Source of the DNA: Rhynchopus sp. YZ270_cl-10 | Lineage: Eukaryota | Direction: 5' to 3' | Assembly (NCBI GenBank): GCA_964035575.1 | Contig: OZ037833.1 | Location: 1,178,001 to 1,242,000 of the forward strand | DNA: 64,000 nucleotides | Shown: piece by piece, positions 1-64,000 of the stretch | Position numbering within the stretch: the first letter of the stretch is position 1 | Layout of the letters: every line of letters begins with the position of its first letter | Notes under the pieces: model-generated | Seen by the model: only the letters and a program-made list of their open reading frames with translations | Databases searched by the model: none | Told to the model about the DNA's origin: nothing | Translations under genes and position numbers: made by a program

Positions 1-3000
1 TCTAACGCGTGCGTTCTAACGCATCCGTTCTAACGCGTCCGTTCTAACGCATCCGTTCTAACGCGTCCGTTCTAACGCATCCGTTCTGACGCGTCCGTTC
101 TAACGTGTCCGTTCTAACGCGTCCGTTCTAACGCATCCGTTCTAACGCATCCGTTCTAACGCGTCCGTTCTAACGCGTCCGTTCTAACGCGTCCGTTCTA
201 ACGCGTCCGTTCTAACGCATCCGTTCTAACGCATCCGTTCTAACGCATCCGTTCTAACGCGTCCGTTCTAACGCGTCCGTTCTGACGCGTCCGTTCTAAC
301 GCGTCCGTTCTGACGAGTCCGTTCTAACGCGTCCGTTCTAACGCATCCGTTCTTACGCGTCCGTTCTAACGCGTCCGTTCTGACGCGTCCGTTCTAACGC
401 ATCCGTTCTTACGCGTCCGTTCTAACGCATCCGTTCTAACGCATCCGTTCTAACGCGTCCGTTCTGACGCGTCCGTTCTAACGCATCCGTTCTTACGCGT
501 CCGTTCTGACGAGTCCGTTCTAACGCGTCCGTTCTAACGCATCCGTTCTAACGCATCCGTTCTAACGCGTCCGTTCTGACGCGTCCGTTCTAACGCATCC
601 GTTCTTACGCGTCCGTTCTAACGCATCCGTTCTAACGCGTGCGTTCTAACGCATCCGTTCTAACGCGTCCGTTCTAACGCGTCCGTTCTAACGCGTGCGT
701 TCTAACGCATCCGTTCTAACGCGTCCGTTCTAACGCATCCGTTCTAACGCATCCGTTCTAACGCATCCGTTCTAACGCGTCCGTTCTAACGCGTCCGTTC
801 TAACGCGTGCGTTCTAACGCATCCGTTCTAACGCGTCCGTTCTAACGCATCCGTTCTTACGCATCCGTTCTAACGCGTCCGTTCTAACGCGTCCGTTCTA
901 ACGCATCCGTTCTTACGCATCCGTTCTAACGCATCCGTTCTAACGCGTCCGTTCTAACGCATCCGTTCTTACGCATCCGTTCTAACGCGTCCGTTCTAAC
1001 GCGTCCGTTCTAACGCGTCCGTTCTAACGCATCCGTTCTTACGCGTCCGTTCTAACGCATCCGTTCTGACGCGTCCGTTCTAACGCGTCCGTTCTTACGC
1101 ATCCGTTCTAACGCATCCGTTCTAACGCGTCCGTTCTAACGCATCCGTTCTTACTCATCCGTTCTAACGCATCCGTTCTAACGCGTCCGTTCTAACGCAT
1201 CCGTTCTTACTCATCCGTTCTAACGCATCCGTTCTTACGCATCCGTTCTAACGCATCCGTTCTAACGCGTCCGTTCTAACGCGTCCGTTCTAACGCATCC
1301 GTTCTTACTCATCCGTTCTAACGCATCCGTTCTAACGCGTCCGTTCTAACGCATCCGTTCTGATGCGTCCGTTCTATCGCGTTCGTTCTAACGCATCCGT
1401 TCTAACGCATCCGTTCTGATGCGTCCGTTCTAACGCGTCCGTTCTAACGCGTCCGTTCTTACGCGTCCGTTCTAACGCGTCCGTTCTAACGCATCCGTTC
1501 TTACTCGTCCGTTCTAACGCATCCGTTCTAACGCGTCCGTTCTTACGCATCCGTTCTAACGCATCCGTTCTAACGCGTCCGTTCTGACGCATCCGTTCTA
1601 ACGCATCCGTTCTTACGCATCCGTTCTAATGCATCCGTTCTAACGCATCCGTTCTTACGCATCTGTTCTAACGCGTCCGTTCTAACGCATCCGTTCTGAC
1701 GCATCCGTTCTAACGCATCCGTTCTTACTCGTCCGTTCTAACGCGTCCGTTCTTACGCATCCGTTCTAACGCATCCGTTCTAACGCATCTGTTCTAACGC
1801 GTCCGTTCTAACGCATCCGTTCTGACGCATCCGTTCTAACGCATCCGTTCTTACTCGTCCGTTCTAACGCATCCGTTCTTACTCGTCCGTTCTTACGCAT
1901 CTGTTCTAACGCGTCCGTTCTGACGCATCCGTTCTAACGCATCCGTTCTGACGCATCCGTTCTAACGCATCCGTTCTAACGCGTCCGTTCTAACGCATCC
2001 GTTCTTACTCGTCCGTTCTAACGCATCCGTTCTAACGCGTCCGTTCTGACGCATCCGTTCTAACGCGTCCGTTCTTACGCATCCGTTCTAACGCATCCGT
2101 TCTAACGCGTCCGTTCTTACGCATCCGTTCTAACGCATCCGTTCTTACTCGTCCGTTCTAACGCATCCGTTCTAACGCGTCCGTTCTGACGCATCCGTTC
2201 TAACGCGTCCGTTCTTACGCATCCGTTCTAACGCATCCGTTCTAACGCGTCCGTTCTGACGCATCCGTTCTAACGCGTCCGTTCTGACGCATCCGTTCTA
2301 ACGCGTCCGTTCTAACGCATCCGTTCTAACGCGTCCGTTCTGACGCATCCGTTCTAACGCATCCGTTCTAACGCGTCCGTTCTGACGCATCCGTTCTAAT
2401 GCATCCGTTCTGACGCGTCCGTTCTGACGCATCCGTTCTAACGCATCCGTTCTAACGCGTCCGTTCTGACGCATCCGTTCTTACGCATCCGTTCTTACAC
2501 ATCCGTTTCTAACGCATCCGTTCTAACGCGTCCGTTCTAACGCGTCCGTTCTGACGCATCCGTTCTTACGCGTCCGTTCTAACGCATCCGTTCTGACGCA
2601 TCCGTTCTTACTCGTCCGTTCTAACGCATCCGTTCTAACGCGTCCGTTCTAACGCATCCGTTCTGACGCATCCGTTCTTACTCGTCCGTTCTAACGCATC
2701 CGTTCTTACGCATCCGTTCTAACGAGTCTGTTCTAACGCATCCGTTCCAACGCATCCGTTCTAACGCGTCCGTTCTTACGCATCCGTTCTTACTCGTCCG
2801 TTCTAACGCATCCGTTCTTACGCATCCGTTTCTAACGCATCCGTTCTAACGCGTCCGTTCTTACGCATCAGTTCTAACGAGTCCGTTCTAACGCGTCCGT
2901 TCTGACGCGTCCGTTCTCACGCGTCCGTTCTAACGCGTCCGTTCTAACGCGTCCGTTCTGACGCGTCCGTTCTAACGCGTCCGTTCTGACGCGTCCGTTC

Positions 3001-3750
3001 TAACGCGTCCGTTCTTAGGCATCCGTTCTAACGCATCCGTTCTTACGCATCCGTTCTTACGCATCCGTTCTAACGCATCCGTTCTAACGCATCCGTTCTA
3101 ACGCATCCGTTCTAACGCGTCCGTTCTAACGCGTCCGTTCTGATGCATCCGTTCTAACGCATCCGTTCTACGCATCCGTTCTAACGCATCCGTTCTAAAG
3201 CATCCGTTCTAACGCGTCCGTTCTGATGCATCCGTTCTAACGCATCCGTTCTAACGCATCCGTTCTAACGCGTCCGTTCTAACGCATCCGTTCTAACGCA
3301 TCCGTTCTAACGCGTCCGTTCTAACGCGTCCGTTCTAACGCATCCGTTCTGACGCATCCGTTCTTACTCGTCCGTTCTAACGCATCCGTTCTTACGCATC
3401 CGTTCTTACGCATCCGTTTCTAACGCATCCGTTCTGACGCATCCGTTCTGACGCGTTCGTTCTAACGCGTCCGTTCTTACTCGTCCGTTCTAACGCATCC
3501 GTTCTTACGCATCCGTTCTAACGCATCCGTTCTACGCATCCGTTCTAACGCATCCGTTCTAACGCGTCCGTTCTAACGCATCCGTTCTGACGCGTCCGTT
3601 CTAACGAGTCCGTTCTAACGCGTCCGTTCTGACGCATCCGTTCTAACGCGTCCGTTCTTACGCATCCGTTCTAACGCATCCGTTCTTACTCGTCCGTTCT
3701 AACGCATCCGTTCTAACGCGTCCGTTCTAACGCGTCCGTTCTGACGCGTC
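1..3750. repeat. 14-bp tandem satellite, consensus TTCTAACGCRTCCG (~265 copies, runs off the window start)
   Basis: Uninterrupted 14-nt period with variants CTGAC/CTTAC/ACTC; ends abruptly at ...CTGACGCGTC|AGTAAT. Confidence 0.98.
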
Positions 3751-3856
3751 AGTAATAGGAGAAATCGAGAGATGGGCGCAGGAATTAAAACCCGGTAGAA
3801 ATGTACTGCGCCAATATATTTTCTGAAACCCTTATTTTTTACTATCCGTTACCCTA

Positions 3857-3965
3857 CCCTGGCACCGCCCTGGCACCACCCTGGCACCGCCCTGGCACCA
3901 CCCTGGCACCACCCTGGCACCACCCTGGCACCACCCTGGCACCACCCTGGCACCGCCCTGGCACC
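3857..3965. repeat. 11-bp tandem repeat CCCTGGCACCR (~10 copies) in the viral left terminal region
   Basis: Directly visible between the AGT terminus and the fibre gene stop codon. Confidence 0.9.
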
Positions 3966-3995
3966 GGCCGGTGCTTTCTGCCCTACCTCCACACC

Positions 3996-6537
3996 TTAGG
4001 TCATCTTCCGCCAGGAACTCCTTGAAGCAAATGGTCCAGCCTGAAGTACCCGAATCCACTTGTCTTGGGTTTGCACAGAGATGACTTCCTGAATGCGTGA
4101 TGTGTCGTTAGTGATAATTGGATTTGGTAGCGTCTTATTATTGAGCAAGAAGAGAGTTGTTCCACCAAAGTCTGATGGAGCATTGGAATTATTGCTACTG
4201 TTATAAAGGGACGGTGGACCTATTTTCCACCCTAAAATTTCAGATTTTCGCTTTCAGACCAAATTTTAAGTCGATTAAAAATTGTTATTATCCCGCTGCT
4301 ATCCCGCTGTTATCCCGCTGCTATCCCGGTCACTCTTTCCCCCCCTTTTTACCCTTAAACATGCACAATCCTGTAAACCAGAGATACGCTCCACGTGTGG
4401 AACGTATGGAAATCCATACGTGAATTATTTTTGAAAAGGTAGAATCCATACGTGTCCATACGGAGGTAATTTGGGTTTTGGATTGGGGCTGGGGTGGGGG
4501 TAGGTGAGGGGCGGGGGCTCCGACCCGCCTCTCACCTACCCCCCCACAGAATTCTACTCGTAGGGGACAATTTTCTTCAATTTAACCGGAATGGGGGAAT
4601 GCAGCATGGCGAAAGAAAAAGTAGCGCACCGTGCGCCTGCGGCGCTAGCTAACGTGTTGCGGAACCTCTGGAAGCTCACAGGGAGGCCGTGATGGTGATT
4701 GAAGACGACGAGACTGAGGACGACGATGCGAGCTTTTGGCAGCAAAGCCACCAAAAGCCCTCCCTAAGGGAAAAAAGCGCCTGGACGCGATGTTCAACGC
4801 ACAAGGCAAAGGTGCGCAAAGGGGAGGTGAAGGAGGAGCTGCTGCAGGTGAAGGAAGAGGTCTTGGAGGTGGAGCAGCCAGACAGCCCTGTGGACTCTGA
4901 GGTGATGGAGATAGATGCCCCAGCAGCAGAAGTACAAGCAGCCCAACCTGCCCAACCAGCCCCACCATCATCCTCAGACCCTCTGCCCCAGCTGCAACGC
5001 CAGGAAGGAAGATGGCCTTGCTGCAGCCTGCGCTGGCAAAACCGGCATGAAAGCGAGCACGCAAACTGGCCGAACGCCAGAATCCCACCCCAAATTTTTA
5101 ATAAAATTTTTTTTACCATCCCAAAAGTTAAAAAGTTAAAATTTAACTCCAAAACAGGGGGACCTATTATCCTAGGGATAATAGGTCTACCCGGATAATA
5201 GGTCCACCCCCCCTTTACACATAGATCTCTTGGTCGTCTAAGTTTGAGTTAAAGTCAAATGATGTTGGATGATTTATTATTGTACGTGGGTTGAGGTCTA
5301 TCCCATCTATGTCGATTCTCTTCCAACCACTCCATGCACTACCTTTGCGTAGTCGTGAGTACCGTCTTTCACTGAATACCGCAATGAGTTCCTGAATAAC
5401 ATAAGTATCGAAAAGCTTAACGTCCAGTATGATCTCATAGCTACCAATATCTTCAGTAGGACCATTTTGTAAGTTACCTAGTTTGTACATCAGGTATACC
5501 CCACTTGCTGTCTTTGTGTCAAGATCAATTACGGTGTTGGTGGGTAACCCTCTGTCATCCTGGTATGGTTGATATATTTTGTTTTCGATGAGTAACCTTG
5601 ATGCATTGTCTTTGTTGTCCATAGTAGATTCCAAGGTTGTTGTTAGGGCATTGTCTTTACTGTCCATAGTATTCTCAAGTGTCGTTCGTAGTGTGCTATC
5701 TTTGTTGTCCATCGTATTCTCAAGTGTCGTTCGTAGTGTATTGTCTTTACTGTCCATAGTAGATTCCAGTGTTGTCGTTAATGCATTATCTTTGCTATCC
5801 ATCGTAGATTCCAAAGTTGTTCGTAGGGCATTGTCTTTACTGTCCATCGTATTCTCAAGTGTTGTTCTTAGGCCAGTGTCTTTGGTATCCATAGTAGATT
5901 CTAGTGTTGTCGTTAATGCATTGTCCTTCGTGTCCATAATGCTCTCAAGTGTTTCCTGACTCAAGTCTTCACTTGATGTCCATGCTGTCCATGGTACTCC
6001 CACACCTTTACGGATTCGAACATACTTCTTAAGGGAGAACACAGCAAGAAGCTTTTGGGTGACATAGTTTTCGAATACCTTTGTCGTGACAATGAGTTCA
6101 TAGCTGTTCAAGTTTGTGGGTGCGTTTTGTAAGTTCGCCCAGTTGTACAAGTAGTGAACACCTTGGGTTGTGTATGGTGCCACATTCAAGTCGTCATTTG
6201 TATCATCATCTTTATGGTTGTAGTATGGTGTGGGTATCAACTCTCTTGTGATTGTGTCTTTGGTATCCATAAGAGTTTCGAGATCACTTCTTGCTGTATC
6301 AATTCTCCCTTGTACATCACTCATGTAGGCTTGAACTTTCCATTCAAGTTTTCCCCCAATATCTTTTGACACAAGCAACTGATCATCACCCGAAGCTTCA
6401 GGTACCCTATGCGTGACAATCTCATCAATATGCTTCGTAACAATCTCGCCATCCTCCTTTATAGCAATATGACCATCAGGAGCATTCTCTGGTAGGATTG
6501 ATGTTGATTTATCGGATTGAAGATAACCAAATACCAT
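3996..6537 (-). CDS. Fibre/receptor-binding-like virion protein (~509 aa when reconstituted) interrupted by a transposon; segments 6537-5216 and 4203-3996
   Basis: Three copies of a knob-like domain (DLN/DLD...GxY...NxP...QELI...RxR...WxxW) and eight 15-aa [15 protein letters not shown] repeats. Removing 4206-5215 plus one TA joins ...QEIYV to [10 protein letters not shown]...SSWRKMT* in frame. Confidence 0.75.
4206..5215. mobile_element. Non-autonomous DNA transposon (1010 bp, 23-bp TIRs, TA TSD; Tc1/mariner-type signature)
   Basis: AAGGGACGGTGGACCTATTTTCC (4206-4228) versus the reverse complement of 5193-5215, AAGGGGGGGTGGACCTATTATCC. TA at 4204-4205 and 5216-5217. Confidence 0.9.
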
Positions 6538-6582
6538 TATTTTACTATAATACACATCACAATGAATGATGTGTCGTGTCAC

Positions 6583-7035
6583 TTAGGGCATACGTTGAAT
6601 AGTGATTGTCACTGAGATCTTCAATTCAGGTATCTTCTTGCTATCTCTTTCTATCTGTTCCTCAAGTATCTCATCCTCATCCTCATCCTCCTCCTCCACC
6701 TCCTCCTCCTCCTCAACCTCCTCAACCTCCTCAACCTCCTCAACCTCCTCAACCTCCTCAACCTCCTCAACCTCCTCAACCTTCAGATCTGCTAAGTCAT
6801 CATTACATGGTGAAGAAGCTTCAGTAATCTTCTCTAAGTTCTTGATATGTTTCTTCGATAAACAGTGTTGATTATACCCAAGCTTCTTCACACTCTTTTC
6901 ACACGCAGCACAGAAAGCCATCTCATGTTTCTGTCTCTGGTAAGACGCCTTTGCTGACGCAATCATCTTCTCCTTGTTGTTGAGGTAGTAATTCTTGTAG
7001 TACTGTGAATTATGTGGTGCCATTTTTATAGACAT
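6583..7035 (-). CDS. Viral Zn-finger protein with acidic (EEV)n tail; start may be 7023
   Basis: YYKNYYLNNKEK followed by CxxC...HxxSKKH; 9-bp repeat encoding EEV. Confidence 0.75.
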   Translation of the reverse strand: MSIKMAPHNSQYYKNYYLNNKEKMIASAKASYQRQKHEMAFCAACEKSVKKLGYNQHCLSKKHIKNLEKITEASSPCNDDLADLKVEEVEEVEEVEEVEEVEEVEEVEEEEEVEEEDEDEDEILEEQIERDSKKIPELKISVTITIQRMP

Positions 7036-7079
7036 TGTGTTTTTTATTTATATTCTTAAAAAAAAGAAAGTAAAAGAAA

Positions 7080-10000
7080 ATGATAACATCAGATAAGAAA
7101 CTCAAGGAGATAACTCAAGAGTACACCACCCCAATCAAAGCCTATGAGAAGCAGATCAACCTCCTCGGTAAGGCAGTGACGACTGGGGTATTGAGTGTTG
7201 GTACGATCCAAGCCATACAACAGGATGTCCTTCTAATTCAAGACAAGATCGTAAATCTCAAGTTGGAACAGAAGAAGGCTCTGGTACCATTTCATGAGGA
7301 GAAGAAGAAGGATAAGGTTGTCAAGAAGAAGATCACAGACAAGGAGCTTCTACCATTCGTACAAGAAGATATCAAGGATCTGAAGACAGCTGTTGCAAAG
7401 GCTAAGAAAGATCTCAAAGGTACCTTCTTCAAGCAGAACAAGTCAAGATTCGTCAGAGACTTCACAGAGGAACAACAAGGGCAGCTGAATGATATCGAGA
7501 AGCAACACAAGGAAGCCAAACGTAAGATTCTTGATGATGCAAAAGAGACACACAAGGAAGATATCATTCGGGGGAGGCTTGGAATAAAGAAGGAAGAACA
7601 GACAACTATCACTGAAGACCCCAACCATCTGGAGGAACTTATCGCAAAAACCACAGTAAAAGTCATCCATGGAGACAAAGGTACAGATGCCAAGATGATA
7701 ATAGAGCTCCCTGAACCGCTAGATGAGTACTTCTCTTCAACAATACGTGCACAATATGACACCATCACCGCATTCATTCAGGGAGACTTAGAAGGCAATC
7801 GCACCAAGAAGGTTAAGTTTATCTTGATGGCTATCTTCAGCAAACCAGACAATGAATCACCCAAACAAATCAGCAAGGAAGTATTCCTCAACAGTGTACT
7901 TGCAACAGACGTACTTGACTTAGATGCAGTTATGAAGCAAGGGAATGAGCTCTTCAACCGCGATGAAGGGGAGTCAGGTTTATTCTTTGTTGGCTTCAAG
8001 TATGTCACGATATTAACCTACAACACACAGATGAGCATCGGTGGTGAATATATTGATGTTGTGGAGAGGTTCAGTGCCAACTCCAATCTCAAGAAGAATA
8101 TTGTGAATGTAAAGAATGATGAGTACCCAGAAGTCAACAACGCATGCTTCCGTTTTGCTGTGATGGCACATGAGCATAACTTCCCGAAAGACGCATCACG
8201 AGTGAGCAAGTACTACAAGAAGAAGACTGGATGGATCGACTCAGATTATGATTTTTCTATGTTTACTGACTACACGCTTCCTACAACGGATCAGCAGGTC
8301 AAACACTTCCTGAAGGAAAACAAGAACACATCAATTAGCATATATGGTATTGAAGCTGCAGGCAAGTTCCATGTGTTGAGGCACGAGAAGTCCCCAAAGG
8401 AAGACCACATCAACCTCCTCTTCCATGACAACCACTACATGCTGATCAAGAACCTGAGCAAGATGATGGGTGATAATAACAAATATGTGTGTCCCAAGTG
8501 TTTGTCAGTCAAGAAGGATACCAAGAAGGAGATTGATGCCCACCTTGAGTCATGCAACGAGAAACCAACACAGAGAACACAGATGGCAAGGTCTGCTATT
8601 ATTGAGTTCTCCGAGAACAAGATGAAGAACAAAGAGATGAAGCCATTCATTATTACAGCAGATTTCGAGAGCTTCCTTGACACAAGAGACCAGGATACAT
8701 CATACAGCAAGACAAAGATAAAGACGCAGACAGGCAAAGATGAGACAACCATTCTCCAAACCCATCGTGCAGCCTCTTTCTCCCTAAAGCTTGTACCCGA
8801 CACTTCACTCAACTTTGCAGGTAAAACACTTTACACATACACACCTTCAGATCAAGATGATGCAGTTGAGTACGAGACTGACTTACTTGGTCAATTCAAC
8901 AATGCCTGCCAGGAGATAGCCGAGGACGTTGCAGCATTCATGACCACAAGCCAGAAGGAGTATGGTAGCATTGATAGTGCATGCATCGCATTTACAGCTG
9001 AAGATAAGGACAGACATGAAGAAGCCAAGAAGTGTGCATTCTGCAACAAGACCTTTAACTTCCAAAACATCAAAGTCAGAGACCATTGCCATTTGACTGG
9101 GAAGTACAGAAGGGCCTTGTGCTCTTGGTGCAACCTCAACAACAAGACAGAGTACAACATCCCCATCTACTTCCACAACGCCAGAGGATACGACAACAAC
9201 TATATCTTCAAGATGCTGAAGCAGTATGACTCAAATGGCGTCAATGTTCTGAACACCAACAGCCAAACAACAATGCTGATCAAGATGGACAAGTACACGA
9301 AGGTCAAGGTAAATCATGGGAAGGAGATTAAGAATAGGAAGATTTCGTTCCAGGTGAAGGATAGTCTACAAGTCATGTCGTCTTCGTTGGACACGCTGTT
9401 GAAGAACTTACCCCATGATCAGAAGGTACATCAGCTAGACTACATCAAGACCGCACACAGGGATATTGACGTGAATGATAAAGGCATGCTTGACCTCTTG
9501 TTGGGTAAAGGAGTGTTTCCATATTCGTACTTCGACAGTCCCAAGAAGCTAAGTGGATCACTACCATCGAAAGACCTATGGTATGACTGTCTAAGGCAGG
9601 ATGACATCAAACAAGAAGACTACGATAAAGCCTGCAGAGTGTGGAACACTCTAAAGTGCAAGACCTTCAAAGACTACCACGACTTCTACCTCAACATGGA
9701 TGTGCTTGGTCTTGCAGACGTCCTACAGGCACAAAGGAAGAACCTCCACACAACACATAAGCTGGACATTTGCCACTACTGCAGTCTCCCGAGCTTCAGC
9801 TATGATGCATGGCTACTGAAGCAACAAGAAGATGATGTGAAGATGAAGACCCTGAAGGACCCAGAACTATACGAGTTGTTTGAGGATCAAAAGCGTGGAG
9901 GGTTTACATGCACTGTGAAGAGACACTGCAAGGCCAACAACAAGCACACAAGAAGCGCAGACAACCAAGGCAAAGAAGGAGACACACACCTGTTGTACAT

Positions 10001-11336
10001 TGACGCAAACAACTTATACGGGTGGGCTATGTGCAAGAAGCTTCCCTACGATGATTTCAAGCTGATAGAATGCAAGAGTTTGGACTCAGGAGCAGAGCTC
10101 CATCGAGGGTTAACACCCGAGGAGACTGAGAAGATGATTGCCGACTACAACCCAGAGAGTGACACAGGTTATGCTCTAGAAGTTGACCTTGAGTACCCTT
10201 TGAGCCTCCACGACAAGCACTGGGACTTCCCTCTTGCACCATACAATAGGACTGTTAGAAGTGGAGAGCTGTCAGACTACCAGAGGAAAGTACTTGATGA
10301 TGAGAAGCATGCAGAGGGTGGGAAGCTTATTGCAGACTTCAAAGACAGAGTGAAGCAGACATACAACATTGAGTACTTGCAGTTCCTCCTCAGGCAAGGT
10401 CTGAAGTTGACGAAGGTCCACCGCATTGTCTCATTCAAGCAGGACAACATCATGAAGCCATACATTGACAAGAACAGTGCACTGAGAGCACAGGCAAAGA
10501 ACGATTTCGAGAAGGACCTGTACAAGTTGCTCAACAACTCCATCTATGGGAAGACCTTGGAAAATGTTCGTGGTAGGACAGAGATGAAGAACATCCCTTA
10601 CGACAAGACAAAGTGGGTGAAGGGGAAGGAGGTTCCAATGACAGAGGAGGAAATCAAGGAGTACATAGCAAAACATCAAAGCAAACCATTCTTCAACTGC
10701 AACACTGTCGACCTGAAGAGTAGCAAGATACTTCAATTCATGCAGGGGGACGTCACTCTTGACAAGCCTGTTTACATTGGCTCACAAATCCTGGACTACA
10801 GTAAGCTTCTCATGAACAGCTTCTTCTACGACACCCTCATCCCACATTTCGGAAGGGAGAACGTGACCATGGCCTATACCGACACTGACAGCTTTGTGCT
10901 GGAGATAACAACAAAGGATCTTGATGAGGAGCTTGCCAAGCTGTCTGCGGACTTCGACTTCAGCAACTACCCAACAACCCACGAGCTGTATGACGTAAAC
11001 AGCAAGAAGGTCCCAGGGAAGTTCAAAGATGAGCTGGCTGGTGATGTGATGGTTGAGTTCATTGGCTTGAGGGCAAAGTGCTATGCCTACTCAACGATCA
11101 AGAAGAACGACGACAACAAGGCCAAGGGTATAGCAAAGTCTGTCAGTAAAACTCTCAACCTGGACACCTATCGAAGTACCCTTGAATCCCACAAGAAGCA
11201 CGTTGTGACGATCAACAGCATCGAGAAGAGGGATCATGAGCTGCATACAGTGAGGTCTCAGAAGATAGCATTGAGTGCCTTCGATGACAAGAGGTATATT
11301 TGCGAGGATGGAGTCACCACAAAGGCCTACCGATAA
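7080..11336 (+). CDS. polB: Protein-primed family B DNA polymerase (pPolB), 1418 aa
   Basis: Exo motifs DFES, FHNARGYD, YLNMD; Pol motifs YIDANNLYG, KLLNNSIYGK, YTDTDS; inserted EndoVII-like CxxC..DHCHLTGKYR..CxxCN; OTU-like N-terminal NACF...NHY. Confidence 0.97.
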   Translation: MITSDKKLKEITQEYTTPIKAYEKQINLLGKAVTTGVLSVGTIQAIQQDVLLIQDKIVNLKLEQKKALVPFHEEKKKDKVVKKKITDKELLPFVQEDIKDLKTAVAKAKKDLKGTFFKQNKSRFVRDFTEEQQGQLNDIEKQHKEAKRKILDDAKETHKEDIIRGRLGIKKEEQTTITEDPNHLEELIAKTTVKVIHGDKGTDAKMIIELPEPLDEYFSSTIRAQYDTITAFIQGDLEGNRTKKVKFILMAIFSKPDNESPKQISKEVFLNSVLATDVLDLDAVMKQGNELFNRDEGESGLFFVGFKYVTILTYNTQMSIGGEYIDVVERFSANSNLKKNIVNVKNDEYPEVNNACFRFAVMAHEHNFPKDASRVSKYYKKKTGWIDSDYDFSMFTDYTLPTTDQQVKHFLKENKNTSISIYGIEAAGKFHVLRHEKSPKEDHINLLFHDNHYMLIKNLSKMMGDNNKYVCPKCLSVKKDTKKEIDAHLESCNEKPTQRTQMARSAIIEFSENKMKNKEMKPFIITADFESFLDTRDQDTSYSKTKIKTQTGKDETTILQTHRAASFSLKLVPDTSLNFAGKTLYTYTPSDQDDAVEYETDLLGQFNNACQEIAEDVAAFMTTSQKEYGSIDSACIAFTAEDKDRHEEAKKCAFCNKTFNFQNIKVRDHCHLTGKYRRALCSWCNLNNKTEYNIPIYFHNARGYDNNYIFKMLKQYDSNGVNVLNTNSQTTMLIKMDKYTKVKVNHGKEIKNRKISFQVKDSLQVMSSSLDTLLKNLPHDQKVHQLDYIKTAHRDIDVNDKGMLDLLLGKGVFPYSYFDSPKKLSGSLPSKDLWYDCLRQDDIKQEDYDKACRVWNTLKCKTFKDYHDFYLNMDVLGLADVLQAQRKNLHTTHKLDICHYCSLPSFSYDAWLLKQQEDDVKMKTLKDPELYELFEDQKRGGFTCTVKRHCKANNKHTRSADNQGKEGDTHLLYIDANNLYGWAMCKKLPYDDFKLIECKSLDSGAELHRGLTPEETEKMIADYNPESDTGYALEVDLEYPLSLHDKHWDFPLAPYNRTVRSGELSDYQRKVLDDEKHAEGGKLIADFKDRVKQTYNIEYLQFLLRQGLKLTKVHRIVSFKQDNIMKPYIDKNSALRAQAKNDFEKDLYKLLNNSIYGKTLENVRGRTEMKNIPYDKTKWVKGKEVPMTEEEIKEYIAKHQSKPFFNCNTVDLKSSKILQFMQGDVTLDKPVYIGSQILDYSKLLMNSFFYDTLIPHFGRENVTMAYTDTDSFVLEITTKDLDEELAKLSADFDFSNYPTTHELYDVNSKKVPGKFKDELAGDVMVEFIGLRAKCYAYSTIKKNDDNKAKGIAKSVSKTLNLDTYRSTLESHKKHVVTINSIEKRDHELHTVRSQKIALSAFDDKRYICEDGVTTKAYR

Positions 11337-11345
11337 GTCTTCAAT

Positions 11346-11368
11346 ATACATATCTCTGCGATATGTAT
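11346..11368. terminator. Putative bidirectional termination/polyadenylation hairpin between polB and MCP
   Basis: ATACATATC-TCTGC-GATATGTAT perfect 9-bp stem; exact reverse-complement copy at 15747-15769. Confidence 0.55.
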
Positions 11369-11384
11369 GTCTCTTATAGCAGTC

Positions 11385-12791
11385 TTACAGCACAGCACTG
11401 ACCTCTTGCACAATCCCTGTCTTCAGGTTAAAGTCAACAACCTTATCGTAGTACACCAAACAATACAGGTACATGTCGTAGCTGGCCTCTCTCTCAATGT
11501 TCACTGTCAAGGTGTTTGCCTGGGTGCTTGAGACGCTGTCTTGGTTCAATGTGTTCTGAAGGTCAAAGCAGTACATGGGGTAGTACTTCCAGTCGTTGTA
11601 GGAGAGCAGCCCTTGAGTGGTGAACCCCATTCCCTCAGGATCCTTGTAGGCACTATGCATCTTCATGTACTCCTTGTAGGCAGACTCCCACTTGTTCTTA
11701 CCCACCTCAATTTCAAGATCCTTGCTTGGCACCTTGATGCCGTTCAGGTCAACAGAGATCTTCCTCACCATACCACTGTCAAAGCGCGACATATCATGCT
11801 CTTGACTCGTTTCCCTGGCTTTCGTTTGGCAGAAGATGATTGCACGTTTGATCCTTGTGTGCGACTTGATTGGTACAGGCCAGGAGATGTATGTGTCGCC
11901 AGCTGCAAACTCCTTCCTCTGAATTTGTGAAGACTCAAAGACCGCTTGAACCATACCAGACTTGTTGATGTAGCTCAGAACTCCAGCAAGCGGTGAAGGA
12001 GCCAAGGTGACACGAGGCATCCAGATCCTCATACCATACCCAACCCAGTTCAAGGCACGGTCACTAACCCCAGAAGAGCGAAGAACTAGAGCACTGTCGT
12101 CATTTACCTCAAAATTGAACTCCATAGGTATGTTGGTGAACATCTTCTTGTGGTACTGGAATATGTTGAAGATAAGACTGAGAGGAACCATGCAGTGTAT
12201 CTCTCTGTTCCCTGTGGTGCGTCTTGCGCGGTGTGAAGTGCTTGAGTCTCTGTTTGCAGTGTCATTGAACCCATCCACAAAGTCATCATTAACAGCATCC
12301 TTCCAAGTGATGTAGTGGCTAAGTAGATTGCTCCCCACAGTGTCATCGTATTGATTGGTGAAGTGAATGAGTGACTCTGCATTCATCTGCTGTCCTGCAA
12401 AGTTGGGAGTGTCCTCGATGTTGACCCCACCGATCTTGAGTGACTTCCTTCTGAAGAAGTTGAGAACATTTGACGTGAAGGCAGCTTTGTTATCATCATT
12501 GTCAGCAAAGGTCCATGCTTCTGTAGCATCCAGGGTCTTGTGTGCTGCAAGGTCTTCATACCCGTTACCACCTGCGTTGACCTTTACCATCTTGAAGGAC
12601 ATCTCCAAGAACCCTTCAGAGGGGATGATGTGGCTGCTCTGGTCAAGAAGGGTGAAGGTGAAGTCCCGCTCGACTCTTCCAAACTGGTTCTGCAGGTTGC
12701 TTGACTTCCCAGTGTCTTGGATGGTGATGTAGTCGTACCCACTGACATCGGAGTGTCTCTTGGTTTTCTCACTCAAATTGTAGAAGCTCAT
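11385..12791 (-). CDS. Major capsid protein (double jelly-roll, Polinton/PLV type), 468 aa
   Basis: Size, beta-rich character and motifs (FFRRKSLKIGGVNIED, VPLSLIFNIF, LNGIKVP, YPMYCFDL, LYCLVYYDK) typical of Polinton MCPs; viral context. Confidence 0.85.
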   Translation of the reverse strand: MSFYNLSEKTKRHSDVSGYDYITIQDTGKSSNLQNQFGRVERDFTFTLLDQSSHIIPSEGFLEMSFKMVKVNAGGNGYEDLAAHKTLDATEAWTFADNDDNKAAFTSNVLNFFRRKSLKIGGVNIEDTPNFAGQQMNAESLIHFTNQYDDTVGSNLLSHYITWKDAVNDDFVDGFNDTANRDSSTSHRARRTTGNREIHCMVPLSLIFNIFQYHKKMFTNIPMEFNFEVNDDSALVLRSSGVSDRALNWVGYGMRIWMPRVTLAPSPLAGVLSYINKSGMVQAVFESSQIQRKEFAAGDTYISWPVPIKSHTRIKRAIIFCQTKARETSQEHDMSRFDSGMVRKISVDLNGIKVPSKDLEIEVGKNKWESAYKEYMKMHSAYKDPEGMGFTTQGLLSYNDWKYYPMYCFDLQNTLNQDSVSSTQANTLTVNIEREASYDMYLYCLVYYDKVVDFNLKTGIVQEVSAVL

Positions 12792-14188
12792 TTTGATAAG
12801 CGGATTCTATCTTGAGCAAATAGAAATTGTCTCAGCTGTGTTTCATCGTTGAGTATGTCAGGTTTGAGTGTGGGGAATGCTCGTTGTGCTATGCCCTTCA
12901 TGCGTTCAAAGGATGGGTCTAGCGGTGGGAGAAGCTTAAGTCTTTTGTTGGTCTTCGGGGGTGTCGGGGTCTCCTGAGTTGACGTCTGTGGCTCCTGTGT
13001 CTCCTGTGTGTCATCTGACTCCCTCACTCTCTTCTTAGCTCTTGCCTCTGCTCTGGGGTTACTGTTCAGATCTTCATCTTTCCAATTAGGACCAGCAAGG
13101 TTGGTCATGAAGCTGTCCATTTGTGACTCGTGTTCTGCTTCTTCTACAGCTGTGTTTTGCGGAGCATCACCAAAGTCTTGTTCTGGAGTAGATCTTGGAG
13201 CATCACCAAAGTCTTCAGGGTCGTTGACCCCTCCTGGGTCTTCAGCCTCCTCCTCTTTCACTTTCAACAACCTCTCAATCCTCACCTTCCTCCCATTACT
13301 CAGTCTTGCATTGACTTGAGCCACACTAACCACACTAAAGATCTCCCTTGAAAACTTTTGCTTTGTCCCCTTTGCATGTATATTCTTACTCAACAACACC
13401 CTCACTCTATCACCAGGTTTTACACTAGACTGCGACACACTTGCTTTATCCAGGTTCATGATGAGTATGCTGACATCGTCGTTGGTGACAAGGTTCGGAG
13501 GCTTCTTGATGGTGCTGTGGTATCTGTTGTTGTAGGCGTACGTTAGCTCCTGAAGGCTGTCTACCCAGTTTGCTGTCTTGTTGATCTCAAAGTGCTTTTG
13601 CAGGATTTCTCGCAGTGTTCTTGAGATGCGGTCGACAATCCCAAGGGCGTTATGGTCTCCAACCTCATTCATCTGGTGTTCTATGCTGTGGGCGCTGAAG
13701 ACTTCCTTCACCATCAGGTTGTTGAATTCTAACCCGTTGTCACTCATGATCGTTTGAGGAAGGTCCTTCTTATCTGTCTGTATCTGATGTAGTATGTCTG
13801 TCAAGGCTTCTTTGACACTACCCATAGTCTTGTTCTTCAGGGGTCTGGTGTACAACTTTCTACTAAAGACGTCTATCAAGTTCAGGATCCACGAGTAGCC
13901 TTTGTTCCTTGTCTTGAGCTTCTGGAAGTCGAGGAGGTCCATCTGCATGACGTGGTTGATCTCGAAGGCTGTGATGTGACCCGACAGCTTGCTTGGTTTC
14001 TTCCTGAACAGCTGATATGCCCTCTGCTTGTGTATGTAGTCCTCTATCTCGTCAAGGGTATACTTTTCTTCGGGGTTGTGTAGCTCTGCGCCTGCAAACT
14101 GAAAGTCAAACAACCTCGCAGGATCAGTGATGTAACCTGAGTCTCGCCATAATTTGTTCAAGTTTACTCTTACTTCGTTTGAGCTCAT
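12788..14188 (-). CDS. rve-family (retroviral-like) integrase
   Basis: QMDLLD, LIDVFSRK, IMSDNGLEF, GIVDRISRTLR, YNNRYHSTIK, GDRVRV; acidic low-complexity C-terminus, no chromodomain seen. Confidence 0.95.
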   Translation of the reverse strand: MSSNEVRVNLNKLWRDSGYITDPARLFDFQFAGAELHNPEEKYTLDEIEDYIHKQRAYQLFRKKPSKLSGHITAFEINHVMQMDLLDFQKLKTRNKGYSWILNLIDVFSRKLYTRPLKNKTMGSVKEALTDILHQIQTDKKDLPQTIMSDNGLEFNNLMVKEVFSAHSIEHQMNEVGDHNALGIVDRISRTLREILQKHFEINKTANWVDSLQELTYAYNNRYHSTIKKPPNLVTNDDVSILIMNLDKASVSQSSVKPGDRVRVLLSKNIHAKGTKQKFSREIFSVVSVAQVNARLSNGRKVRIERLLKVKEEEAEDPGGVNDPEDFGDAPRSTPEQDFGDAPQNTAVEEAEHESQMDSFMTNLAGPNWKDEDLNSNPRAEARAKKRVRESDDTQETQEPQTSTQETPTPPKTNKRLKLLPPLDPSFERMKGIAQRAFPTLKPDILNDETQLRQFLFAQDRIRLSK

Positions 14189-14208
14189 TTATTTCTTCTA
14201 CACAAAAA

Positions 14209-14610
14209 ATGGTCACTACAAGCAGATATCAGAAGACACCAGTGTACGTATCACCTGTCGACATGCAGAGGATTGCAGATGCCTTAGGTGGGAAGAGCAA
14301 GACCGTATCAGTTACGTTGCATGCAAGTGGTATCAAACGGTATCCATTGCCACTAACCTCAAAGCAGAAGGAGAAGGTCAAGGAGAAGGGGTCAACACGC
14401 ATCACTTTAAGTCAACCACAGCTGCTGTTCATTGGAGGTGATAGGAAGGAGGGAGGGTTCTTGCAGTTCTTGGTACCGTTGTTGGCAGCAGGAGCAAGTG
14501 CACTCGCAGGCTCGCTTGGGACACAGCTTGGTAGCACAGCAGGGAAGTTCATTGATAGGAAGGTGAATGGGCGTGGTCTGATAGCACCTGGTAGAAGGTT
14601 AAAAAAATAG
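14209..14610 (+). CDS. Adenovirus pX/mu-like core (maturation substrate) protein, 133 aa
   Basis: Basic protein with KEGGFLQFLVPLLAAGASAL, resembling the GG|ILPLLIPLIAAA segment of adenovirus pX; AAAAATG start at 14209. Confidence 0.65.
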   Translation: MVTTSRYQKTPVYVSPVDMQRIADALGGKSKTVSVTLHASGIKRYPLPLTSKQKEKVKEKGSTRITLSQPQLLFIGGDRKEGGFLQFLVPLLAAGASALAGSLGTQLGSTAGKFIDRKVNGRGLIAPGRRLKK

Positions 14611-15062
14611 GGGGCTTTGCTCCTGAACCTCTTCGAGATGATGAGATTATAGACTGGTGTAGAGATCAGGGCATAGAGCTGAAAGGTATGGTGATGAGGG
14701 ATGAGATTACTGACAACATGGATGGGTTGTACTTGATAAACTTAGATGAGAGAGAGGGTAAAGGAACACATTGGGTAGGTTTCTTTCATGACACTGACCT
14801 TACTTTCTACTTTGACCCCCTTGGTTTACCCCCTCCCCAAGAATTGACTGCACACTACAAACCCCTCACATACAACAGCAATCAAATACAGGATGTCTCT
14901 TCTGCACTATGTGGCTACTTTGTGTGTTTGTTCTTCAAGTACATGCATACGTATGAGGACAAATATGAAGGCTTCTACGCAATGACACACGGGATCTTTG
15001 GCAGCGACACAAAAGAAAACGAACGCGTACTTCTTGAGGATGTGTACGATGTATCAAAATGA
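14607..15062 (+). CDS. Adenain-like cysteine maturation protease, probably expressed as a -1 frameshift fusion to the upstream ORF
   Basis: GTHWV (His), FDPLG (Asp), QIQ, LCGYF (Cys). The frame is open from 14595 but has no ATG before 14688. Confidence 0.9.
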   Translation: MGGFAPEPLRDDEIIDWCRDQGIELKGMVMRDEITDNMDGLYLINLDEREGKGTHWVGFFHDTDLTFYFDPLGLPPPQELTAHYKPLTYNSNQIQDVSSALCGYFVCLFFKYMHTYEDKYEGFYAMTHGIFGSDTKENERVLLEDVYDVSK

Positions 15063-15694
15063 CCTCATATTGTGTAAAGTGCAAGACAAAGACCACAGAT
15101 GTCGATGGAGAGGAGACAACAACAAAGAACGGACGTCGAGGTGTGAAGAGCAAGTGTGCTGATTGCGGTACAAAGAAATTCAGGTTTGCCAAAGGATCTA
15201 CAGCTGAAAAACAAGGAGGAGACATTGTGAAGGCACTCAACGACAAGTTCCCAGACACAGAGTTCCACTTCCCAGTCATGAACGAAAAAACAGGACAAGT
15301 CGAGAAGGCTAACTTCATGGGACCAAACACAAAGCTGGAAGAGAGAATCAAAGACCTTGAGAAGAATGCTGAACGTGCATGGAAGGGAGAGCAGATACCA
15401 AAGGAGGACATCATAACACCAGGCAAATCAAGGTTCGATGAAAGTGCGATGATACACGACCTGCAGTACAAACATGCAGGAAAGATAGGGAAGAGTGGGA
15501 AGGATGTACGTAAGATGAAGCACAAAGCAGACCTACAACTCATCCGATCAAACATCTACCATGCACTAGACCCCAACAACAAGAGCTCAATAGACAGAGT
15601 ACAGCACATAGCGAGTGTCCCCACCTTCATCCTCAAGATCCTAGGGGAGACAGCGTATGGCAAGATCACAGGGAATGGAATAGAGATAAACTAG
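15059..15694 (+). CDS. Zn-ribbon plus parvovirus VP1u-like phospholipase A2 protein
   Basis: YCVKCK...CADCGTKK, then FMGPNT...DESAMIHDLQY...KADLQL (HD catalytic dyad). Confidence 0.85.
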   Translation: MTSYCVKCKTKTTDVDGEETTTKNGRRGVKSKCADCGTKKFRFAKGSTAEKQGGDIVKALNDKFPDTEFHFPVMNEKTGQVEKANFMGPNTKLEERIKDLEKNAERAWKGEQIPKEDIITPGKSRFDESAMIHDLQYKHAGKIGKSGKDVRKMKHKADLQLIRSNIYHALDPNNKSSIDRVQHIASVPTFILKILGETAYGKITGNGIEIN

Positions 15695-15696
15695 AC

Positions 15697-15987
15697 TCAG
15701 GAGCAGAGCTCCCTCGAGGGTGCTAACAGCACCGAAGACTCAAATAATACATATCGCAGAGATATGTATAGACACACTTGTATTGTGACCAACCCGTTCC
15801 CAAGCACAACATTATGCCTCTTAGAGATGTCAGCCAGTACATCAAGCACCTTCTTGTTGTCTCTTTCTTCTTGCTTCTCTTGCTTCTCCTCCATGTCTAC
15901 CCCACTACCCTCCACCAAATCACTCCAGGTTCTCTTCCTCCCTGATACCCTTTCACTATCCCTCACTAGATTTGACCACGATGACAT
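15697..15987 (-). CDS. Small viral protein of unknown function
   Basis: A-tract ATG 6 nt after the mCP stop; contains GSG/GNG motifs; 3' part overlaps the hairpin, so the end is uncertain. Confidence 0.5.
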   Translation of the reverse strand: MSSWSNLVRDSERVSGRKRTWSDLVEGSGVDMEEKQEKQEERDNKKVLDVLADISKRHNVVLGNGLVTIQVCLYISLRYVLFESSVLLAPSRELCS

Positions 15988-15993
15988 TTTTTT

Positions 15994-16734
15994 TTAGTAC
16001 GAAGATTTTACTTTGCGAAGGATAACATGATAGTTGACGTTCTCCCCTTGGTTGTTGATGCGCTTCCCATTCTGGTCTGTGAGCCAGAACCTTATGCTGT
16101 TGATCTGGGTCTTGTTGGTGGGGACATAGTACGAGCTGCCAGGTTCTACCACGTTGTACAAACTACTAGGAGGGAGGGAGGGTGGGCTGACAACATACAA
16201 GATTTGCGACTTGGTGCCTGATGTGCCGGTGTTGTGGTAAGAATACTTTGGGTTCACAAGATCACAGTGTACAACGACTGCTTGGATTCCGTTTGTGATG
16301 TCTGCGACGTGAGGCGCAGTGTTCACACCTGCACTTATGATGGTGTTCTCAGCAAAGCCTAAGATGCCATAGAAGGAGCCTGTTCTGAAGTTCACTTGAT
16401 AGTTAGCAGGTAGGGTGATCTTAATCTTCTGCAGGGCTAGGATGGGCTCTAGTGTGATTTCCGATGGTATGTGGTCGTTGATCTCAGAGATGCTGTAGTT
16501 CCCGTCACCGAACACTATTGTCTCCCATGAAGAACCGTTGTCACGACTCCACTCAAAGAAGTTGTTGCCTTGCTGCTGGCTGATGTTTGTCCACGAGTAG
16601 TACTGGCTGCTCTTGATGAGACTTATCTCGTAGCTGTCACCTTCGTCAAGGTATATGGGAGGGTTGTAGGCAACAGTGAAGTCAGTGGAGATTGGCTCTC
16701 CTTCAGAGGAGACAAAGAGTGAGAGTTGTTCCAT
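15994..16734 (-). CDS. Minor capsid protein (penton, single jelly-roll), 246 aa
   Basis: YYSWTNIS..NNFF, GNYSISEIN, ILGF, VHCDLV, IRFWLTDQNG motifs typical of Polinton mCP. Confidence 0.85.
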   Translation of the reverse strand: MEQLSLFVSSEGEPISTDFTVAYNPPIYLDEGDSYEISLIKSSQYYSWTNISQQQGNNFFEWSRDNGSSWETIVFGDGNYSISEINDHIPSEITLEPILALQKIKITLPANYQVNFRTGSFYGILGFAENTIISAGVNTAPHVADITNGIQAVVVHCDLVNPKYSYHNTGTSGTKSQILYVVSPPSLPPSSLYNVVEPGSSYYVPTNKTQINSIRFWLTDQNGKRINNQGENVNYHVILRKVKSSY

Positions 16735-16736
16735 TT

Positions 16737-17357
16737 TTATGAGTTGATTTCTTGTGTGAGGAGTTTGTGTTCCTCTAGGTCTATCTTGTTGTTGTTCAGA
16801 AGCCAGTCAAGGATAGTGGCTGCTTCTTGTTTGATTTCTTGACTTGTATTACCTGCCTTCTTTCCTCCTATCAAGATCGTCAGTCTATTCATTGCACCCT
16901 CGGTGTCCATTTGATACACACCACTCCCAGTCTTACCTCCTTTACCTTTACCCATACCTTTCCCTTTACCTTTACCTGTCGATGGTGTCGGAGTAATGCT
17001 ACCATCAAAAGTAGGCGGATTGTTGGGGTTATGGAAGTTCCATGTCGGACCCAGGTTCGGTGTCAGGTTCGGTGTCAAATTCGGGGTCTGCATACTACTA
17101 ATATGTGATAAAGCTTCTTGGAATGATGTCTGGTCTGAAGCACTCGGTTGTGGTGTGGATGTTGAGGTATATGTTGCAATTCCTGATAAGAAGTTGTCAG
17201 TTTGGTCTCCCTCATCTGAAGTCTTGATCGGGGCATCAATCTCCTTCAGGGTTTCTTGTTCGTTGAGAATATCAGATCGTTGTTGTGCTATGGAGTTCTT
17301 CAGTCTACCAATATCGCGTAGAAGCTTCTCGAGACTTGATGTATTGTTCAGTTGCAT
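16737..17357 (-). CDS. Polinton-type protein of unknown function
   Basis: C-terminal RLTILIGGKKAGNT...ILDWL motif after a GK-rich linker and KTGSG; AAAAATG start. Confidence 0.7.
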   Translation of the reverse strand: MQLNNTSSLEKLLRDIGRLKNSIAQQRSDILNEQETLKEIDAPIKTSDEGDQTDNFLSGIATYTSTSTPQPSASDQTSFQEALSHISSMQTPNLTPNLTPNLGPTWNFHNPNNPPTFDGSITPTPSTGKGKGKGMGKGKGGKTGSGVYQMDTEGAMNRLTILIGGKKAGNTSQEIKQEAATILDWLLNNNKIDLEEHKLLTQEINS

Positions 17358-17374
17358 TTTTTGTTATTGCAAAA

Positions 17375-18115
17375 ATGATACGCAATTACGTTACGAGGAA
17401 TGAGTCACCTGAGGATGATGAACATTCAAAGCTTCTTCCGTCGTGGCCATTCAGGATGTTGTCTGTCGGATCTTCTGGGTGTGGGAAGAGCACAGTGATG
17501 GGGAATATGCTGATGAACAAGGAGTTGAAGTTACCGTTTGACAGGGTCTTCGTTATCAGCACAACACTACACCAAAAGATCTACCAGGTTATGATGGAAC
17601 ACTTTGCAGACATTGACGAGAAGATACGAAGTGAGCTGGAACGGGAGTTGAAGAAGAAGAAGGTGAGTGAGGAGAAGATCGACGAGACCTTAGAAGCCTT
17701 GAAGCCAACAGCAGAGTTCTTCGACAGTGTTGATGAGTTCGATGTGGAGGACCTTGACCCCAACCAGAAGAATCTTGTGTTGTTGGATGACATTGTGATG
17801 GAGAAGAAACAGAGAGACTTCATTGACCTGTATGTACGTGGACGTCATCGCAACATCTCACCAGTCTACCTGAGTCAGAGCTTCTATGACACCCCAAAGG
17901 CGATACGACAGAACTGTAGCTGCTTCCTGCTGTTCAACCTCAACAAGAAGGAGAGACGGATGATAGCGACTTCATGCAGCGACCTTGAGCCTGATGAGTT
18001 CAACAGTATGTTTGAGGGTCTGCCCCGGTACAACTTCGTCATGATCGACAACCAGCCTGTTGTTCCTGAATTGAAGTATCGAAGGAACTTTGATGAGATT
18101 CTGTTTCCAGGATGA
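17375..18115 (+). CDS. FtsK/HerA-superfamily (poxvirus A32-like) genome packaging ATPase
   Basis: Walker A GSSGCGKS, Walker B VLLDD, RGRHRNIS..LSQS..PKAIRQN. Confidence 0.95.
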   Translation: MIRNYVTRNESPEDDEHSKLLPSWPFRMLSVGSSGCGKSTVMGNMLMNKELKLPFDRVFVISTTLHQKIYQVMMEHFADIDEKIRSELERELKKKKVSEEKIDETLEALKPTAEFFDSVDEFDVEDLDPNQKNLVLLDDIVMEKKQRDFIDLYVRGRHRNISPVYLSQSFYDTPKAIRQNCSCFLLFNLNKKERRMIATSCSDLEPDEFNSMFEGLPRYNFVMIDNQPVVPELKYRRNFDEILFPG

Positions 18116-18126
18116 TAAGAGAAACG

Positions 18127-18282
18127 ATGTCCGACAAGACGAGAGACTCAGAAACGAAGGTTCCTCGAGGGAATTCAGCCCGAGATGTGAGTTCGAGTGG
18201 GAGTGTTGGGAGCAAGATAGTGACTGTGATGTGTTGCAGGAGCAAATGTGTAGGGAACCCCAAGGTTGTGGTCAAACGGTAG
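18127..18282 (+). CDS. Possible 51-aa last viral ORF (MSDKTRD...CCRSKC...VVKR)
   Basis: Starts 11 nt after the ATPase stop; below the ORF-track cutoff; no recognisable domain. Confidence 0.3.
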   Translation: MSDKTRDSETKVPRGNSARDVSSSGSVGSKIVTVMCCRSKCVGNPKVVVKR

Positions 18283-18540
18283 GTATTGTTATACACATGC
18301 CATGTACGCGGTGAGGGGCACGTTGCAGATGTTGAGGAAGGAGATAAGAAAAGCCCATTCCCACCGTACTCACTCTTTTTGTTCATGTCCCCACCTGCCT
18401 CCTTCACTTGTGCCCACTCTTTTTCCACCCTCAACCTGCATTCCGACTATTTCACGCCGCATTGCCGCGGAATTCCAATGTGAACGACGGAGCACACCAT
18501 TCCTCCCTATTATCATCACCGGCCCCACACTTACACAGTA

Positions 18541-20163
18541 ATGCACCAACAGGAAACTACACAAATGACAAAATACAACAAAATGTGGCAATGGGCTCGA
18601 AAGGCCCATGACCAGGTCATTGAAGTTGGGGGTTTGAAAATTGGTGGAGGAATGTCCTTGAGCGTACTATGTTGGGAAGGCGCGAAGTACGCATGGCATA
18701 CATACAATGTAACAAACTATGGTCCAGACACCCTCTACGATCTCAAGAACAAGATGGAGGAGTCCCACGCACACCTCGACGAAATGCTCAAGAAGATTGT
18801 CACAGCACCGTACAAACCCGAAGTACCAAATGGCAGGGAGTATGTTCCAAGACAGCAAGATGGTGCACTGGAGAAGGATTTACAAGAGAACATCGCCAGC
18901 GAGACAGACTTCTTCTTGTTGATGGGTGAGAGCGGCTCAGGCAAAACCACGATGATGCAGCATTTGCTGAAAAAAAACTACAAGGAAGGCGTGATCTTTG
19001 TGGCGGTCCATGCGGATAAGCTGGTGGATGTGCCTAAAAACAAGGTGAGAGATGTGGTTGAGGCGGCTGTGCTCGAGCAGTTCGAAGAGTGCAAGGATCA
19101 TCCCCGCCATAAGCCCAGTTTTACGGGCTTCATCAAACACGCTAACGAGGTCCGGAAGAGGGCGAAGAAGGGGAAGAAGGCACATCCGCTGATCATCTAC
19201 ATCACTCTGGATACGAAGGAAGCTACAGAGCTCAGTTACGAGACTATGGGGAACATTGCCGTGGCTGTCGGGGGAATGGCAAGCGACCTTTCATCGAAGC
19301 AGAACTGTTGCAAGACCATTCTCGAGTTCTCCAAAACAGGAATATCCGACACGCTCAAGAAAATCCGCACTGATTTCGACCGTTTTGAAGTGGGTGCGAT
19401 GACAGAGGAGGAACTCCTGGCTATTGGGGAACAGCTAGTGCTGAAGGGTCCCCTGTATCTTGCGATGACAGAGGCCGAGAGGAAGGCGTTCCTAGTGAAG
19501 AAGGATCCCCAGAATCTTATTGGGCCGTATCTCAAGCACTATCACGACTGGTTGGGCGGACAGACAAAGACCTTGGCGGGGTTCATCAAAACAAAGGTGG
19601 GGTCTAAAAGTATGCAGAGTCTTTGTTGCCTTTTTGTACAATATGATTATTAACCACACATCTCATCGCAGTTGAGTCTGCCACCGCTGAAACAAAGGAT
19701 GAGGTTTTGACGAAGCTGAAGGCGGGTATGCTGTTGTTGGGGTGGGTAGTTTGTCAATTATGAGACACACGTATTGCACAGGGATCGATGGGAGGTAGTA
19801 CCGTGCGAATATTATTATTTTATGAATGATTAAACACATCACTTCGCAGGTATCGATGACAAGTATGACCTCGCATGCGAAAGCCTGGACAAACAGCCGC
19901 ATCTGGATGTTCTGAAGGGCATGGCACAGGCTGGAGCAGATGGTGTTCCCCACCGTGCTGCCAACAATGCTGCTATTACTGAACTCAGCAAACGTGACTC
20001 AGACTCTACACTGATCCGCACAGTGGGTGAGACCCACGTGAGGATCCACCGCTACTCTCACGCACTGTACCTGAATGGCGTGAAGGGGCCAGATGACGAA
20101 GGCGTGGAGAAGAATATTACAGAAGTGAAGGAGAAGTTCGGGATGAACGCGAAGTCTGCGTGA
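18541..20163 (+). CDS. Intron-containing P-loop NTPase (AAA/STAND-like); exons 18541-19609, 19672-19725, 19850-20163; 5' end uncertain
   Basis: YVPR...LLMGESGSGKTT. Two GTATGC...CGCAG introns (19610-19671, 19726-19849) splice in frame into the 19921-20163 ORF. Confidence 0.8.
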
Positions 20164-20521
20164 TGATATGGGTGTGGGGTGATGTACTTTTGTGGTTCTT
20201 TTTTTTTTGTTTATTTGTGTCTGGAGGAGGTGCGGGGAAGGGTATGAAAAAAAAAGAAAAAACAGGGTGTTGTCAACTGTCCCAACAACACAGGCTCAGC
20301 CGGGTGTGGGTAGGAATAGTAAATATGTTTTGTGATTATTTTTTATTTGTATTTGTCTCTGGAGGGTGGGAACAACGATGGGTCTTACTTGCACAATATG
20401 GGGGAAAAAAAAAACCGTCCTATGAGTTGAGTGTATGTCTCTGGTGCTTTGAGTCACAGCGAGGGGTTTTTGGTGATACTGTTATATTTTTGGAGGATAA
20501 CAAATTATGGTTCAAAAGAAT

Positions 20522-20672
20522 CGCGTCCGTTCTAACGCGTCCGTTCTAACGCGTGCGTTCTAACGCGTCCGTTCTAACGCGTCCGTGTTAACGCATCCGT
20601 TCTAACGCGTCCGTTCTAACGCGTCCGTTCTGACGCGTCCGTTCTGACGCATCCGTTCTAACGCATCCGTTC
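20522..20672. repeat. Second, short block (~11 units) of the 14-bp satellite, same orientation
   Basis: TTCTAACGCRTCCG units. Confidence 0.97.
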
Positions 20673-20673
20673 A

Positions 20674-21137
20674 CAGCTGTCGCACATGTCGCAGTCTGCG
20701 TTTGAGACCTTTGAGCACACAACGGGGCAGAGGATTGCGCGCGCAACCGGCGGAGTGCGCCTGCCCGCAGAGGTCGCTGCCGTTGTCGAGACCTTCTCCG
20801 GATTCCACGGCTTCCCCCTCAACCCCGTGTCTGCACCGCTTGAGAAGGAGAACGTACAGGCTGCCGGGGACGTGACCCCCCCGTTCCTGCGCAACACCTA
20901 CAACATCTCTGCTGTGCCTGCCAGCGGCAAGTCGAACATCCAGGCGATTGCGCAGTGCCAGGGCCAGTACGTGCGTGACGAGGACCTGCTTTTCCGTGTT
21001 TGTGAAGTAAGCGTGCTATCTATATCATCGTTCACATCGTTGGGTTCATCAACCACAGCAGCTAGAGAGTGTTTAGGATTTCCCAAAAGAAAACCAAATG
21101 TGCTGTCTATCTCAGCATACTGTGTTGAGCTAACGTT
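20674..21137 (+). pseudogene. Internally deleted duplicate of the S53 peptidase locus
   Basis: 20674-20987 matches 25932-26245 and 20986-21137 matches 27654-27805, with about 5 substitutions in total; joined at a CT microhomology. Confidence 0.93.
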
Positions 21138-21388
21138 CCAACCCCCAGCTTGAGCTGGGGTTCGACCGAGTTTTGATCTTCTTCTTCCTGTGACCAGCTT
21201 GTCAGCGGAGAAAGCTCGGGAAGCACTAGTTAAAATCACTTTTCTCTCTCTCTCTCTCTCTCTCTTTTTCTCTTTCAAATAGAACGATGGTTTTGGCTGA
21301 GGCCCGGGAGTTAGGCTGAGGCCTTCCCTCCTCTACCTCTCTCCTATACATGACACAGACCCACTCCAGGTTTACCAACACAAACACA

Positions 21389-22701
21389 ATGCATCGGAAC
21401 CCATTCGCACGTATCATCAGGTTATCATCACCTGTGGTGCGGTCGTTCTCAGTTAGCTCGGTGTTGTCACAGAAGAGCATCGACCTGACTCACTTTAGGA
21501 AGCCGGAGGGGGAGGGACTTCACCCCACTGGCAAGTGGCACCTTGACTGGGCGGAATCCTTTTGCGACCTGCAGTTCAGTGATCTCGGGGTAACCGAGGA
21601 CTGCCTCCAGAACATCGACTTGTTCCCGGCAGAGAGAGTGTTTGCCAAATGCCCTGCCAGAAGGGACGACATCCTCAACGGAGAGTGGAAGCTGGACCTG
21701 GACGATTATCATGAAGTTGCACGCCCATTCCTGGAGGAAAGTGTGGAAAGCACCTTCGTAAAGCTGCAGCAAGTCCTCCGTCAGCACGCGATTCCCGATG
21801 AAACCCAGGTAGTGTCTGAAGCTTCGGAGTTCCCGGATGTGTTGGCCATGCGACTGATAATCTTATGTGGGTTCGATAGGAAGGGGTTCACGATCACCTG
21901 CCAACCAATCGATTTCAAGTTTGCCGGGATGCCGATCAACAGCGAGGCTGACGTTTACGTAGCAAAACGCCACAGCGAATCATCACATCAAATTGTGTTC
22001 ATCTGGGAGGACAAACTGTCGAAGGACAAAACAGGCAAGCTGAAAGTGACTAAGGGGATGCTGGAGCGCTCTGCTGCTCAAATCATCGGGGAGATGATTT
22101 CAGCGCACTACCGGAACAAGACGAGAAAGTATGAGCCATGTGAGGTGTACGCAGTCCGCCTGATCGACCACATGGTTGCCTTCTTCAAGCTGGATATGAC
22201 CGCAGCGCAGATCGAGGACGTGTGCGAGAAGGGTGTCATCCCAGATCCCAAGCTGCAGGTATCAACTTGCCTTTTCCCCCCCGTATCAACAAAATTACTC
22301 TACCCCACGGGTGGAGATCTGTCGCCGTGTCGATCGAAGCCTTTGTGCTTCACGAATCAAAAGGTTTAGACGCAGGTTGTCCTCAACGCTTAAGAAAGCT
22401 TTTATTATTACTTCACAGAGTTCAATTCTGTCGTGAATATTATTTTTTTTTATTGTATACTTCACACTCTTTGTTTTGACAGGTCGAGTACGTCCCGAAG
22501 AGTGCGTTGAAACCTGGTGAGAACTACGGAGTGAGCCTACTGGATCCTGACAACAGACTCTGGTTCGTGCAGATGATGGCGTGCATCCGTGCTGAGAAGC
22601 GTGAGATCCCGAAGCGTGAGTTGCTTCCACCGACAGAATGGACGTCGGATGCAATTCAGAAAAAGGTAGATCCGAGCGAACTAAGGCCTCGCAAAAGTTA
22701 A
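21389..22701 (+). CDS. PD-(D/E)xK restriction-endonuclease-fold protein; exons 21389-22258 and 22483-22701
   Basis: ADVYV...FIWEDK...AQIIGEMISA motif; phase-0 GT..AG intron joins in frame to the 22507 ORF; Arg/Ser-rich N-terminus resembles a mitochondrial presequence. Confidence 0.7.
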
Positions 22702-22871
22702 TGCTCATGGCATGTCTCGTAAATAAAGTTGATTAATTGTACCGTTTTGGGCCGCTGTAATTGTGGTGTAATTGTGCTCAGTTTTGGTCAGTTGTACTCA
22801 GTTGTGCGTAAGTGTGTGTACGTGTGCGTAAGTGGTAATTTTTTTGTTTTCTGCATGCTTCTCCTGCTCTC

Positions 22872-23200
22872 TTATCTTAAATTTAGTGCCCAATAATGCT
22901 GAAGATCGGCCAACAAGACTTCGATAACCTTCAGGTGTAGAGGGTAGGAGTAGAGGAACTTGAGCCGTTCACGCATCTCAAGCACCTCGGGAAATGTTTG
23001 TCCCTGCCACGAGTTCTCGTTCCTGCCTTTCCCTAGGAACTTCAGACACTCCATTTTGTCCAGGTCAGTGTTGCGCTGCAACATATCGGTGTTCATGAGA
23101 ACAAGTTCAGCGGCATTCAGCAGCGCAAACACACCACAACTGACGCTGTCGAACTGCTGCTTCTGTTTCCCAAAGTGGAACTTGATACGTGGACGCCGTT
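22872..23200 (-). pseudogene. Ulp1/C48-like peptidase C-terminal fragment
   Basis: QQFDSVSCGVFALLNA (QxxxxxCG) motif; His/Asp region not seen. Confidence 0.5.
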
Positions 23201-24237
23201 TTTTATTACGCCAGATACAAGTTAGAATATCCCGTTTACGTTTTCTTTTCAGCTGATTTTCCTTTTCTAGTGGTTGTCGACCAGTGGTTGTATCTCGGTA
23301 ACTGATCATTATTTGACTTCACCACGACTCTTTGGTCCCTATACATGTTGGTTCTCGGACCTCGTACTTTTTAGGGTTACATGCTTTATGTACTACTTAT
23401 ATGTAGTTATGTATTTTCCAAGTGGATCCGACTACCCGATGTTTTACATCATTTTCTTTTACTTTTAATCCTACCTTGCGAAAAACACTCCCACCCTCCC
23501 CAATACATAAATCTGTTTTTGTCCCCAGACTGCCCCCCTGTTTTGGATGCGGAGTGCCTTTTGTTTTAAATAAAAAGTAATTTATTTGGTGTGGCTGACG
23601 ACCCCAAAATAGCAGAAAATAGCAGAAAGTAGCAGAAAGTAGCACCCCCTTTCAGCCACACCAATATTATTGCTTTTATCTATTCAAAAAAAAAATATTT
23701 ATTTATCAAAAACCCCTTTGGTGTTCCGGAGGGGGGATATTGACAGGTCCTTGACACACGGCGGGAATTATGTTTCTTCCAAAAAACACCTGCATTTGGG
23801 TTTTTGGAATCCGTCCGTCCAGTAGTGGGGTCACTTTGCCAAAATGGACAAGTTTTGAGTACATACGTACACTGAGTGACTTTACCATCGTGTAGTCATT
23901 CAGTCAGCAAGTCAACATGGGAAAAGTGCGGAAAAAGTGCGAATAAGTGAGGAACAGTGCGGAGAAAGTGCGAAGCACCCCCCTTCAGCCACACTAATTG
24001 TGTGTTTACTTATTTTTTATATAAACCCCCCCCTCCGGATATTATTTACTAAATTGGGAGTAAATAATAAACGGGAGAGTAAATAATAAACGGGGTTTAT
24101 TTATTAAAACTGTTTTTTTACGTTAGAAATTAGTAAATAATAAGTGGGAGAGTAAATAATACCCGTGAAGTAAATAATAAGTGGAGGTAAATAATATTCG
24201 TGGGGGGGGGGTAGGGGGAGCAGTGAGACCCTTTTTT

Positions 24238-25215
24238 CTGTCACACCCCCCAAAAAATCATGAAAAAGTGTAAAAAAAATATCCGAAAACACAAAACCAC
24301 CCCAGAAAACACATTTGTGGGACTATTTCTTACGTTTTGGTGCCTTTTTGGCACTTTTTGGCACTTTTTTTCTCGATTTTTCGACACTTTTTGTCGCGTT
24401 TTCACCCAAATTCCCCCTTTTCAGAGGGGATTTGATACAAGGCGATTTATCAAAAAATTCAAAATTTTGAAATAGCCCAAAACAAGAGGAAAAGTGGTTT
24501 TTTCCAGTCATATGTGTGCACGGAGTGATTTCCGTGGGGTTTTGGAGCCAAAAGTCCAGTTTTTTTCATGTCTTTGCTGAAAATTTTGAATTTTTTTTAT
24601 ACACAAAAACCACATTTTAGCCGGGAGGAAGAAGTGTGACAGAAGTGTGACATCTGAGAGGTTTCGAGCCAGAGGTCACCAAAATGGGCAAAACCATCTG
24701 AAAACAATTTTTTCCACCCCCAGTGGGGTCCGGCAATCACTTTCGAGTGGTTTTGGGGACTTATGTGAACCTGTGGACAATTTTTTTGGGGTTTTTATGT
24801 GTGTAAACATGCTAAGAAGTGAGGGCAGTACTGCTTTTTTAAGTGTTTCAGACACTACAGAATACATCTGGGGCCCACACAGGACCCCTAAAAGCTGCAA
24901 AAACCATACATTTCCACCCTGGGACCCCACCGGATGTGGACCGAGGTGGTTTTCGGGTGCTTAGAAGGCCTAATGTCTCCTCAAATATTTTTTTTGAAAA
25001 GTGTTGAAAATGGACCCAATAGCGTTACGCGAGCGTTACGCATTTTTGGCCTTTTTTTCGCAAAAAACCGATTTTTTTTTAATCGGGAAAGTCTCTGTAG
25101 AGGTCGTCAGGTGGTTTAATGGGATATTTGGGTGATCCCCAGGGCGATTTGCGGCCAGGTACGACCTTTTTGGTGGATTTCTTCACCTAAATTTCAAAAA
25201 AATGGGTTTGTGACA
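24238..25215. mobile_element. Putative non-autonomous TIR element with CTGTCACA...TGTGACAG ends
   Basis: Short inverted ends related to those at 40121/42510; no clear TSD. Confidence 0.45.
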
Positions 25216-25559
25216 GTATTTGTACAGGGATTTATACACCACTGACCCCCCTAGTGGGGGGGGGGGGGGGGGGTTTTTACCATATTGACATGGTGGAGGG
25301 GTGGGTCTAACGGGTTATTGTAGTTGCCATTCCATTCCGTGTTGGGTTGATACAGTGCATAATAATAGCAGGGAGAGAGGAAAAAACAAAAAAAGACAGC
25401 GATCCTCACAACTTTTTACCCTTCACCTCGTTCTCATCGGTGAAACTGGCGTTTTTCACCCCCGCCTCGCCTCCCCTGCATACCATCCCCCTGCCCTTCC
25501 TCTGAAATCACACCATATACACACGACAGGACTTGAGAAACATCAATTTTTGCAGAACA

Positions 25560-27212
25560 ATGCGTGTCTTGTGCCTTGCAGTGCTCATGGCACTCTCATC
25601 GGCAGAGCTTGTGAAGGTGCACACCACGATCAACACCCCGCTCGGATGGAGCAAGGTGGACGCTGACATGGACACGAACCAGGTCTACGACAACGTTGTG
25701 ATTGGGATGAAGCGTGCGAACCCCAAGGCTCTGCAGCAGCTTGTGGACGACGTCTCGAGCCCGAAGAGCGCGAACTACCTGAACTACCCGTCCTACGAGC
25801 AGATCGGGAACATGGTGCGCCCGTCGGCACAGAACACGGCTGTGGTGAAGAGGTGGCTGGCCGAGCACGGCATCCGCACTGTGGTGGAGCACCCGCACGG
25901 CGACCACATCAGGATTGAGGCGACGCTGGAGCAGCTGTCGCACATGTCGCAGTCTGCGTTTGAGACCTTTGAGCACACAACTGGGCAGAGGATTGCGCGC
26001 GCAACCGGCGGAGTGCGCCTGCCCGCAGAGGTCGCTGCCGTTGTCGAGACCTTCTCCGGATTCCACGGCTTCCCCCTCAACCCCGTGTCTGCACCGCTTG
26101 TGAAGGAGAACGTACAGGCTGCCGGGGACGTGACCCCCCCGTTCCTGCGCAACACCTACAACATCTCTGCTGTGCCTGCCAGCGGCAAGTCGAACATCCA
26201 GGCGATTGCGCAGTTCCAGGGCCAGTACGTGCGTGACGAGGACCTTGCGAACTTCTGCAAGAAGTACGACGGCGGTGCCGACTGCAAGATCGCAAAGTAC
26301 ATCGGGAAGGACAAGCAGATCCTGCCCGGTGTGGAGTCGATGCTTGACACCGAGTACATGGTGCCGATTGGCGGTGCCCCGACGTGGGTGTACTCGTACC
26401 CCGGAACCGACTTCTGCGCAGACCTGATTGAGTTTGCCGGGAACGTGTCCTCGGAGGCCGAGCACCCGTCTGTGATCAGCATCAGCTACGGATCCCAGAA
26501 GATCGACTTCTGCGAGACATCGCTGATTGCGCGTTTCAGCGTGGACGTGCAGAAGCTGGCCGCCCTTGGTATCACTGTGATGATCTCCAGCGGCGACGAC
26601 GGCAGTGGCCACTCGACCCGCCAGGGCATCAACGCAGGCAAGCTGAGCCCGTCGTACCCCGCATCGATCCCGTACTGCGTGGCTGTTGGGTCGACCTGGT
26701 TCCAGCACGGCACGTCTGGCGCTGAGGAGGCCACCACACAGTTCGGATCGGGCGGAGGGTTCTCCTACGACTTTTCCGCCCCGTCGTACCAGACTGACGA
26801 CATTGCGACCTACCTGAGCACCGTGTCGCTCCCGAAGCTGTCCTACGCCACTGGCGGCCGTGGCTCCCCTGACGTGTCGACCCTTGGCCAGTCCTTCACA
26901 GTCATGTGGCACGGGCTTCTCGAGGCTGTCGGCGGCACCTCTGCGTCGTCCCCGACCTTCGGAGGCATTGTGACCCTGCTGAACGAGGTCTGCCTTGCTG
27001 AGTCCGGGAAGACCCTCGGGTTTGCCAACCCCCTTTTCTACCAGAACCCGCAGATCTTCCGTGACGTGACCAAGGGCACCAACGCCATTGGCAAGAACAC
27101 CCAGGGATGGGAGGCCATCAAGGGATGGGACGCGTCCACAGGACTCGGAACACCAGACTTCCCGCTCATGGTTTCAGCCGTGAAGCAGGCCTGTGCCAAC
27201 GCCAGGAACTGA
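25560..27212 (+). CDS. Secreted S53 (sedolisin/tripeptidyl-peptidase I-like) serine peptidase
   Basis: Signal peptide, prodomain, ESMLD (Glu/Asp), SSGDDG, GGTSASSP (Ser), GWDASTGLGTP Ca-binding site. Confidence 0.95.
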   Translation: MRVLCLAVLMALSSAELVKVHTTINTPLGWSKVDADMDTNQVYDNVVIGMKRANPKALQQLVDDVSSPKSANYLNYPSYEQIGNMVRPSAQNTAVVKRWLAEHGIRTVVEHPHGDHIRIEATLEQLSHMSQSAFETFEHTTGQRIARATGGVRLPAEVAAVVETFSGFHGFPLNPVSAPLVKENVQAAGDVTPPFLRNTYNISAVPASGKSNIQAIAQFQGQYVRDEDLANFCKKYDGGADCKIAKYIGKDKQILPGVESMLDTEYMVPIGGAPTWVYSYPGTDFCADLIEFAGNVSSEAEHPSVISISYGSQKIDFCETSLIARFSVDVQKLAALGITVMISSGDDGSGHSTRQGINAGKLSPSYPASIPYCVAVGSTWFQHGTSGAEEATTQFGSGGGFSYDFSAPSYQTDDIATYLSTVSLPKLSYATGGRGSPDVSTLGQSFTVMWHGLLEAVGGTSASSPTFGGIVTLLNEVCLAESGKTLGFANPLFYQNPQIFRDVTKGTNAIGKNTQGWEAIKGWDASTGLGTPDFPLMVSAVKQACANARN

Positions 27213-28089
27213 ACTAAGCCATCGGGTCTAAGTTGAGTGAGCTGACGTGACGGCGAAATCCCAAAGCTTTGCGCACTCGTGTTTGTGTTTCGGTTTTGTT
27301 CATGTTTTTTGACTATAAATTCCATTTTCGTAGCTCTTGTTTTGTTTCCCCTTGCTTTTACTTTTCTTCGAGTGCGTTTTCTTCTTTTGCTTTCCTATTT
27401 GTTTTACAGTGCCTGCGTCCCAGAGGTGTTGTGCACTACTCAACTTCAATTTCAATTTGATTGTTATTTCTTCGTTTCTCCCTCCCACCACGTATCGTAT
27501 CGTGTTGTAGTTGCTGTCTGACAATGTGTCTGTGTTTGTGTCGGTAGACCACCACAGCCACAGGATGGCAATACCACACGCATCCATTTGTGAAGCTAAT
27601 GTGTGGCGTGTTTTGCTTTTTATCTTCCCCCCGTCTGTCTTTGCTATTTTCCACTGCTTTTCCGTGTTTGTGAAGTAAGCGTGCTATCTATATCATCGTT
27701 CACATCGTTGGGTTCATCAACCACAGCAGCTAGAGAGTGTTTAGGATTTCCCAAAAGAAAACCGAATGTGCTGTCTATCTCAGCATGCTGTGTTGAGCTA
27801 ACGTTACAAATTTGTCTCATTTTCCCCCTTTGATCCCCTCGAATGAGGGTATCTTCAATTATAATAATTACTGTACCCACCCCACACACTGATTTTCTCC
27901 TTTTACGCCCCTTCGTTGTGCGTACCCACCACACCACGACACCACGACACCCACCCTGCAGGTTTTAACCTTGTACACATTAGAAAAAGAGTGCGTGACA
28001 AAAGACACATTGAAGAGCGGTTCTCAGCAAAGAACCACACAAAAAGAAGCAGCGTCATTTTCAGTCAGTGTTCTTCTTCTTCGCTGCAC

Positions 28090-31000
28090 ATGATGTTGCG
28101 TGCAGCTCTGCTCGCAGCAGCGTTGCTGCTCCCCTCGGTGTCTGCCGACTACCAAGACTTCTATGAGGGCACGTGCACAGAGCTGTCTGTGTCGTCCAAG
28201 GAAAAGGCATTGCAGTGCGCATGCAAGCCGCAGGCAGACCAGCTCTACGCGTCTGTTGCTGACAAGATGTACACCCACCAGCACTGCCTGGACGGGCGCA
28301 TCCGTGGTGGGCTTGGTGCGAAGACACTCTTCTCCCTTTATCCGGAGAACATCTGCGACGGGCAGCCGATGCCAATGAACTCCTTCCCCGACTGGAGCAG
28401 CCCGGACACCATGTACGTGTACTGGGTGGAGGACTCAGACGACTGGACGACTGCGGGCACACACATTGAGAAAGTGCGTTTCACGGACAGCGGGGCAGAG
28501 ATTGTTGCACACATCAAGCTGCCGAAGTGCGTGCACGGAGGTGGCCTGGCCCGTGGTAAGGGCGACACCCTTGCTGTGATGTGTGCTGAGGTTGCGGGGT
28601 GGACGGAGTGGCTGCACCTGAAGGTTGTTGAGGTGTCTCCAGACCTGTCCAAGGAGGTGCGCCGCTTCAGCGTGCTCCAGGAGGAATGCCGTGCAACAGG
28701 CGAGTGCGGGGGAGGATACCCGATGATGAAGGGGGCTGACTTCCGTCTTGTTGAATACATCCCGTCGCGCAACTGGTACGTTGCCTTCCACAACGGTGAG
28801 TCGGGTGGGCACGTGGCCGACGCGATCACCTTCTGGGACGGCGACACGGAAGAGCAGGTGTCTGGCTACGGGGACAACTGGGCGTGCACGGGTGGGCACA
28901 CGGAGACAGGACGCATGGCGTACAACGCGGAGGTGGACGAGCTTGCCGTGCTCTGCTGTTCGGACCTGGGTGGCACCTGCAACGACCCCGCTAAGGACAA
29001 CTGCGACGTCGACAACAAGTGGAAGAACGGGCTTGTTTTCCGGTCGCACATCGAGAAGGTGGGTCCCATCACCGTCGCACCCTTCCAGTGCGTTAACAAC
29101 CAGGCAATCTCTGGCTGGCTTGGCGACCTCCTGCCATGTGGCGACGGGTACGTGCAGGCGTGGCAGGGTCCTGACGGAGGGAAGGATGTCTTCGACTCGC
29201 AGACGAACGACGTGGGCTTCATGCGTCTCTCGAAGAGCGGCGAGGTGTTGCTGAAGAAGTGGGTGATCAAGACAACGGGCACACGCGAGCGCAGTGTGAA
29301 GCTTGCGAAGCTTGGGTCTGGTAACTGCGACCGCTTCCTGCTTGGGTGGGGTGAGATGGCGGCGGACGCGTACTACCCTGCTAAGTACTTCCTGAAGGAG
29401 ATTGACGGTGACGGGAACGACCTGACTGAGCCTATTGAGGTGACGGAGGCGACGATGTGGGGTGAGGACTCGCAGTGGGCAACACTTGGCAACGGTGACG
29501 TCGCCTGGGCACACACGTGGAAGCGCAACGATGACGGCACACCGAACAAGGTTGGCGAGATGACTGACGGCAGCGAAGGCGGCAAGTCCTGCACATGGAA
29601 CGGCAACGGCTACGGCTACACATGGGGCACGCTTGACGACCGTCCAGGAGGCCGCTTCCACACGAACGAGGCCTTCACCACACGCTACTACTCGAAGGAA
29701 GTCACAGAGCCGACATCGGCCCCGCCAACAGATGTGCCCGCAGCAGATGTGGACGAGTGCGCAGTCATGATGCCCTGTGGTGATGGACAGACATGCACGG
29801 AAGTGGACATGCAGGTGACAGGCGACTTCACATGTGCGTGTGTCAGTGATGCTACAGTGACAGCGACAGGCAAGCCCGCAGACTGTCCCCTTGATGAGTG
29901 TGAGGCAAAGCCGTGTGGCGACGACCAGACCTGTGAGGATCCAGACACATCTGCGGCTGTGCTCAACGATTATACCTGCACCTGCACTGCTGATGCCTCA
30001 ATCAAGGCAACAGGTGCGGCAGCAACTTGCACGATTGATGAATGTGAGGCGAAGCCGTGTGGAGATGGCCAGACATGCTCCGACCCAGACACAAAGTACA
30101 GCAGCCAACACGATTTTGTGTGCACTTGCGATGTTGACACAACCATCACACAGAAGGACGGACCTGCAACATGCTCGAAGGACGAATGTGAGTCGAACCC
30201 TTGTGAGGCTGACCAGACCTGCGAGGACCCTGTGAAGACGCTCAAGAGCCTGAAGGACTTCACCTGCACCTGCGACAACGGAGTGAAGGCAACCGGTGGG
30301 GCAGCAACTTGCACGATTGACGAATGCGAGGCGAAGCCGTGTGGGGATGGCCAGACCTGCTCCGACCCAGACACAAGCTACCTCGTGCAGCACGACTTCG
30401 TGTGCACTTGCGATGTTGACACAAGCATCATTCAGAAGGACGGACCTGCAACATGCTCGAAGGACGAATGTGAGTCGAACCCATGTGGCGATGCCCAGAC
30501 ATGTGAGGACCCTGTGCAGACGCTCAAGAGCCTGAAGGACTTCACGTGTACATGCGACAACGACGTGAAGGCAACCGGTGGGGCAGCCACGTGCACTCTT
30601 GATGAATGCGAGGCGAAGCCGTGTGGAGATGGCCAGACCTGCTCCGACCCAGACACAAGCTACCTCGTGCAGCACGACTTTGTGTGCACCTGTGACGTCG
30701 ACACAGCCATCACGAAGACTGACGGACCTGCAACATGCTCGAAGGATGAATGTGAGTCGAACCCATGTGGCGATGCCCAGACATGTGAGGACCTTGTGCA
30801 GACGCTCAAGAGCTTGAAGGACTACACCTGCACCTGCACTGATGATGCCTCAATCAAGGCAACAGGTGCGGCAGCAACTTGCACGATTGACGAATGTGAG
30901 GCGAAGCCGTGTGGAGATGGCCAGACCTGCTCCGACCCAGACACAAAGTACAGCAGCCAACACGATTTTGTGTGCACTTGCGATGTTGACATAACCATCA

Positions 31001-33702
31001 TTCAGAAGGACGGACCTGCGACATGCTCGAAGGACGAATGTGAGTCGAATCCATGTGGAGACGGTCAGACCTGCGAGGACCCTGTGCGGACGCTCAAAAG
31101 CCTGAAGGACTTCACCTGCACCTGCGACAACGACGTGACTGTGCAGGCCACAGGAGCTAAGGTGGCTGCATGCTCTCTCGACGAATGTGTCCCTAACCCG
31201 TGTGGTGATGCACAGACGTGCTCTGACCCCGTGCAGACGTTGGGGTCAAAGTTTGACTTCACGTGCACCTGCGATGTGGACACGATGACTGTGAAGACAG
31301 GTGCAGCGGCAGTGTGCGAGGTGGACGAGTGCGAGTCGATGCCGTGTGGTGACGGACAGACGTGCACAGACATGGACAAGTCGCCCAGTGCGACAGGTAG
31401 CTTTGAGTGCGTGTGTGCGAACGGGGAGAAGCAGACAGGTGCGCCTGCTGTGTGCATGAAGGGCGACACTGACGAGTGCGCAGGAAACCCTTGTGCGGGA
31501 CAGGACTGTGTGGACCCCGACACGACGAGCACTAGCACACTCGACTTTGTGTGCACGTGCACGACGGGCATGGGATCTGCGACCGGGTCAGCTGCTGTAT
31601 GTGAGGTGGACGAGTGTGAGGCGAACCCGTGCGGGAGCAGCCAGGACTGTGTTGACGCAGACAAGGCTGTGTTGATCACAGGCGACTACACATGCAGCTG
31701 CAAGGGAGGTGCCACAGGGTCGATGGTGGGTGGTGTTGCAACGTGTGAGTTGGACGAGTGTCTTGCGAAGCCATGTGGCGATGTGCAGACCTGTGCAGAC
31801 AAGAGCAAGGACCCATCTGCGACTCTCGACTACACGTGCACATGTGCAAACGGTGTTGTATCGACTGGTGGTCCAGCGACGTGTGAACTTGACGAATGCA
31901 CAGCAGCCACACCACCCTGTGGGGACGGGCAAACATGCGAAGACAAGGACACAAGCTACCTTGTGCAGCACGACTTCGTATGCACCTGCGACAACGACGC
32001 GACTCTTACAAACATTGATGGACCTGCAACATGCTTCAATGACGAATGCAAGAACAACCCTTGTGGCGACGACCAGACATGTGAGGACCCAGAGCAATCG
32101 CGCACTAGCCTGAAGGACTACACCTGTACATGCGGGAACGGAGTGAAGGCAACGGGTGGGAAAGCCACGTGCACGTTTGACGAGTGTGAGGCGAAGCCGT
32201 GTGGGGATGGCCAGACATGCTCCGACCCAGACACAAGCTACCTCGTGCAGCACGACTTTGTGTGCACCTGTGACGTCGACACAGCCATCACGAAGACTGA
32301 CGGACCTGCGACGTGCTCGAAGGACGAATGTGAGTCGAACCCATGCGGCGATGCCCAGACATGCGAGGACCCTGTGCAGACGCTCAAGAGCTTGAAGGAC
32401 TACACCTGCACCTGCACTGATGATGCCTCAATCAAGGCAACAGGTGCTGCAGCAACTTGCACGATTGACGAATGTGAGGCGAAGCCGTGTGGAGATGGCC
32501 AGACCTGCTCCGACCCAGACACAAAGTACAGCAGCCAACACGACTTCGTGTGCACTTGCAATGTTGACACAAGCATCATTCAGAAGGACGGACCTGCGAC
32601 ATGCTCGAAGGATGAATGTGAGTCGAACCCATGTGGCGATGCCCAGACATGCGAGGACCCTGTGCAGACGCTCAAGAGCTTGAAGGACTACACCTGCACC
32701 TGCACTACTGATGCCTCAATCAAGGCAACAGGTGCTGCGGCAACTTGCACGCTTGACGAATGTGATTCAGCACCCTGTGGGGATGGCCAGACCTGCTCCG
32801 ACCCAGACACAAGCTACCTCGTGCAGCACGACTTCGTGTGCACTTGTGACATCGATGCAACTCTGAAAAAGACGGATGGGCCTGCAACGTGCACGAAGGA
32901 TGAGTGTGAGTCGAACCCGTGTGATGCTGACCAGTTGTGTGAGGACCCTGTGCAGACGCTTACGAGCCTGAAGGACTTCACGTGCACATGCCCGAATGGG
33001 GTGAAGTCAACCGGCGGGGCTGCAGACTGCAGTGCCACTAACGCAAAGACAACAGCGCCTGCTGCAGGCAGCACACCAGCACCGCCAGTTGGCACACCTC
33101 TGCCAAGCGGTGAGACACTCGCACCAGTTGACGTTGACGGAACACCCCTGCCAAGTGGCCAGACCCGTGCCCCAGTTGACATCACCTCCCTGCCAAGCGG
33201 CGAGACATACACGCCAGAGACCAGCTCCCCAGGACCCAGGCCTGTGACCGGGAAGGTGACCTCCCGCACACTGCGCCCGTTTGACAAGGAGGAGTACAAG
33301 AAGCGTGTGGCACGTCGCACAGGTGAGCCTGTTGAGACGATTGAGGTGACTGCCACGGATATGGGCAACGGGGAGGACATGCTGGTGACGACCTTCACGG
33401 GTGCTGAGGGGGCGGCAGCAGCGGCGCTGTTGGAAGAGCTCATTGCAAATGGTGAGTTCGAGGGCCTGCGTGGGTCTGCCGGGACTCCTGACACTCCTGA
33501 GCCTGCCACAGACGACAGCAGCACGGCTTGGTGGGTGTGGCTCGTTGCTGCCCTTGGTGGGGTTGTGTGCCTGGGGGCCATGGCAGCAGCCTTTGCGGTG
33601 AAGCAGAAGTCTGGAGACGGCATCTCGCTTGCGGAGTTCTGCGAGGTCAATGCCGAGCGTGAAGAGATGCACCACCCGCAGCAGGAGTTTGCCTCTGTGT
33701 AG
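28090..33702 (+). CDS. Type I membrane protein with ~23 EGF-like repeats
   Basis: Signal peptide, ~530-aa globular N-terminal domain, 23 DECxxxPCG..Q.C.D....CTC units, P/T-rich stalk, TM helix WWVWLVAALGGVVCLGAMAAAFAV, short tail. Confidence 0.92.
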   Translation: MMLRAALLAAALLLPSVSADYQDFYEGTCTELSVSSKEKALQCACKPQADQLYASVADKMYTHQHCLDGRIRGGLGAKTLFSLYPENICDGQPMPMNSFPDWSSPDTMYVYWVEDSDDWTTAGTHIEKVRFTDSGAEIVAHIKLPKCVHGGGLARGKGDTLAVMCAEVAGWTEWLHLKVVEVSPDLSKEVRRFSVLQEECRATGECGGGYPMMKGADFRLVEYIPSRNWYVAFHNGESGGHVADAITFWDGDTEEQVSGYGDNWACTGGHTETGRMAYNAEVDELAVLCCSDLGGTCNDPAKDNCDVDNKWKNGLVFRSHIEKVGPITVAPFQCVNNQAISGWLGDLLPCGDGYVQAWQGPDGGKDVFDSQTNDVGFMRLSKSGEVLLKKWVIKTTGTRERSVKLAKLGSGNCDRFLLGWGEMAADAYYPAKYFLKEIDGDGNDLTEPIEVTEATMWGEDSQWATLGNGDVAWAHTWKRNDDGTPNKVGEMTDGSEGGKSCTWNGNGYGYTWGTLDDRPGGRFHTNEAFTTRYYSKEVTEPTSAPPTDVPAADVDECAVMMPCGDGQTCTEVDMQVTGDFTCACVSDATVTATGKPADCPLDECEAKPCGDDQTCEDPDTSAAVLNDYTCTCTADASIKATGAAATCTIDECEAKPCGDGQTCSDPDTKYSSQHDFVCTCDVDTTITQKDGPATCSKDECESNPCEADQTCEDPVKTLKSLKDFTCTCDNGVKATGGAATCTIDECEAKPCGDGQTCSDPDTSYLVQHDFVCTCDVDTSIIQKDGPATCSKDECESNPCGDAQTCEDPVQTLKSLKDFTCTCDNDVKATGGAATCTLDECEAKPCGDGQTCSDPDTSYLVQHDFVCTCDVDTAITKTDGPATCSKDECESNPCGDAQTCEDLVQTLKSLKDYTCTCTDDASIKATGAAATCTIDECEAKPCGDGQTCSDPDTKYSSQHDFVCTCDVDITIIQKDGPATCSKDECESNPCGDGQTCEDPVRTLKSLKDFTCTCDNDVTVQATGAKVAACSLDECVPNPCGDAQTCSDPVQTLGSKFDFTCTCDVDTMTVKTGAAAVCEVDECESMPCGDGQTCTDMDKSPSATGSFECVCANGEKQTGAPAVCMKGDTDECAGNPCAGQDCVDPDTTSTSTLDFVCTCTTGMGSATGSAAVCEVDECEANPCGSSQDCVDADKAVLITGDYTCSCKGGATGSMVGGVATCELDECLAKPCGDVQTCADKSKDPSATLDYTCTCANGVVSTGGPATCELDECTAATPPCGDGQTCEDKDTSYLVQHDFVCTCDNDATLTNIDGPATCFNDECKNNPCGDDQTCEDPEQSRTSLKDYTCTCGNGVKATGGKATCTFDECEAKPCGDGQTCSDPDTSYLVQHDFVCTCDVDTAITKTDGPATCSKDECESNPCGDAQTCEDPVQTLKSLKDYTCTCTDDASIKATGAAATCTIDECEAKPCGDGQTCSDPDTKYSSQHDFVCTCNVDTSIIQKDGPATCSKDECESNPCGDAQTCEDPVQTLKSLKDYTCTCTTDASIKATGAAATCTLDECDSAPCGDGQTCSDPDTSYLVQHDFVCTCDIDATLKKTDGPATCTKDECESNPCDADQLCEDPVQTLTSLKDFTCTCPNGVKSTGGAADCSATNAKTTAPAAGSTPAPPVGTPLPSGETLAPVDVDGTPLPSGQTRAPVDITSLPSGETYTPETSSPGPRPVTGKVTSRTLRPFDKEEYKKRVARRTGEPVETIEVTATDMGNGEDMLVTTFTGAEGAAAAALLEELIANGEFEGLRGSAGTPDTPEPATDDSSTAWWVWLVAALGGVVCLGAMAAAFAVKQKSGDGISLAEFCEVNAEREEMHHPQQEFASV

Positions 33703-36103
33703 TGTGCCTGTGTGTGGGTGGCCTTGTTTCATAAGAAAGGTAGCCCTGAGTGGAGGCACGCACAAAACAAGAATGAACGTATCCAGCGAAGAGTTTTCCA
33801 ATAGCACAGAGTGCACAACCAGGCCTGCAAAACACAGTTCCAAGAAAACAAAGTTTTGCAGCCCTCTAACCAGTACACATCACAGCATACCCTACCCTAC
33901 CCTACCAGACCAGGCAGCCGTTAGTGCTTGCAAAGAAACGTCGGATATTTTATTCTTCTGACAAAAACCAACAAGAATTCTTATATTTCACTTTTGTTTC
34001 TCGTTTTTTTATCGATTTTTTCTGATTTTTTCCGATTTTCCCGACTTTCCCCCCAAGAAATATGTCTCGCTTTAGTTTTATTGAAACAGGGCTTCCGAAG
34101 GTGACACAGGTAATGTGAACAAGCATGTGTCACATGAGGTCTATTCATCTTCGAGTTGTTTCTTCCTTTTAGCCTCATCCCTTGCGACTTCAGCCTCATG
34201 AGACGTACAACCTCATGGATGTGACAGGGTTGTGTGATGTGGCATGTTTTGGCAGGCTCACGTCACCAACGACAATGTCCTGCTCGGCTGTGGTCCTGCG
34301 ATACGTGGCAGTGTTTTCAACTATCTTTTGTAAAAGATTACTTTGTGTTTGTGATGTGTGATTTGTGTATTCAACTTTTATTCTTTGCAAAACAAAAATA
34401 AAAAAACGAAGTCTTTGTGCTGTCCTCTTCACTGACAGTTCAGACGCAACTCTTGCCAGTGTTTTTTCAGTCCAAAACAAAACAAAAGGACACGAAAAGG
34501 ACAATATCACACCCGAGATTGTTGTTGTTGTTAGTTGGTACAAGCAGCGACGCAACCCCTCCCCCTCCCCCCTTCTCCCTTGCGACTTGTTATAAACTGC
34601 TTTTGCCATCTCCCAATACAATGTTCTTTAGGACTACCCGATTGTTTCCCAATGTGTGTTGCGTTCTCGTGAGATACAATTATCTCTTGAGGGGGTTTTT
34701 TTTCCTTGAGTAAAGTTCGTTCGAAGTCTCTCCCCTTTTAAGGAACCCTCTTCGAATAGCGTGAAGCGATCTTTTCGTACAGCACAAGTTGTTTTCAAGA
34801 AAGGTGACTAAGCACGAGGGGCTTAGGTTCATCTCATTAACCTTTTTGTTTGTTTGTTTTCTATTTTGTGAATAGGAAGAGTGCAAATGAATTTAATTTT
34901 TTTTGCACATGTTCCAACACCTTTGCCTTTGGGAAAGCCAAAGCAAAGCAGCGAAACTCGATACATTTATATTTCTATAACTTTCCTTCCCGACCCCACA
35001 CCACACCACAGGGGTTTTATGCGGAAGCGTGGAGGCTAACACATTGGTCTCCTCCTTTTGCACACTTGCTTGCAACACAACGTTCGATATGCCCCATTTA
35101 TAACCGATATGGGGAGTGAGGACATTGTGTGTTCACTTTTAGGATCTCTGTGCACAGAGAGTAATATTTATCTTTCAAATGCTCTTGTAGGTCATAGGTG
35201 ACTAAGCAGACGAGAGGCTTAGGTTCATCGTTACAAACTTGTCTTATTTTAGTGCAGCCTTCAGCGTGTGTGTTGTTTTAGTCAAATAGCACATATTTCC
35301 ACTGCCCTTGAATATCCACCACCACCCCACCCGTGTTTCTTTTTGAAGGTGACCAAGCATGGGTCATCTTACGAACTTATCTTTATCTTTATTTTGTTTG
35401 TCGTATTTGTCCACAAGTTGGATTTTTTTTTATAGCTCTCGTGTTAAGTGTTGTATGTGTTGTGTGGATTGAGGTCGACGTTAGTGTGTGGTTATACTAC
35501 ATTTGACGGAACAGCAGCGAAATGAGACTCACTAATGCCAAGTTTCAAGAGGGGGAAGAAAAAACGAGAAAAAGACAGTGTCGCACTTTTTTTTTGATTG
35601 TGTGCTAAATGCGGCACATCAGCGGTGCTGGCCTTTCGTTTGTGTTCCTGTTCTCTTGATGTTGGTTGGACTTTCGCTGTTGGCTGTTAAGTGTTATGTT
35701 TTTGACGACTGGTTTGCACAACACTGCACTGCAGGGAACACACGTAAAACGATAACAAAAACAATGACAAAGTGTATGGTGGTAAAACACCACACCCCCG
35801 TGTTGCCAACATCCCTCCAAGCCCCACTCTCACTCTCTCACCCTCTTTCGCTCCGAATGAGGATATCTTCAATTAAAATCAATGTACCCACCCACACTGC
35901 TTTTCTCTTTTCACCCCCCCCCCCTCCGTTGTGCGCACCCACCACACCACACGGTAACCTTAACGGCCTCCTTCCATGGTGGGAACCCCTGCCTATGTAT
36001 CAATGGACTGTCATGGGCACACATACACTTTTCCCACCCACGTTCTCCCCTCCTCACATCCCGTTTAACATTAGAAGGAGATAACAAGCTTGAACACAGC
36101 ACC

Positions 36104-36934
36104 ATGTCGAACCTTATGTGGACAGTGCGGAAGTCACTTGCCGCAGTGAGTTCGCTCTTGATCGTGATCTCATACGTGACGTGCATCATCATCGCAAAGA
36201 AACGTGACACCTATGTCGGTGGCATTGCGTTCCCATACTTCTCCGACATTGGCAGGGACAAACCTGCGTATTACGTCTTCGCCAGCCTGAACACCATTGC
36301 AAGCGTTTTGATGTTCGGCTTCATGCTTCTGCAGTACTACTACCTGAAGGCCTGGTTCTCCATGACGGGCGCCAACTGGCAATGCCGTGGAATATCTGCA
36401 CTGGTCTGCGGCTTGCTGGCACCCATCGGATCGATTCTGCTGTCTCTGTTCACCACCAACGAGCATGCAGACCTGCATCTGTACTCTGCTTATGCGTTTT
36501 TTGTGTTTATTTTGGTGTACTGCATTTTAACTATTACGTTAATGGCGACACTTGCGAAGTCGTTTGAGGCGCAGAAGAAGATGATGGTGCCGAGGTACAT
36601 TGTGGTGGCAATGCTTGCTGTGGGGGTTGTCATCTATTTGCCTATTGGGCTGGCGGTGAACTGCTCCTTCGAGCGTCTCACGGTTCAGAAGTGTCTTACC
36701 ATTGAGTCCCCTGACTTCTGCGAGGACCACTACATGCACGGCAACCTCACGAACGTCTATGACTACACCAACTGCCCAGAGACCAACACCATGCGCTCCT
36801 CTTCGCAGTTCGTCTCCATTGTTTCCATCATGCTGTTCGTAGCCCTCCACGCGCTCGACCCTACCCCTGACGTCAAAACATTGACCCCATCTGAGTCATC
36901 TGCTATGATGGAGACTCAGACCGGCAGATTGTAA
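36104..36934 (+). CDS. Frag1/DRAM/Sfk1 (TMEM150-like) multi-pass membrane protein
   Basis: PYFSDIG..PAYYVF, LHLYSAYAFF, six hydrophobic segments. Confidence 0.85.
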   Translation: MSNLMWTVRKSLAAVSSLLIVISYVTCIIIAKKRDTYVGGIAFPYFSDIGRDKPAYYVFASLNTIASVLMFGFMLLQYYYLKAWFSMTGANWQCRGISALVCGLLAPIGSILLSLFTTNEHADLHLYSAYAFFVFILVYCILTITLMATLAKSFEAQKKMMVPRYIVVAMLAVGVVIYLPIGLAVNCSFERLTVQKCLTIESPDFCEDHYMHGNLTNVYDYTNCPETNTMRSSSQFVSIVSIMLFVALHALDPTPDVKTLTPSESSAMMETQTGRL

Positions 36935-37283
36935 GACAGTCAAGAAGTAGGAAACGTATGGGTGTGATCTGGTGAGGAGGAGGCGTTTCAATTTTTCAAT
37001 CTCTCCATTTTTTAAGGCGACTAAGCACAAGGGCTGGTTCATCTTATAAACTTTTTTTTTCCATTCGATTTTTTCCCCCGTTTGTTTAGACTCAACAGAA
37101 TGTGTACAGTTAAGATTGTGCTCAGGCAGCATTCGCCAGCTTCTGGGGAGATCAATCAGGGCAAGCTCTTTCAGGTAACGTGCCGAAGTGTGCCCCCACC
37201 ACCGTGTGAGTGAAGAGTCATAGTTGGTGTGGGGGGTTTTTTAGTTAATATTCTCATGAGGGTGGTGGTTGCCCTCCTATGAG

Positions 37284-37372
37284 CAGTGATCTTAAATACG
37301 TATTGCTACGTATTAATACGTAATGCGTGGGAGGGGTAAGCCACGTATTTTGCCACGTATTTTAGATCACTG
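37284..37372. mobile_element. 89-bp MITE with 9-bp TSD
   Basis: CAGTGATCTTAAATACGT...ACGTATTTTAGATCACTG flanked by TCCTATGAG on both sides. Confidence 0.85.
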
Positions 37373-38073
37373 TCCTATGAGGGGGTGTTTTGATGGTCTC
37401 TTTCCTGAAGAGGGTTGCACTGTGGCTAGGGGTATGGGGATAGGTTCGCTGGGATAGCATATTTGGGGATAGCATATGCCATCCCCCAGGGGATAGGTTA
37501 TGCTATCCCCCTGGGATAGGTTATTTCAGGATAACCTATCCCCCTGGGATAGCATTTGACTGTACTTTACTAAGGATCTGCGTGCTGGGGACACAAAAAT
37601 TTAGTATCCCCACCCAGGTGCCCATTTGTCACCTTCCCACCCCTTAAAAAAATACAAAATAATGGGGGGATTCGGGTGCCCAAATAATCCTATGCACAAA
37701 AAATGAAGCGGGGGGGAAAAGGGATAAATAATTTTATTTCCCCCACCCAACAACAATGATAAAGCGTAACGACAACAAATAAAAGCAAATAGGAATTTGT
37801 GGTTTTTGCGAGGCACTCAACGAAGTGTGCCGGCTCTGTGGAGACACGGAGCCACCAGCACTCCCCAGTCTTTTTTCCGGAAGTACCTGGAAAACTCGCG
37901 GTTGCGACCAGGCAAACGAAAAAATTCAATTACACACCAAATGTGTGCGGGAGAAAATAGAAATGCAAAAAATTCCAGCTTCATCTGTGGGTGCGACGTT
38001 CTGCGGGCCTCCAGACATTAGGTGTTATAATTATTCTTGTTGCCACTCATCACCATCAGAATAACACCACAAA

Positions 38074-39112
38074 ATGTCTGGAAGCCCGCAGAACGTCGCA
38101 CCCACAGATGAAGCTGGAATTCCAAAACAAAAAGACCTCTTCGCAGACTTCTTCAAGCTGTACGTGCTTCCTGCACCCAAACACAGCATCCACGTGACGA
38201 CCTCAGGGAACTGATCCGAAAGGTATTCCCCAAGCACTTCGGCAACCTTTCTGACGTAACGCCAACTGTCACATCCGCGATTAAGTCTGCACACAAGAAG
38301 GTCAAGGATAACTTGACAAAAAATGAGCACGAAGCACTTATGGCAGATGGGAGCGATGCGTGGCTCTACCGGTCCAAGAACGGTGCCCCCTGTGTCCTCT
38401 ATGGAATGGATATTCGCAAGGAGCCAACCAACCACATGAAGACTACCTCCGCATACATCCACATTAGGAAGTATGCGAAGACAACTCTCCTTGACGACAT
38501 GGACGTCACCTTCGAGAAGATCAAACAGGAAAGGGAAGATGCGGAAGAGGCTGCAAAAGACAACAAGAAGACGACCACCAAGCCGAATACCGAGTCGAAG
38601 ACCAAGGTGAAGGCCGATACCAAGAGTGCGGTGGCTGCTTTCGTGTACCCGGGCCATGATATGGTTGGGTTCCCTGACCGCGTCGAGATCCGCTTCGACG
38701 CCCCGTTGAATGAAAGGTACATGCAACTGGTCTCCGAAGAAGGAGACCCGAATGCGCCCTCTTTTGCGGGGCGCACGTTCAACATCGCCTGGAGGAGGTG
38801 CGTGGAAGGGGAGGTAGGGGCCGCCTCGCCCCCTTCCGGGTTGTACCGACGCCAGGTTTCCCTCCCCGAAGGGGACTATGCTCGCGATGCCATCACGGTA
38901 TGCCACAGAGAAAGAATAAGAATAACACAATACCAAATATAACCCAGATTGACTCCAACGACGAGAACAGGACCGTGGTGGTCATCCCCCGTGTCATATC
39001 CAGGGCCAAGATCTCCATTGGGGGAAAGAGGAAGAGGGAAGAGGACGGAAGCGGCTTGACGGTAAACCCCTCATCGAACCTCATCGAAGACACCACCAGT
39101 GGTGGAATGTAA
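38074..39112 (+). pseudogene. Frameshifted gene relic carried inside the CACTA-type element
   Basis: Coding-like composition across the 38313-38942 and 38798-39112 ORFs; upstream ATG at 38074 in another frame; no recognisable family. Confidence 0.4.
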
Positions 39113-39303
39113 AATTCACGGAGAAGAGAAAAACCTATCAAAAAAGTCTACCGCCATCAACAATATGCACCCCCTCCCCCCCCTTTTTTTTTGCAACCCA
39201 CCCCACCCACCCCACCCTAACAATGTAAACCCAAAACGACCCCCTCTTTTGACGATTTTGATTTTACAGCTTTTTAGCTTTTTTCCCTGTGTTACCTTTT
39301 GAA

Positions 39304-40004
39304 CAGGGCATTATATAGGTTTCGGGGGTTTTCGCTGAAACTCGGTCAAAACTCGGTCGAGCCCGGGCGCGCTTCGCGCGCCCGGGTCCTCACCTTAGCT
39401 CAAGTTGGGGGCCTCCGGCGGAATGTGAGAATTCCTCGGAGTTCGGCACTTCATTTATATTTGTGCCAGGCACACGTGGTACACGAATTATCAGTAACCT
39501 CAGTACATTCACAAAAGAAACGGCGGTCATGGCACCCAAGCGAAGCCACGGTACGCAACATTTCTAAAAAATGTTGACATAAATGTCACTGTCGTTGGTA
39601 ATTATCGTCAGTTTCCGTAAATTTTACTTCCATATTTTGCTGAAACAAAAGTTTCTGGCGAAGCCACGGTACGCAACATTTCAAAAAAATGCGCAGAAGG
39701 GTGGCTGCAAGCTTGCGCCGCAGGCGCACGGTACGCTACTTTTTTATTTTCGTCGTGCTGCATGCTTCGTTTTCCTTCGGCGTTTGACCAATCGAGTCGC
39801 GTTCTGGCTGTGACGGGGTCACTTTGTTCATGAGGCCATTTCTGGTCACTCTCAGAGGCTCGTGTGAGGTACCAAAGAAAACCGATTTTTTCCCCCAAGA
39901 TTTATCATTTTTTTTTTTTAAATTTGGCCTGACCGAGTTTTAGTTAAGGCTTGCTGTAAACTCGGTCAGGCTGACCGAGTTTTACCCCACTATATAATCC
40001 CCTG
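39304..40004. mobile_element. hAT-type MITE (701 bp, 8-bp TSD)
   Basis: CAGGGCATTATATAG...CTATATAATCCCCTG; CTTTTGAA at 39296-39303 and 40005-40012. Confidence 0.9.
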
Positions 40005-40120
40005 CTTTTGAACTTTTGTGTGATTTTTATTGTGTGAAATGCTTGTTTTTTTTATCCGCATCCTTTTTTATTTATTTATCCCTTCCCCCCCCCTAGGGGC
40101 GTCAGCCTAGGGGTTTTTTC

Positions 40121-42510
40121 TGTCACAAAACCATTTTTTTGAGTTTTAGGTTAAGAAATCCACTAAAATAGTCGTAATTGGCCCCAAAACCACCTCCCGA
40201 TCACAAAAATATGTCAATAAAACCACAGACGACCTTAACAGAGGCTTTGTTACCAAAAAAAATCGGTGTTTTTATGAAAAAACACCCCAAAACCACGTCA
40301 CGCTCGCGTCACGCTATTTACCGATTTTCGGACCCTTTTTGAAACATGGCTCTAAGTTCCACCAAGTCCCTCTAAACACCCCGAAACAGCCTGGGTACCC
40401 CTCGGGATAGGTTCTGGGGTGAAAATATGTGGCTTTGGGGGCTTTTCCGGCCCCCAGAGGCGTCTCAGAGCTATTTGACACACCCAAAAGCTCCATTTTT
40501 TATCAAAAAATGCTTGCTTTTTTACCTTGTCATGAGCATTAACACCCCCAATGAGACCCCCAGAACGTCTCTAAAGTCCAAAAATCACCCCGGAATTGAT
40601 TCCCGGACCTCATAATAGGTGGAGTACCATGTTTTTGGGGTCAAAAATGCGTTGTGGTCCATTGCTGTTCCCCCTGACAATGAGCGACAGAGTAGCGACA
40701 GAATAGAAATATGACCACCTCCAGGAAACCAAAATTTTCAAGACAAACCAAAAAAAATGTGTACTAAGGTGTCTTAACACCCTACACCGCCTGGGTACCC
40801 CTCAGGATAGGTTCTGGGGTGAAAATATGTGGTTTTGGGGGCTTTTCCGGCCCCCAAAGACGTCTCAGAGATATTTTTCACACCCCAAAACTGCAGTTTT
40901 ATCCTACATGGGTAAAAGGGGGAGCTAAACTGCAGTTTTTGGGTGTGAAAAATATCTCTGAGACGTCTTTGGGGGCCGGAAAAGCCCCCAAAACCACATA
41001 TTTCCTTAACACTCTGTGTTAAGGTTTTTAAGGTTGCTTTTGTGGCGTACCCCCCCACCCCTTGGCACCCCCGACGGGGTACCCCAAAAAATGACATTTC
41101 TCGCAGAGGCGCCAAAGTGTAAGATTTTTTCGGCATTGGAAAGATAGGGCCAAAAATCGAGTTCTTACTAAATCAGATCGCTGAGAGATTAGTTTTTAAT
41201 TCCTATTTTCGTGTCGCGAGTTTACGTGTAAAATGCCTTAGGAACCGTGCGTTCCTTCAGGATTCTTAAGGATTCTACAGGGAAAACAGGCGTTTTGGCC
41301 AAAAACACGGTTTTTCAGGCAGGTAACCGGGTTTGCGGCTTGGGAAACGTGCCAACGCGGTGTGAGAACCATGCGTGGGGGTTTGTAACCACTCGTTGCG
41401 TTGGTTGCGTTGCGTTCGTTACGTAGCGTTCGTTGCATACAGATCGCTACGTACACATAGGTTACGTAGTGTTGCATGCGGTTGCATGCGTTGCGTTCGT
41501 TGTGTAGAGATCGTTACGTACAGAGCGCAACGTATGGAGCGGTTGCGTTGCGTTGGTTGTGTTCGGTTGGTTACGTTCGTTGCGTACAGATAGTGACGCA
41601 CGCATCGGTTCCGTTGTGTTGGATGAGATGCGTTGGTTGTGTTCGGTTGGTTACGTTCGTTGCGTTCAGATCGTTGCGCACACATCGGTAGCGTTGTGTT
41701 GGTTGTGTCGTTGACACATGTTCGTGGGAATCTGTTCGTTTCTTTTCAGATCTTTGCATACATCAACCACGATCAATAGGGAGTGTTAAGGATTAGCAAA
41801 ACTAAATTTCACCCCAGAACCTATCCTGAGGGGTACCCAGGCGGTGTAGGGTGTTAAGACACCTTAGTACACATTTTTTTTGGTTTGTCTTGAAAATTTT
41901 GGTTTCCTGGAGGTGGTCATATTTCTATTCTGTCGCTACTCTGTCGCTCATTGTCAGGGGGAACAGCAATGGACCACAACGCATTTTTGACCCCAAAAAC
42001 ATGGTACTCCACCTATTATGAGGTCCGGGAATCAATTCCGGGGTGATTTTTGGACTTTAGAGACGTTCTGGGGGTCTCATTGGGGGTGTTAATGCTCATG
42101 ACAAGGTAAAAAAGCAAGCATTTTTTGATAAAAAATGGAGCTTTTGGGTGTGTCAAATAGCTCTGAGACGCCTCTGGGGGCCGGAAAAGCCCCCAAAGCC
42201 ACATATTTTCACCCCAGAACCTATCCCGAGGGGTACCCAGGCTGTTTCGGGGTGTTTAGAGGGACTTGGTGGAACTTAGAGCCATGTTTCAAAAAGGGTC
42301 CGAAAATCGGTAAATAGCGTGACGCGAGCGTGACGTGGTTTTGGGGTGTTTTTTCATAAAAACACCGATTTTTTTTGGTAACAAAGCCTCTGTTAAGGTC
42401 GTCTGTGGTTTTATTGACATATTTTTGTGATCGGGAGGTGGTTTTGGGGCCAATTACGACTATTTTAGTGGATTTCTTAACCTAAAACTCAAAAAAATGG
42501 TTTTGTGACA
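40121..42510. mobile_element. Foldback-like element with ~700-bp near-perfect inverted arms
   Basis: 40121-~40825 is the reverse complement of ~41806-42510 (identical mirror ORFs in the track); internal ~78-bp-stem hairpin at ~40823-41002 and a CGTTG-rich repeat at ~41394-41712. Confidence 0.9.
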
Positions 42511-45500
42511 AGGTTTCTTAAGGATTTCCTTAAGGGCTGACGCCCCTATTCCCCCCCCCCGCTTCATTTTTTGTGCATAGGATTATTTGGGCACCCGAAT
42601 CCCCCCATTATTTTGTATTTTTTTAAGGGGTGGGAAGGTGACAAATGGGCACCTGGGTGGGGATACTAAATTTTTGTGTCCCCAGCACGCAGATCCTTAG
42701 TAAAGTACAGTCAAATGCTATCCCAGGGGGATAGGTTATCCTGAAATAACCTATCCCAGGGGGATAGCATAACCTATCCCCGGGGATAGCATAACCTATC
42801 CCCGGGGATAGGTTATGCTATCCCCTGGGGGATGGCATATGCTATCCCCAAATATGCTATCCCAGCGAACCTATCCCCATACCCCTAGCCACAGTGTGGC
42901 TCATCAAATAGCTATTGATTTGGGGTATGTCGGTAGGATGGAGATCGGGGTGTGCAATCCGAGATGTGATGGTTTTTTTTTTTTTGTGTTATCAAGCATT
43001 GACGAATAGAAATGGAAAACGACGGATGGTGCGTGCCCGCTTTAGCGTATTGTTTTTCCACTAACATCACTCACATTCATCAGTGAAAAACACAAACCTT
43101 TTGCGGTGCGATAAACGAAAAAGTGTTTTCTTTATTTCATTTAACTGTCATATCCTGAAGTCGTTTTCTATTTTTGGTTCTCCAATGATGATGTTCTGTA
43201 CCTTGGTCCTGGTGTCAGAGAGAACCCCGGAACATTACGAAATAAAACAAAAGCAAAAATGAAAAAATAATTACTATCGATTTTAAAGAAGATCAGATAG
43301 CGAGCTTTTCATGTGTACAACTGTAGTTTCATTGTCGGGGGGAGAGAGGGGGTGTTTTTTCTTCTTGTGCTTTCATCCAGGGCTGGCGTTCGTGGGTCAG
43401 CGGGAGGTGCCTGCATCAATCACTTCACTTTCTTCTTCAGTATCGTGTGTTTTTATGTATAATAGAGGGAGCTACAATTTCATGCAATCTCAATTTTGAT
43501 AATTAAAGAAAAACAAAAAAAATAACGCATTCTTTTGAATGCGATACTCGAATATTTTCTTTTCCCCCTTTTTCAAAGATTCTTCTAAAATTCATAAAAC
43601 CCCCTTTTTCAAGCAGTAGCAGGACACGTTCCTGTCTATTACTCAGCCCATTTTCCCCCCCCCTCCCTTCTTTTTTGGGGAAGTTTGGGTACATTTAGTG
43701 CACCCTATTATGCCTTCTATTCAGTAGAATAGTTAGTATATGAAATAATTCTTCTTTTTTTAAAGATCTTGTAAAGACACCATATTATTGGGACCCCAAA
43801 ACCGCACAAACACCGTGCATAGCAAATCACTATGCACAACAAAAGTGTGCATTTTTTTTTTGGGAGTTTTGTTCTTTTTAAAAGGTTTCAGGTGAATTAA
43901 GTAGAGCTGAAATTCACCTTACAAACTTTCTCTTCCCCCCTTACTAACAATAAAGCACCTTACGTATCCTTATCCTTATGCAAAGCAAAGGGTTTTTGTC
44001 TAAAAAGGGTTATCAGTGCTGAGCCTTCAATTCTTTTCCCTTCATCTCTTTTGATTGGAAAGAGTGTGAAAATTAATTTTTTATCCTCATATGGTACTCC
44101 AGGAGGGGTCGATATTTTGACAGGTCGTTGACCGATTTCCGAGGGGAAAAAAAGCACCGTCATAGTGTTTTGACACTTCCTCCCCTGGGCGAGATATTTT
44201 GAGTTCCAAGTGGCCAGCTACCTGGCTCACCTAGTAGTGCTGGTTATCATGCAGCACACGATGTTCTCTCAAATGCTCCCCAACAACAACAACAAAATTA
44301 AAAAAAAATCGACAGTGGAGCGTGCACAGGTGGCAACTACACTATTCCAACAATTTTTTACTAAAATTAAAAGAGTTGGCAAAAAAAAAAGTGTAGTGGA
44401 GTTCATCCTCGGGTGTCTACACTAATACAACCAAATTTTCAAAAAAAAAAAGGTATTTTTTGAGTTGGCAAAAAGAAAAAGGTAGTAAGGAGCAAACTGC
44501 CTCAAAGCTCTGTACCAAACACAGCCCCTCCCCCCCAACAGTGCTCCTAAGTCTACTCCAGGTTTACTCAGGGTCTATCCATGTTTGGAGTACACGGCTA
44601 TGGTGTTTAGTATGTTCTTCTTCGCAAAGGCATTTTTTCATGGCTGCAATTTTTCCTTCTAAAATCGCTTTCTGCTATTTTTGACAATTCTAAAAAGATT
44701 GGAGGCAGCGCTGCAGGGCAAACAAAACGGATTGAAAAGAACAGAAGCTTGCTTGTTTTCTTTGAGTACTCAAATAACCACAACAACCGTACTTCAGTTT
44801 AACACATTTTTTCACCTTTTTGTTTTCCCGGCTTTGAGCGCACAAACAAAAGACCCGATCTTTTTTTCAAAAGAGACGTCCAAGTTTGGGTACATTTAGT
44901 GCACCCTATTCTATTATACCTTCTATTCAGTAGAATAGTCAGTATATGAAACAAAATAGACGTCCACTCCGAAGAAAAATAGCCCTGAAGGAGATTTTGG
45001 AGCGCCCTCAACCCTTTATTCCCTCTTACATAAAACAGGTATTTGTCTGGTTGCCCACCCGGCCAGAGACAAACTCTGTGAACTTCAAGTTATTTGCTTT
45101 TTTTGAAAACTGGTTTTTTTTTCAAAATATCCTCCCCTGGCTCCTGACCTGCTCCCCCCCCTTTTTTTTGGGGGGTCTTTTCCCCATTATTCCGTTTTGG
45201 TTCTTCGTTCCCTCTCAGACTACCTCTTTCTCCCTCCCATGTGTTCAAGTGAACTATCAAAATAAAAGCTATTTTTTTATTTGAGCAATTGAGTTGAAGC
45301 TTTGTAAGGTACCACGGTGTTTTCATGATGGTCTTACAATCGAGACCTGCGGAAGTCATTTGTGATGGCATTGTTGCCTCTCTTGTGCGCCAATCATATG
45401 CAGCGTAGCTGGGACAAAGAAGTCTCTCCTTCCGCCGTCTGAAATCCTCCCCACTCGTACACAAAGTGGGCTATAGTTCGTTCAGATTTTACCCACGCTA

Positions 45501-45805
45501 AATTAGTTATCAAACACACACACACCCACACATTGGGGCCATATTCTGAGCAAGAATTACCCCTACTAGTTATCAAACACACACACCCACACCTCTCAGT
45601 GGGCCATACTCCGTTCAGGTGTTGCCCACTCTAAATCTGTTGCCAAACATACACCTTTCCACTCCATCTCCCTCCCCCAATATCCCGCACCCAACAGAGA
45701 AGTCGACAACGCGTTCACACTGGAGTCTTAACGCTCCCACCCCCCCATTGGTTTGACGGCTTTTGCCTCTCTCTTACAATCTAGATTTATTATTATTAGA
45801 CTAAA

Positions 45806-47365
45806 ATGGAGCCTGCCGCGGGGGCACGCTCGAAGCGGAATAAGAAAAAGAAGGCCCGGAAGAAGGCCGCCCCGCTGAAGGATTTGACACCTCCGCCACC
45901 CACACCGCCACCACCACCCAGCACAAACCTGCTCGACGCTGAGGTGGTGTCAGAGTCAGGCTCGCTCTCCCCTTCTCCTATCGCAAAGAAGACCATCCCC
46001 CCAGCACTGAGCAGCCATGCAGGGTTGAAAGCTGTCACATCCCCTCCACGACGGGCGACCATTGTACTGGATGAGTTGATCTCCCCGCCTATGCGCGTTG
46101 TCTCCGATTCCGATGGAGAAAAACGCAAACGCAAGGACACCACCACCACCGTGGACGAGGATCTTGGCGGGCGAAGATTCTCACGAAGCGACAACAGCTC
46201 CCAGGGGTATGAGTCAGGACGGTTTGTGGAGGGGGACCCTTCCATGCGGCGGGTCCGCAGTGCACATGCTATGGAGTACACTACTATGTCTGCCGCAAGC
46301 AGTGAGGAGTCTGCACTGCATTCCTTTACGTATCCTCGCAATATAGGTTTAGAAAGGTTTGAGTACGGAGAGCCGGATACATCTGACGCTTCGCAAGCCA
46401 CCGTACTAAAACGTCCCCTCCTCGCTCGCGACCAGCTTCGTATGCGATCTCTTCGCGACCGTACTCAAGGTCGTATAAAACGCAGTCAATCTACAGGGCA
46501 GCTCCCAGAACGTAGAGTAGCCTTCTTCGCTGCGCCGTATTCAGAGGAGACGCGGACGCTTCTCCGTCAAAGAACGAATTCGCATTTTTTGCCTTCGTCG
46601 CTTCCGTTAAAATCAATTGAAACGCAAAAGAAGCGGGTCATGGCGGTGCGTGTAGTAGGCTTTATGATTCAAATGTTATTGTCAATGGCCGTTATTTATA
46701 CCTCATTTGCGAATATTCAGTTGATCATGTATTGGAATCCGTACGTCAAGGTGACACAGTTTGCAGGCCGCATGCTTTTCCCCTTCATCAACGCTGCCTT
46801 TGGGATTACTGCAGCAGACTACACACTGTGGATGGGGAGCCAGCTTGGGTACTACCGTGCCCTGGGGCGGTTCTCTGGGACGTATAGGAAGTTGATCGAG
46901 CAAAGTAGGGTTCCACAAGGGGATAGTGCAGTGGAGTTTATTCTGAATCAGCTGCATTGGTTGTTCGATTTTTTGTATTTTCCGACCGAGCATTTGGCGC
47001 TGGTGGAGTGGGAGGCTGTTGTCTTCGGGATTAAGAGCAAGCTCTTCTTCGAAAGGATCAACGCAGTAGTGTGGTATTGGCGGCAGGTCTTCATGGTCTG
47101 CCTGCTGCTGTGCTCATTCTATTATGAGTCTCTAGGGCTCGATGCGTTTCCTGCTACAGTCTACTTCATCTCTGTGATAGCAGACCTCTGCTGCGCGTAC
47201 GCCTTCCTCCCGCTTGCAAAGCGCCGTCCACACCACCCCACGGAATACCTCAAATCCTGGTGTGTTACACGTACCTTTACCCTCGGTCTTGGCCTTCACG
47301 GATTTCTCGGAGTTACAGAAGGACTTTGCCAACTCGCGCTTCGATGGGTTTTTACTTATTCATAA
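45806..47365 (+). CDS. PEX11-like (gamma-type) membrane protein with long disordered N-terminal extension
   Basis: C-terminal half has R..GRF, LYFPTEHLA, ADLCCAYAFLP and GFLG motifs resembling PEX11-gamma; first ~275 aa basic and Pro/Ser-rich. Confidence 0.6.
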   Translation: MEPAAGARSKRNKKKKARKKAAPLKDLTPPPPTPPPPPSTNLLDAEVVSESGSLSPSPIAKKTIPPALSSHAGLKAVTSPPRRATIVLDELISPPMRVVSDSDGEKRKRKDTTTTVDEDLGGRRFSRSDNSSQGYESGRFVEGDPSMRRVRSAHAMEYTTMSAASSEESALHSFTYPRNIGLERFEYGEPDTSDASQATVLKRPLLARDQLRMRSLRDRTQGRIKRSQSTGQLPERRVAFFAAPYSEETRTLLRQRTNSHFLPSSLPLKSIETQKKRVMAVRVVGFMIQMLLSMAVIYTSFANIQLIMYWNPYVKVTQFAGRMLFPFINAAFGITAADYTLWMGSQLGYYRALGRFSGTYRKLIEQSRVPQGDSAVEFILNQLHWLFDFLYFPTEHLALVEWEAVVFGIKSKLFFERINAVVWYWRQVFMVCLLLCSFYYESLGLDAFPATVYFISVIADLCCAYAFLPLAKRRPHHPTEYLKSWCVTRTFTLGLGLHGFLGVTEGLCQLALRWVFTYS

Positions 47366-50300
47366 AGCGAGAAAAGGAGGAGGGAGTAAGAGGGAGAGAA
47401 GAGGGAGCATCGAAGGCTGTCTGTGTTAAATGAACAGAGAGTTTCTTTGTGGTCCTTTTTTCTCCAAATGTTAATCTCAAAAAAAAAAAAAAAAAAATGG
47501 ATGGAGGATTATGCATGGTTTGGGGTACCACCCTGGGGTACATCCCGGTTATTGTACCACACAGTGCGCTGGTCAGAGGATACGTGGTCATTTTACCAGG
47601 TAATATGCTCCTGGTCAGACCTCTGACCCACTGTGCAAGGTAACACTGTTCATAATCGGGCTGTTGTATTTCACGGCAACATTTTTTAGGCTAAGATCAA
47701 ATACGTTATCAGTTCTGATCATCTGACTAAGAGTGCCTTAATATCAACAAGAGGGGATGGAAAGGTGGTGGGGAGAGGGAGAGGGGAGGGGAGGAGGGAA
47801 GGTGTTCAGTTAAGCGTAAGGCGTCTATCGTTTGATTCTAAAACCCTACAGTGTGTGGAAGCCCCCCCCCTTTTTTTTTATGTAAACTCTACGAAATGTA
47901 TTGTAGGACTGCATGATTGGGTGTCCACCCCACGGTACAGCCGGTCATTGTACTAAAGGTACACTGTTTACGAGAGGGCTTTGTATTTCAACCCTACTTT
48001 TTTTTTTTTGTGTTGTACAAATACTAAACACCACCAATAGTCTTTTGACATTGGTATACTAGGAGTATTTCCCTCCCCCCCCGCTTTTTTTAAATCAGTT
48101 TTTTTTCTACTTTACCTCCCCCCGAGGGAGTCAATATTTCCCCGAGTGCCCGCAGGCACCTTCCAGGGCTGCATCTTAATTTTCTCCGGCGCCTTTTTTC
48201 ATTATATTTTTTCTCCGCAAAAAAGGGTTTGTTGAGTGGTGTAAAAAGCAGAATTTTTACACACCCTACTTAACCATTTATTCAAAGTGACTACGCACGA
48301 GAGGCTTAGTATCATCTTATAAAACTTTTCTTTCAAAATGACCCACCGTTGCAACAGACCCTGCTTCTGGAAGACGTATTGATTTTTTATACCGTCAATG
48401 ACACATAACATAGTGGGAGCGTTCTTCCTATCCTGCCGTTGCGTCATTCTCACGCCACGCGTCTGCCCACAGAAGGCCTTTTTGTTTTTTTATATACTTC
48501 AAGAGGTACGTGTCGTTTGTGCACAGAGAGACACATGCATATCAAGGATTTTTTTTCTTCTCGCACTCCTTGACACATCATTAATACTAAAGGCCCTTCC
48601 TGTGAGGCAATGTGTAGGGTGGGAATGGTCTTTTTTTTCTTTGTTCTTTCATCCGAGGCTGGCATAAGATCAATTGGAGCTAGGAGGTTGCCTCAATAGT
48701 CACCATTTCCCCCTTTATTTCGTCGGCATCCTTGTTGTTCGTACGTTCTATCACACGCCCTCCACATTACCAAAGGGACTGGACAGCCTTTTTTTTTTTG
48801 CCAAACCCTGTTAGATATTTAGAAAGTCCCATATTGTGTATCATGCATTAGAAGGCATGGTTATCTTTTCAAACCTTTGTTTTATGTTTTTTACGTTTTT
48901 TTACCAAATACACCAAACGTTCTATTGCAAGACGTACGTACGCACACGCGGTCCTCTTGCAAATGATTTCTTTTTCTTTTTCTTTTTTTTTTTTTTTTGA
49001 TAAAGGAGCCTAAACACCGTTGAGGCTTAGGTTCATCTTATAAACTTTTTTTTTTTTTTTTTTAAATCTGCTCTGCAACTCTTGTGACTCCCCCTGGACC
49101 TATCCCGACAATGGAGTGACGTCGCAAGGTGAGGGAGTCAACTGTGTTCACAATTCGTGGGTCTACAACACACCCTTCCCCCGTTTTTGTGTGTGTTTTT
49201 TTTCCCCTCTTTTCCTTTTAGATGGTTATGTGTGAGCGTGTGTACCAATGTAACAATCAGGTATGGGTTACTTCCCCGTACAAAGTGGTGTCAATCCACA
49301 GAGCGGTATCAATACGGTGGTGTTTCGCACCCCCCTGATTTTTACCGAGTTGGGTATTAACAAGGTCACGCCGTTACCTCATTGCGTTTTTTTTGTTAAA
49401 TTGTTGACAAAAACTCCATCTTTTGATTGAAAATATCATCTTAATCAATACTTCTTGACAACATTTTACTAGTATATTGTCAGCCACCACTTCTGCGAAT
49501 CTCACATGCATTTTTTGTTAAAAAAAAGGAGGGCCCTTTTTCTATGCTCCACGTTATCCATTTCCCCCCCCCGTTTCTTAACTTTTTTATTCATTTGCAA
49601 TGTGACACCCCCCCTTTTTTTCCGTAACAACGACCCCCTTTTTTTACCGAAAAAGGCAGGGGAAAAAACCCCACATAAACACCCCTTTCCCTCTCCCTCT
49701 GCCCCCTTCCCTAGCAACCATCCATGGGTGGAGTGGCTTTACCACTTCCCATGCTATCCATCTATCCAACCCAGTGTTCAAGGTGTGTGCTGCATTTGTC
49801 TCACTGTAGCCAGACCAGGCACGTCCATGCTAGTTTCAAAAGCTTGTTACCGTACCCCGTTTGTTAGCGACAGTTTCGTTTGTACCCTACTTTTTATTTT
49901 GCAAAAAAAAAAACAAAACAAAAGATTTTTTTCAATAGAGGAGACGACGCTGGACAAAACTCCATCTTTAGTTTGAAAATATCAGTTTGTACACTTCCCA
50001 TGCCACATAAGGCTTTATGTAGGCAAGATTGTACCTCTCGTATTTATCTTCCGAGTGTCGAAAAACACCCGGGTGTTTGCACCCTGCAGGCATTAAGTCT
50101 GTCTGAGCAACCATTTTCCCCGAAAGAATGGAGGTGAGAGTGCATCATGCTGTATTCTTCTATGAAATTGAAACTATACGAATTTAATTAAAATTTTGGG
50201 AGGTGGGCTTCTGGTGAGGCGGTCCCCCCCTCTTGTTCATTACGGCGTGGGTAGGACTACGTGGTATCAATGTGTTCACATTTTATGTATTTAGCTGCTA

Positions 50301-51824
50301 GTTAACTACACGGCGACCTTGTAACGAATGTGATCAAGGTGACTATGCACGAGAGGCTTATGCTCAGCTTACAAACTTTTCCTCTGTAAGTGACATGACA
50401 TGCTGCATACATGATACATACCATGTTACAATGACATGAAAATGACATGAAAAAGCATGGTAATTGTCACATGACATGCTATATCATGTCATATGACATG
50501 CTTTTGTGAGTTAAGGAAATTCCACCAAAAAAATTCATAACAAAATGCATGGCACATGACATGCTTTATCATATCATTTGGTGTGGCTGAAGGGAGCGAT
50601 AGTGCTATTTTTGTGCTATTTTTTCATCATTTTTTTTTTCTCTTTCGCATGCCATTGTTTGTCACGTCGTTTTAACATACTATGATCGCCATGGTACACA
50701 AGGTCGCCGTGTACTAAAATAGCCCCCCACCCAGATGCTACACTATTCCATGCAGACCCATGCGAATAGTGTGCGCTGTGGTAAAGGGGTCGGGGGACAT
50801 CCCCTACCCACACCCCCCCTGTGCAGTTGCTCTCATGTGTGGCCTTAGTATTCTGTTCGCCCTGCAACACCCCTTGCCCCTCCTCACCCCCTTTCCTAGG
50901 GAGGGAACAGCCGTCTCAGGTATCAATTCCAACCCCTTCCCCCCCACCTGCCTGTGGTCAGCTTTCTAAGCACACCCACTTGGTGTGAGTGCCCCTCATA
51001 GCATGTATCATGGTGAAGTAGGTGATGGTTTTATTGTTGGCTTACGGTATGCCAACGGTGAAACAAACCACAAGGAAAACTACAAGTTCAGTCATTTACT
51101 TCATCGTTGTGTGAGGAAAGCATCGAGCACTAGGCTGTGTGATGAAGTGCTAAAGGCAGCAGTGGTGGGGTGTGTTGTGACGTGTTTTGCTGATGGCAGA
51201 ATACAGTTTGTTGTGTTCTGCTGTGAGTGAAATGTGTAGAAGAATAATGCACAATGTAGTTATCATTGGGGTTGGTTTTGATTTACGTTTTGTGTTTTGT
51301 GCTTGTTTTTTTTTTGAGATCGCGTAACTTTCCCCCTTTTTCTTTGTATTATCATTCACAGATGCTGTGCGCCAGAGGCAACAACCATCTAGTTTTTCTT
51401 CTTTTATTTTTTCTCAAATGCTTTCTGTGCTTTCTCCCTGAATTGAAAGCACACGAATTTAATTCCTTTTTTTTTAAGCTGTCCCCGTGTGGAATAACAC
51501 AGGGACATAAAGGGAAAGTAAGCCGCGACTCTCAATAGGAGGAGGTGAATTGGGCGTTGCAGTGTGTGTGTGTGTGTGTGTGTATGTGTGTGTTTGATAA
51601 CTAATAGGGGTAATTCTTGTGCAGAATATGGCCTCAATGTGTGTGTGTGTGCGTCGTTACAATACGAACGATAAAAGTCAAACGAAGCAAAAACTCGAAA
51701 AGAGAACTGTGTTGAAAACCTCTGCAAATGGCTTGTTTCCCCTTCCCTCTCCCCTCTCTGCTGTCACTACCTTCCCCCTCTCACCATTGCACCAGATTTG
51801 TATGCTGTAATAAACACAACGACG

Positions 51825-53957
51825 ATGAAGCTCCTCCCGCAGCTCCTCACAGCGTTGTTTGCCTGCGGACATGCGCACAAGATGAATGTGTGTTCGTCCA
51901 CAGCCGCGTCGCAGCCAGGGACGGTGACGTTCTGGTTCTCAACCTATGCGCACGTCTCGAATGTGATGCCTGGCGCACGAGGTCACATCAAGGCGCCCAC
52001 TGGAGTGGTCACGACCGCGCCGTTTGCGAATCCGTGCATCGTGGCAGCTCGTGTGTCGTCTGCAGGGCTGACGGTGTCGGATCTCGCAGACACGATTGCG
52101 GCAAACTGTCCTTCGAGTGCATACCCCGCAGACAGCACCCTGACCTGCTACGACGCAGGCAGCGTCGAACTGTACGCAGTCGGGCGCACCGGGTCCGAGA
52201 CACCGCACACATGCCTCACGCAAGGGGGTGTGGTCGCGTCCATTGCAGTATGGTACTCTGTTGTTGTGGGGTCAGCTGTGTCCGGATCATACGAGGTGTG
52301 GACCACAGGTACCGGAGACGTGCTGGACCCTGGGCTTGGGCCAGACCTGCCTGACCCGTGCTCGATGGATGCTTCGCGCCACTTCTTCCTGCCGTTGAGT
52401 GTCGCTGTGGGGAGTGCTGTGTGCACAACGCAGCCCGAGAACGTGTCCGCGAATGTCGTTCCAGAATCGCTGCTGCAATGCAACGGGGGGGAACACGACA
52501 TTCCTGTGGGCACGCAGTGCAATGTGCAGTGCGAGTCAGGCTACAGGCCTGTGGGAGACCTAGTGTGCGAGGAGGACCCAACGAACAGTAGCCTCGCTGA
52601 CTGGTCGACGTCGTTCTCGTGTGTGGCGCAGACCTGTGGCCTGCCGGACAGTGGGAACAACGCAGCCATCTCGTCCATGATAGCCGGTGTGTCGCTGCCG
52701 TGCACACGCTTCACGCCTGCTGGCGCGGAGTGCGAGTTTGTGTGCCTTGCCCCGTCAGGTCTGGTAGGTGTTGGGCACATTGCCTGCGACGGGATGGGTG
52801 CCTGGCAGCCCGGCTCCAACTACGAAGGGTGTGTGGCGTTCACGCCGGAGCCAACAGCTTCCCCATCGACCCCTGTCCCGGACACGACCGCACCCCCCAC
52901 ACCGTCGCCACCAACCAGCGCACCCCCAACACCTGCACCGCCAACCTCTGCACCACCCACACCAGTCCCAGACACACCTGCACCCACACAGTGCACTGCC
53001 CCAGACACGGCACCCCTCACATGCGAGGCGACAGCGTCACGTGAGTGTGCATGGCGTGTGGTGCAGTCTGGCCGCCTCCTGGCTGTTGGGTTCTCTGCAG
53101 ACGGGAGCCGTGTTGCAACAGGGAGCGACGACGGGGTGCGTGTGTACGACAGCACGACTGGGGTGCAGGTGGCGAAGCTGGCGTGTGCAGACTTTGCGTC
53201 GCACGACGTGACGTTCTCGAGCGACGGAGCACGTGTTGCTGTGGGTGGTGCTGGTGGGCGTGTTGTTGTGTGCGACGCTGTGACGGGGGAGCTCGAGGTG
53301 ACGCTGATGGACATGCGTGCGGTGGGGAGTGTGCCGGTGCGCCGTGTGCGCTTCACGCCCGACGCACGCTTCCTTGTTGTGAGCGGTGGTGGGAGCGACA
53401 TGCGCACACGTGTGTTTGACGTGATGTCGGGTTCGCTGGAGCCGGAGATTGTGATCCACAAGCACGCACGCGAGGTGGCGTTCTCTGCAGACGGGGCGCT
53501 GCTGGCCACGTCGTGGGGCACGGAGGTGGACGAGGTTGTGACGGTGTGGCGTGTGCAGAACGGTGCCAAGGTGGCGGAGCTGCCGTCGCGGTTTGCACGT
53601 GTGACGGCACTGTCGTTCTCTGCGTCTGGCGACGAGTTGCTGCGTGGGATGGACGACGGGACAGTGCGCATGAGCAAGTGGGCCGGCGGGGCTGTGGGCG
53701 AGGGTGCGGTGACGGAGCGCCTTGTGCTTGAGACGCAGACGAAGACTGTGTTTGACGCTCGGCACTCGCCAAACGGGGCACTGCTTGCTGCTGTCGGGGA
53801 GGGTGAGGTGACGGTGTGGCGTGCGGCTGGGAGTGTGGCACACCAGCTCTACGGGCACACGCGTGCAGGGCTCCCGCGTCTCGCGTTCTCACCTGACAGC
53901 ACACGCCTTGCCACAGCAAGCCACGACGGCACGCTGCTTCTGTGGGATCTTCTGTAG
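51825..53957 (+). CDS. Predicted secreted protein: Cys-rich/Sushi-like modules, PT linker, C-terminal WD40 propeller
   Basis: Signal-like N-terminus, CxVxCxxGY and CEFVC modules, PPTSAP repeats, FSxDG..A.G repeats ending LLLWD. Confidence 0.8.
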   Translation: MKLLPQLLTALFACGHAHKMNVCSSTAASQPGTVTFWFSTYAHVSNVMPGARGHIKAPTGVVTTAPFANPCIVAARVSSAGLTVSDLADTIAANCPSSAYPADSTLTCYDAGSVELYAVGRTGSETPHTCLTQGGVVASIAVWYSVVVGSAVSGSYEVWTTGTGDVLDPGLGPDLPDPCSMDASRHFFLPLSVAVGSAVCTTQPENVSANVVPESLLQCNGGEHDIPVGTQCNVQCESGYRPVGDLVCEEDPTNSSLADWSTSFSCVAQTCGLPDSGNNAAISSMIAGVSLPCTRFTPAGAECEFVCLAPSGLVGVGHIACDGMGAWQPGSNYEGCVAFTPEPTASPSTPVPDTTAPPTPSPPTSAPPTPAPPTSAPPTPVPDTPAPTQCTAPDTAPLTCEATASRECAWRVVQSGRLLAVGFSADGSRVATGSDDGVRVYDSTTGVQVAKLACADFASHDVTFSSDGARVAVGGAGGRVVVCDAVTGELEVTLMDMRAVGSVPVRRVRFTPDARFLVVSGGGSDMRTRVFDVMSGSLEPEIVIHKHAREVAFSADGALLATSWGTEVDEVVTVWRVQNGAKVAELPSRFARVTALSFSASGDELLRGMDDGTVRMSKWAGGAVGEGAVTERLVLETQTKTVFDARHSPNGALLAAVGEGEVTVWRAAGSVAHQLYGHTRAGLPRLAFSPDSTRLATASHDGTLLLWDLL

Positions 53958-54669
53958 GTCTCTGCAGAGGACCTACTCAACTACTGACCCCCTATACCTA
54001 TGCTTTCAATTTATTGAATGCATATGTTGAAATACTAAATAGAAACCCGGATCATCAATGCTGGCCTGTACTCCACCGAGATACAACGATCCTATCCTCC
54101 TAGCATTCTGTTCTCTTCCCACATGGGTCGGGTGTGTATGTGGTTTTTGTTTTTTGTGCTGCTTGTGTTCGCAGAGGCATTTGCACCTACATTGCCCACA
54201 TTTTTTTTTTTTTTTTTTTTTGTTGATAATCCCGAGATACACGTTCATCTTTCCATTTTCCTTGTTTTTTTATTTTTTATAGCATGTGAATAAAAATCGT
54301 GGCGGCTATCTTGGCATAGTCGTCTCAAGTCAAAATCAAAAAAGAGTATAGCTTGTGGTGACCCCCCCCGAAAATGCTGGCGGGGACCCTGACGGTTCCA
54401 TTGCCAACTTTCTATTTCCTCCGCTCTAGAACGTCATTTGCCCTTTCTTTTTGATTTGAACTATTTTTTTTCTTCCATTTGTTCGAAACCAGAGTTTCCC
54501 CCCCTTTTGAAATGATTCAAAAGATAGATCGTAGAATGCAATGCATATCAATGTGAAACACACCGAAATCCATTCTCCCTCCCTCCCCTCCGCTCCGCTC
54601 CCCCCCCTTTTTTGTCCTTATTCCTTTACCATCAGAGTTACTATTTTTTGTCCTTATTTGTCGCACTGG

Positions 54670-54802
<133 letters not shown>

Positions 54803-57484
54803 CACCTCATTTCTGCATACTACGTGGGTGGCAAGCCAACAAAAGGCGCGATTTTTATCCCTTCTTTTTGGCACACAGTAGGGGAGTCTCTCGCATCCAC
54901 TGTAGACTCACAGCAGAAAAAAAACTACAGCCTTACCACAACTACAAGACGGCAATACACGAGCCGCAATACTCACAGTATTCTGCAAGGATCGAAAACC
55001 ATTTTAAAACGTTGCACACAACGCCCCACAAAAGGATTGGCTCCGAGGGTACGTGTAGATTGCTAGAGGGTTCGCGTTAGTATAGGGTTGATGTGGCTGC
55101 GGTCGCGCTCTCGGGTGCAACTGCGGCCTCTGATTCTCGGCTAACACTGCCCTGGACGCGTCTACAATGAAGTACCAACTTGGAACTGTTACGAACAAAG
55201 GGGAGGGTGTAGATTGCTAGAGGGTTTGTCGTTAGTATAGGGTTGATGTGGTCTCTCGATGGGGTTTGTGGGCATCCACAAGCGTTGTGGAGGTGTACCG
55301 GCATTGCGTTGCGTTGTGTTGGAGGCGTTGAATCGTATAGGGCAACCGATGTTCGTGTGGGGGAGAGGGAGGGGAGGAGGAGGGAGGGGGAGAGGTAAGG
55401 TGTTCAAAGGGTGCGGGCAAAGGCGTACCTGAGCAGGCCGCTTGCAGTGTGGGGTGGAGGGGGGAGGGGGAGAGGGGGAGGGGAGGGGGGTAGTGTCACG
55501 TCCATGCACTGCACTGCTGATCTTGGGTTTGTACTTCATGGTTGGTCCTGTGCGAAGTGTTTGGGGTATATGGGAACACAGCGCTCGTTGTGGTTGACAG
55601 TTGGGATGCCTTTTTGTAGGACAGTCCTTATCCCACAAAGTGTCCAGATGTTCTGTGGGCGTGAGGGGCTATGGTTCGTTGTATCCCTCGCCCACAGTCC
55701 CCATCGGTCCGTGGTGGAAGGCCATGTGTACGTTCATGTTGGGTAGATGGGGAGGGGAGGGCTGGGGCAAAAACCGCGGAAGCTACACCGTGCACTGTGT
55801 GAAGGAATGGCACGATGTGTTCCAGGCGATGTGGACACGTCTTGCTGTGTGCCTTGCAGCGTGCACACCCTCTGGGTAGCTGGGTGCGAGACAGACCTGC
55901 TGAGGCGCACCGCCTTGCGTTGGCACGTCACGGTCGCACGGGGCAACCGATGTTCGTGTGGCGGGAGAAGAGGGAGGGGACACGGCATACATGAGCCTTC
56001 CGCTTGCTACCTGGGAAGAGGACCATGTGGAGGGAGGGGGTGTGTAGTGGGGTTCTTTTATGCCTGTCCATGCACTGCACTGCACTGCTGACCTTGGGTT
56101 TATACTTCATGGTTGGTCCTGTGCGAAGCATATGTGCAGAAGGGTGCAAACAGCACACCATTGCGCGGGAAGAACAGCACGTCGACGGGAGGGGAGGGGA
56201 GGGCTGGGGGCATAGGCTACACAGAAGCTACACCGTGCACTGCGCAAGGGATGACGCCAGACGTGCGGGACGTTCCACCTTCTGCCAAAGCTGTGTGCCC
56301 CGATGCCTCCACGTGGATAGGGTCTTGCTGTGTGCACACCCCCCTGGGTAGGTCCTTGCGTAGGCACGTCACCATCTCACAGGACACCGATGTTTCGTAT
56401 GGCAGAGGGAGGACACGACACATCTGAGCAGAAGAGGGAGCTCTGAGCTGGCAGGACACTGTGCACGATACACAACATTTGGACGGACCTGGATCATGGG
56501 TTCAGGAGGGTGGGGTTCTTTGTCTTCCCAGAACAGGCCACGCAGACACTCTAGCGTGCACGCCTGGCTTTTGCCGTTTCGGGTGGCTTAGCACCACAAC
56601 GGGGACGCCCCAAGCGAGAGGGCGGGCTTCCGAAGCGTTAGCACACAAACACCATTCCAACGCCCCATCCTTTCCTGACGTTGCTGTGCAAGGAAAAACC
56701 CCCAACAGTGTGCCAGGCAAGCCTTCCTCGGGGAACGCCTTCATCCTATCAGGGAACAGTGTTGTCCTGTTGGTCGGGTTTGGGGGGGGGGGGGGGGGGT
56801 GGGGTAACGTGTATCTATGGGTGACTGGTCTCTGGATTAGGGTGGGGGTTGTTCTCGATGCTGTGACTCGGAAGGCAGAATGCAGAGTGGCTATGGGTGG
56901 TACAGGTGGTGTGTAGGGCTTGCCTTACCATTGCCTTTACAAGGTGACTAAGTATGCGAGGCTTAGGTTCATCTCCCAACGTTTCCCCCCCCCCCTTTCA
57001 TGCCCTCATGTGTCGAGGTTGCACTAAAGACGAGGAACAGATGTGGGTCGCTTCCCTCAGAAACATGCTGCAAAATGTGGTGCAGATGTCCTCAAGGCCC
57101 TCTTTGAGACCCGATATTGTCTGTTGTCGTTTCCTATCATGGTAAGGCGTGAGTTTTGAGCCTTCACGGGGGGGTGGGTCTATGATATGTGCATCTGAAT
57201 ATGCAGTGCACTGTCATATGCTGTGTTTTGCTCTTTCTGTGTGGTGTCTAGTTGAGTGCAGAGGACGTGATGTGATGGGTTTTTATGCGACAGAGGTGCG
57301 CGGGGTCTTTTGGGGTGGGCCAAGAGGAAGAGAGGAAGGGACAGAGGGGGAAATGGTGGCAGTATTGCGTTGGTAGCGTATGTTGTGTGTCAGGGTTGCA
57401 CAGCGTGGTGATGGGCATTCTGCATGATGCAGAGGAAAGGCAGGCCATCAGGGTTGTGGGGGTGGGGGTCAAATAGCCGTCATA

Positions 57485-57683
57485 CACGGTGGACTCTTTC
57501 TGGAAAAGGGCAACTTAAAAAGAGGGCAACGAGAGGGAGTCCCGACTTCCCCAAGCGGGAGTGCCAACTCCCACTATCGGGAGTCTCGACTCTCCCTTTC
57601 ACTCCCGAAAGGGGGGAGTTGATACTACCCCCTTTTTGGAACTCCGGGATATAGTTGCCCTTTTCCAGAAAGAGTCCACCGTG
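57485..57683. mobile_element. 199-bp MITE, ~31-bp perfect TIRs, TA TSD
   Basis: TA|CACGGTGGACTCTTTCTGGAAAAGGGCAACT...AGTTGCCCTTTTCCAGAAAGAGTCCACCGTG|TA. Confidence 0.9.
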
Positions 57684-59237
57684 TAGTCATAGTCCCGTTG
57701 TTTTTCTGTATGGGTGTCGTCCACAAAGGCAGTTAGTTTTAGCAGGGTCCTAGGTATAGTATACGGAAAATGTGTAACACATTTTCCGTTAAATCCGGGG
57801 GTTTTTTTTTGGGGGTAGTACCCAGGTGCACCCCAAAAAATAATCCCAGAAACCGTGGGTCCCTCCTACACTCACTCACAACAGAATTTTTTGCTACCCA
57901 AAAAAATCTCAATTTCCCATACGAAAATGCTCGCATTCAGAAGGAAAAAGAAGCATGCATCATAGCGAAAGAAAAAAAAGTAGCGTACCGTGCGCCTGCG
58001 GCGCAAGCTTACAACAACCCTTCCCATGACATAGTTTGGCTGTAAAAAAAGTGCAATTTTAAGCGTATTTTTTGGAAATGTTGCGTACCGTGGCTTCGCC
58101 AGGAACTTGGGGCGAACCTATATAGGCCCCCCGCTCCCGAACAAAGAATACAAAGTGTATCTTTGTGTCGCTTTTCTAGTCGACTGTCACAGATCATCAT
58201 CATCATCATTATCATAGGGGTGAGGTTCGGGTGCACGATTCTTTCGTGCCACACATTCTTGGATGATCACCCCGAGGAGATTGTCCGGCAGTTCGTTGGG
58301 AATCGGGTTATCCCTCTCCATTATGCGAAGGATGTCCTCGACTTGACATTACGTATGGGTAGCATCCATTTTTTGGGGCTGTTGTGGGGTAGGAATTTTC
58401 CGCGCGCAGCGCGAAATTTTTTTTTTCAAAACACATTTTCCGTTTCCCTTTTTTTTTGGACCTAGAACCCTGACTTTTCTCTCTCTCTCTCTTTTTTTTT
58501 TATTTCAAATAGAACGATGGTTTTGGCTGAGGCCCCGAGTTAGGCTGAGGCCTGGCACGAACGGTTCCAGGCATTTTGCTAACCATCGTTCCATCGTTCC
58601 GGCGGTTTGGCGTTTTTTTTTTTTTTTTTTTTTTTTCTCATCGTCAGGCATGGGGGGTGAAACATCTTTTCAGATGATGTGGAATCTTATCATCTTTTTC
58701 ACATCGTGTCACGTCGTGAAAAAAAGGAAAAAAAAAAAAAAAAAAAAAAAGTGCTCGCACACGATCTGCAGCAGTTCTACTCAATATTTTTTCAGATGAG
58801 TCACCACCACGGTTCGCACGGATCGCGATCCGTCAACTGCGGTACTTTTCCGGGAAAAACAAAAAAAAAAAAAAGTGGGGTGCGCACGGGGGTCGCGCTA
58901 CGCCCCTACCGACTACCGTAGATTTTTGACGATTTTGCTCGGTACGTTTTTCCTTACTAAAACCAGAGAATCTCATATTTCATAGTAAGAGTATTTCGGA
59001 GTGTTTTTGGACACACATGTGACCCCACCGTGGAGAGCAATCGGCTCGCGCAATCCAAAGAAAGCAGAGAAAAAGGAAAAAGAAAAAAGACAAAAGTTGG
59101 GTACCGTGCGCCTGCGGCGCTACTGTGTTCCCACTCAAAGCACCACAATTTCATCTGAAGTTAGGTTTTCAAACCTGAAAACCCCTTGTTTACGAGTATG
59201 GGTTCATATTTTGCAAAAATTTTAATTATATACTCTA

Positions 59238-59372
59238 GGGAAATATTGAAGCTATATTTACCTGAGGGGGGTGTCAACCACCAAGGGTTCGGATTTACCG
59301 AGCCGAAGGCGAGGTAAATCCGCACCCGAGGTGGTTGACACCCCCCGAAGGGAAATATCTTCAATATTTCCC
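59238..59372. repeat. ~135-nt imperfect palindrome centred on GCCGAAGGC
   Basis: GGGAAATATTGAAG...GGGGGGTGTCAACCACC...CGGATTTACC pairs with GGTAAATCCG...GGTGGTTGACACCCCCC...CTTCAATATTTCCC. Confidence 0.85.
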
Positions 59373-60666
59373 AAGAGTTTGTAATTTTATTTCCCAAAAT
59401 AAAGTGCCAAAAGCCAAATTGCTTAGGAGATTGTAACCCTTGCGTGCTGTTGGTTGATGGGTGTGTGGGGAGGTGAATGGTGGTGGTAAACAAAAACTTT
59501 TTGGTCGTCGCCTCCTTCTTTTACGAACCCTTAGGAGGAGAGTGCCCAAACGGGGGGAAAGCCACCTGCAGCTTCTCCCTGTTTTCGTGTTCATGTGTGT
59601 AGTTAAGCCTACTGAACACATACCGCATGGTGTTTGGTTTATACTCCTTCTCCTAGGCTTGTTCACAGAAGTGTACTTTGGTGTAACCCTAGATGGTCAA
59701 AACACCCGATTTTTGCGGGTTTTTGCATTTTTTGGTGCCCAAAAACCCAACGCAGGGGTCGAATTTTTCCCGGATTTTTTTTCTGCCGAGATTTTTTTTT
59801 GATTTTTTGACAAGGCGTTGGCCCATACATTTTGACAGGTATAGGTGGATTTTTGTACAGAAAATGACCGGGGAATAAATTTGTGATGCTCAAAACAGCC
59901 CAATTCTTGCTTTTTTTGATTTTTTGGTCCTAGAAGGGTGCCTAGGGTGTAGTGAGCAGTCACAAAAAACACTTGGGAAAAAAGAAAAAAAAAATTTTTT
60001 TTGCTATTTTGCGTATAATATTTTACCTACCCATTTTTGGCTGGGATCCCCGGCTATTTACTATATTTTACCTGCTCAAATTACTATATTTACCTGCTCC
60101 AATTTTTTACGTGTAATTTGGTCGGGGAAAATCTGAAAATAGCAGGGAAATACTGACACTTTACCGTCCCTGCCTCCTAAGCAATTTGGCTTGAGGCACT
60201 TTATTTCGGGGAATAAAAGTCAATAAAATTTTGTCCATTTTTCCAAAATGACCCCACCACTTTCTGCAATCGCGCCGAATCGGACGATGCGATCGACAAA
60301 AACGCGTGATCTGGACCCCAAAATTTTGGTCAAAATCACTGATCTGGGAACATGCTTGTTTTTGACCAAAGCAAAAAAAATTTCTTTGCCCTAAATCGGG
60401 CGTGGTAGGTGATACAATGGCTCAAAAAATCTAAAGAAAATCTCAGATTGACTTTTTCTGGAAAAAAATTTTCAAGTGAAAATTTCAGCCAAAAATACGG
60501 TCATTTTCACCTGATTTTTTTTTTTTTTTTTTTTCACGACGTTTTTTTTTTTTCACGATCAAGAAACGAAGTTGTGAGAGATTTCCGAAATTTTAGATCG
60601 TGATAAGATCTTTTACCCCCCATGGTCAGGGATTTTTCTAATTCTGGATTGGGATTGGGATTTCGG

Positions 60667-62480
60667 CAGGGTTTTATCCAGGGGGGGTACAGGGGGTACA
60701 TTGTACCCCCTGAGGATTTTTCCAGATTTTTTTTTGAAAAATGTACCCCCTGTCAGGGGGTACATTTTGTCTTTTGGGGGTACATAGGAGGGAGGTCCTA
60801 TATCACATGTGACCCCACCGTGGAGAGCAATTGGCTCGCTCGGTCAAAAGAACAGGGTTTTATCTCCTTATATGTTAGTGGTCCCTAGACCGGGTAAAAT
60901 ATAAAAAAAAATATTTACCCGGTCTGGCCAAAAAAAAAAACAAAATGATAAATCTTGGGGGTACCTCACACCAACCTCTAAGAGTGACCAGAACTGGCCT
61001 CATGAACAAAGTGACCCCGTCACAGCCAGAACGCGACTCAATTGGTCAAACGCCGAAGGAAAAGGAAGCATACAGCATGGCGAAAGGAAAAAAGTAGCGT
61101 ACCGTGCGCCTGCGGCGCCAGATTGCAAGCCACCCATGACATAATTTGGCTGTAAAATGTGCAATTTTAAGCGCAATTTGTTGAAAAATTTGCTTATTCC
61201 GCAAAGGTGGGGAACGTGAGATGATATGCAATATGCGAGTGAATGCAGCAGTTTTAACGGTTTGCCGGGACATGTTCGCCGGAGGCGAAAAAAATTTTTT
61301 GACCACTTTTTTGCCAGACCGGGTAGACCGGGTAAAATTTTAAAATGTTTTTTCAAGATAAAACCCTGCAAAAGAAGCCAGGGAAATAGCTCCATATACC
61401 GAATTATGCGACATCGCATAATTCTGGATTTTTGGGGGAAAAAAAAAAAAAAAAAGAGGGATTTTTGGGCACTTTTGGGGGCCCCTCGCCCGACCCCCAG
61501 ATCTCCCAAATGACTGGAATGATGGAATCTTAAAATTTTCGCTCGCTGCGTTTGCAGAGGTACCATACCCTTATTTTTTTTCGCCTGCGGCGCCATTTTC
61601 CTTTTTTGCTCCGCAAAAAAGGGTTTGTTGAGTGACTGTGTGGTTGTAAACCAGCATTTTTACACCGTACCCTATTTTTTTTTCGCCTGCGGCGCCATTT
61701 ATTTTTTTCCATACGGAAAGTGGAACGTAAGGTGCAAAACCAAGCTCCGTAATAAGGGATTACATTCCGTTGTTTTTTTGTTATCTCGCATTTTGACCTT
61801 TCGCCTCTCCACTCAGGGAGGCTTGCGCGAAGCGCGCAACGACCGCTTTCGACCGGGCAAAAAAATTTTTCGCTTTCGCATAATTCCTGATTTTGGAGGA
61901 AAACCAAGCTATTTCCCTGAAAAGAAGCCAAAAAAAAAAAAAAAGTTAGACAGTGTCCCCATGCTACCCCTCCACGACAAGAAACATGATGTCTAGTTGC
62001 TCAAAGTTTTTTGCGACTGGTACTCTAAGCAGACAATTGGTGTAATAGGTTTACCCGACAAAGTTACACCAAGGCTGTGGTCAGACGGTCTAAGAACAAA
62101 GTGAACGTGCAGATACCTCAGCTCTTGTCTCTTATCAGCCAGGACTGCGAAAACAGCGATAACAAGTTGCAGCGATAATGATTTCTCTTCCGTACTGAAG
62201 TTTGCGTGTGAGAAACACTCCCGTACGTAGCCGTGGCAGTTGAAGTTATGCCAATGGTAGGATCGATAAGTTCATGAGACGGGCAAATCGGAGAACCAAC
62301 TTCGGGACGGCTCATACGAAGCCGTGCGAGAACAATTTGAGAAGATCAGCGTAGTTTTTTCCCCGCAGGGGAAAAAAATTTTCTTCATTACATCAAGCAC
62401 TAGTAAAAATTTCATTTTTTTTTTGGGGGGGAAATGTACCCCCTGAGGCCCAAAAACCCAGAATCCTGGATAAAACCCTG
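60667..62480. mobile_element. hAT-like non-autonomous element
   Basis: CAGGGTTTTATCCAGG...CCTGGATAAAACCCTG; GATTTCGG on both flanks (2 extra nt on the right); possible decayed hAT dimerisation relic (ISLP...ACEK) near 62170-62220. Confidence 0.65.
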
Positions 62481-64000
62481 CTGATTTCGGGAAAATAAAA
62501 AAAATCCCTGAAAAAAAATCCCTGTTTTTCCCTACAGCAATTTCAGGTACATTCTACCCCACCCCACCCCCAGAGAGTTTCGCCTGTGGGATGCGATCGA
62601 TCAACGCGATCAAATAAAGCGAAAAAGGGGAAAAGGAAAAAAAAAAAAAGTTCCGGGTTTTTGAGGAAAAAATTGGCTCTGCAGGCGGTTGCTGTAGTTG
62701 TGGGTGCGGATGTTCGCGTCAGTTGCAGGCAAGCGTCCAGCATCAGAGACATTTGAGGTGGTGCACAAAAAGACGTGTCAATCGCATTCAATTATGAGGG
62801 TTGAAAGACGGAGGAGATCTCACATGTTGCGTACCGTGGCTTCGCCAGGAACCTTTGGGTGCCATGACCGCCGTTTCTTTCATAAATGTACCGAGGTTAC
62901 TGATAAGGCTGACACACACTACGTATTGTGGTTCACCCCTCCCCACCTGCCTTTTGTGCATCAGAGGGGAGAAAGCGCCACGCCTCCCTGCACTGGCAGG
63001 GAGTCGCGCGCGCGAAGCGCACGCAGCGACCGCTTTTACGGGGGGAAAGCTCGGGACCCCAAATCACCCCCGGCGAGAGCCCTGACGACATAGCGGGAAA
63101 ATTTTTTTTCCCCCCACAAAAAAGTCAAAAAACAGCCCAAAAACTACACCAAAAAAACAGGGAATTTTTTGGATTGGGATTTCGGAATTTGGCCAAAAAG
63201 GGACGGATTTAGAGATATCCTTGCTCATCGTTCCATCGTTACAGGGGAAAAAGGTAGCATCATTCTGGGGTGGCCCGGGGGTACGGCGAAGTGTCGTTTT
63301 CTGGTTTTTCGGAGAAAATCACAAACAAGTCACAACAGAATGAAAAAGAATTTTGTCATTTTTTGTGATTTTATTTGAAAACTTGGTTGTATCAGTGTAG
63401 TCACTCGAGGATGCACTCCACATAGTAGACTAAACACTTCTACGGGATACCTGAGTGGCACCATTCCATCATTTGCGAGGCCATGTGGGCAGCCAATCCG
63501 ATGTTGGGCGGCGGCGGCTTGGTCTTACGCGCCTTGAGAGGCGACTCAAAAAAAGTAGCGTACCGTGCGCCTGCGGCGCAAATTTGCAACCCATCCTTCC
63601 CATGACATAGTTTGGCAGTAAAAATGCGCAATTTTAAGCGCATTTTTTTTTTCTTCTTGAAATGTTGCGTACCGTGGCTTCGCTAGAAACTTCCGTTTTA
63701 GCACGGAAGTAAAATTTGCGGAAACTGACGTTAATTACCAACGACAGTGCCATTTTACGGCAACATTTTTTAGAAATGTTGCGTACCGTGGCTTCGCCAG
63801 GAGCCTTTAGATGCCATGACCCGCCGTTTCTTTTATAGACGTGCTGGGGTTACTGATAAGACGGCTGACACCCACCACAGCTTGTGGTTCACCCTCCCCA
63901 CCCGCCTTTCACGGTTTTGTGCATCAGAGGGGAGAAAGAGCCTCACCTTCTTGCACTGGCAAGGAGTCGCGCTCGCGAAGCGCTCACAGCGACCGCTTTT

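Follow-up and report, generated by a model that had tools for sequence, protein, structure and literature searches.

The 64,000-nt window analyzed here, meaning the whole stretch at 1,178,001 to 1,242,000 of contig OZ037833.1 (Rhynchopus sp. YZ270_cl-10, assembly GCA_964035575.1), holds an element of ~16.8 kb flanked by CGCGTC (3751-20521; all positions are window coordinates). We lean toward the view that a Maverick-like virus multiplied recently and that this copy of it is defective: a spliced NTPase gene occupies a likely shuffled cargo slot, and the right terminal inverted repeat (TIR) was likely lost. Our assignment is a defective Maverick-like copy with a new, modular, STAND-like cargo family; it is filed in this way, and not as an intact Maverick, because terminal inverted repeats were not found. 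The features are as follows.

1-3750, plus: 14-bp satellite array, left flank (consensus TCTAACGCATCCGT, 267.6 copies)
3745-3750, plus: candidate 6-bp target-site duplication, left copy CGCGTC, from the junction sequence
3751-3995, plus: virus left terminus, AGT start, ten 11-bp repeats at 3856-3965; inverted partner absent from this copy
3996-6537, minus: tail/fibre-like viral ORF, MITE-interrupted; label inferred from repeats, no Pfam match
4206-5215, no strand: MITE-like insertion of ~1010 bp, with 25-bp inverted ends and TA on each side (inverted repeat)
6583-7035, minus: small acidic ORF with a weak, sub-threshold C2H2 zinc-finger match
7080-11336, plus: family-B DNA polymerase (PolB), presumed protein-primed, 1,418-aa ORF; Pfam, internal Endonuclease_7 (endonuclease-VII) only
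11385-12791, minus: double jelly-roll (DJR) major capsid protein (MCP); PF21738, E 8.6e-11
12788-14188, minus: rve integrase; PF00665, E 1e-10
14209-14610, plus: small core-protein-like ORF; Adeno_PX, below cut-off
14688-15062, plus: adenovirus-type cysteine protease; PF00770, E 6.4e-7
15059-15694, plus: DUF5679 ORF; PF18930, E 4.8e-13
15994-16734, minus: minor capsid (penton), 246 aa, presumed on its size, position, and conservation; Pfam uninformative
16737-17357, minus: viral ORF, function unassigned (ORF list, Pfam scan)
17375-18115, plus: A32-type packaging ATPase, last core gene; PF04665, E 7.5e-11
18116-18564, plus: cargo-slot leader, common to sibling loci (matches P0047, P0029, P0007, P0050, P0112)
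18565-20163, plus: cargo NTPase gene, exons 18565 (or 18541)-19609, 19672-19725, and 19850-20163
20164-20491, plus: cargo gene 3' region; multi-copy in runs X1, X4, and X5, covered in X6 too
20492-20521, plus: 30 bp apparently specific to this copy, ending AAGAAT, without a right terminal repeat (contig depth, repeat search)
20522-20673, plus: satellite piece of 152 bp, opening with the right CGCGTC copy (20522-20527), from the junction and repeat reading
20674-21141, plus: rearranged right flank, a 314-bp 99% copy of the sedolisin gene at 25932-26245 plus a 156-bp 98% copy of 27654-27809

Viral core genes and sibling copies

Four members of the Maverick/Polinton core (rve integrase, DJR capsid, A32 ATPase, and adenoviral protease) scored above the Pfam cut-off, and the ORF at 7080-11336 is presumably PolB, judging from its PolB motifs. 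The Rfam scan returned 0 matches. No relatives of the MCP were found in the viral contig collection, the left-terminus pattern had 0 matches in metagenome contigs, and a scan with the ATPase detected one weak locus at 34% (L001). Six sibling proteins of the tail/fibre-like ORF (378 to 509 aa) continue beyond the MITE break, and the joint 4203->5216, from which the MITE is absent, occurs in runs X4 and X6.

The virus has ~20 to 25 siblings at 89 to 100% protein identity, compared as predicted proteins and contig memberships. Sibling clusters contained 25 members for the penton, 24 for PolB, 20 for the MCP, 19 for the ATPase, 16 for the small core-protein-like ORF, 10 for the integrase, and 2 for the DUF5679 ORF. 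Median identity among the 14 listed members of each family was 99% (MCP), 98.5% (penton), 98% (PolB), and 96% (ATPase). By exact look-up, 2 of 10 junction-spanning ORFs were present in the protein collection and 8 were absent. Public runs filed under other organism labels (coded) also contain the stretch; none of the runs listed for it was an RNA run, which says nothing about expression.

A spliced NTPase in the slot after the ATPase

The first-pass annotation, made from the sequence alone, had placed a spliced NTPase gene at the right of the virus, and the gene structure bears this out: both introns (19610-19671 and 19726-19849) are GT..AG, and their removal gives one open frame of 478 codons. 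A four-exon model was discarded for its 6 internal stops. The predicted protein has a presequence-like start, a hydrophobic helix, an AAA+/STAND-like NTPase, and a probable C-terminal winged helix. In fold comparison, the best score was to Dark (Z 13.1, rmsd 3.6, 215 aligned), nearly tied with Cdc6/Orc1 (Z 12.5), TnsC (Z 12.3), and MuB (Z 12.0); Foldseek placed Apaf-1 and CED-4 first and ORC next. AAA_16 and nSTAND3 were matched in 43 and 35 of 44 members, respectively, and both fall below the cut-off in the window's protein. A search of PDB sequences with the NTPase profile recovered Walker A regions only. The last exon, for which Pfam gave no match, folds as a small helical/wing domain (pLDDT 55, order helix-helix-strand-strand); winged-helix proteins make up most of its best Foldseek matches, at E of 0.04 or higher. 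A hydrophobic stretch occurs in 38 of 52 NTPase N-termini versus 1 of 54 core windows, and the window's own protein has a low N-terminal hydrophobic score (1.19). A ubiquitin-like N-terminus seen by eye in P0044 found no support in Pfam. The cargo protein is predicted to be a membrane-anchored, probably mitochondrial, Apaf-1/CED-4-like ATP switch. We speculate, at a little under even confidence, that it most likely acts in conflict and sets off cell death or stress, either defensively or as a selfish addiction factor.

NTPases of this family, which forms at least 47 clusters, recur beside the virus. A member is present on 24 of 31 virus-bearing contigs, with contigs told apart by their length; the count measures co-location, and two genes sharing an Mb-size contig need not be neighbors. 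Of the 12 rows in the window's own clade (support 100/100), each from a different contig, 11 come from virus contigs, as do all 6 of the near-identical last exons and all 12 newly listed members, 9 of these away from their representative's contig. The initial co-location test was borderline (12 of 15 NTPase versus 4 of 10 sedolisin contigs; Fisher P = 0.053), and the virus-contig label was unclustered on the NTPase tree (12 changes versus 12.7 shuffled; 43 of 50 rows). Adjacency comes from sibling ORFs that run from the ATPase tail into NTPases only 41 to 47% identical to the window's. P0047 begins at the last bases of the ATPase (18112) and continues into a 46% NTPase; P0035 opens with 17/17 ATPase residues; the start of P0029 maps to 18093-18146; P0007 and P0050 have the leader in common from 18302; P0112 reads through to 18187; and P0008 opens with 10/10 residues from 16027-16056. 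Modules are also swapped: P0003 and P0303 share 25% identity in the N-terminus and 100% over 200 aa of the core, and the N-terminus/core identities of other pairs are 28/88% (P0009/P0010), 70/51% (P0004/P0023), and 71/51% (P0309/P0310).

Swapped versions of the NTPase turn up next to sibling copies or share contigs with them, so the gene is likely regular viral cargo, different copies carrying different paralogs in the slot after the ATPase. These ATPase-to-NTPase ORFs also answer the earlier question of whether the NTPase recurs next to the virus, which it does; the ATPase-to-NTPase region is multi-copy and traversed by sibling ORFs. Of the gene transduction proposed in the first pass, the part that stands is that virus and NTPase travel together; the event was not a one-off, given a recurrent slot with paralogs. 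The same recurrence across copies speaks against the other suggestion, that the right arm of this copy had been replaced.

Two other accounts of the NTPase were weighed, and we regard both as improbable. The NTPases could be a host family that the virus merely adjoins, through common satellite-rich recombining regions or through targeting, and that is neither packaged nor moved. NTPase sequences do outnumber virus copies, 15 of 39 NTPase contigs lack a listed viral gene, the junction points vary by locus (16056, 18091, ~18146), and the control family, sedolisin, itself has virus on 4 of 10 other contigs. Against this, the NTPase keeps its orientation and its place directly behind the ATPase at six other loci; no viral right end separates the two genes; and the youngest NTPase clade is distributed one per contig over 11 virus contigs. 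Moreover, viral sequence is present in junction ORFs on two of the supposedly virus-free contigs (P0035 and P0008), which means that the viral gene lists undercount. The other account concerns function and is compatible with cargo status: the NTPase would be a TnsC/MuB-like partner of the integrase, steering insertion into 14-bp satellites. The near-tied TnsC and MuB scores, the probable winged helix, and the fact that two termini adjoin related satellites would fit. A dedicated partner should, however, co-vary with its integrase, whereas the NTPase is variable (37 to 97%) and the integrase core conserved (85 to 99%), and the hydrophobic helix and presequence-like leaders indicate a membrane.

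The two ends and their flanks

Reread against the sequence, both junctions reported in the first pass are exact: TTCTGA-CGCGTC (3745-3750)/AGTAAT on the left and AAGAAT/CGCGTC (20522-20527)-CGTTCTAAC on the right. The overlap is exactly 6 bp, the following base being A versus T. That annotation allowed an appreciable chance that the satellite register was coincidental; for a break placed at random in the left array, the computed probability of starting with CGCGTC is 0.025. The same left terminus is entered by the sibling protein P0071 from another, satellite-like flank. No contig bridging the left junction was found among the longest contig pieces listed. The right-hand "satellite" is only 152 bp long, a point absent from the earlier note.

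At the right, a run X5 contig spans the junction at 20521 (20449-20554, 0 differences, depth 45), ruling out the misassembly that had been raised as a concern there; another X5 contig spans 20986-21200 within the rearranged flank. X5 depth drops from 848 to 63 at 20489, and the bridging contig supplies 45 of the 63 in bin 20489-20527, with contig depth not to be equated with copy number. Contigs from three runs cease to match at 20491, where the X6 contig departs with 27 unlike letters, and multi-copy homology to other copies fades at ~20480-20491. Within 620 bp of the element end there are three further joins, and the sedolisin-derived copy meets the copy of 27654-27809 at a 2-bp microhomology. 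A family end at 20480 (GATACT) was set aside, as the three runs' contigs match to 20491 and the flanks form no duplication.

The claim that no inverted left terminus exists at the right agrees with both of our searches: a search of 18116-20521 for the left 250 bp in inverted orientation found no copy (the best local score, 24, was attained in 19 of 100 shuffles), and self-BLAST of the window gave no left/right inverted pair. The element begins AGT and ends AAT, in place of an AGT..ACT or AG..CT pattern. A right TIR in siblings was sought through spurious ORFs across the terminal 11-mer array, which gave only unrelated repeats; the array ORF searches had 1 weak match, and none of the 150 matches listed of 262 matched virus outside the array. 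A right TIR directly after 20480 should yield a strand-changing joint between the right arm and the left terminus. Among the best-listed joints (15 of 72 and 12 of 42), there was none.

In the favored history, the integrase would insert the element at GCGT-like sites in 14-bp satellites and duplicate 6 bp there, and copies would exchange their cargo cores, as well as N-terminal modules, by recombination. The right end of this copy was probably lost, during or after insertion into the satellite, to a break at or close to it or to a local rearrangement, and the break would have been healed with ~30 to 40 bp of filler. As no sibling right end was seen, we infer rather than observe that the loss occurred in this copy. 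Opposing the loss is the CGCGTC register, which a random break would produce only 2.5% of the time. That exact duplication instead suits a family that lacks TIRs, with a fixed AGT left end and a right end loose in the 3' region of the cargo, whose integrase still leaves a 6-bp duplication, so that CGCGTC would be a true target-site duplication. The independent left terminus in P0071 with its different flank, the lack of an inverted joint among the best-supported joints listed, and the narrow zone (~20480-20491) in which copies part from this one also speak for such a family. No mechanism is known to us that would let an rve integrase process an arbitrary second end with precision. One more join in the right flank is unremarkable, given the three further joins there. 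TIRs with AG..CT-type ends are a defining feature of Mavericks, and degraded copies without TIRs are the majority in other genomes (PMC8097293). A TIR-less family therefore seems to us unlikely, though far from negligible. The first pass had instead proposed a fixed cryptic right end, AAGAAT, common to the family; the duplication does follow it directly and the junction is real in X5. This we consider highly improbable: homology fades before it, the last 30 bp look specific to this copy, the flank is a patchwork, and these leave a shared AAGAAT end unsupported, as do the single contig that makes up most of the remaining X5 depth, the divergent X6 contig, and the absence of any resemblance to the left terminus.

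Significance and comparison with known systems

In the literature found, intron-containing, module-swapping Maverick cargo is previously described for nematodes. No report of NTPase cargo in Mavericks, or of a TIR-less Maverick family, was found in the open-access literature searched. Protist endogenous viruses are treated as intronless, with genes predicted by prokaryotic tools, in a passage of PMC10120064, an approach by which such cargo would go unnoticed. An independent example, here with a death-signalling-like NTPase, points to the cargo slot as a general trait of these viruses, and the NTPase gives a concrete, testable candidate for the way in which Polinton-like endogenous viruses could defend single-celled hosts or make them dependent. 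If the siblings also lack TIRs, the model of element excision and integration would change. A tentative and rather doubtful extension is a protist Maverick family that moves without TIRs, with a fixed left end, a right end placed within a captured, spliced gene's 3' region, and exact 6-bp duplications in 14-bp satellites; its slot, with a hypervariable mitochondrion-anchored Apaf-1-like NTPase, would be a eukaryotic counterpart of prophage defence hotspots.

The NTPase resembles the STAND Apaf-1/CED-4/Dark proteins and the Cdc6/Orc1 and TnsC/MuB AAA+ clade in predicted fold (Z 12 to 13). It differs from them in having no sensor repeats or recognized effector domain, a short, predicted N-terminal membrane module, and a single acidic Walker B residue. 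Crinkler/RHS CR-NTPases have a C-terminal restriction-endonuclease domain. Like the NTPases here, they make up a modular family that has expanded, recombines, and is tied to mobile DNA. The spliced frame here, however, ends at 20163, once a probable winged helix of ~100 aa is complete, which leaves no space for a C-terminal nuclease.

With Maverick/Polinton elements (PMC8097293, PMC10120064), the element shares rve integrase, DJR capsid, A32 ATPase, and adenoviral protease, a length of ~16.8 kb, an AGT start, a presumed PolB, and a candidate 6-bp target-site duplication, the right flank here being rearranged. It differs from intact ones in lacking a TIR or an ACT/CT right end, in the spliced gene inside it, and in the MITE that breaks one ORF. 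Nematode Mavericks carry wasp/wosp proteases and krma kinases as cargo, and one cargo family is partly Maverick linked (47 of 235), according to Widen et al. (bioRxiv 10.1101/2022.07.12.499685). Their slot follows the integrase, whereas ours follows the ATPase, in a host whose gene style looks diplonemid-like rather than nematode and, in this copy, not closed by a TIR; the cargo here is an AAA+/STAND-like NTPase whose N-terminal modules are presequence-like and hydrophobic, not ubiquitin-like. Both systems combine an intronless core with a poorly conserved near-end slot (2 to 5 kb in nematodes) for intron-containing genes, swap N-terminal and catalytic modules by recombination (the likely route here), and have a cargo family only partly tied to the virus. 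Two marks of a cargo-carrying Maverick are found here: an intron-bearing gene that recurs across copies in a terminal slot of low conservation, and modular swapping of its N-terminus.

Junctions and flanks of the integrated element

The Maverick/Polinton-like virus and its neighboring NTPase gene (3751–20521) lie in a 14-bp satellite, and the first-pass annotation read their junctions correctly: CGCGTC (3745–3750) is followed by AGTAAT on the left, and AAGAAT by CGCGTC (20522–20527) on the right. Coincidence in the satellite register, which it had considered appreciable, is not negligible but is unlikely (P = 0.025 that a random left-array break starts CGCGTC); the left array holds 267.6 copies of the unit, versus only 10.8 in the right piece. 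An inverted left end was again absent on the right, where the left 250 bp, reverse-complemented and compared with 18116–20521, reached a best score of 24, equaled by 19 of 100 shuffles.

Past the 152-bp satellite piece lies a 314-bp partial copy of the neighboring sedolisin gene, joined at a 2-bp microhomology to a 156-bp copy of 27654–27809; since these copies adjoin the satellite piece, the right flank is rearranged. The sources of this patchwork (20674–21141) are 5 to 7 kb away, and the sedolisin family has at least 14 near-identical members.

The sibling integrase P0071 breaks at residue 227, continues through 39 satellite-like residues (scoring 46–48 against the satellite's reverse strand versus 27–29 against the forward strand), and then enters the virus terminal sequence from its first codon. 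This entry into the same sequence corroborates the left terminus, and back-translation of P0071 hints that the element may prefer GCGT-like satellite sites.

Gene set and sibling copies of the virus

Proteins above the Pfam cut-off were an rve integrase, DJR capsid, A32 ATPase, adenoviral protease, and DUF5679; an Adeno_PX-like ORF scored below it. A 1418-aa ORF is presumed to be PolB from its motifs, and the position of a 246-aa ORF suggests a penton. The gene set is that of a Maverick/Polinton, of a size typical for such elements; vertebrate ones span 12.7–24.6 kb (PMC8097293). The 90%-identity clusters have 20 members for MCP, 24 for PolB, 25 for penton, 19 for the ATPase, 10 for the integrase, and 16 for the pX-like ORF; the members listed (at most 15 per cluster) all lie on long ENA contigs. 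Median identities of the sibling proteins are 96–99%, and the virus family therefore spread recently.

The window's copy is damaged: a 1010-bp insertion (4206–5215; 25-bp inverted ends, TA on both sides) breaks the leftmost viral ORF. Contigs of the public sequencing runs X4 and X6 skip it, and six sibling proteins continue beyond the break. This MITE-like insertion holds a short repeat (4599–4653) that recurs at 39710–39763, 57955–58012, 59086–59122, 61070–61121, and 63550–63579. Contig 1313960, with close copies of almost everything tested, may be an allele of the window locus.

Sibling integrases P0067, P0069, and P0075 carry up to ~40 in-frame copies of a 9-residue repeat at their C-termini. 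Two motifs are candidate viral transcription signals: a 24-bp hairpin-like motif between convergent viral genes (11345–11368, 15747–15770) and a 28-bp motif (10083, 15694, 18145), two copies of which lie directly 3' of stop codons and one within PolB, the last missing from an X1 contig. Other features of the window are as follows.

21350–22700 (+): apparently intron-containing gene that matches no Pfam family, possibly a Crinkler-like nuclease; the closest Atlas clusters comprise unnamed, mainly fungal proteins (0.92), and HSDR_N restriction-endonuclease domains are a weak lead (0.82)
22872–23309 (−): ORF that resembles, by eye, the terminal part of a Ulp1-type cysteine protease but matches no Pfam family
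23600–25200: AT-rich, repeat-laden region; together with the preceding ORF, it may be what is left of another mobile element
28090–33702 (+): 1870-aa ORF carrying cysteine-rich tandem repeats of period 144–288 bp; no Pfam match
40121–40824 and 41807–42510: perfect 704-bp inverted repeat around arrays of a 14-bp, CGTTG-type unit akin in style to the element's satellite; likely a young non-autonomous element

NTPase genes as probable recurrent viral cargo

17375–18115 (+): A32-type ATPase gene
18565–20163 (+): NTPase gene, exons 18565 (or 18541)–19609, 19672–19725, and 19850–20163

The NTPase gene is spliced: removing 19610–19671 and 19726–19849 leaves a single open frame of 478 codons, and the paralog P0036 (46% identical) runs through both introns and shares 40% identity with the last exon. 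A family search found at least 47 clusters, each drawn from ENA or from the window itself, at 37–90% identity apart from the window's own.

The NTPase does recur beside the virus, as shown by spurious ORF calls at sibling loci that cross the ATPase–NTPase join. P0047 starts in the last bases of the ATPase and continues into a 46% NTPase; the first 17 residues of P0035 are ATPase; P0029 starts with a match to 18093–18146; P0007 and P0050 have a leader from 18302 in common; P0112 is an ATPase whose frame continues to 18187; and the first 10 residues of P0008 derive from 16027–16056. These joins show a recurrent slot, with NTPases as likely recurrent cargo. With contigs told apart by their length, a first count placed NTPases on 19 of 31 virus contigs, and close paralogs lay on virus contigs in 12/15 cases versus 4/10 for the sedolisin control (p 0.053). 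Seven further clusters, picked from those with representatives on virus contigs, added 12 members (12/12 on virus contigs, 9 off their representative's contig) and raised the count to 24/31.

X1 contigs run from the NTPase 3' region back to the ATPase tail (20388->18075), which hints at tandem cargo units; another passes from satellite into the NTPase 3' region (20551->20296), which hints at other satellite junctions.

Among hand-picked NTPase pairs (13 of 14 computed), N-terminus and core identities were 25% and 100% (P0003/P0303), 28% and 88% (P0009/P0010), 70% and 51% (P0004/P0023), and 71% and 51% (P0309/P0310); on this alignment evidence, N-termini and cores have been exchanged between members.

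The exon-1 structure model (pLDDT 81) tied among Dark, Cdc6/Orc1, and TnsC/MuB (Z 12–13), with Apaf-1 and CED-4 heading the Foldseek list; the last exon modeled poorly (pLDDT 55), with weak winged-helix matches. Of the 52 members whose N-terminus is long enough, 38 have a hydrophobic 17-mer, versus 1 of 54 core windows; at 1.19, the window's own N-terminal score is low. Leaders such as MTKYNKMWKALRMCST are, by their pattern, candidate mitochondrial presequences. We tentatively predict a membrane-anchored STAND-like switch serving conflict, a role we favor both over neutral carriage and over TnsC-like targeting, the latter being unlikely.

The right end and competing readings

An X5 contig, from a run that may be the window's source sample, covers 20449–20554 without a difference, so the right junction, flagged initially for a misassembly check, is not an assembly error; its depth of 45 is close to the 33 of the contig across the unique join at 21141. 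Summed X5 depth, which does not equal copy number, falls from 848 (20450–20488) to 63 (20489–20527). Contigs of X1, X5, and X6 cease fitting at 20491, one from X6 continuing with 27 unlike letters. The last 30 bp thus look private to the window's copy, which is evidence against a common AAGAAT end.

The family's recent spread, the recurring cargo slot, the exchange of modules, and the lack of a right TIR in the window's copy are observed. We postulate, with somewhat more confidence than doubt, that an integrase would insert the element at satellite sites, that recombination among copies would reshuffle the NTPase cargo, and that the window's copy would have lost its right end, its flank being retained or re-joined in register. 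Distinctly less probable is a family in which one end is fixed and the right end is loose. Among the joints listed (best 15 of 72 and 12 of 42), none changed strand to run into the left terminus, which counts against siblings simply having a TIR directly after ~20480. A cryptic right end common to the family is improbable, given the private-looking last 30 bp; the original interpretation is supported in part, for the association of virus and NTPase gene, but not for a shared AAGAAT end.

That the NTPases are host genes merely adjoining the virus seems only slightly less improbable. Listed viral genes are missing from 15 of 39 NTPase contigs, 2 of those 15 bearing junction ORFs, and over the whole NTPase tree (43 of 50 rows, the 7 left out being missed by the Walker A pattern) the virus-contig label did not cluster (12 changes versus 12.7). 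The window's own clade comprises 12 rows (support 100/100), each on a contig of its own, and 11 of these contigs are virus contigs.

The slot with its spliced, module-swapped cargo follows the logic of nematode Mavericks, for which 10.1101/2022.07.12.499685 gives a 2–5 kb slot, intron-containing cargo, and exchanged N-terminal modules; the cargo and slot differ, as would the host. Judging by how its cysteine-repeat and sedolisin genes are styled, the host may be a protist of diplonemid type. In other work, introns also occur in Polinton-like elements as introners (PMC11957031), protist endogenous viruses are treated as intronless (PMC10120064), and gene capture by large transposons is reviewed (PMC6431247). 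Defense-like accessory genes of such viruses are cataloged in 10.64898/2026.10.13.758929, and those described in the excerpted part of that catalog include no NTPase cargo.

Follow-up and report, generated by a model that had tools for sequence, protein, structure and literature searches.

A damaged Polinton-class provirus from a young, multi-copy family in a probable diplonemid genome

The window, the whole 64,000-nucleotide stretch of DNA that was analysed, contains a gene-dense segment that raises two questions: what kind of virus it derives from, and whether that virus is still active. A first-pass annotation had described a near-intact, recent, possibly reactivatable Polinton-like provirus of a probable diplonemid-like host, with about 12 intronless ORFs. 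The segment is a real endogenous Polinton-class virus of ~14.5 kb, from 3751 to about 18300 (Table 1). The ORF list of the window gives 13 intronless ORFs at 3996-18282, tightly packed and in the standard code; of the 13,073 nt from 5218 to 18290, only 284 fall outside coding sequence. The expected hallmark genes are present: the rve integrase, MCP, adenain-like protease and A32-like ATPase match Pfam families, and the pPolB, to which PF03175 was not matched in the Pfam search, is identified by its exonuclease and polymerase motifs. The polymerase is 31-35% identical to PolBs of metagenomic elements and carries an EndoVII/HNH domain inserted at residues 646-686 (Pfam EndoVII, E 5e-6). We take its Cys/His motifs near residues 356 and 452 to be a vOTU-like pair, and its motifs presumably place it in the Beta/group 1 type. 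The integrase stop overlaps the MCP start (ATGA), and the C-terminal tail of the integrase is an acidic repeat region of variable length, the sibling proteins ranging from 253 to 852 aa. Taken by itself, such a gene set is ordinary for the Polinton class, and many protists are already known to carry endogenous PLVs.

Table 1. Positions of the element, its genes and signals, and the left host flank in the window
Feature	Position	Strand	Details
Host flank	1..3750	.	14-nt tandem repeat array, about 268 units; left end of element joined into array
Left terminal region	3751..3995	+	starts AGTAATAG
Fibre gene 3' piece (last knob repeat)	3996..4203	-	severed by MITE-like insertion
Host MITE-like insertion	4206..5215	.	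about 1010 nt between two TA dinucleotides; cuts fibre gene
Fibre-like protein, 5' part, 440 aa	5215..6537	-	about eight shaft repeats of 15 aa lie between the knob repeats
Hairpin	6552..6574	.	9-bp stem with one G-U, 5-nt loop; directly past ORF150 stop
ORF150	6583..7035	-	weak C2H2 zinc-finger match PF25095, E 0.0066, below cut-off; acidic repeat
DNA polymerase B, protein-primed (pPolB), 1418 aa	7080..11336	+	motifs DFES, HNARGYD, DANNLY, KLLNNSIYGK, YTDTDS
Hairpin	11345..11368	.	9-bp stem, 5-nt loop; flanked by the converging stops of pPolB and MCP
Double jelly-roll major capsid protein (MCP, by model), 468 aa	11385..12791	-	PF21738 (DJR-like capsid), E 8.6e-11
rve-family integrase, 466 aa	12788..14188	-	PF00665, E 1e-10, above cut-off
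pX-like core protein, 133 aa	14209..14610	+	Adeno_PX PF05829, E 7e-4, below its cut-off
Adenain-like protease frame	14595..15062	+	-1 relative to pX; PF00770 (Peptidase_C5), E 6.4e-7
DUF5679 zinc ribbon and parvovirus-VP1-like PLA2 domain fusion	15059..15694	+	PF18930, E 5e-13
Small ORF (ORF69)	15697..15987	-	96 aa by read-through in this copy; 69 aa in siblings
Hairpin	15747..15770	.	at convergent PLA2/ORF69 ends; identical to 11345-11368 in 24 of 24 nt, E 8e-6
Candidate minor capsid (penton) protein (mCP), 246 aa	15994..16734	-	predicted all-beta
ORF206	16737..17357	-	no family match (Pfam)
A32-like packaging ATPase, 246 aa	17375..18115	+	PF04665 (Pox_A32), E 7.5e-11; Walker A/B and RGRH motifs
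51-codon ORF	18127..18282	+	final stretch common to sibling before broken right end

The ends of the element show its state. The 14-nt repeat of the left flank recurs at 20522-20672, next to an incomplete copy of a host S53 peptidase gene. Within the left terminal region lie a tandem array of ten 11-nt repeats (3856-3965) and a palindrome of 14 nt (3961-3974), and we take the region's AG-starting terminus to be a Polinton feature. Polintons have terminal inverted repeats at both ends and are flanked by target-site duplications of 5-8 bp; the present copy has only the left repeat, with no inverted partner anywhere in the 64-kb window. Element-like composition fades near 18300, at a broken right end, shortly beyond the sequence into which sibling P0268 reads through, and the missing right end is read as truncation. 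The host MITE inside the element supports integration into host DNA. This insertion, recognised at first pass as a transposon in the fibre gene, has short terminal inverted repeats (88% alike over 25 nt), and a 30-58-nt motif from it recurs at five host loci (39710, 57955, 59086, 61070 and 63550); a Pfam search of its 168-aa ORF gave no match and no transposase was recognised. CpG is depleted in the element (observed/expected 0.47 versus 0.8-0.9 in the flanks), which suggests long nuclear residence.

The transposon had been named as the only disabling mutation, and here the first-pass annotation needs correction. In addition to the absent right repeat, ORF69 is read through (its stop falls at 69 aa in seven of eight cluster members), the fibre 3' piece has Arg where all six siblings reaching that position have Trp, and the protease lacks its own start. 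Because it retains one end only and its fibre gene is cut, the copy is neither near-intact nor a good candidate for reactivation; with the right end missing it would be unable to be copied or packaged by itself. It could still supply proteins in trans.

The virion genes were probed by modelling and profile searches. The AlphaFold2 model of the MCP (pLDDT 85.7) is a double jelly-roll, as had been anticipated, and aligns with a PBCV-1 capsid chain at Z 25.0 (rmsd 3.8, 343 aligned). Virophage capsids also match the modelled fold (Z 19-21), at a structural-alignment identity of only 8-12%, and such fold-level matches, at 8-13% identity, are tied with NCLDV and PLV capsids; the sequence relatives of the MCP are of the PF21738 type. 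The ORF that we take to be the mCP, from Polinton penton motifs and its position, belongs to a 25-member sibling cluster, and its single-sequence model (pLDDT only 46) gave a best Z of 8.0, to generic beta-sandwiches with no penton on top. The proposed knob-repeat fibre, pX-like protein and VP1u-like PLA2 all gained support. The fibre knob resembles pyocin-knob clusters of the ESM Atlas (score 0.94), and the severed 3' piece matches the C-terminal end of a sibling fibre with 97% identity across 70 aa. Fibre residues 290-420 were predicted as a trimer with a score of 0.73 (best of three controls, 0.00), although three copies lie outside the calibration of this score and the pass may reflect likeness to solved fibres; at least 49% of contacts were shared between runs at pLDDT of at least 70, and among proteins of solved structure, 21 of 30 same-chain pairs and none of 23 single chains attain the score mark. 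The PLA2-like domain has the motifs FMGPNT and HDLQY and no Pfam or PDB match; its ESM Atlas neighbours carry PF08398 (score 0.91, 25 of 30 matches). The second ATG of ORF150, at 7023, has an A-rich context like that of the other genes.

Diplonemids rank with the most abundant eukaryotes of the sea. Viral infection of diplonemids was not verified according to the accessible text of a 2021 review (PMC8061765), and our literature search returned no described diplonemid virus and nothing linking diplonemids to Polintons. In the MCP phylogeny, a check suggested at first pass, the window MCP falls in a clade with four unnamed proteins and three named capsid types (SH-aLRT 97 under LG; 95 under a mixture model, quick tree). 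The named capsids come from transcriptomes, two from D. ambulator and one from Rhynchopus euleeides, and are thus all diplonemid; the D. ambulator transcriptome yields ten MCP isoform proteins, that of Rhynchopus one. Since every named protein of the clade is from a Diplonema or Rhynchopus transcriptome, capsid kinship indicates that the host is probably a diplonemid, and supports a capsid lineage that appears undescribed. Among the 16 of 150 MCP matches that are labelled, the nearest named virus capsid is the Trichoplax MELD hexon DAC81746.1 (24% identity over 344 aa, pairwise E 9e-22) and there is no reference adintovirus hexon, reciprocal BLASTp recognition of which is a mark of adintoviruses; no named virus capsid compared exceeds about 25% identity. 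Scans of IMG/VR and JGI, which detect close matches only, returned no free-virus relative of the clade.

It is very improbable that the element belongs to another eukaryote, arrived recently from animal adintoviruses or is an assembly chimera. The apparent Beta/group 1 polymerase and the PF21738 and pX links do point to adintoviruses, and the locus is known from assembled sequence, but the Trichoplax hexon, the sole named animal-associated capsid, is 24% identical and in each of the three trees branches apart from the diplonemid clade, and both the host MITE and copies on 33 contigs argue against a foreign or chimeric origin. With a probable diplonemid host, the capsid clade, which is endogenous in this genome and has transcripts in two genera in culture, provides a concrete first candidate for a diplonemid virus and makes diplonemids a place to look for Polinton-class virions.

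The suggestion of an undescribed lineage appears to stand for the capsid and falls for the gene combination, which has been published for Polinton-class viruses. As far as the available texts describe them, Maverick/Polinton elements, the adintoviruses of the Polintoviricetes, share with the element a pPolB, rve integrase, double jelly-roll MCP, A32 ATPase and adenain, together with pX-like and PLA2-like genes, a length of about 15 kb and a nuclease inserted in pPolB (PMC8502044, PMC10748475). The same portions of text report fibre genes, and a PLA2 accompanied by a pX-like domain, in adintoviruses and MELD viruses (Starrett et al., PMC8502044), and oomycete Polintons with HNH-bearing pPolB and tail-fibre-like genes (Jeong et al., PMC10748475). 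Bellas and Sommaruga describe protist-infecting Gosseviruses with protease as a core gene and a phospholipase in about half (10.64898/2026.06.19.733378). Gosseviruses (GKS1) and VC35 resemble the element in protist host, protease, frequent phospholipase and endogenous, transcribed state; protease, phospholipase and protist host are not diagnostic of Gosseviruses, since they are common to other Polintoviricetes. Gosseviruses are recognised by a GKS1 profile of the MCP and by ATPase phylogeny. Oomycetes and chrysophytes are the hosts given for these two groups, and Discoba, euglenozoans and diplonemids go unnamed in the main text.

Several features separate the element from adintoviruses. These are animal-associated, whereas the capsid clade of the element, whose own host is judged by kinship, is diplonemid in all named members. 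Adintoviruses fuse a membrane-active domain to pX (PLA2X/GasderminX), whereas here pX and PLA2 are separate with the protease between them; their integrase has a C-terminal chromodomain, and the Pfam search gave no chromo match at E 0.1; and the phage-type knob of the fibre is unlike those elements. Adintovirus PolB has an N-terminal OTU domain, to which the putative vOTU-like motifs of the element may correspond. The Trichoplax MELD virus uses an SF1 helicase and gasderminX in contrast to pPolB and PLA2. Mavirus, as we understand it, combines pPolB, rve integrase and protease as the element does.

A search for siblings, also proposed at first pass, placed near-identical relatives on at least 33 distinct contigs (6.6 kb to 1.96 Mb), and at a second, independent left junction the broken sibling integrase P0217 enters an identical terminal sequence from a different flank. 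Like the MITE, these copies, five of whose contigs also bear the host S53 gene family, and the second junction support integration. The MCP cluster has 20 members; 12 of the 15 listed are full-length and three are fragments, and ten of 11 listed 468-aa MCPs differ by at most five residues, which agrees with the claim of a recent provirus. The family is young and multi-copy on these sequence comparisons. We consider it probable that the locus is a damaged copy of such an endogenous Polinton-class virus, likely of a diplonemid, and that its complete copies probably still alternate between a chromosomal and a virion state. Spread purely within the genome, whether the element moves as a self-synthesising transposon or satellite-rich regions undergo segmental duplication, with the virion genes as decaying passengers and the protease start lost, seems improbable. 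It would account for the many broken siblings (besides the MCP fragments, seven of 15 listed pPolBs are fragments, the other eight having 1405-1430 aa), the deletion fusions and nested copies, the element on five of the 11 contigs with the host S53 gene family that also lies beside this copy (5 of the 33 sibling contigs) and the want of an environmental relative in the close-match scans. Most listed siblings, however, keep capsid, penton candidate, ATPase and fibre full-length, the flanks differ at the two left junctions, and two other genera still carry and transcribe related capsids. The family, known here from genome sequence alone, likely still forms particles.

The proposed cycle draws on established Polinton and adenovirus knowledge. 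The rve integrase would insert the linear genome, pPolB would copy it from its ends, and the ATPase would fill a shell of MCP and mCP. Cleavage by the protease would occur at GG-type sites in pX and further core proteins; the trimeric knob fibre would bind the next cell and the PLA2 domain would help to cross a membrane. A co-infecting giant virus may transcribe the genes of the element, virophage-fashion.

Diplonemid hosts use polycistronic transcription and trans-splicing, and the element tests how compact viral genes are expressed under that regime. At least four A residues occupy the last 6 nt before 11 of 12 element genes, compared with 31 of 526 ATGs, and A5 runs are rare in element coding DNA (5 versus 21 expected; host genes, 5 versus 4.4). 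All three perfect hairpins lie within the 284 non-coding nt, two identical copies marking both convergent junctions, with modest folding strength (z -1.0 to -2.3); their 9-bp stems are shorter than the 13-bp stem that we take to be the Mimivirus rule. According to the accessible text on Sputnik, the Mimivirus hairpin is present at 16 of its gene ends (PMC6723459), a likeness to the element. These A-rich starts and gene-end hairpins resemble giant-virus expression signals and are uniform in the element, unlike the seven host genes examined, and for that reason we lean tentatively towards transcription by a co-infecting giant virus. Virophages (Maveriviricetes) depend on giant viruses; for the element such dependence would be read from these sequence signals only. 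If the signals hold, a diplonemid giant virus is predicted, and the element may have an antiviral role.

An autonomous, nuclear virus of the same family, using host polymerase and spliced-leader trans-splicing and reactivating without a helper like a lysogenic Polinton, is a serious possibility. It fits the ten D. ambulator MCP isoform proteins and the one in Rhynchopus, the CpG depletion, the element's own polymerase, protease, fibre and PLA2, and the leader that essentially all Diplonema mRNAs carry according to the accessible text (PMC10161547). On the other side, divergent gene pairs are merely 17-44 nt apart, no consistent pyrimidine tract and AG precede the element starts (nearest AG 3-51 nt off, pyrimidine share 0.07-0.87), and the uniform start and end signals differ from those of the host genes. 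Transcription driven by the host would account equally well for the MCP transcripts of two cultured diplonemids.

The adenain-like protease has His, Asp, Gln and Cys catalytic motifs in a frame open for 31 codons before its first ATG (14688). The pX gene has GG-type cleavage-like motifs and ends in A AAA AAA TAG, the sole AAA-AAA among 38 Lys-Lys pairs. Three of the 23 sibling proteases begin with a Met of their own, and the -1 frame shows homology to their N-termini. As adenain residue 40 aligns with frame residue 45, a GG/F site would stand at the adenain N-terminus. Of the explanations weighed, a -1 frameshift product of pX, released at KKIGG/F, is the leading one for the protease of the common subfamily, at somewhat less than an even chance. 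A dead or truncated gene complemented by other copies is less likely, and a non-AUG start less likely again. No stimulatory structure was found after the slippery run (z -1.1 to +1.3), and 18 of 23 sibling proteases are called with internal starts, a count that overstates the frameshift case because the gene caller sometimes skips the first ATG. Predicted adintovirus -1 frameshift isoforms include a hexon-adenain 'Hexain', in which a slippery site would likewise fuse a structural gene to adenain (Buck et al., PMC11071296); its upstream partner is the hexon, whereas that of the element would be the pX-like core protein. The fullest reading is doubtful: that diplonemids have their own deep, virophage-like lineage of Polinton-class proviruses, transcribed by a diplonemid giant virus still to be isolated and making a core-protease polyprotein by retrovirus-style -1 frameshifting, with one subfamily having given up the protease start codon. 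An A-run also stands before ordinary gene starts in the element, which counts against the frameshift reading. Sibling copies occur both with and without a separate protease start.

The element in the window is a damaged copy from a family of endogenous Polinton-class viruses that is real and whose gene set is ordinary. Thirteen intronless ORFs in the standard code lie within 3751 to ~18300, with 284 of 13,073 nt non-coding. Pfam named the rve integrase, a PF21738 capsid, the A32 ATPase, an adenain and DUF5679, matched pX weakly, and recognized an EndoVII insert in the 1418-aa polymerase (pPolB), whose polymerase motifs were read directly from the sequence. By the first-pass annotation, failure of the major capsid protein (MCP) to model as a jelly-roll would have counted against the virus; a double jelly-roll was obtained: the model, folded with a 53-row alignment, had a pLDDT of 85.7, and the top of the fold search list held double jelly-roll capsids only, including a PBCV-1 chain (Z 25.0, rmsd 3.8 over 343 residues). 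The virophages Sputnik and mavirus matched with Z 20.6 and 19.4. The candidate minor capsid protein (mCP), modeled as a single sequence without an alignment (pLDDT 46), gave no informative match in fold or sequence searches; its label comes from motifs and position.

Two further products were assigned by their Atlas neighbors. The PLA2-like domain had neighbors at 0.91, with PF08398 in 17-79% of members, and contains FMGPNT and HDLQY motifs; Pfam and PDB searches gave it no support. The fibre resembled pyocin-knob clusters (0.94), and for its residues 290-420 a trimer was predicted with a score of 0.73, compared with 0.00 for the best of three controls, contacts agreeing at 49% or more and pLDDT at 70 or more. 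The mark for this score was reached by 21 of 30 solved homo-pairs and by none of 23 single chains, a calibration that does not extend to three copies, and the predicted trimer may owe its score to a resemblance to fibres already solved. A search of the window against Rfam gave no family, and no 4-6-mer in the element stood out as avoided, in the manner of restriction sites, beyond CpG and GC-rich words. A 35-nt stretch within pPolB recurs at 91% just past the PLA2 stop, and two sibling proteases contain a similar peptide, TQEQSSLD, inserted in frame; it seems that a small repeat is mobile inside the element.

Siblings of this copy were found on at least 33 distinct contigs among the listed members, contigs being told apart by their length. 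The MCP cluster at 90% identity has 20 members, 12 of the 15 listed being full-length, and 10 of the 11 listed proteins of 468 aa differ by at most five residues. There are 24 members in the cluster of pPolB, 25 in that of the mCP and 19 in that of the ATPase. Broken siblings are common (7 of 15 listed pPolBs). One sibling protein, P0231, is a natural pPolB-pX fusion in which an internal deletion of ~3.2 kb removed the MCP and integrase. In five of ten integrase cluster members an ERDDEQKTQ tandem repeat extends the tail, so that protein length rises from 466 aa to 852 aa. The 90% cluster of the PLA2 gene has only two members, against 8-25 for other genes; this gene may evolve quickly or be exchanged between copies.

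Scans of viral contigs with MCP, pPolB, ATPase or three clade MCPs as queries, and a scan of metagenome contigs, gave no free-virus relative in IMG/VR or JGI, such scans picking up close matches only. A short pPolB query returned five metagenomic loci, three with PolBs 31-35% identical and no capsid of the MCP clade. One metagenomic Polinton-like element (L011, 1025-11299) has a pPolB with 31% identity across 1123 aa and a capsid module invisible to the MCP profile, a pattern that we read as module exchange.

The MCP itself pointed to the host. A search of 1.84 billion representatives gave 175 matches at E 0.001 and only seven at 1e-30, and a profile search for named relatives returned only four proteins. 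Among the 16 of 150 listed matches for which names were looked up, the close relatives were an MCP from the Diplonema ambulator transcriptome (33%, E 2.6e-50, ten isoform proteins), which also holds a second, distant type, and a protein from the Rhynchopus euleeides transcriptome. The window MCP, the diplonemid MCPs and four unnamed proteins formed a clade with SH-aLRT 97 under LG and 95 under a mixture model in a quick tree; the trees were rooted at the midpoint, and several clade members sit on long branches. The first tree kept 128 rows after matches below 340 aa were left out, and later trees used 48 and 40 hand-picked rows. The Trichoplax MELD hexon, 24% identical to the MCP, fell outside the clade. 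Because the named close MCPs are diplonemid transcriptome proteins that group with the window, a diplonemid host is likely, as had been proposed at first reading; this rests on capsid kinship, no flanking gene being tied to a named organism. Its capsid lineage is likely also the first to be linked with diplonemids, and might nest within GKS1 (Gosseviruses) or VC35, which are protist-infecting Polintoviricetes.

Among the papers listed by our literature search, none joined diplonemids with Polintons or Mavericks as judged by title and abstract, and Table S6 (transcriptomes) of Bellas 2023 and the supplements of a 2026 preprint (10.64898/2026.06.19.733378) could contain diplonemid MCPs. Bellas 2023 (PMC10120064) screened a D. 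papillatum draft, which its available text names only in Table S1. Virus infection of Diplonemea was described as unverified in 2021 (PMC8061765, available text), and the accessible part of PMC10161547 lists no Polintons. Portions of other papers note giant-virus-like genes in diplonemids (PMC11633173) and giant-virus insertions in Euglena (PMC12455990). The novelty first suggested for the gene combination did not survive, as the set is already in print for Polinton-class viruses in the available parts of PMC8502044 (sections 3.1 and 3.4), PMC10748475, PMC11296320, PMC11071308 and the 2026 preprint (sections 5 and 7). The element works like a Polinton or adintovirus and shows five of the Polintoviricetes features tested. 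It lacks the animal host, integrase chromodomain and PLA2X fusion of adintoviruses. Since a pair of terminal inverted repeats (TIRs) is not found in the window copy, it is the family, rather than this copy, that we file as a likely member of Polintoviricetes.

The left end of the element starts with AGTAATAG at 3751 and adjoins a 14-nt satellite. This terminus is confirmed by a broken sibling integrase, P0217, which enters the same left-terminal sequence out of a different flank. Both visible left junctions adjoin 14-nt tandem repeats, the window array (1-3750) directly and P0217 through a peptide repeat whose back-translation fits a related 14-nt unit; satellites are a possible preferred integration target. 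On the right, sequence in common with siblings reaches ~18200 and the element-like composition fades near 18300. We do not extend the element as far as the second satellite (20522), since the gene between looks host-like with apparent introns and the composition has already faded. No inverted partner of the left end was found in the 64-kb window by blastn or an exact 9-mer search. The fibre is split by a 1010-nt MITE-like element flanked by TA, and the last fibre knob is in one piece in six of eight cluster members. Because this insertion has a motif in common with five host loci, it ties the virus to host DNA. The small ORF69 reads through to 96 aa here, stopping at 69 aa in seven of eight cluster members. 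The copy, initially described as near-intact, thus carries several kinds of damage and would be incapable of being copied or packaged alone.

Coordinates of features of the element and of the flanking host DNA
Feature	Position	Strand	Remark
Fibre	5215..6537 and 3996..4203	-	
pPolB	7080..11336	+	
MCP	11385..12791	-	
Integrase	12788..14188	-	
pX	14209..14610	+	
Protease frame	14595..15062	+	
PLA2 gene	15059..15694	+	
ORF69	15697..15987	-	
mCP candidate	15994..16734	-	
ATPase	17375..18115	+	
35-nt repeat	10083-10115 and 15694-15728		
P-loop NTPase-like gene	18541-20163		apparent introns; flanks broken right end
Partial S53 duplicate	20674-21141		matches 25932-26245 and 27654-27809
Unannotated 339-aa ORF	21350-22369		flanks broken right end
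1870-aa host ORF	28090-33702		
Nested inverted repeats	37418-42896		

The protease lacks an obvious start. The pX gene ends in A AAA AAA TAG, where the -1 frame continues as KKIGG/FAPEPLRDDEIIDW into the protease and stays free of ATG over 31 codons. Of the 38 Lys-Lys pairs no other is written AAA-AAA, and the coding DNA contains no second run of seven. By alignment to adenain, the GG/F site falls at the natural N-terminus of the enzyme; pX, PLA2 and ORF69 all contain GG-type motifs. Our first choice, held tentatively, is that the protease would be made by a -1 frameshift from pX followed by self-release. The idea has precedent in adintoviruses, for which hexon-adenain fusions at slippery sites were predicted by Buck et al. 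(PMC11071296, available text). Against it, A-runs also mark ordinary starts in the element, and the gene caller skips some ATGs, which bears on the 18 of 23 sibling proteases called from an internal Met. No fold above shuffles was found as a stimulator after the slippery run. A one-base homopolymer error in the assembled A-run is a conceivable alternative. The KKIGG-type junction ends nine of 15 listed pX proteins, so we discarded the idea that ATG had mutated to ATA in this copy alone; of the other six, five have KKMGV or KKQGV ends and the last is disrupted. Of the 23 sibling proteases, two are fragments and three have a Met of their own immediately ahead of EPL(R/Q)DD. The contigs of all three carry a pX that ends in xGV, as would fit a putative stop-start overlap.

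The element also carries candidate expression signals. Four or more of the six nt that precede the start are A in 11 of 12 genes, compared with 31 of 526 ATGs in the element. Within genes, A5 runs (5 observed, 21 expected from synonymous shuffles) and T5 runs (1 observed, 7 expected) are depleted, and seven host ORFs have no such deficit. All three perfect hairpins, each with a 9-bp stem and 5-nt loop, fall in the non-coding 2%, and those at two convergent junctions are identical over 24 nt. Their stems are modest (z -1.0 to -2.3) and shorter than the Mimivirus rule, and both points count against transcription by a giant virus, as do the depletion of CpG in the element and the transcription of MCP relatives in cultures. 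Divergent gene pairs are separated by 17-44 nt and lack a consistent trans-splice acceptor. In Mimiviridae, hairpins mark the sites of polyadenylation (PMC4402537), a signal that Sputnik has too (PMC6723459; available text of both). We lean slightly to transcription by a giant virus over nuclear host transcription, each being a realistic possibility. Both giant-virus transcription and the frameshift, two twists of gene expression, are unproven and testable. The hairpin pattern matched seven viral contigs that had no protein link, and these matches were put down to chance.

Several features of the host DNA were noted. A partial duplicate, 98-99% identical to a host S53 (sedolisin-like) peptidase gene, lies next to a short stretch of the 14-nt satellite. 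The S53 family has 14 members on 11 contigs. The nested inverted repeats, both at 100%, comprise 232-nt arms 4.8 kb apart and 704-nt arms 982 nt apart and enclose a 276-aa ORF with no Pfam match; we interpret them as a composite foldback-like host element. The 1870-aa host ORF, for which Pfam gave no match at E 0.01, contains long EGF-like repeats rich in Cys and has a membrane anchor at its C-terminus.

Follow-up and report, generated by a model that had tools for sequence, protein, structure and literature searches.

A hairpin rule for polyadenylation at gene ends has been described for the Mimiviridae (Mimivirus, Megavirus, Moumouvirus, and Bodo saltans virus) and also for Marseilleviridae and Pithovirus (PMC4402537, PMC3542560, PMC5413956, PMC5871332), with minimum stem lengths given as 13 bp for Mimivirus (loop ≤5 nt), 15 bp for Megavirus, and 10 bp for Pithovirus (PMC8557863). 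Hairpins of the host-virus type are also found in small DNA elements without an RNA polymerase of their own; the Sputnik virophage carries them at 16 genes (PMC6723459), and transpovirons likewise carry them (PMC7031253). For integrated Polintons, whether the host nucleus or a helper giant virus carries out transcription has been described as open for most groups (PMC10120064).

The window, i.e., the whole 64-kb stretch of DNA analyzed here, contains a multi-copy integrated Polinton-type virus with the Polinton/Maverick (adintovirus-like) gene set (pPolB, rve integrase, double jelly-roll (DJR) major capsid protein, A32 ATPase, and adenain protease). Its likely left end (3752..3990, forward strand) begins with AGTAAT beside a 14-bp satellite; no right terminal repeat matching this left end was found in the window. 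A fibre-like gene (3996..6537, reverse strand), which encodes 508–509 aa in most siblings, is here split by a 1012-bp insertion with inverted ends (4204–5215; sibling joint 4203–5216) and is followed by a 150-aa ORF (6583..7035, reverse strand) that has an acidic repeat and weakly matches a zinc finger. The polB gene (7080..11336, forward strand) includes a Pfam Endonuclease_7 domain, has a homologue in the relative L036 (E = 8e-114), and presents in its translation motifs that we take to be those of PolB. Next to it, on the reverse strand, are the major capsid protein (MCP) gene (11385..12791; a cluster with 20 members on large ENA contigs) and the rve integrase gene (12788..14188), the stop codon of which overlaps the MCP start. 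Three genes on the forward strand encode a Protein X-like core protein (14209..14610; Pfam Adeno_PX, E = 7e-4, below the curated cut-off), an adenain-type maturation protease (14688..15062; Pfam Peptidase_C5), and a DUF5679/PLA2-like protein of the PLA2X type (15059..15694). Facing these are a small gene of 69 aa in its family (15778..15987), a likely minor capsid protein (mCP) gene (15994..16734), conserved in L035–L037 and untyped by Pfam or PHROGs, and a 206-aa ORF with no family assigned (16737..17357), all on the reverse strand; an A32-type packaging ATPase gene (17375..18115, forward strand; start inferred from homologues) follows. Divergent gene pairs are separated by A/T-rich gaps of 44, 20, and 17 nt. 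No transcription or 3′-processing enzyme, including RNase III and poly(A) polymerase, was recognized among the element proteins, and no Rfam family or tRNA was found in the window.

The host is a marine protist and likely a diplonemid, as indicated by a host gene next to the element. Relatives of the MCP were found in transcriptome assemblies of Diplonema ambulator and Rhynchopus euleeides, and the named relatives closest to it are diplonemid transcripts and the hexon of a Trichoplax MELD virus. A virophage-type MCP was not recognized, as Pfam reported DJR-like_dom only and the nearest named hit was the MELD virus hexon. While the MCP had no PDB match by sequence, its predicted fold (model pLDDT 59.5) matched DJR capsids, among which those of Sputnik and mavirus were no closer than the others.

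The 24-mer TATACATATCTCTGCGATATGTAT is present at 11345–11368 on the forward strand, and its exact reverse complement is present at 15747–15770. As the original prediction had it, an identical 24-mer lies at both convergent junctions; these are the only two matches in the 64-kb window, even with three mismatches allowed (0/100 shuffles contained any), and the sequence is absent from host DNA within the window. The pair also represents the longest exact inverted repeat of 5216–18150 (24 nt, as compared to a maximum of 17 nt in 200 Markov simulations). The description of a 24-bp hairpin holds for the length of the repeat but not for the stem, which has 9 perfect base pairs (11346–11354 with 11360–11368 at hairpin 1) and a 5-nt loop, with the first T of the 24-mer outside the Watson-Crick stem; on the polB strand of site 1, and on no other, G-U pairs extend the stem to 11 bp. 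A single hairpin of this kind is not rare (at least one in 30/100 simulations, two in 2/100), and the rest of the window (18150–64000) holds 18. The stem folds on both strands, with modest folding in context (z-scores of −2.2, −1.3, −2.2, and −0.4). What exceeds chance is that the two copies are identical and where they lie, not the hairpin as such.

Hairpin 1 (11345..11368, forward strand) is located in the 48-nt gap between the polB and MCP stops, as predicted, 8 nt from the former and 16 nt from the latter. Hairpin 2 (15747..15770, reverse strand) is 52 nt past the PLA2X stop, a distance that is 14 nt in one sibling contig. This site does lie at a convergent junction; however, the gene facing PLA2X is the small ORF downstream of the minor capsid gene rather than the mCP gene itself. 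In the present copy the small ORF reads through to 15697 (96 codons) and includes site 2, whereas residue 69 is the end in 7/8 cluster members, which places the family stop at 15778–15780, 7 nt from the 24-mer; both copies therefore lie 7–8 nt past a stop. Among the genes in 3752–18300 (the right end of the element was not found), these are the only two convergent junctions, in agreement with the original prediction.

A third hairpin (6552..6574, reverse strand), with a related 8-bp stem, a 7-nt loop, and arms that differ from those of the 24-mer pair, is located 8 nt past the stop of the 150-aa gene, at a tandem junction. All three perfect stems of ≥8 bp in 5216–18300 are 8–9 nt past a family stop and none is in coding sequence, so that by family stops the palindromes lie immediately 3′ of stops, as in the Mimiviridae. 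A perfect stem of ≥8 bp starts ≤10 nt away from 3/12 stops, as compared to 0.01 expected from shuffles, a count that includes the identical pair, so that two of the three are not independent. Near the stops of the fibre-like and ATPase genes no such stem is found, and no hairpin is present between the rve integrase and MCP genes. The fixed spacing from stop codons fits an RNA signal.

Because hairpin 3 is at a tandem junction, it also bears on whether the 24-mers could be host-type RNA polymerase II termination marks at convergent strand switches, e.g., base J, an explanation that we regard as very unlikely; in addition, the motif is absent from the host DNA in the window and lacks a T-N12-A pair, which is the base J pattern. 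Such marks would be in keeping with the diplonemid transcriptomes that contain MCP relatives and with D. papillatum, which is reported to have polycistronic gene arrays and base J genes, base J being a terminator of transcription in trypanosomes (PMC10161547).

Sibling copies are known only through contig fragments and proteins, in which four partial hairpin variants are visible. Hairpin 1 is unaltered in the main family of four runs; in diverged copies the loop and flanks are altered and the arms are mostly retained. At site 2, X1 retains both arms with one altered loop base and a replaced upstream flank. At site 1, X2 has the loop AATGC and an intact right arm, and the read-through tail of protein P0021 matches this form, with a translation that fits an intact left arm; in X3 (record 18), the alignment is interrupted by 113 other letters and restarts precisely at the right arm. 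The expectation that siblings would keep the hairpin is thus borne out for most arms, but not for one diverged form (X1 record 6 and X3 record 19), in which the spacer is 6 nt long and the right arm is altered, ending TGCAC (left arm outside the visible part), nor for one X2 form that lacks both the hairpin and the polB end (joint 11324–11374; depth 38.8 vs. 59.1). With regard to structure versus sequence conservation, the two copies are identical, loops vary among subfamilies, hairpin 3 differs, and no compensatory stem change was seen among the four partial variants visible.

These comparisons are also relevant to two further explanations. Templated insertion or gene conversion may have carried a short sequence over to the second junction, with the two copies surviving as a by-product in rare non-coding gaps. 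Short segments are indeed copied in this family, as a double-hairpin segment of 36–45 bp is present in polB (10083..10126, forward strand; an in-frame 12-codon insert in 5/10 polB copies spanning the site) and again between the PLA2X stop and hairpin 2 (15694..15740, forward strand; missing from one sibling contig), and a matching peptide is found in two integrase tails. However, this segment is missing from some copies, while the hairpin arms are still present in diverged subfamilies with replaced flanks, and hairpin 3 keeps the stop distance with another sequence; copying would account for identity and not for retention, making a mere by-product improbable. Likewise, the palindromic arms, asymmetric spacer, and inverted orientation of the pair could suggest sites of recombination that flip the 4.4-kb MCP-to-PLA2X block, or the trace left by an inversion of this block; both orientations would keep the junctions convergent. 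This is highly improbable, as no tyrosine or serine recombinase was found among the scanned proteins, the spacer differs between subfamilies, hairpin 1 with normal flanks is spanned by one contig in 4/4 runs, and none of the four loose contig ends is at the motif edges. A strand change was seen in 0 of the 15 joints listed (of 73), and no inverted isoform was seen in contigs, which drop rare variants.

Searches of IMG/VR and JGI metagenomes with the MCP, PolB, and an MCP alignment found no close relatives, and neither did a query with the ATPase (P0380) or a search of a phage collection. The exact 23-mer had no match in IMG/VR. The arms alone matched 32 loci with varied loops and contexts, including two giant-virus-sized or GVMAG records in which they lie inside a longer stem past a stop (L025) or at a divergent junction (L014); going by ORF context alone, we took these 32 loci to be unrelated. 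A partly degenerate version of the motif had two metagenome matches, neither viral by ORF content. Among 19 dereplicated distant relatives in IMG/VR, such a stem (perfect, ≥8 bp) was present ≤10 nt from the stop in 34/321 genes, as compared to 4.5 expected, with 1/59 genes in L035–L037, three relatives with the same MCP or mCP type. Three others (L039, L040, and L047) have repeated 9-bp stems starting TATAC and a 607-aa protein that resembles Preplasmiviricota capsid clusters, one of which is 29% Sputnik_MCP; this protein had no PDB match by sequence (model pLDDT 32). With redundant loci included, hairpins were enriched at all IMG/VR junction types (convergent, 8/22; tandem, 91/296; divergent, 21/39; shuffle values of 2.6, 27.2, and 8.1, respectively), and L035 has a 29-nt palindrome, present twice, upstream of genes, so that a palindrome is not necessarily a terminator.

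The palindrome could act as double-stranded DNA, either by binding a dimeric protein, of the virus or of the host, that halts polymerases approaching from both sides or in replication or packaging, which we consider unlikely. PolB carries an endonuclease VII domain, and this family cuts cruciforms, while converging transcription would disfavour cruciform extrusion, which we count against a DNA site. The repeated L035 palindrome and the palindromic motif upstream of early Medusavirus genes (PMC8557863) are consistent with such a site, as are the sequence conservation of the arms and their identity at both junctions, in contrast to the hairpins described for Mimivirus (PMC4402537). On the other hand, one sibling form differs in spacer length and in an arm, hairpin 3 has an equal position with other arms and a 7-nt loop, and the constant stop-codon distance suits an RNA signal.

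We consider it probable, judging from sequence comparisons, that the 24-mer is a shared two-way transcript 3′-end signal of this integrated virus. The bidirectional role originally proposed gains from the position relative to stops and from siblings keeping the arms, and is otherwise inferred. Each copy lies where two gene blocks converge and would end transcripts coming from either block; nascent RNA would fold the stem on either strand and would then be cut there and polyadenylated. Because genes within a block overlap or abut without a hairpin, the RNAs of each block (integrase-MCP; PX-protease-PLA2X; ORF206-mCP-ORF69) would share one common 3′ end, and two hairpins may thus serve nine genes. 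Both selection and short-range copying inside the element probably maintain the sameness of the two sites.

Since no enzyme for cutting or polyadenylation was recognized in the element, the reader would be external. The closest precedent, which carries about half of the weight of the explanation, would be the RNase III and poly(A) polymerase of cytoplasmic giant viruses; a host nuclear factor is an alternative. A giant virus as reader is possible on circumstantial grounds, being favoured by diplonemid host mRNAs that are made from polycistronic units with trans-splicing (PMC10161547), by the lack of a recognized transcription or 3′-processing enzyme in the element, and by a euglenozoan giant virus with hairpins behind its ORFs (PMC5871332). 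It is disfavoured by a 9-bp stem (or 11 bp if G-U pairs are counted, for a single strand of site 1; 5-nt loop) that is under the Mimivirus threshold of 13 bp (PMC8557863), by the unconserved sequence of Mimivirus hairpins (PMC4402537), and by related capsid genes in transcriptomes of diplonemid cultures. The early promoter motif AAAATTGA is absent from upstream regions, with a single occurrence inside the MCP gene, while TCTA and TGCG are too common to judge as helper promoter motifs. Motif searches of IMG/VR, which followed the suggestion to look for the hairpin in giant-virus genomes, found it in no giant-virus contig. A giant-virus reader and a virophage lifestyle, as initially put forward, are tentative. 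As an extension, the element, a recently multiplied virus on this reading, may be a provirophage by lifestyle, not by capsid, that leaves transcription to an undiscovered diplonemid giant virus, for which the short, sequence-conserved hairpin would be a helper cleavage and polyadenylation signal.

A diplonemid host sharpens the question of who transcribes such elements, as host mRNAs are trans-spliced from polycistronic RNA, whereas the element has divergent genes 17–44 nt apart and discrete gene-end hairpins; the hairpins provide two exact coordinates at which 3′ ends would separate the models. If a giant virus reads the hairpin, the element would be a parasite of giant viruses, and the hairpin could be a tag for finding a diplonemid giant virus; a 2021 review noted that no viral infection of diplonemids had been confirmed by experiment (PMC8061765).

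Compared with known systems, the polinton-like virus Gezel-14T (PgVV), which has a virophage lifestyle, shows that an element outside the Lavidaviridae can rely on a giant virus to be transcribed (10.1101/2022.07.28.501842); its helper link is the AAAATTGA early promoter, which is absent upstream of genes here, and the word "hairpin" does not occur in that preprint. Polintons and the adintovirus-like MELD viruses with PLA2X share with this element pPolB, rve integrase, DJR capsid, packaging ATPase, adenain protease, PLA2X, and protein X-like genes, but the host here is likely a diplonemid, and hairpins have no occurrence in the main text describing MELD viruses (PMC8502044). Sputnik and the transpovirons resemble it as small DNA elements with hairpins at gene ends; in contrast, the capsid here is not virophage-specific, no helper promoter motif was identified, and the element, which has pPolB and an integrase, is part of the nuclear genome of a protist. 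The Mimiviridae differ in that the hairpins of Mimivirus are described as not conserved in sequence (PMC4402537), whereas those here are identical at two sites of a 15-kb integrated element with no recognized RNase III or poly(A) polymerase; as in the Mimiviridae, however, an A/T-rich palindrome with a 5-nt loop is located right past stop codons and may work on both strands.

The 24-mer at 11345–11368, in the gap between polB and MCP, has a perfect reverse complement at 15747–15770, between PLA2X (the DUF5679/PLA2-like gene) and ORF69 (a small gene downstream of mCP). The original prediction of an identical, mutually inverted hairpin pair was thus confirmed, and no other match with ≤3 mismatches was found in the window (shuffles with a match, 0/100). 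No exact inverted repeat in the element is longer than this 24-mer (maximum of 17 nt in 200 Markov simulations), which folds on both strands into a perfect 9-bp stem with a 5-nt loop. Because single stems of this size are common (30 of 100 simulations; 18 elsewhere in the window), the signal lies in the identity of the copies and their position. The hairpin pair is real and probably functional, with a predicted role like that of giant-virus gene-end hairpins, although its stem is shorter than the size that defines these hairpins.

At both sites, the 24-mer begins 8 or 7 nt past a stop (at site 2, the family stop) and has the same orientation relative to it; the stop of the opposite gene is 16 nt away for MCP and 52 nt away for PLA2X, the latter distance being 14 nt in a sibling contig without an inserted segment. 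Site 2 had also been described as a convergent junction; this is supported by the family stop at 15778–15780, deduced from seven of eight cluster members of the minus-strand ORF ending at residue 69, but in the present copy this ORF has 96 codons and runs across hairpin 2. Only three perfect stems of at least 8 bp are present within 5216–18300, the third (6552–6574) being located 8 nt past the stop of a 150-aa gene. This number is ordinary, because simulations give 2.2 such stems anywhere, but their placement is not (stops with a nearby stem, 3/12 vs. 0.01 expected, with the identical pair supplying two of the three).

ORFs and family scans identified genes for pPolB with an endonuclease VII domain, a double jelly-roll MCP, an rve integrase, a protein X-like protein, an adenain protease, a DUF5679/PLA2-like protein, a likely minor capsid protein, and an A32 ATPase, indicating that the element is a Polinton-type virus. 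Its left end is likely at 3752, adjoining a 14-bp satellite; the window showed no terminal repeat for the right end. This satellite (1–3751 and 20520–20670) brackets the virus plus another 2 kb of different sequence, and its presence on both flanks suggests that the virus inserted into a satellite array. The clusters of 20 MCP, 24 PolB, and 25 mCP sequences (15 members of each listed, all on ENA contigs) indicate that the element is multi-copy; seven near-full-length PolB copies show 97.5–98.5% identity. The top species-named match of the sedolisin gene beside the element is from Diplonema papillatum (51–56%), and MCP relatives are found in the transcriptome sets of Diplonema ambulator (33%) and Rhynchopus euleeides (30%) and in a Trichoplax MELD virus (25%); judging from this single host gene and the viral relatives, the host is likely a diplonemid. 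Related capsid proteins (P0018 cluster and P0025) include 10 isoforms in the D. ambulator set and one in the R. euleeides set, and capsid relatives in both sets may be taken as pointing to a diplonemid-wide Polinton clade.

Other features of the window include a 1012-bp insertion with inverted ends (4204–5215), which splits a fibre-like gene and across which sibling contigs join; part of it (4599–4650) has five further occurrences in the window. Two pieces of the sedolisin locus (25932–26245 and 27654–27809) are spliced together as a 98–99% identical copy at 20674–21141, a perfect inverted repeat of 704 nt with a 982-nt core is located at 40121–42510, and 28090–33702 encodes a host protein of 1870 aa with many cysteine-rich repeats, a likely membrane anchor, and no Pfam match.

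Sibling contigs from four runs each were compared across 11270–11450 for site 1 and, more widely, across 4000–19000, the wider comparison being based on the 40 differences (of 1691) and 15 joints (of 73) listed. Conservation of the hairpin among siblings was partly borne out; in the main family, hairpin 1 was spanned unchanged in 4/4 runs, and arms were mostly kept in four diverged forms. Form (a), at site 2, has both arms intact, one different loop base, and a new upstream flank, while form (b), at site 1, has the loop AATGC and an intact right arm; protein P0021 reads across the form (b) sequence as IHIALICI, compatible with an intact left arm. Also at site 1, form (c) has a ~85% identical polB end followed by 113 different letters, with alignment restarting exactly where the right arm begins, and form (d) has a 6-nt spacer and two changed bases in the right arm, the left arm being outside the visible sequence. 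Against conservation, one run (X2) additionally holds a form lacking both the hairpin and the polB end, and form (d) has a changed arm. Across these four partial sequences, arms vary less than loop and flanks, and no compensatory base pair was seen. Internally deleted derivatives were also present (joints 5215–17831, 11411–17358, 11759–17877, and 13532–17045, among the 15 of 73 listed), many ending near the ATPase; protein P0314 is a PolB fused to the protein X-like gene. Sibling integrases (P0338–P0346) carry a C-terminal tail with a 9-residue repeat of up to ~40 units.

The layout of the pair recalls recombination sites, and flipping of the intervening block would leave both junctions convergent; however, inverted recombination sites are a very improbable explanation, as the family scan recognised no recombinase among the element's proteins, spacer length and sequence differ between sibling forms, and no loose end, nor any joint among those listed, was compatible with an inverted form. 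In five of the 10 polB copies that span this position, the gene contains an in-frame double-hairpin segment of 36–45 bp (10083–10126), which recurs at 15694–15740, directly past the PLA2X stop; a matching peptide is found in the integrase tails of P0340 and P0346. A weaker likeness, judged by eye, is located at ~18143–18190. Its distribution resembles that expected from short templated insertion, or from a very small palindrome that moves within the virus. Copying of short segments between sites can homogenise the two hairpins, and copy identity is therefore weak evidence for sequence-specific reading.

An ATPase alignment search of IMG/VR identified 30 loci (26–34% identity; 19 once dereplicated). 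In these 19 loci, a perfect stem of at least 8 bp is located ≤10 nt from the stop in 34 of 321 genes, vs. 4.5 expected. In a count that included redundant loci, hairpins were enriched at convergent, tandem, and divergent junctions alike. A 9-bp stem starting TATAC recurs 1–5 nt past stops in three loci (L039, L040, and L047); this hairpin family, TATAC(C/T)TTT-NNN-AAA(A/G)GTATA, has 7–13 copies per contig, past stops and also shortly upstream of starts. As a lead only, the capsid-sized protein of these loci may be of virophage type. In the three loci with the element's capsid type, 1/59 genes has a stem ≤10 nt from the stop. One of them, the Polinton-type contig L035, carries a stem of 11 bp located 25 nt past the MCP stop, as well as two identical, mutually inverted copies of a 29-nt palindrome (1557–1585 and 9206–9234 of that contig) upstream of genes, at one tandem and one divergent junction. 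The element is thus not alone in having short intergenic hairpins, or even duplicated ones. The proposed search for the motif in relatives and giant viruses gave no support, as the motif was not found in a related or giant virus in IMG/VR and metagenome searches.

Most likely, the stem would fold in nascent RNA arriving from either side; the folded stem would mark the point of cleavage and polyadenylation, and abutting or overlapping genes within each block would use one common 3′ end. D. papillatum mRNAs derive from unidirectional arrays with spliced leader addition, and base J genes are present (PMC10161547); the text of seven of its supplement files has no match for Polinton, Maverick, polyadenylation, or convergent. 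Divergent gene gaps in the element (44, 20, and 17 nt, the last counted directly on the sequence) would suit short viral promoters better than this array and spliced-leader system.

Bodo saltans virus, which infects a kinetoplastid, is a giant virus with palindromes past its ORFs; it encodes RNase III as well as a poly(A) polymerase and is considered independent of trans-splicing (PMC5871332). Medusavirus is missing most transcription genes and has no 3′ hairpins (PMC8557863). Reading of the hairpin by a helper giant virus appears rather unlikely, given that AAAATTGA was not found upstream of the element's genes, its capsid is not virophage-type, and related MCPs occur in culture transcriptome sets, for which host read-through or DNA carry-over may also be the source. 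Among the papers listed in literature searches, which extended to neither subscription articles nor bioRxiv supplementary files, no title or opening of an abstract reports hairpins at gene ends in Polintons or in DNA viruses of diplonemids. For the proposed two-way 3′-end signal, the stop-adjacent position and the folding of both strands stand, although the stem is short; its 9 bp, compared to thresholds of 13 bp in Mimivirus and 10 bp in Pithovirus, also argue against a helper.

Follow-up and report, generated by a model that had tools for sequence, protein, structure and literature searches.

The window, i.e. the whole 64,000-nucleotide stretch of DNA analysed, belongs to a eukaryotic host with long uninterrupted ORFs and contains a Polinton-type element, in which an rve integrase (12788..14188, minus strand; PF00665, E 1e-10), a double jelly-roll major capsid protein (11385..12791, minus strand; PF21738, E 8.6e-11), an A32-like packaging ATPase (17364..18115, plus strand; PF04665, E 9.3e-11) and an adenain-type protease all scored above the Pfam cut-offs. 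A large plus-strand ORF of 1418 aa (7080..11336) was read as a protein-primed PolB from motifs identified by eye, the only Pfam match being to Endonuclease_7, and a DUF5679 protein (15059..15694, plus strand; PF18930, E 4.8e-13) overlaps the protease stop. The names pX, PolB, minor capsid and PLA2-like are used here as putative gene designations.

A search for long terminal inverted repeats in 4000-26000 returned only short pairs (20-28 nt). One short inverted pair is located near the left end (4204-4228 and 5193-5217), and a perfect 24-nt inverted pair (11345-11368 and 15747-15770) occupies both gaps between convergent genes, being a candidate for a shared 3′-end signal. Immediately left of the element, from window position 1 to about 3970, a tandem array with a 14-nt unit extends over about 260 registers. 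Part of the S53 peptidase gene (25533-27212) is present a second time at 20686-21153, and the flank is duplicated too.

Junction of the pX-like and protease genes

All junction features are on the plus strand. The upstream ORF (14209..14610) encodes a putative core protein of 133 aa with the C-terminus RRLKK, which is referred to as pX-like only, as its match to Adeno_PX (PF05829; 19.8 bits, E 7e-4) stayed below the Pfam cut-off of 25 bits. Its 3′-end reads TTA AAA AAA TAG, so that a slippery heptamer A_AAA_AAA (A7, 14601..14607) lies in pX phase directly before the TAG stop (14608..14610), which is CAG in some sibling copies (T14608C; KKQGV and KKQGQ ends). The −1 frame is closed by another TAG (14592..14594) two codons 5′ of the A-run, and thereafter reads KVKKIGGFAPEPLRDDEIIDW..., with its first ATG only at 14688..14690, within a predicted β-strand (residues 25-30) and lacking the A-rich leader of the other starts in the element. 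This frame (14607..15062, 151 codons) encodes the adenain-type cysteine protease (Peptidase_C5, PF00770, E 1.2e-6, above cut-off), and the predicted pX-protease fusion would comprise 133+151 = 284 aa. Within pX, a KEGG/F motif (14446..14460) precedes an amphipathic segment and may be a maturation cleavage site.

The preliminary description had placed a −1 ribosomal frameshift here, and on re-reading of the sequence its coordinates for A7, both TAG codons, the small downstream stem, ATG 14688 and the fusion length were all correct, as were the in-phase X_XXY_YYZ heptamer directly before the pX stop and the protease ORF with no start of its own between the closing TAG and 14688.

Lysine is encoded in the 11 element ORFs by 97 AAA and 281 AAG codons, and only one of the 37 Lys-Lys pairs is AAA-AAA; pX itself has 11 AAG and 3 AAA codons, AAG being preferred outside the heptamer. 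Two in-phase slippery heptamers occur in the same 11 ORFs; the −1 frame entered at A7 runs for 151 codons, that at the other heptamer for 1. The placement of the heptamer in this element is thus more than chance.

Length of the A7 run and frame conservation in sibling copies

Part of the region is covered by nine sequencing runs from five studies, one of which may be the source of the window. Contigs covering 14548-14672 numbered 42 from X1, 11 from X3, one from X6 and none from X9, X8 gave no coverage of the junction, and among the contigs listed for X1, X3 and X6 no indel in 14601-14607 reached a share of 1%. Among the X1 contigs at this site, the one of greatest depth (5356) had no gaps in 14560-14613, and an X3 contig spanning the site (depth 1104) had no indel in the run. 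As contigs from three studies carry A7 and no length variant was among those listed, A7 is genuine and not a sequencing error; the A8 form, which would give a single ORF and which the preliminary description had named as a possible homopolymer error, was absent from these contigs.

Sibling copies retain the frame across the junction. The linker following the stop (14611..14627) is hypervariable yet in frame: all five measured net indels between the heptamer and the EPLRDD motif are multiples of three (−6, +3, +9, +9 and +36; probability 0.004 if independent), and one more variant, recognised from a loose end, would be a 9-nt gain matching the LKKMGV proteins. Outside the indels, three of the four substitutions listed in 14625-14640 are silent in the −1 frame, as counted by hand. 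The motif EPL(R/Q)DDEI(I/L)DWCR is kept by the sibling proteases P0003, P0004 and P0025, one of which has a 14-residue in-frame insertion.

The 20 sibling pX proteins, which derive from megabase contigs, include the protein of the window itself and are not independent of assembly, end in LKK (8), LKKMGV (3), LKKQGV (2) or LKKQGQ (2); one more continues from LKKQG into off-frame protease DNA, one has lost the run, and three break earlier. The L-K-K is kept in 16 of the 17 with this end, whether or not the stop follows. None of the 20 is fused to the protease, and a weak search among 213 candidates returned no longer, fused protease form. The copy without the run (P0032, with a loose end at 14602) is probably rearranged, no protease being listed from a contig of matching length.

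Other variation was observed in the siblings. Variable in-frame insertions of the protease occur at three loops (14611-14627, about 14681, and 14785-14801), and one insert, which contains a GC-rich hairpin, is similar to the insert at the P0004 junction, as would result from an in-frame spread of short palindromic units. In P0035 and P0052, a deletion joins the pX N-terminus to the ATPase.

Protease N-terminus and distribution of the layout

The residues His55 (14769), Asp70 (14814), Gln95 (14889) and Cys102 (14910) are invariant in an alignment of 33 sequences, from which the protease was modelled with an overall pLDDT of 92. Residues 7-151 of the model superpose on residues 1-191 of the adenovirus 8 protease (4wx4) with Z 15.1 and rmsd 2.5 over 141 aligned residues; the protease thus has the AVP fold and the His-Asp/Glu-Cys plus Gln set of an adenain (clan CE, C5). 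The region preceding Met 14688 is predicted with pLDDT 95-97 as helix 11-20, encoded within the 27 codons before this Met, and strand 25-30. Among the best 150 of 2670 distant proteases, most align from query residues 7-13 with a Met just ahead, and internal-Met calls are a minority. Homologous proteases accordingly start some 20 residues ahead of Met 14688, contrary to the outcome that would have undermined the preliminary description. The fold, the in-frame indels and the homologue starts together indicate that the protease requires codons before 14688, for which no ATG is available. A 124-aa form beginning at 14688 gave pLDDT 42, modelled from a single sequence with no alignment, which makes no fair comparison with the 33-row model.

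Relatives were surveyed at 129 loci, the metagenome part being the best 80 of 427, and grouped into 97 clusters including the window; 82 were scored after removal of the window and of rows with an uncovered N-terminus or too little flank. Behind a pX-family ORF, 17 of 22 protease clusters lack their own Met, and the remaining five have a Met at the position of a P-L-S motif; behind other genes, Met is missing in only three of 60 and present in 57. The corresponding p-value of 1.5e-10 is overstated, since the rows are kin. At the loci with an unbroken pX ORF the protease is at −1 behind an in-phase run of 7-12 A in 12 of 12 cases, a class that served as the profile seed set and excludes loci other than −1 by construction; the other 18 pX loci have offsets of −1 (10), +1 (6) and 0 (2).

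Counted profile-free, an A-run of at least 7 within an ATG-initiated ORF combined with a −1 protease occurs, among the Met-less rows, to which the window belongs, in 14 of 25, as against one of 64 own-Met rows. The +1 mirror layout is present in 10 of 25 and four of 64, respectively, mostly with short ORFs or in copies with changed run length. Where the pX tail is conserved, 19 of 20 proteases are at −1 relative to it. Across the A-run itself, the offset at 17 long-run loci with both flanking motifs is −1 in nine, +1 in six and 0 (fused) in two. Slippery run and frame offset, whose conservation in related elements the preliminary description had proposed as a test, recur in several lineages; the offset is other than −1 at eight of these 17 loci. 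Long A-runs are unstable, in genomes or in assemblies. A pX-protease in one genetic ORF is found in P0206, P0167 and P0188 (also P0202), which may be real or may be homopolymer errors. A joint probability for −1 frames open through the pX tail (log10 −8.4) was disregarded, since seven of these loci are closely related.

The window protease is 28-40% identical to its Met-less relatives with a −1 slippery run, and the Met-less −1 layout comprises about five lineages, 23-44% identical to each other. In a quick tree of 88 rows the Met-less relatives fall on one side together with 26 own-Met rows, the joining branch (support 88) being unstarred, and the topology is compatible with a single origin of the layout. 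Homology between the window pX and the upstream ORF of the relatives appears modest: the hhalign score was 31.7 (E 1.8e-4, probability 49) against a maximum of 17.9 in 60 column shuffles, the HMM score was reached by 4 of 500 shuffles, and pairwise BLAST of the window pX against P0167, P0142 and L146 gave no significant match. Atlas searches yielded unnamed clusters plus one lead at 0.86, 20% Adeno_PX, and single-protein scans of viral contigs returned no close relative.

From 160 further viral loci, 54 duplicates and 22 with an uncovered N-terminus were removed and 84 scored. The protease has its own Met in 77, six of them behind weak pX-family hits, four are in-frame fusions to other domains, and three are Met-less (L146, L135 and L157). 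L146 consists of a pX-like ORF and a Met-less −1 protease with an in-phase U_UUU_UUA, and in L135 (2405-2513) a PLA2-like ORF is followed by a Met-less −1 protease at A9. With own Met in 77 of 84 and few Met-less −1 cases, the layout is recurrent yet lineage-restricted. The shortest runs (A7 in the window and in L096/L108, and L146) are all in tandem-slip phase. Junctions with a −1 A-run were also found behind other basic ORFs in L007, L070 and L109, and the slip may serve other core-type partners, as in L135 and L007. In L007 (2381-2492), the Met-less −1 protease is at A9 behind a 45-aa basic ORF. Three loci were rejected as junction examples: L073 and the Met-less L157, in which there is no overlap, are apparently broken copies, and L144 has an own-Met protease and a chance A-run.

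Proposed translation of the junction and comparison with known systems

The layout is real, conserved and probably functional, and it is quite likely, judging from the sequence comparisons, that pX and protease are joined by some kind of slip. More specifically, we favour with some reserve a low-level −1 ribosomal slip at A7. The protease gene lies in the −1 frame behind the pX-like ORF and lacks a start codon at its front, and the 284-aa core-protease fusion would come from a small fraction of ribosomes that move back by one base on A_AAA_AAA, at the very end of pX; the majority would terminate there and yield only pX. The run itself would cause the shift, perhaps together with a pause at the stop codon, and no pseudoknot would be involved. 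Through the fusion, a few protease molecules would be attached to an abundant core protein and thereby packaged; release, if any, would be likelier at the GG/F site inside pX than at the junction. The core claim of the preliminary description, a −1 shift at A7 that leads from pX into the protease, has so far survived the refutation tests run. That an entire Polinton branch obtains its protease solely through fusion to a pX-like core protein by a −1 ribosomal frameshift with no stimulator, inherited and gag-pro-like, is a finely balanced proposition.

A classical 3′ stimulator was not upheld. Pseudoknot-free folding of the sequence at +5 to +65 after the heptamer gave z-values of −0.76 to 1.17 against shuffles for the window and 12 relatives, and four window segments, downstream of or spanning the junction, gave 0.39, −0.19, −0.91 and 0.32, none beating shuffles. 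The small stem GGGGC-TTT-GCTCC (14611-14623) does exist within the linker, but is no better than shuffles and begins 3 nt after the heptamer, when the usual spacer before a stimulatory structure is 5-9 nt (PMC5009743). A_AAA_AAA is absent from the strongest heptamers named in the same source. Inspection by hand suggests a recurring G-rich arm 3′ of the stop, with a C-rich partner, in two or three of the sibling variants. Hairpins 5′ of the heptamer (14540-14600) beat shuffles (z −2.27, 3/200) in one of five windows tried.

The release site KIGG/F proposed for the junction, together with gag-pro-like self-release, also fell away: the residues after the run differ among siblings, leaving no conserved junction cleavage site. 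The adenain cleavage consensus is (M/I/L)XGG, with a Gln/Asn relaxation (PMC4246237), and both KIGG and KEGG, having Lys at P4, fall outside it, although this consensus may not be that of Polintons. The counterpart of KEGG/F in the relatives is x-x-GG-F, often with Gln at P4.

The same fusion would result if RNA polymerase stuttered on the A/T run and added one A in some transcripts, giving an in-frame mRNA, which we consider unlikely. The junction with no 3′ stimulator and the runs of 7-12 A in the relatives would suit such stuttering, and A insertion by viral polymerases is known (PMC5009743); the precedents cited are, however, RNA-virus polymerases, the run of L146 is six U plus A, and the shortest runs hold the exact X_XXY_YYZ phase, which a polymerase would not need. 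On account of this phase, ribosomal slippage is favoured, weakly, over polymerase slippage.

A start of the protease at a non-AUG codon (ATA 14607) or from an internal transcript start, with A7 as the usual A-rich leader, is quite improbable. A-rich leaders precede all eight ATG starts inspected (AAAAA-ATG-G in pX), ATA-G follows A7 directly, and the run could be a relic start context; against this, three sibling variants have ACA in place of ATA owing to T14608C, the relatives retain no near-cognate codon at this place, and the fixed −1 offset in several lineages is left unexplained. Marginally more improbable is an intron or trans-splice ending at the YAG 14608-14610, through which an upstream exon would be connected to the protease. 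Removal of 20 nt (GT..AG, 14591-14610) would restore the frame, 13 phase-compatible GT sites lie upstream, and YAG is kept by both TAG and CAG variants, but the GT at 14591 is missing in one sibling type (a loose end; TRLKK proteins), only 7 of the 24 nucleotides upstream of AG are pyrimidines, splicing needs neither the −1 offset nor a frame open back to the run, and intact vertebrate Mavericks are described as having no introns (PMC8097293). A slip at the run is favoured over both because of the fixed −1 offset and of a protease frame that extends without a stop as far back as the run, often with a stop directly 5′ of it, and because ATA is lost in the CAG variants and the nearest GT donor in one variant.

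That DNA-level slippage yields some fused genome copies which supply protease to the others is very improbable: the fused ORFs named above and the variable offsets across the long A-runs of the relatives agree with it, but in the family of the window neither a fused copy nor an A-run indel appeared among the sibling pX proteins, the longer candidates and the contigs listed. Equally improbable, and largely refuted, is a start at Met 14688 or a decayed or mis-sequenced copy, since, even though gene callers start most sibling proteases there and mostly call one other family at the equivalent internal Met, such a start would remove the modelled helix 11-20 and truncate strand 25-30, in-frame conservation extends to the codons upstream, and A7 is present in contigs of three studies.

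In adenovirus, pX (mu) and AVP are separate genes, unlike the arrangement proposed here, and the GG/F sites of the window carry Lys at P4; the weak Adeno_PX match and the protease fold are the likenesses. Retroviral gag-pro (e.g. MMTV) shares a structural ORF, an in-phase X_XXY_YYZ before its stop and a −1 protease with no start of its own, whereas the element here is a dsDNA Polinton with a cysteine protease, A_AAA_AAA instead of A_AAA_AAC, and no pseudoknot or hairpin beyond shuffles.

In the phage lambda G-GT system, likewise of a dsDNA virus, the ratio of two morphogenesis products is set by a low-level −1 shift near a stop, but in a bacterial host, for tail chaperones and with no protease (PMC5009743). 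Ribosome sliding on AAA-AAA also involves loss of frame on consecutive AAA codons with no stimulator, and two AAA codons suffice in E. coli in vitro; it is described there, in a host other than the present one, as an error selected against and not as a route to an essential protein (PMC4363877).

Closest is the hypothesis of Buck et al. (preprint PMC11071296) that adintoviruses make Penton isoforms and Hexon-Adenain (Hexain) fusions by a −1 shift, i.e. a predicted −1 slippery site in a Polinton-like virus through which adenain would be joined to a protein of the virion. In that case adenain is paired with the major capsid protein, on the strength of a KnotInFrame prediction given in two sentences; in the window the partner is the pX-like core ORF, backed by frame evidence from sibling copies and across lineages. 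Within the literature searched, this hypothesised frameshift is all that is already known. A pX-protease frameshift in Polintons was not found in the accessible portions of that literature, which included PMC8502044, PMC11131425, 10.1101/2021.01.25.428050 and PMC10120064, and left out most subscription papers and Repbase notes; supplements might annotate such fusions.

If true, the proposed ribosomal slip would mean that Polintons set the dose of the protease and load it into the particle in a retrovirus-like manner, and would suggest, in testable form, by what route adenain enters the virion core; a recoding signal kept for morphogenesis would also argue that the elements make particles. It would explain the short internal-Met proteases of gene callers, with database entries mis-annotated as truncated or broken, and would give A-run slippage, elsewhere regarded as a fault to be avoided, a natural function.

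Adenains fused in frame to other domains were also recorded. C-terminal protease fusions occur in the P0093 cluster, P0073, P0145, P0166 and P0189; the partner domain resembles the second half of the window ORF 15059-15694 (PLA2-like in Pfam for some), the two being separate overlapping ORFs in the window. Adenains in frame behind LRAT-like or lipase-like domains were found in P0115, P0140, P0160, P0170 and P0178, and in L212, L214, L217 and L263. These latter fusions suggest repeated tethering of the protease to virion partners.
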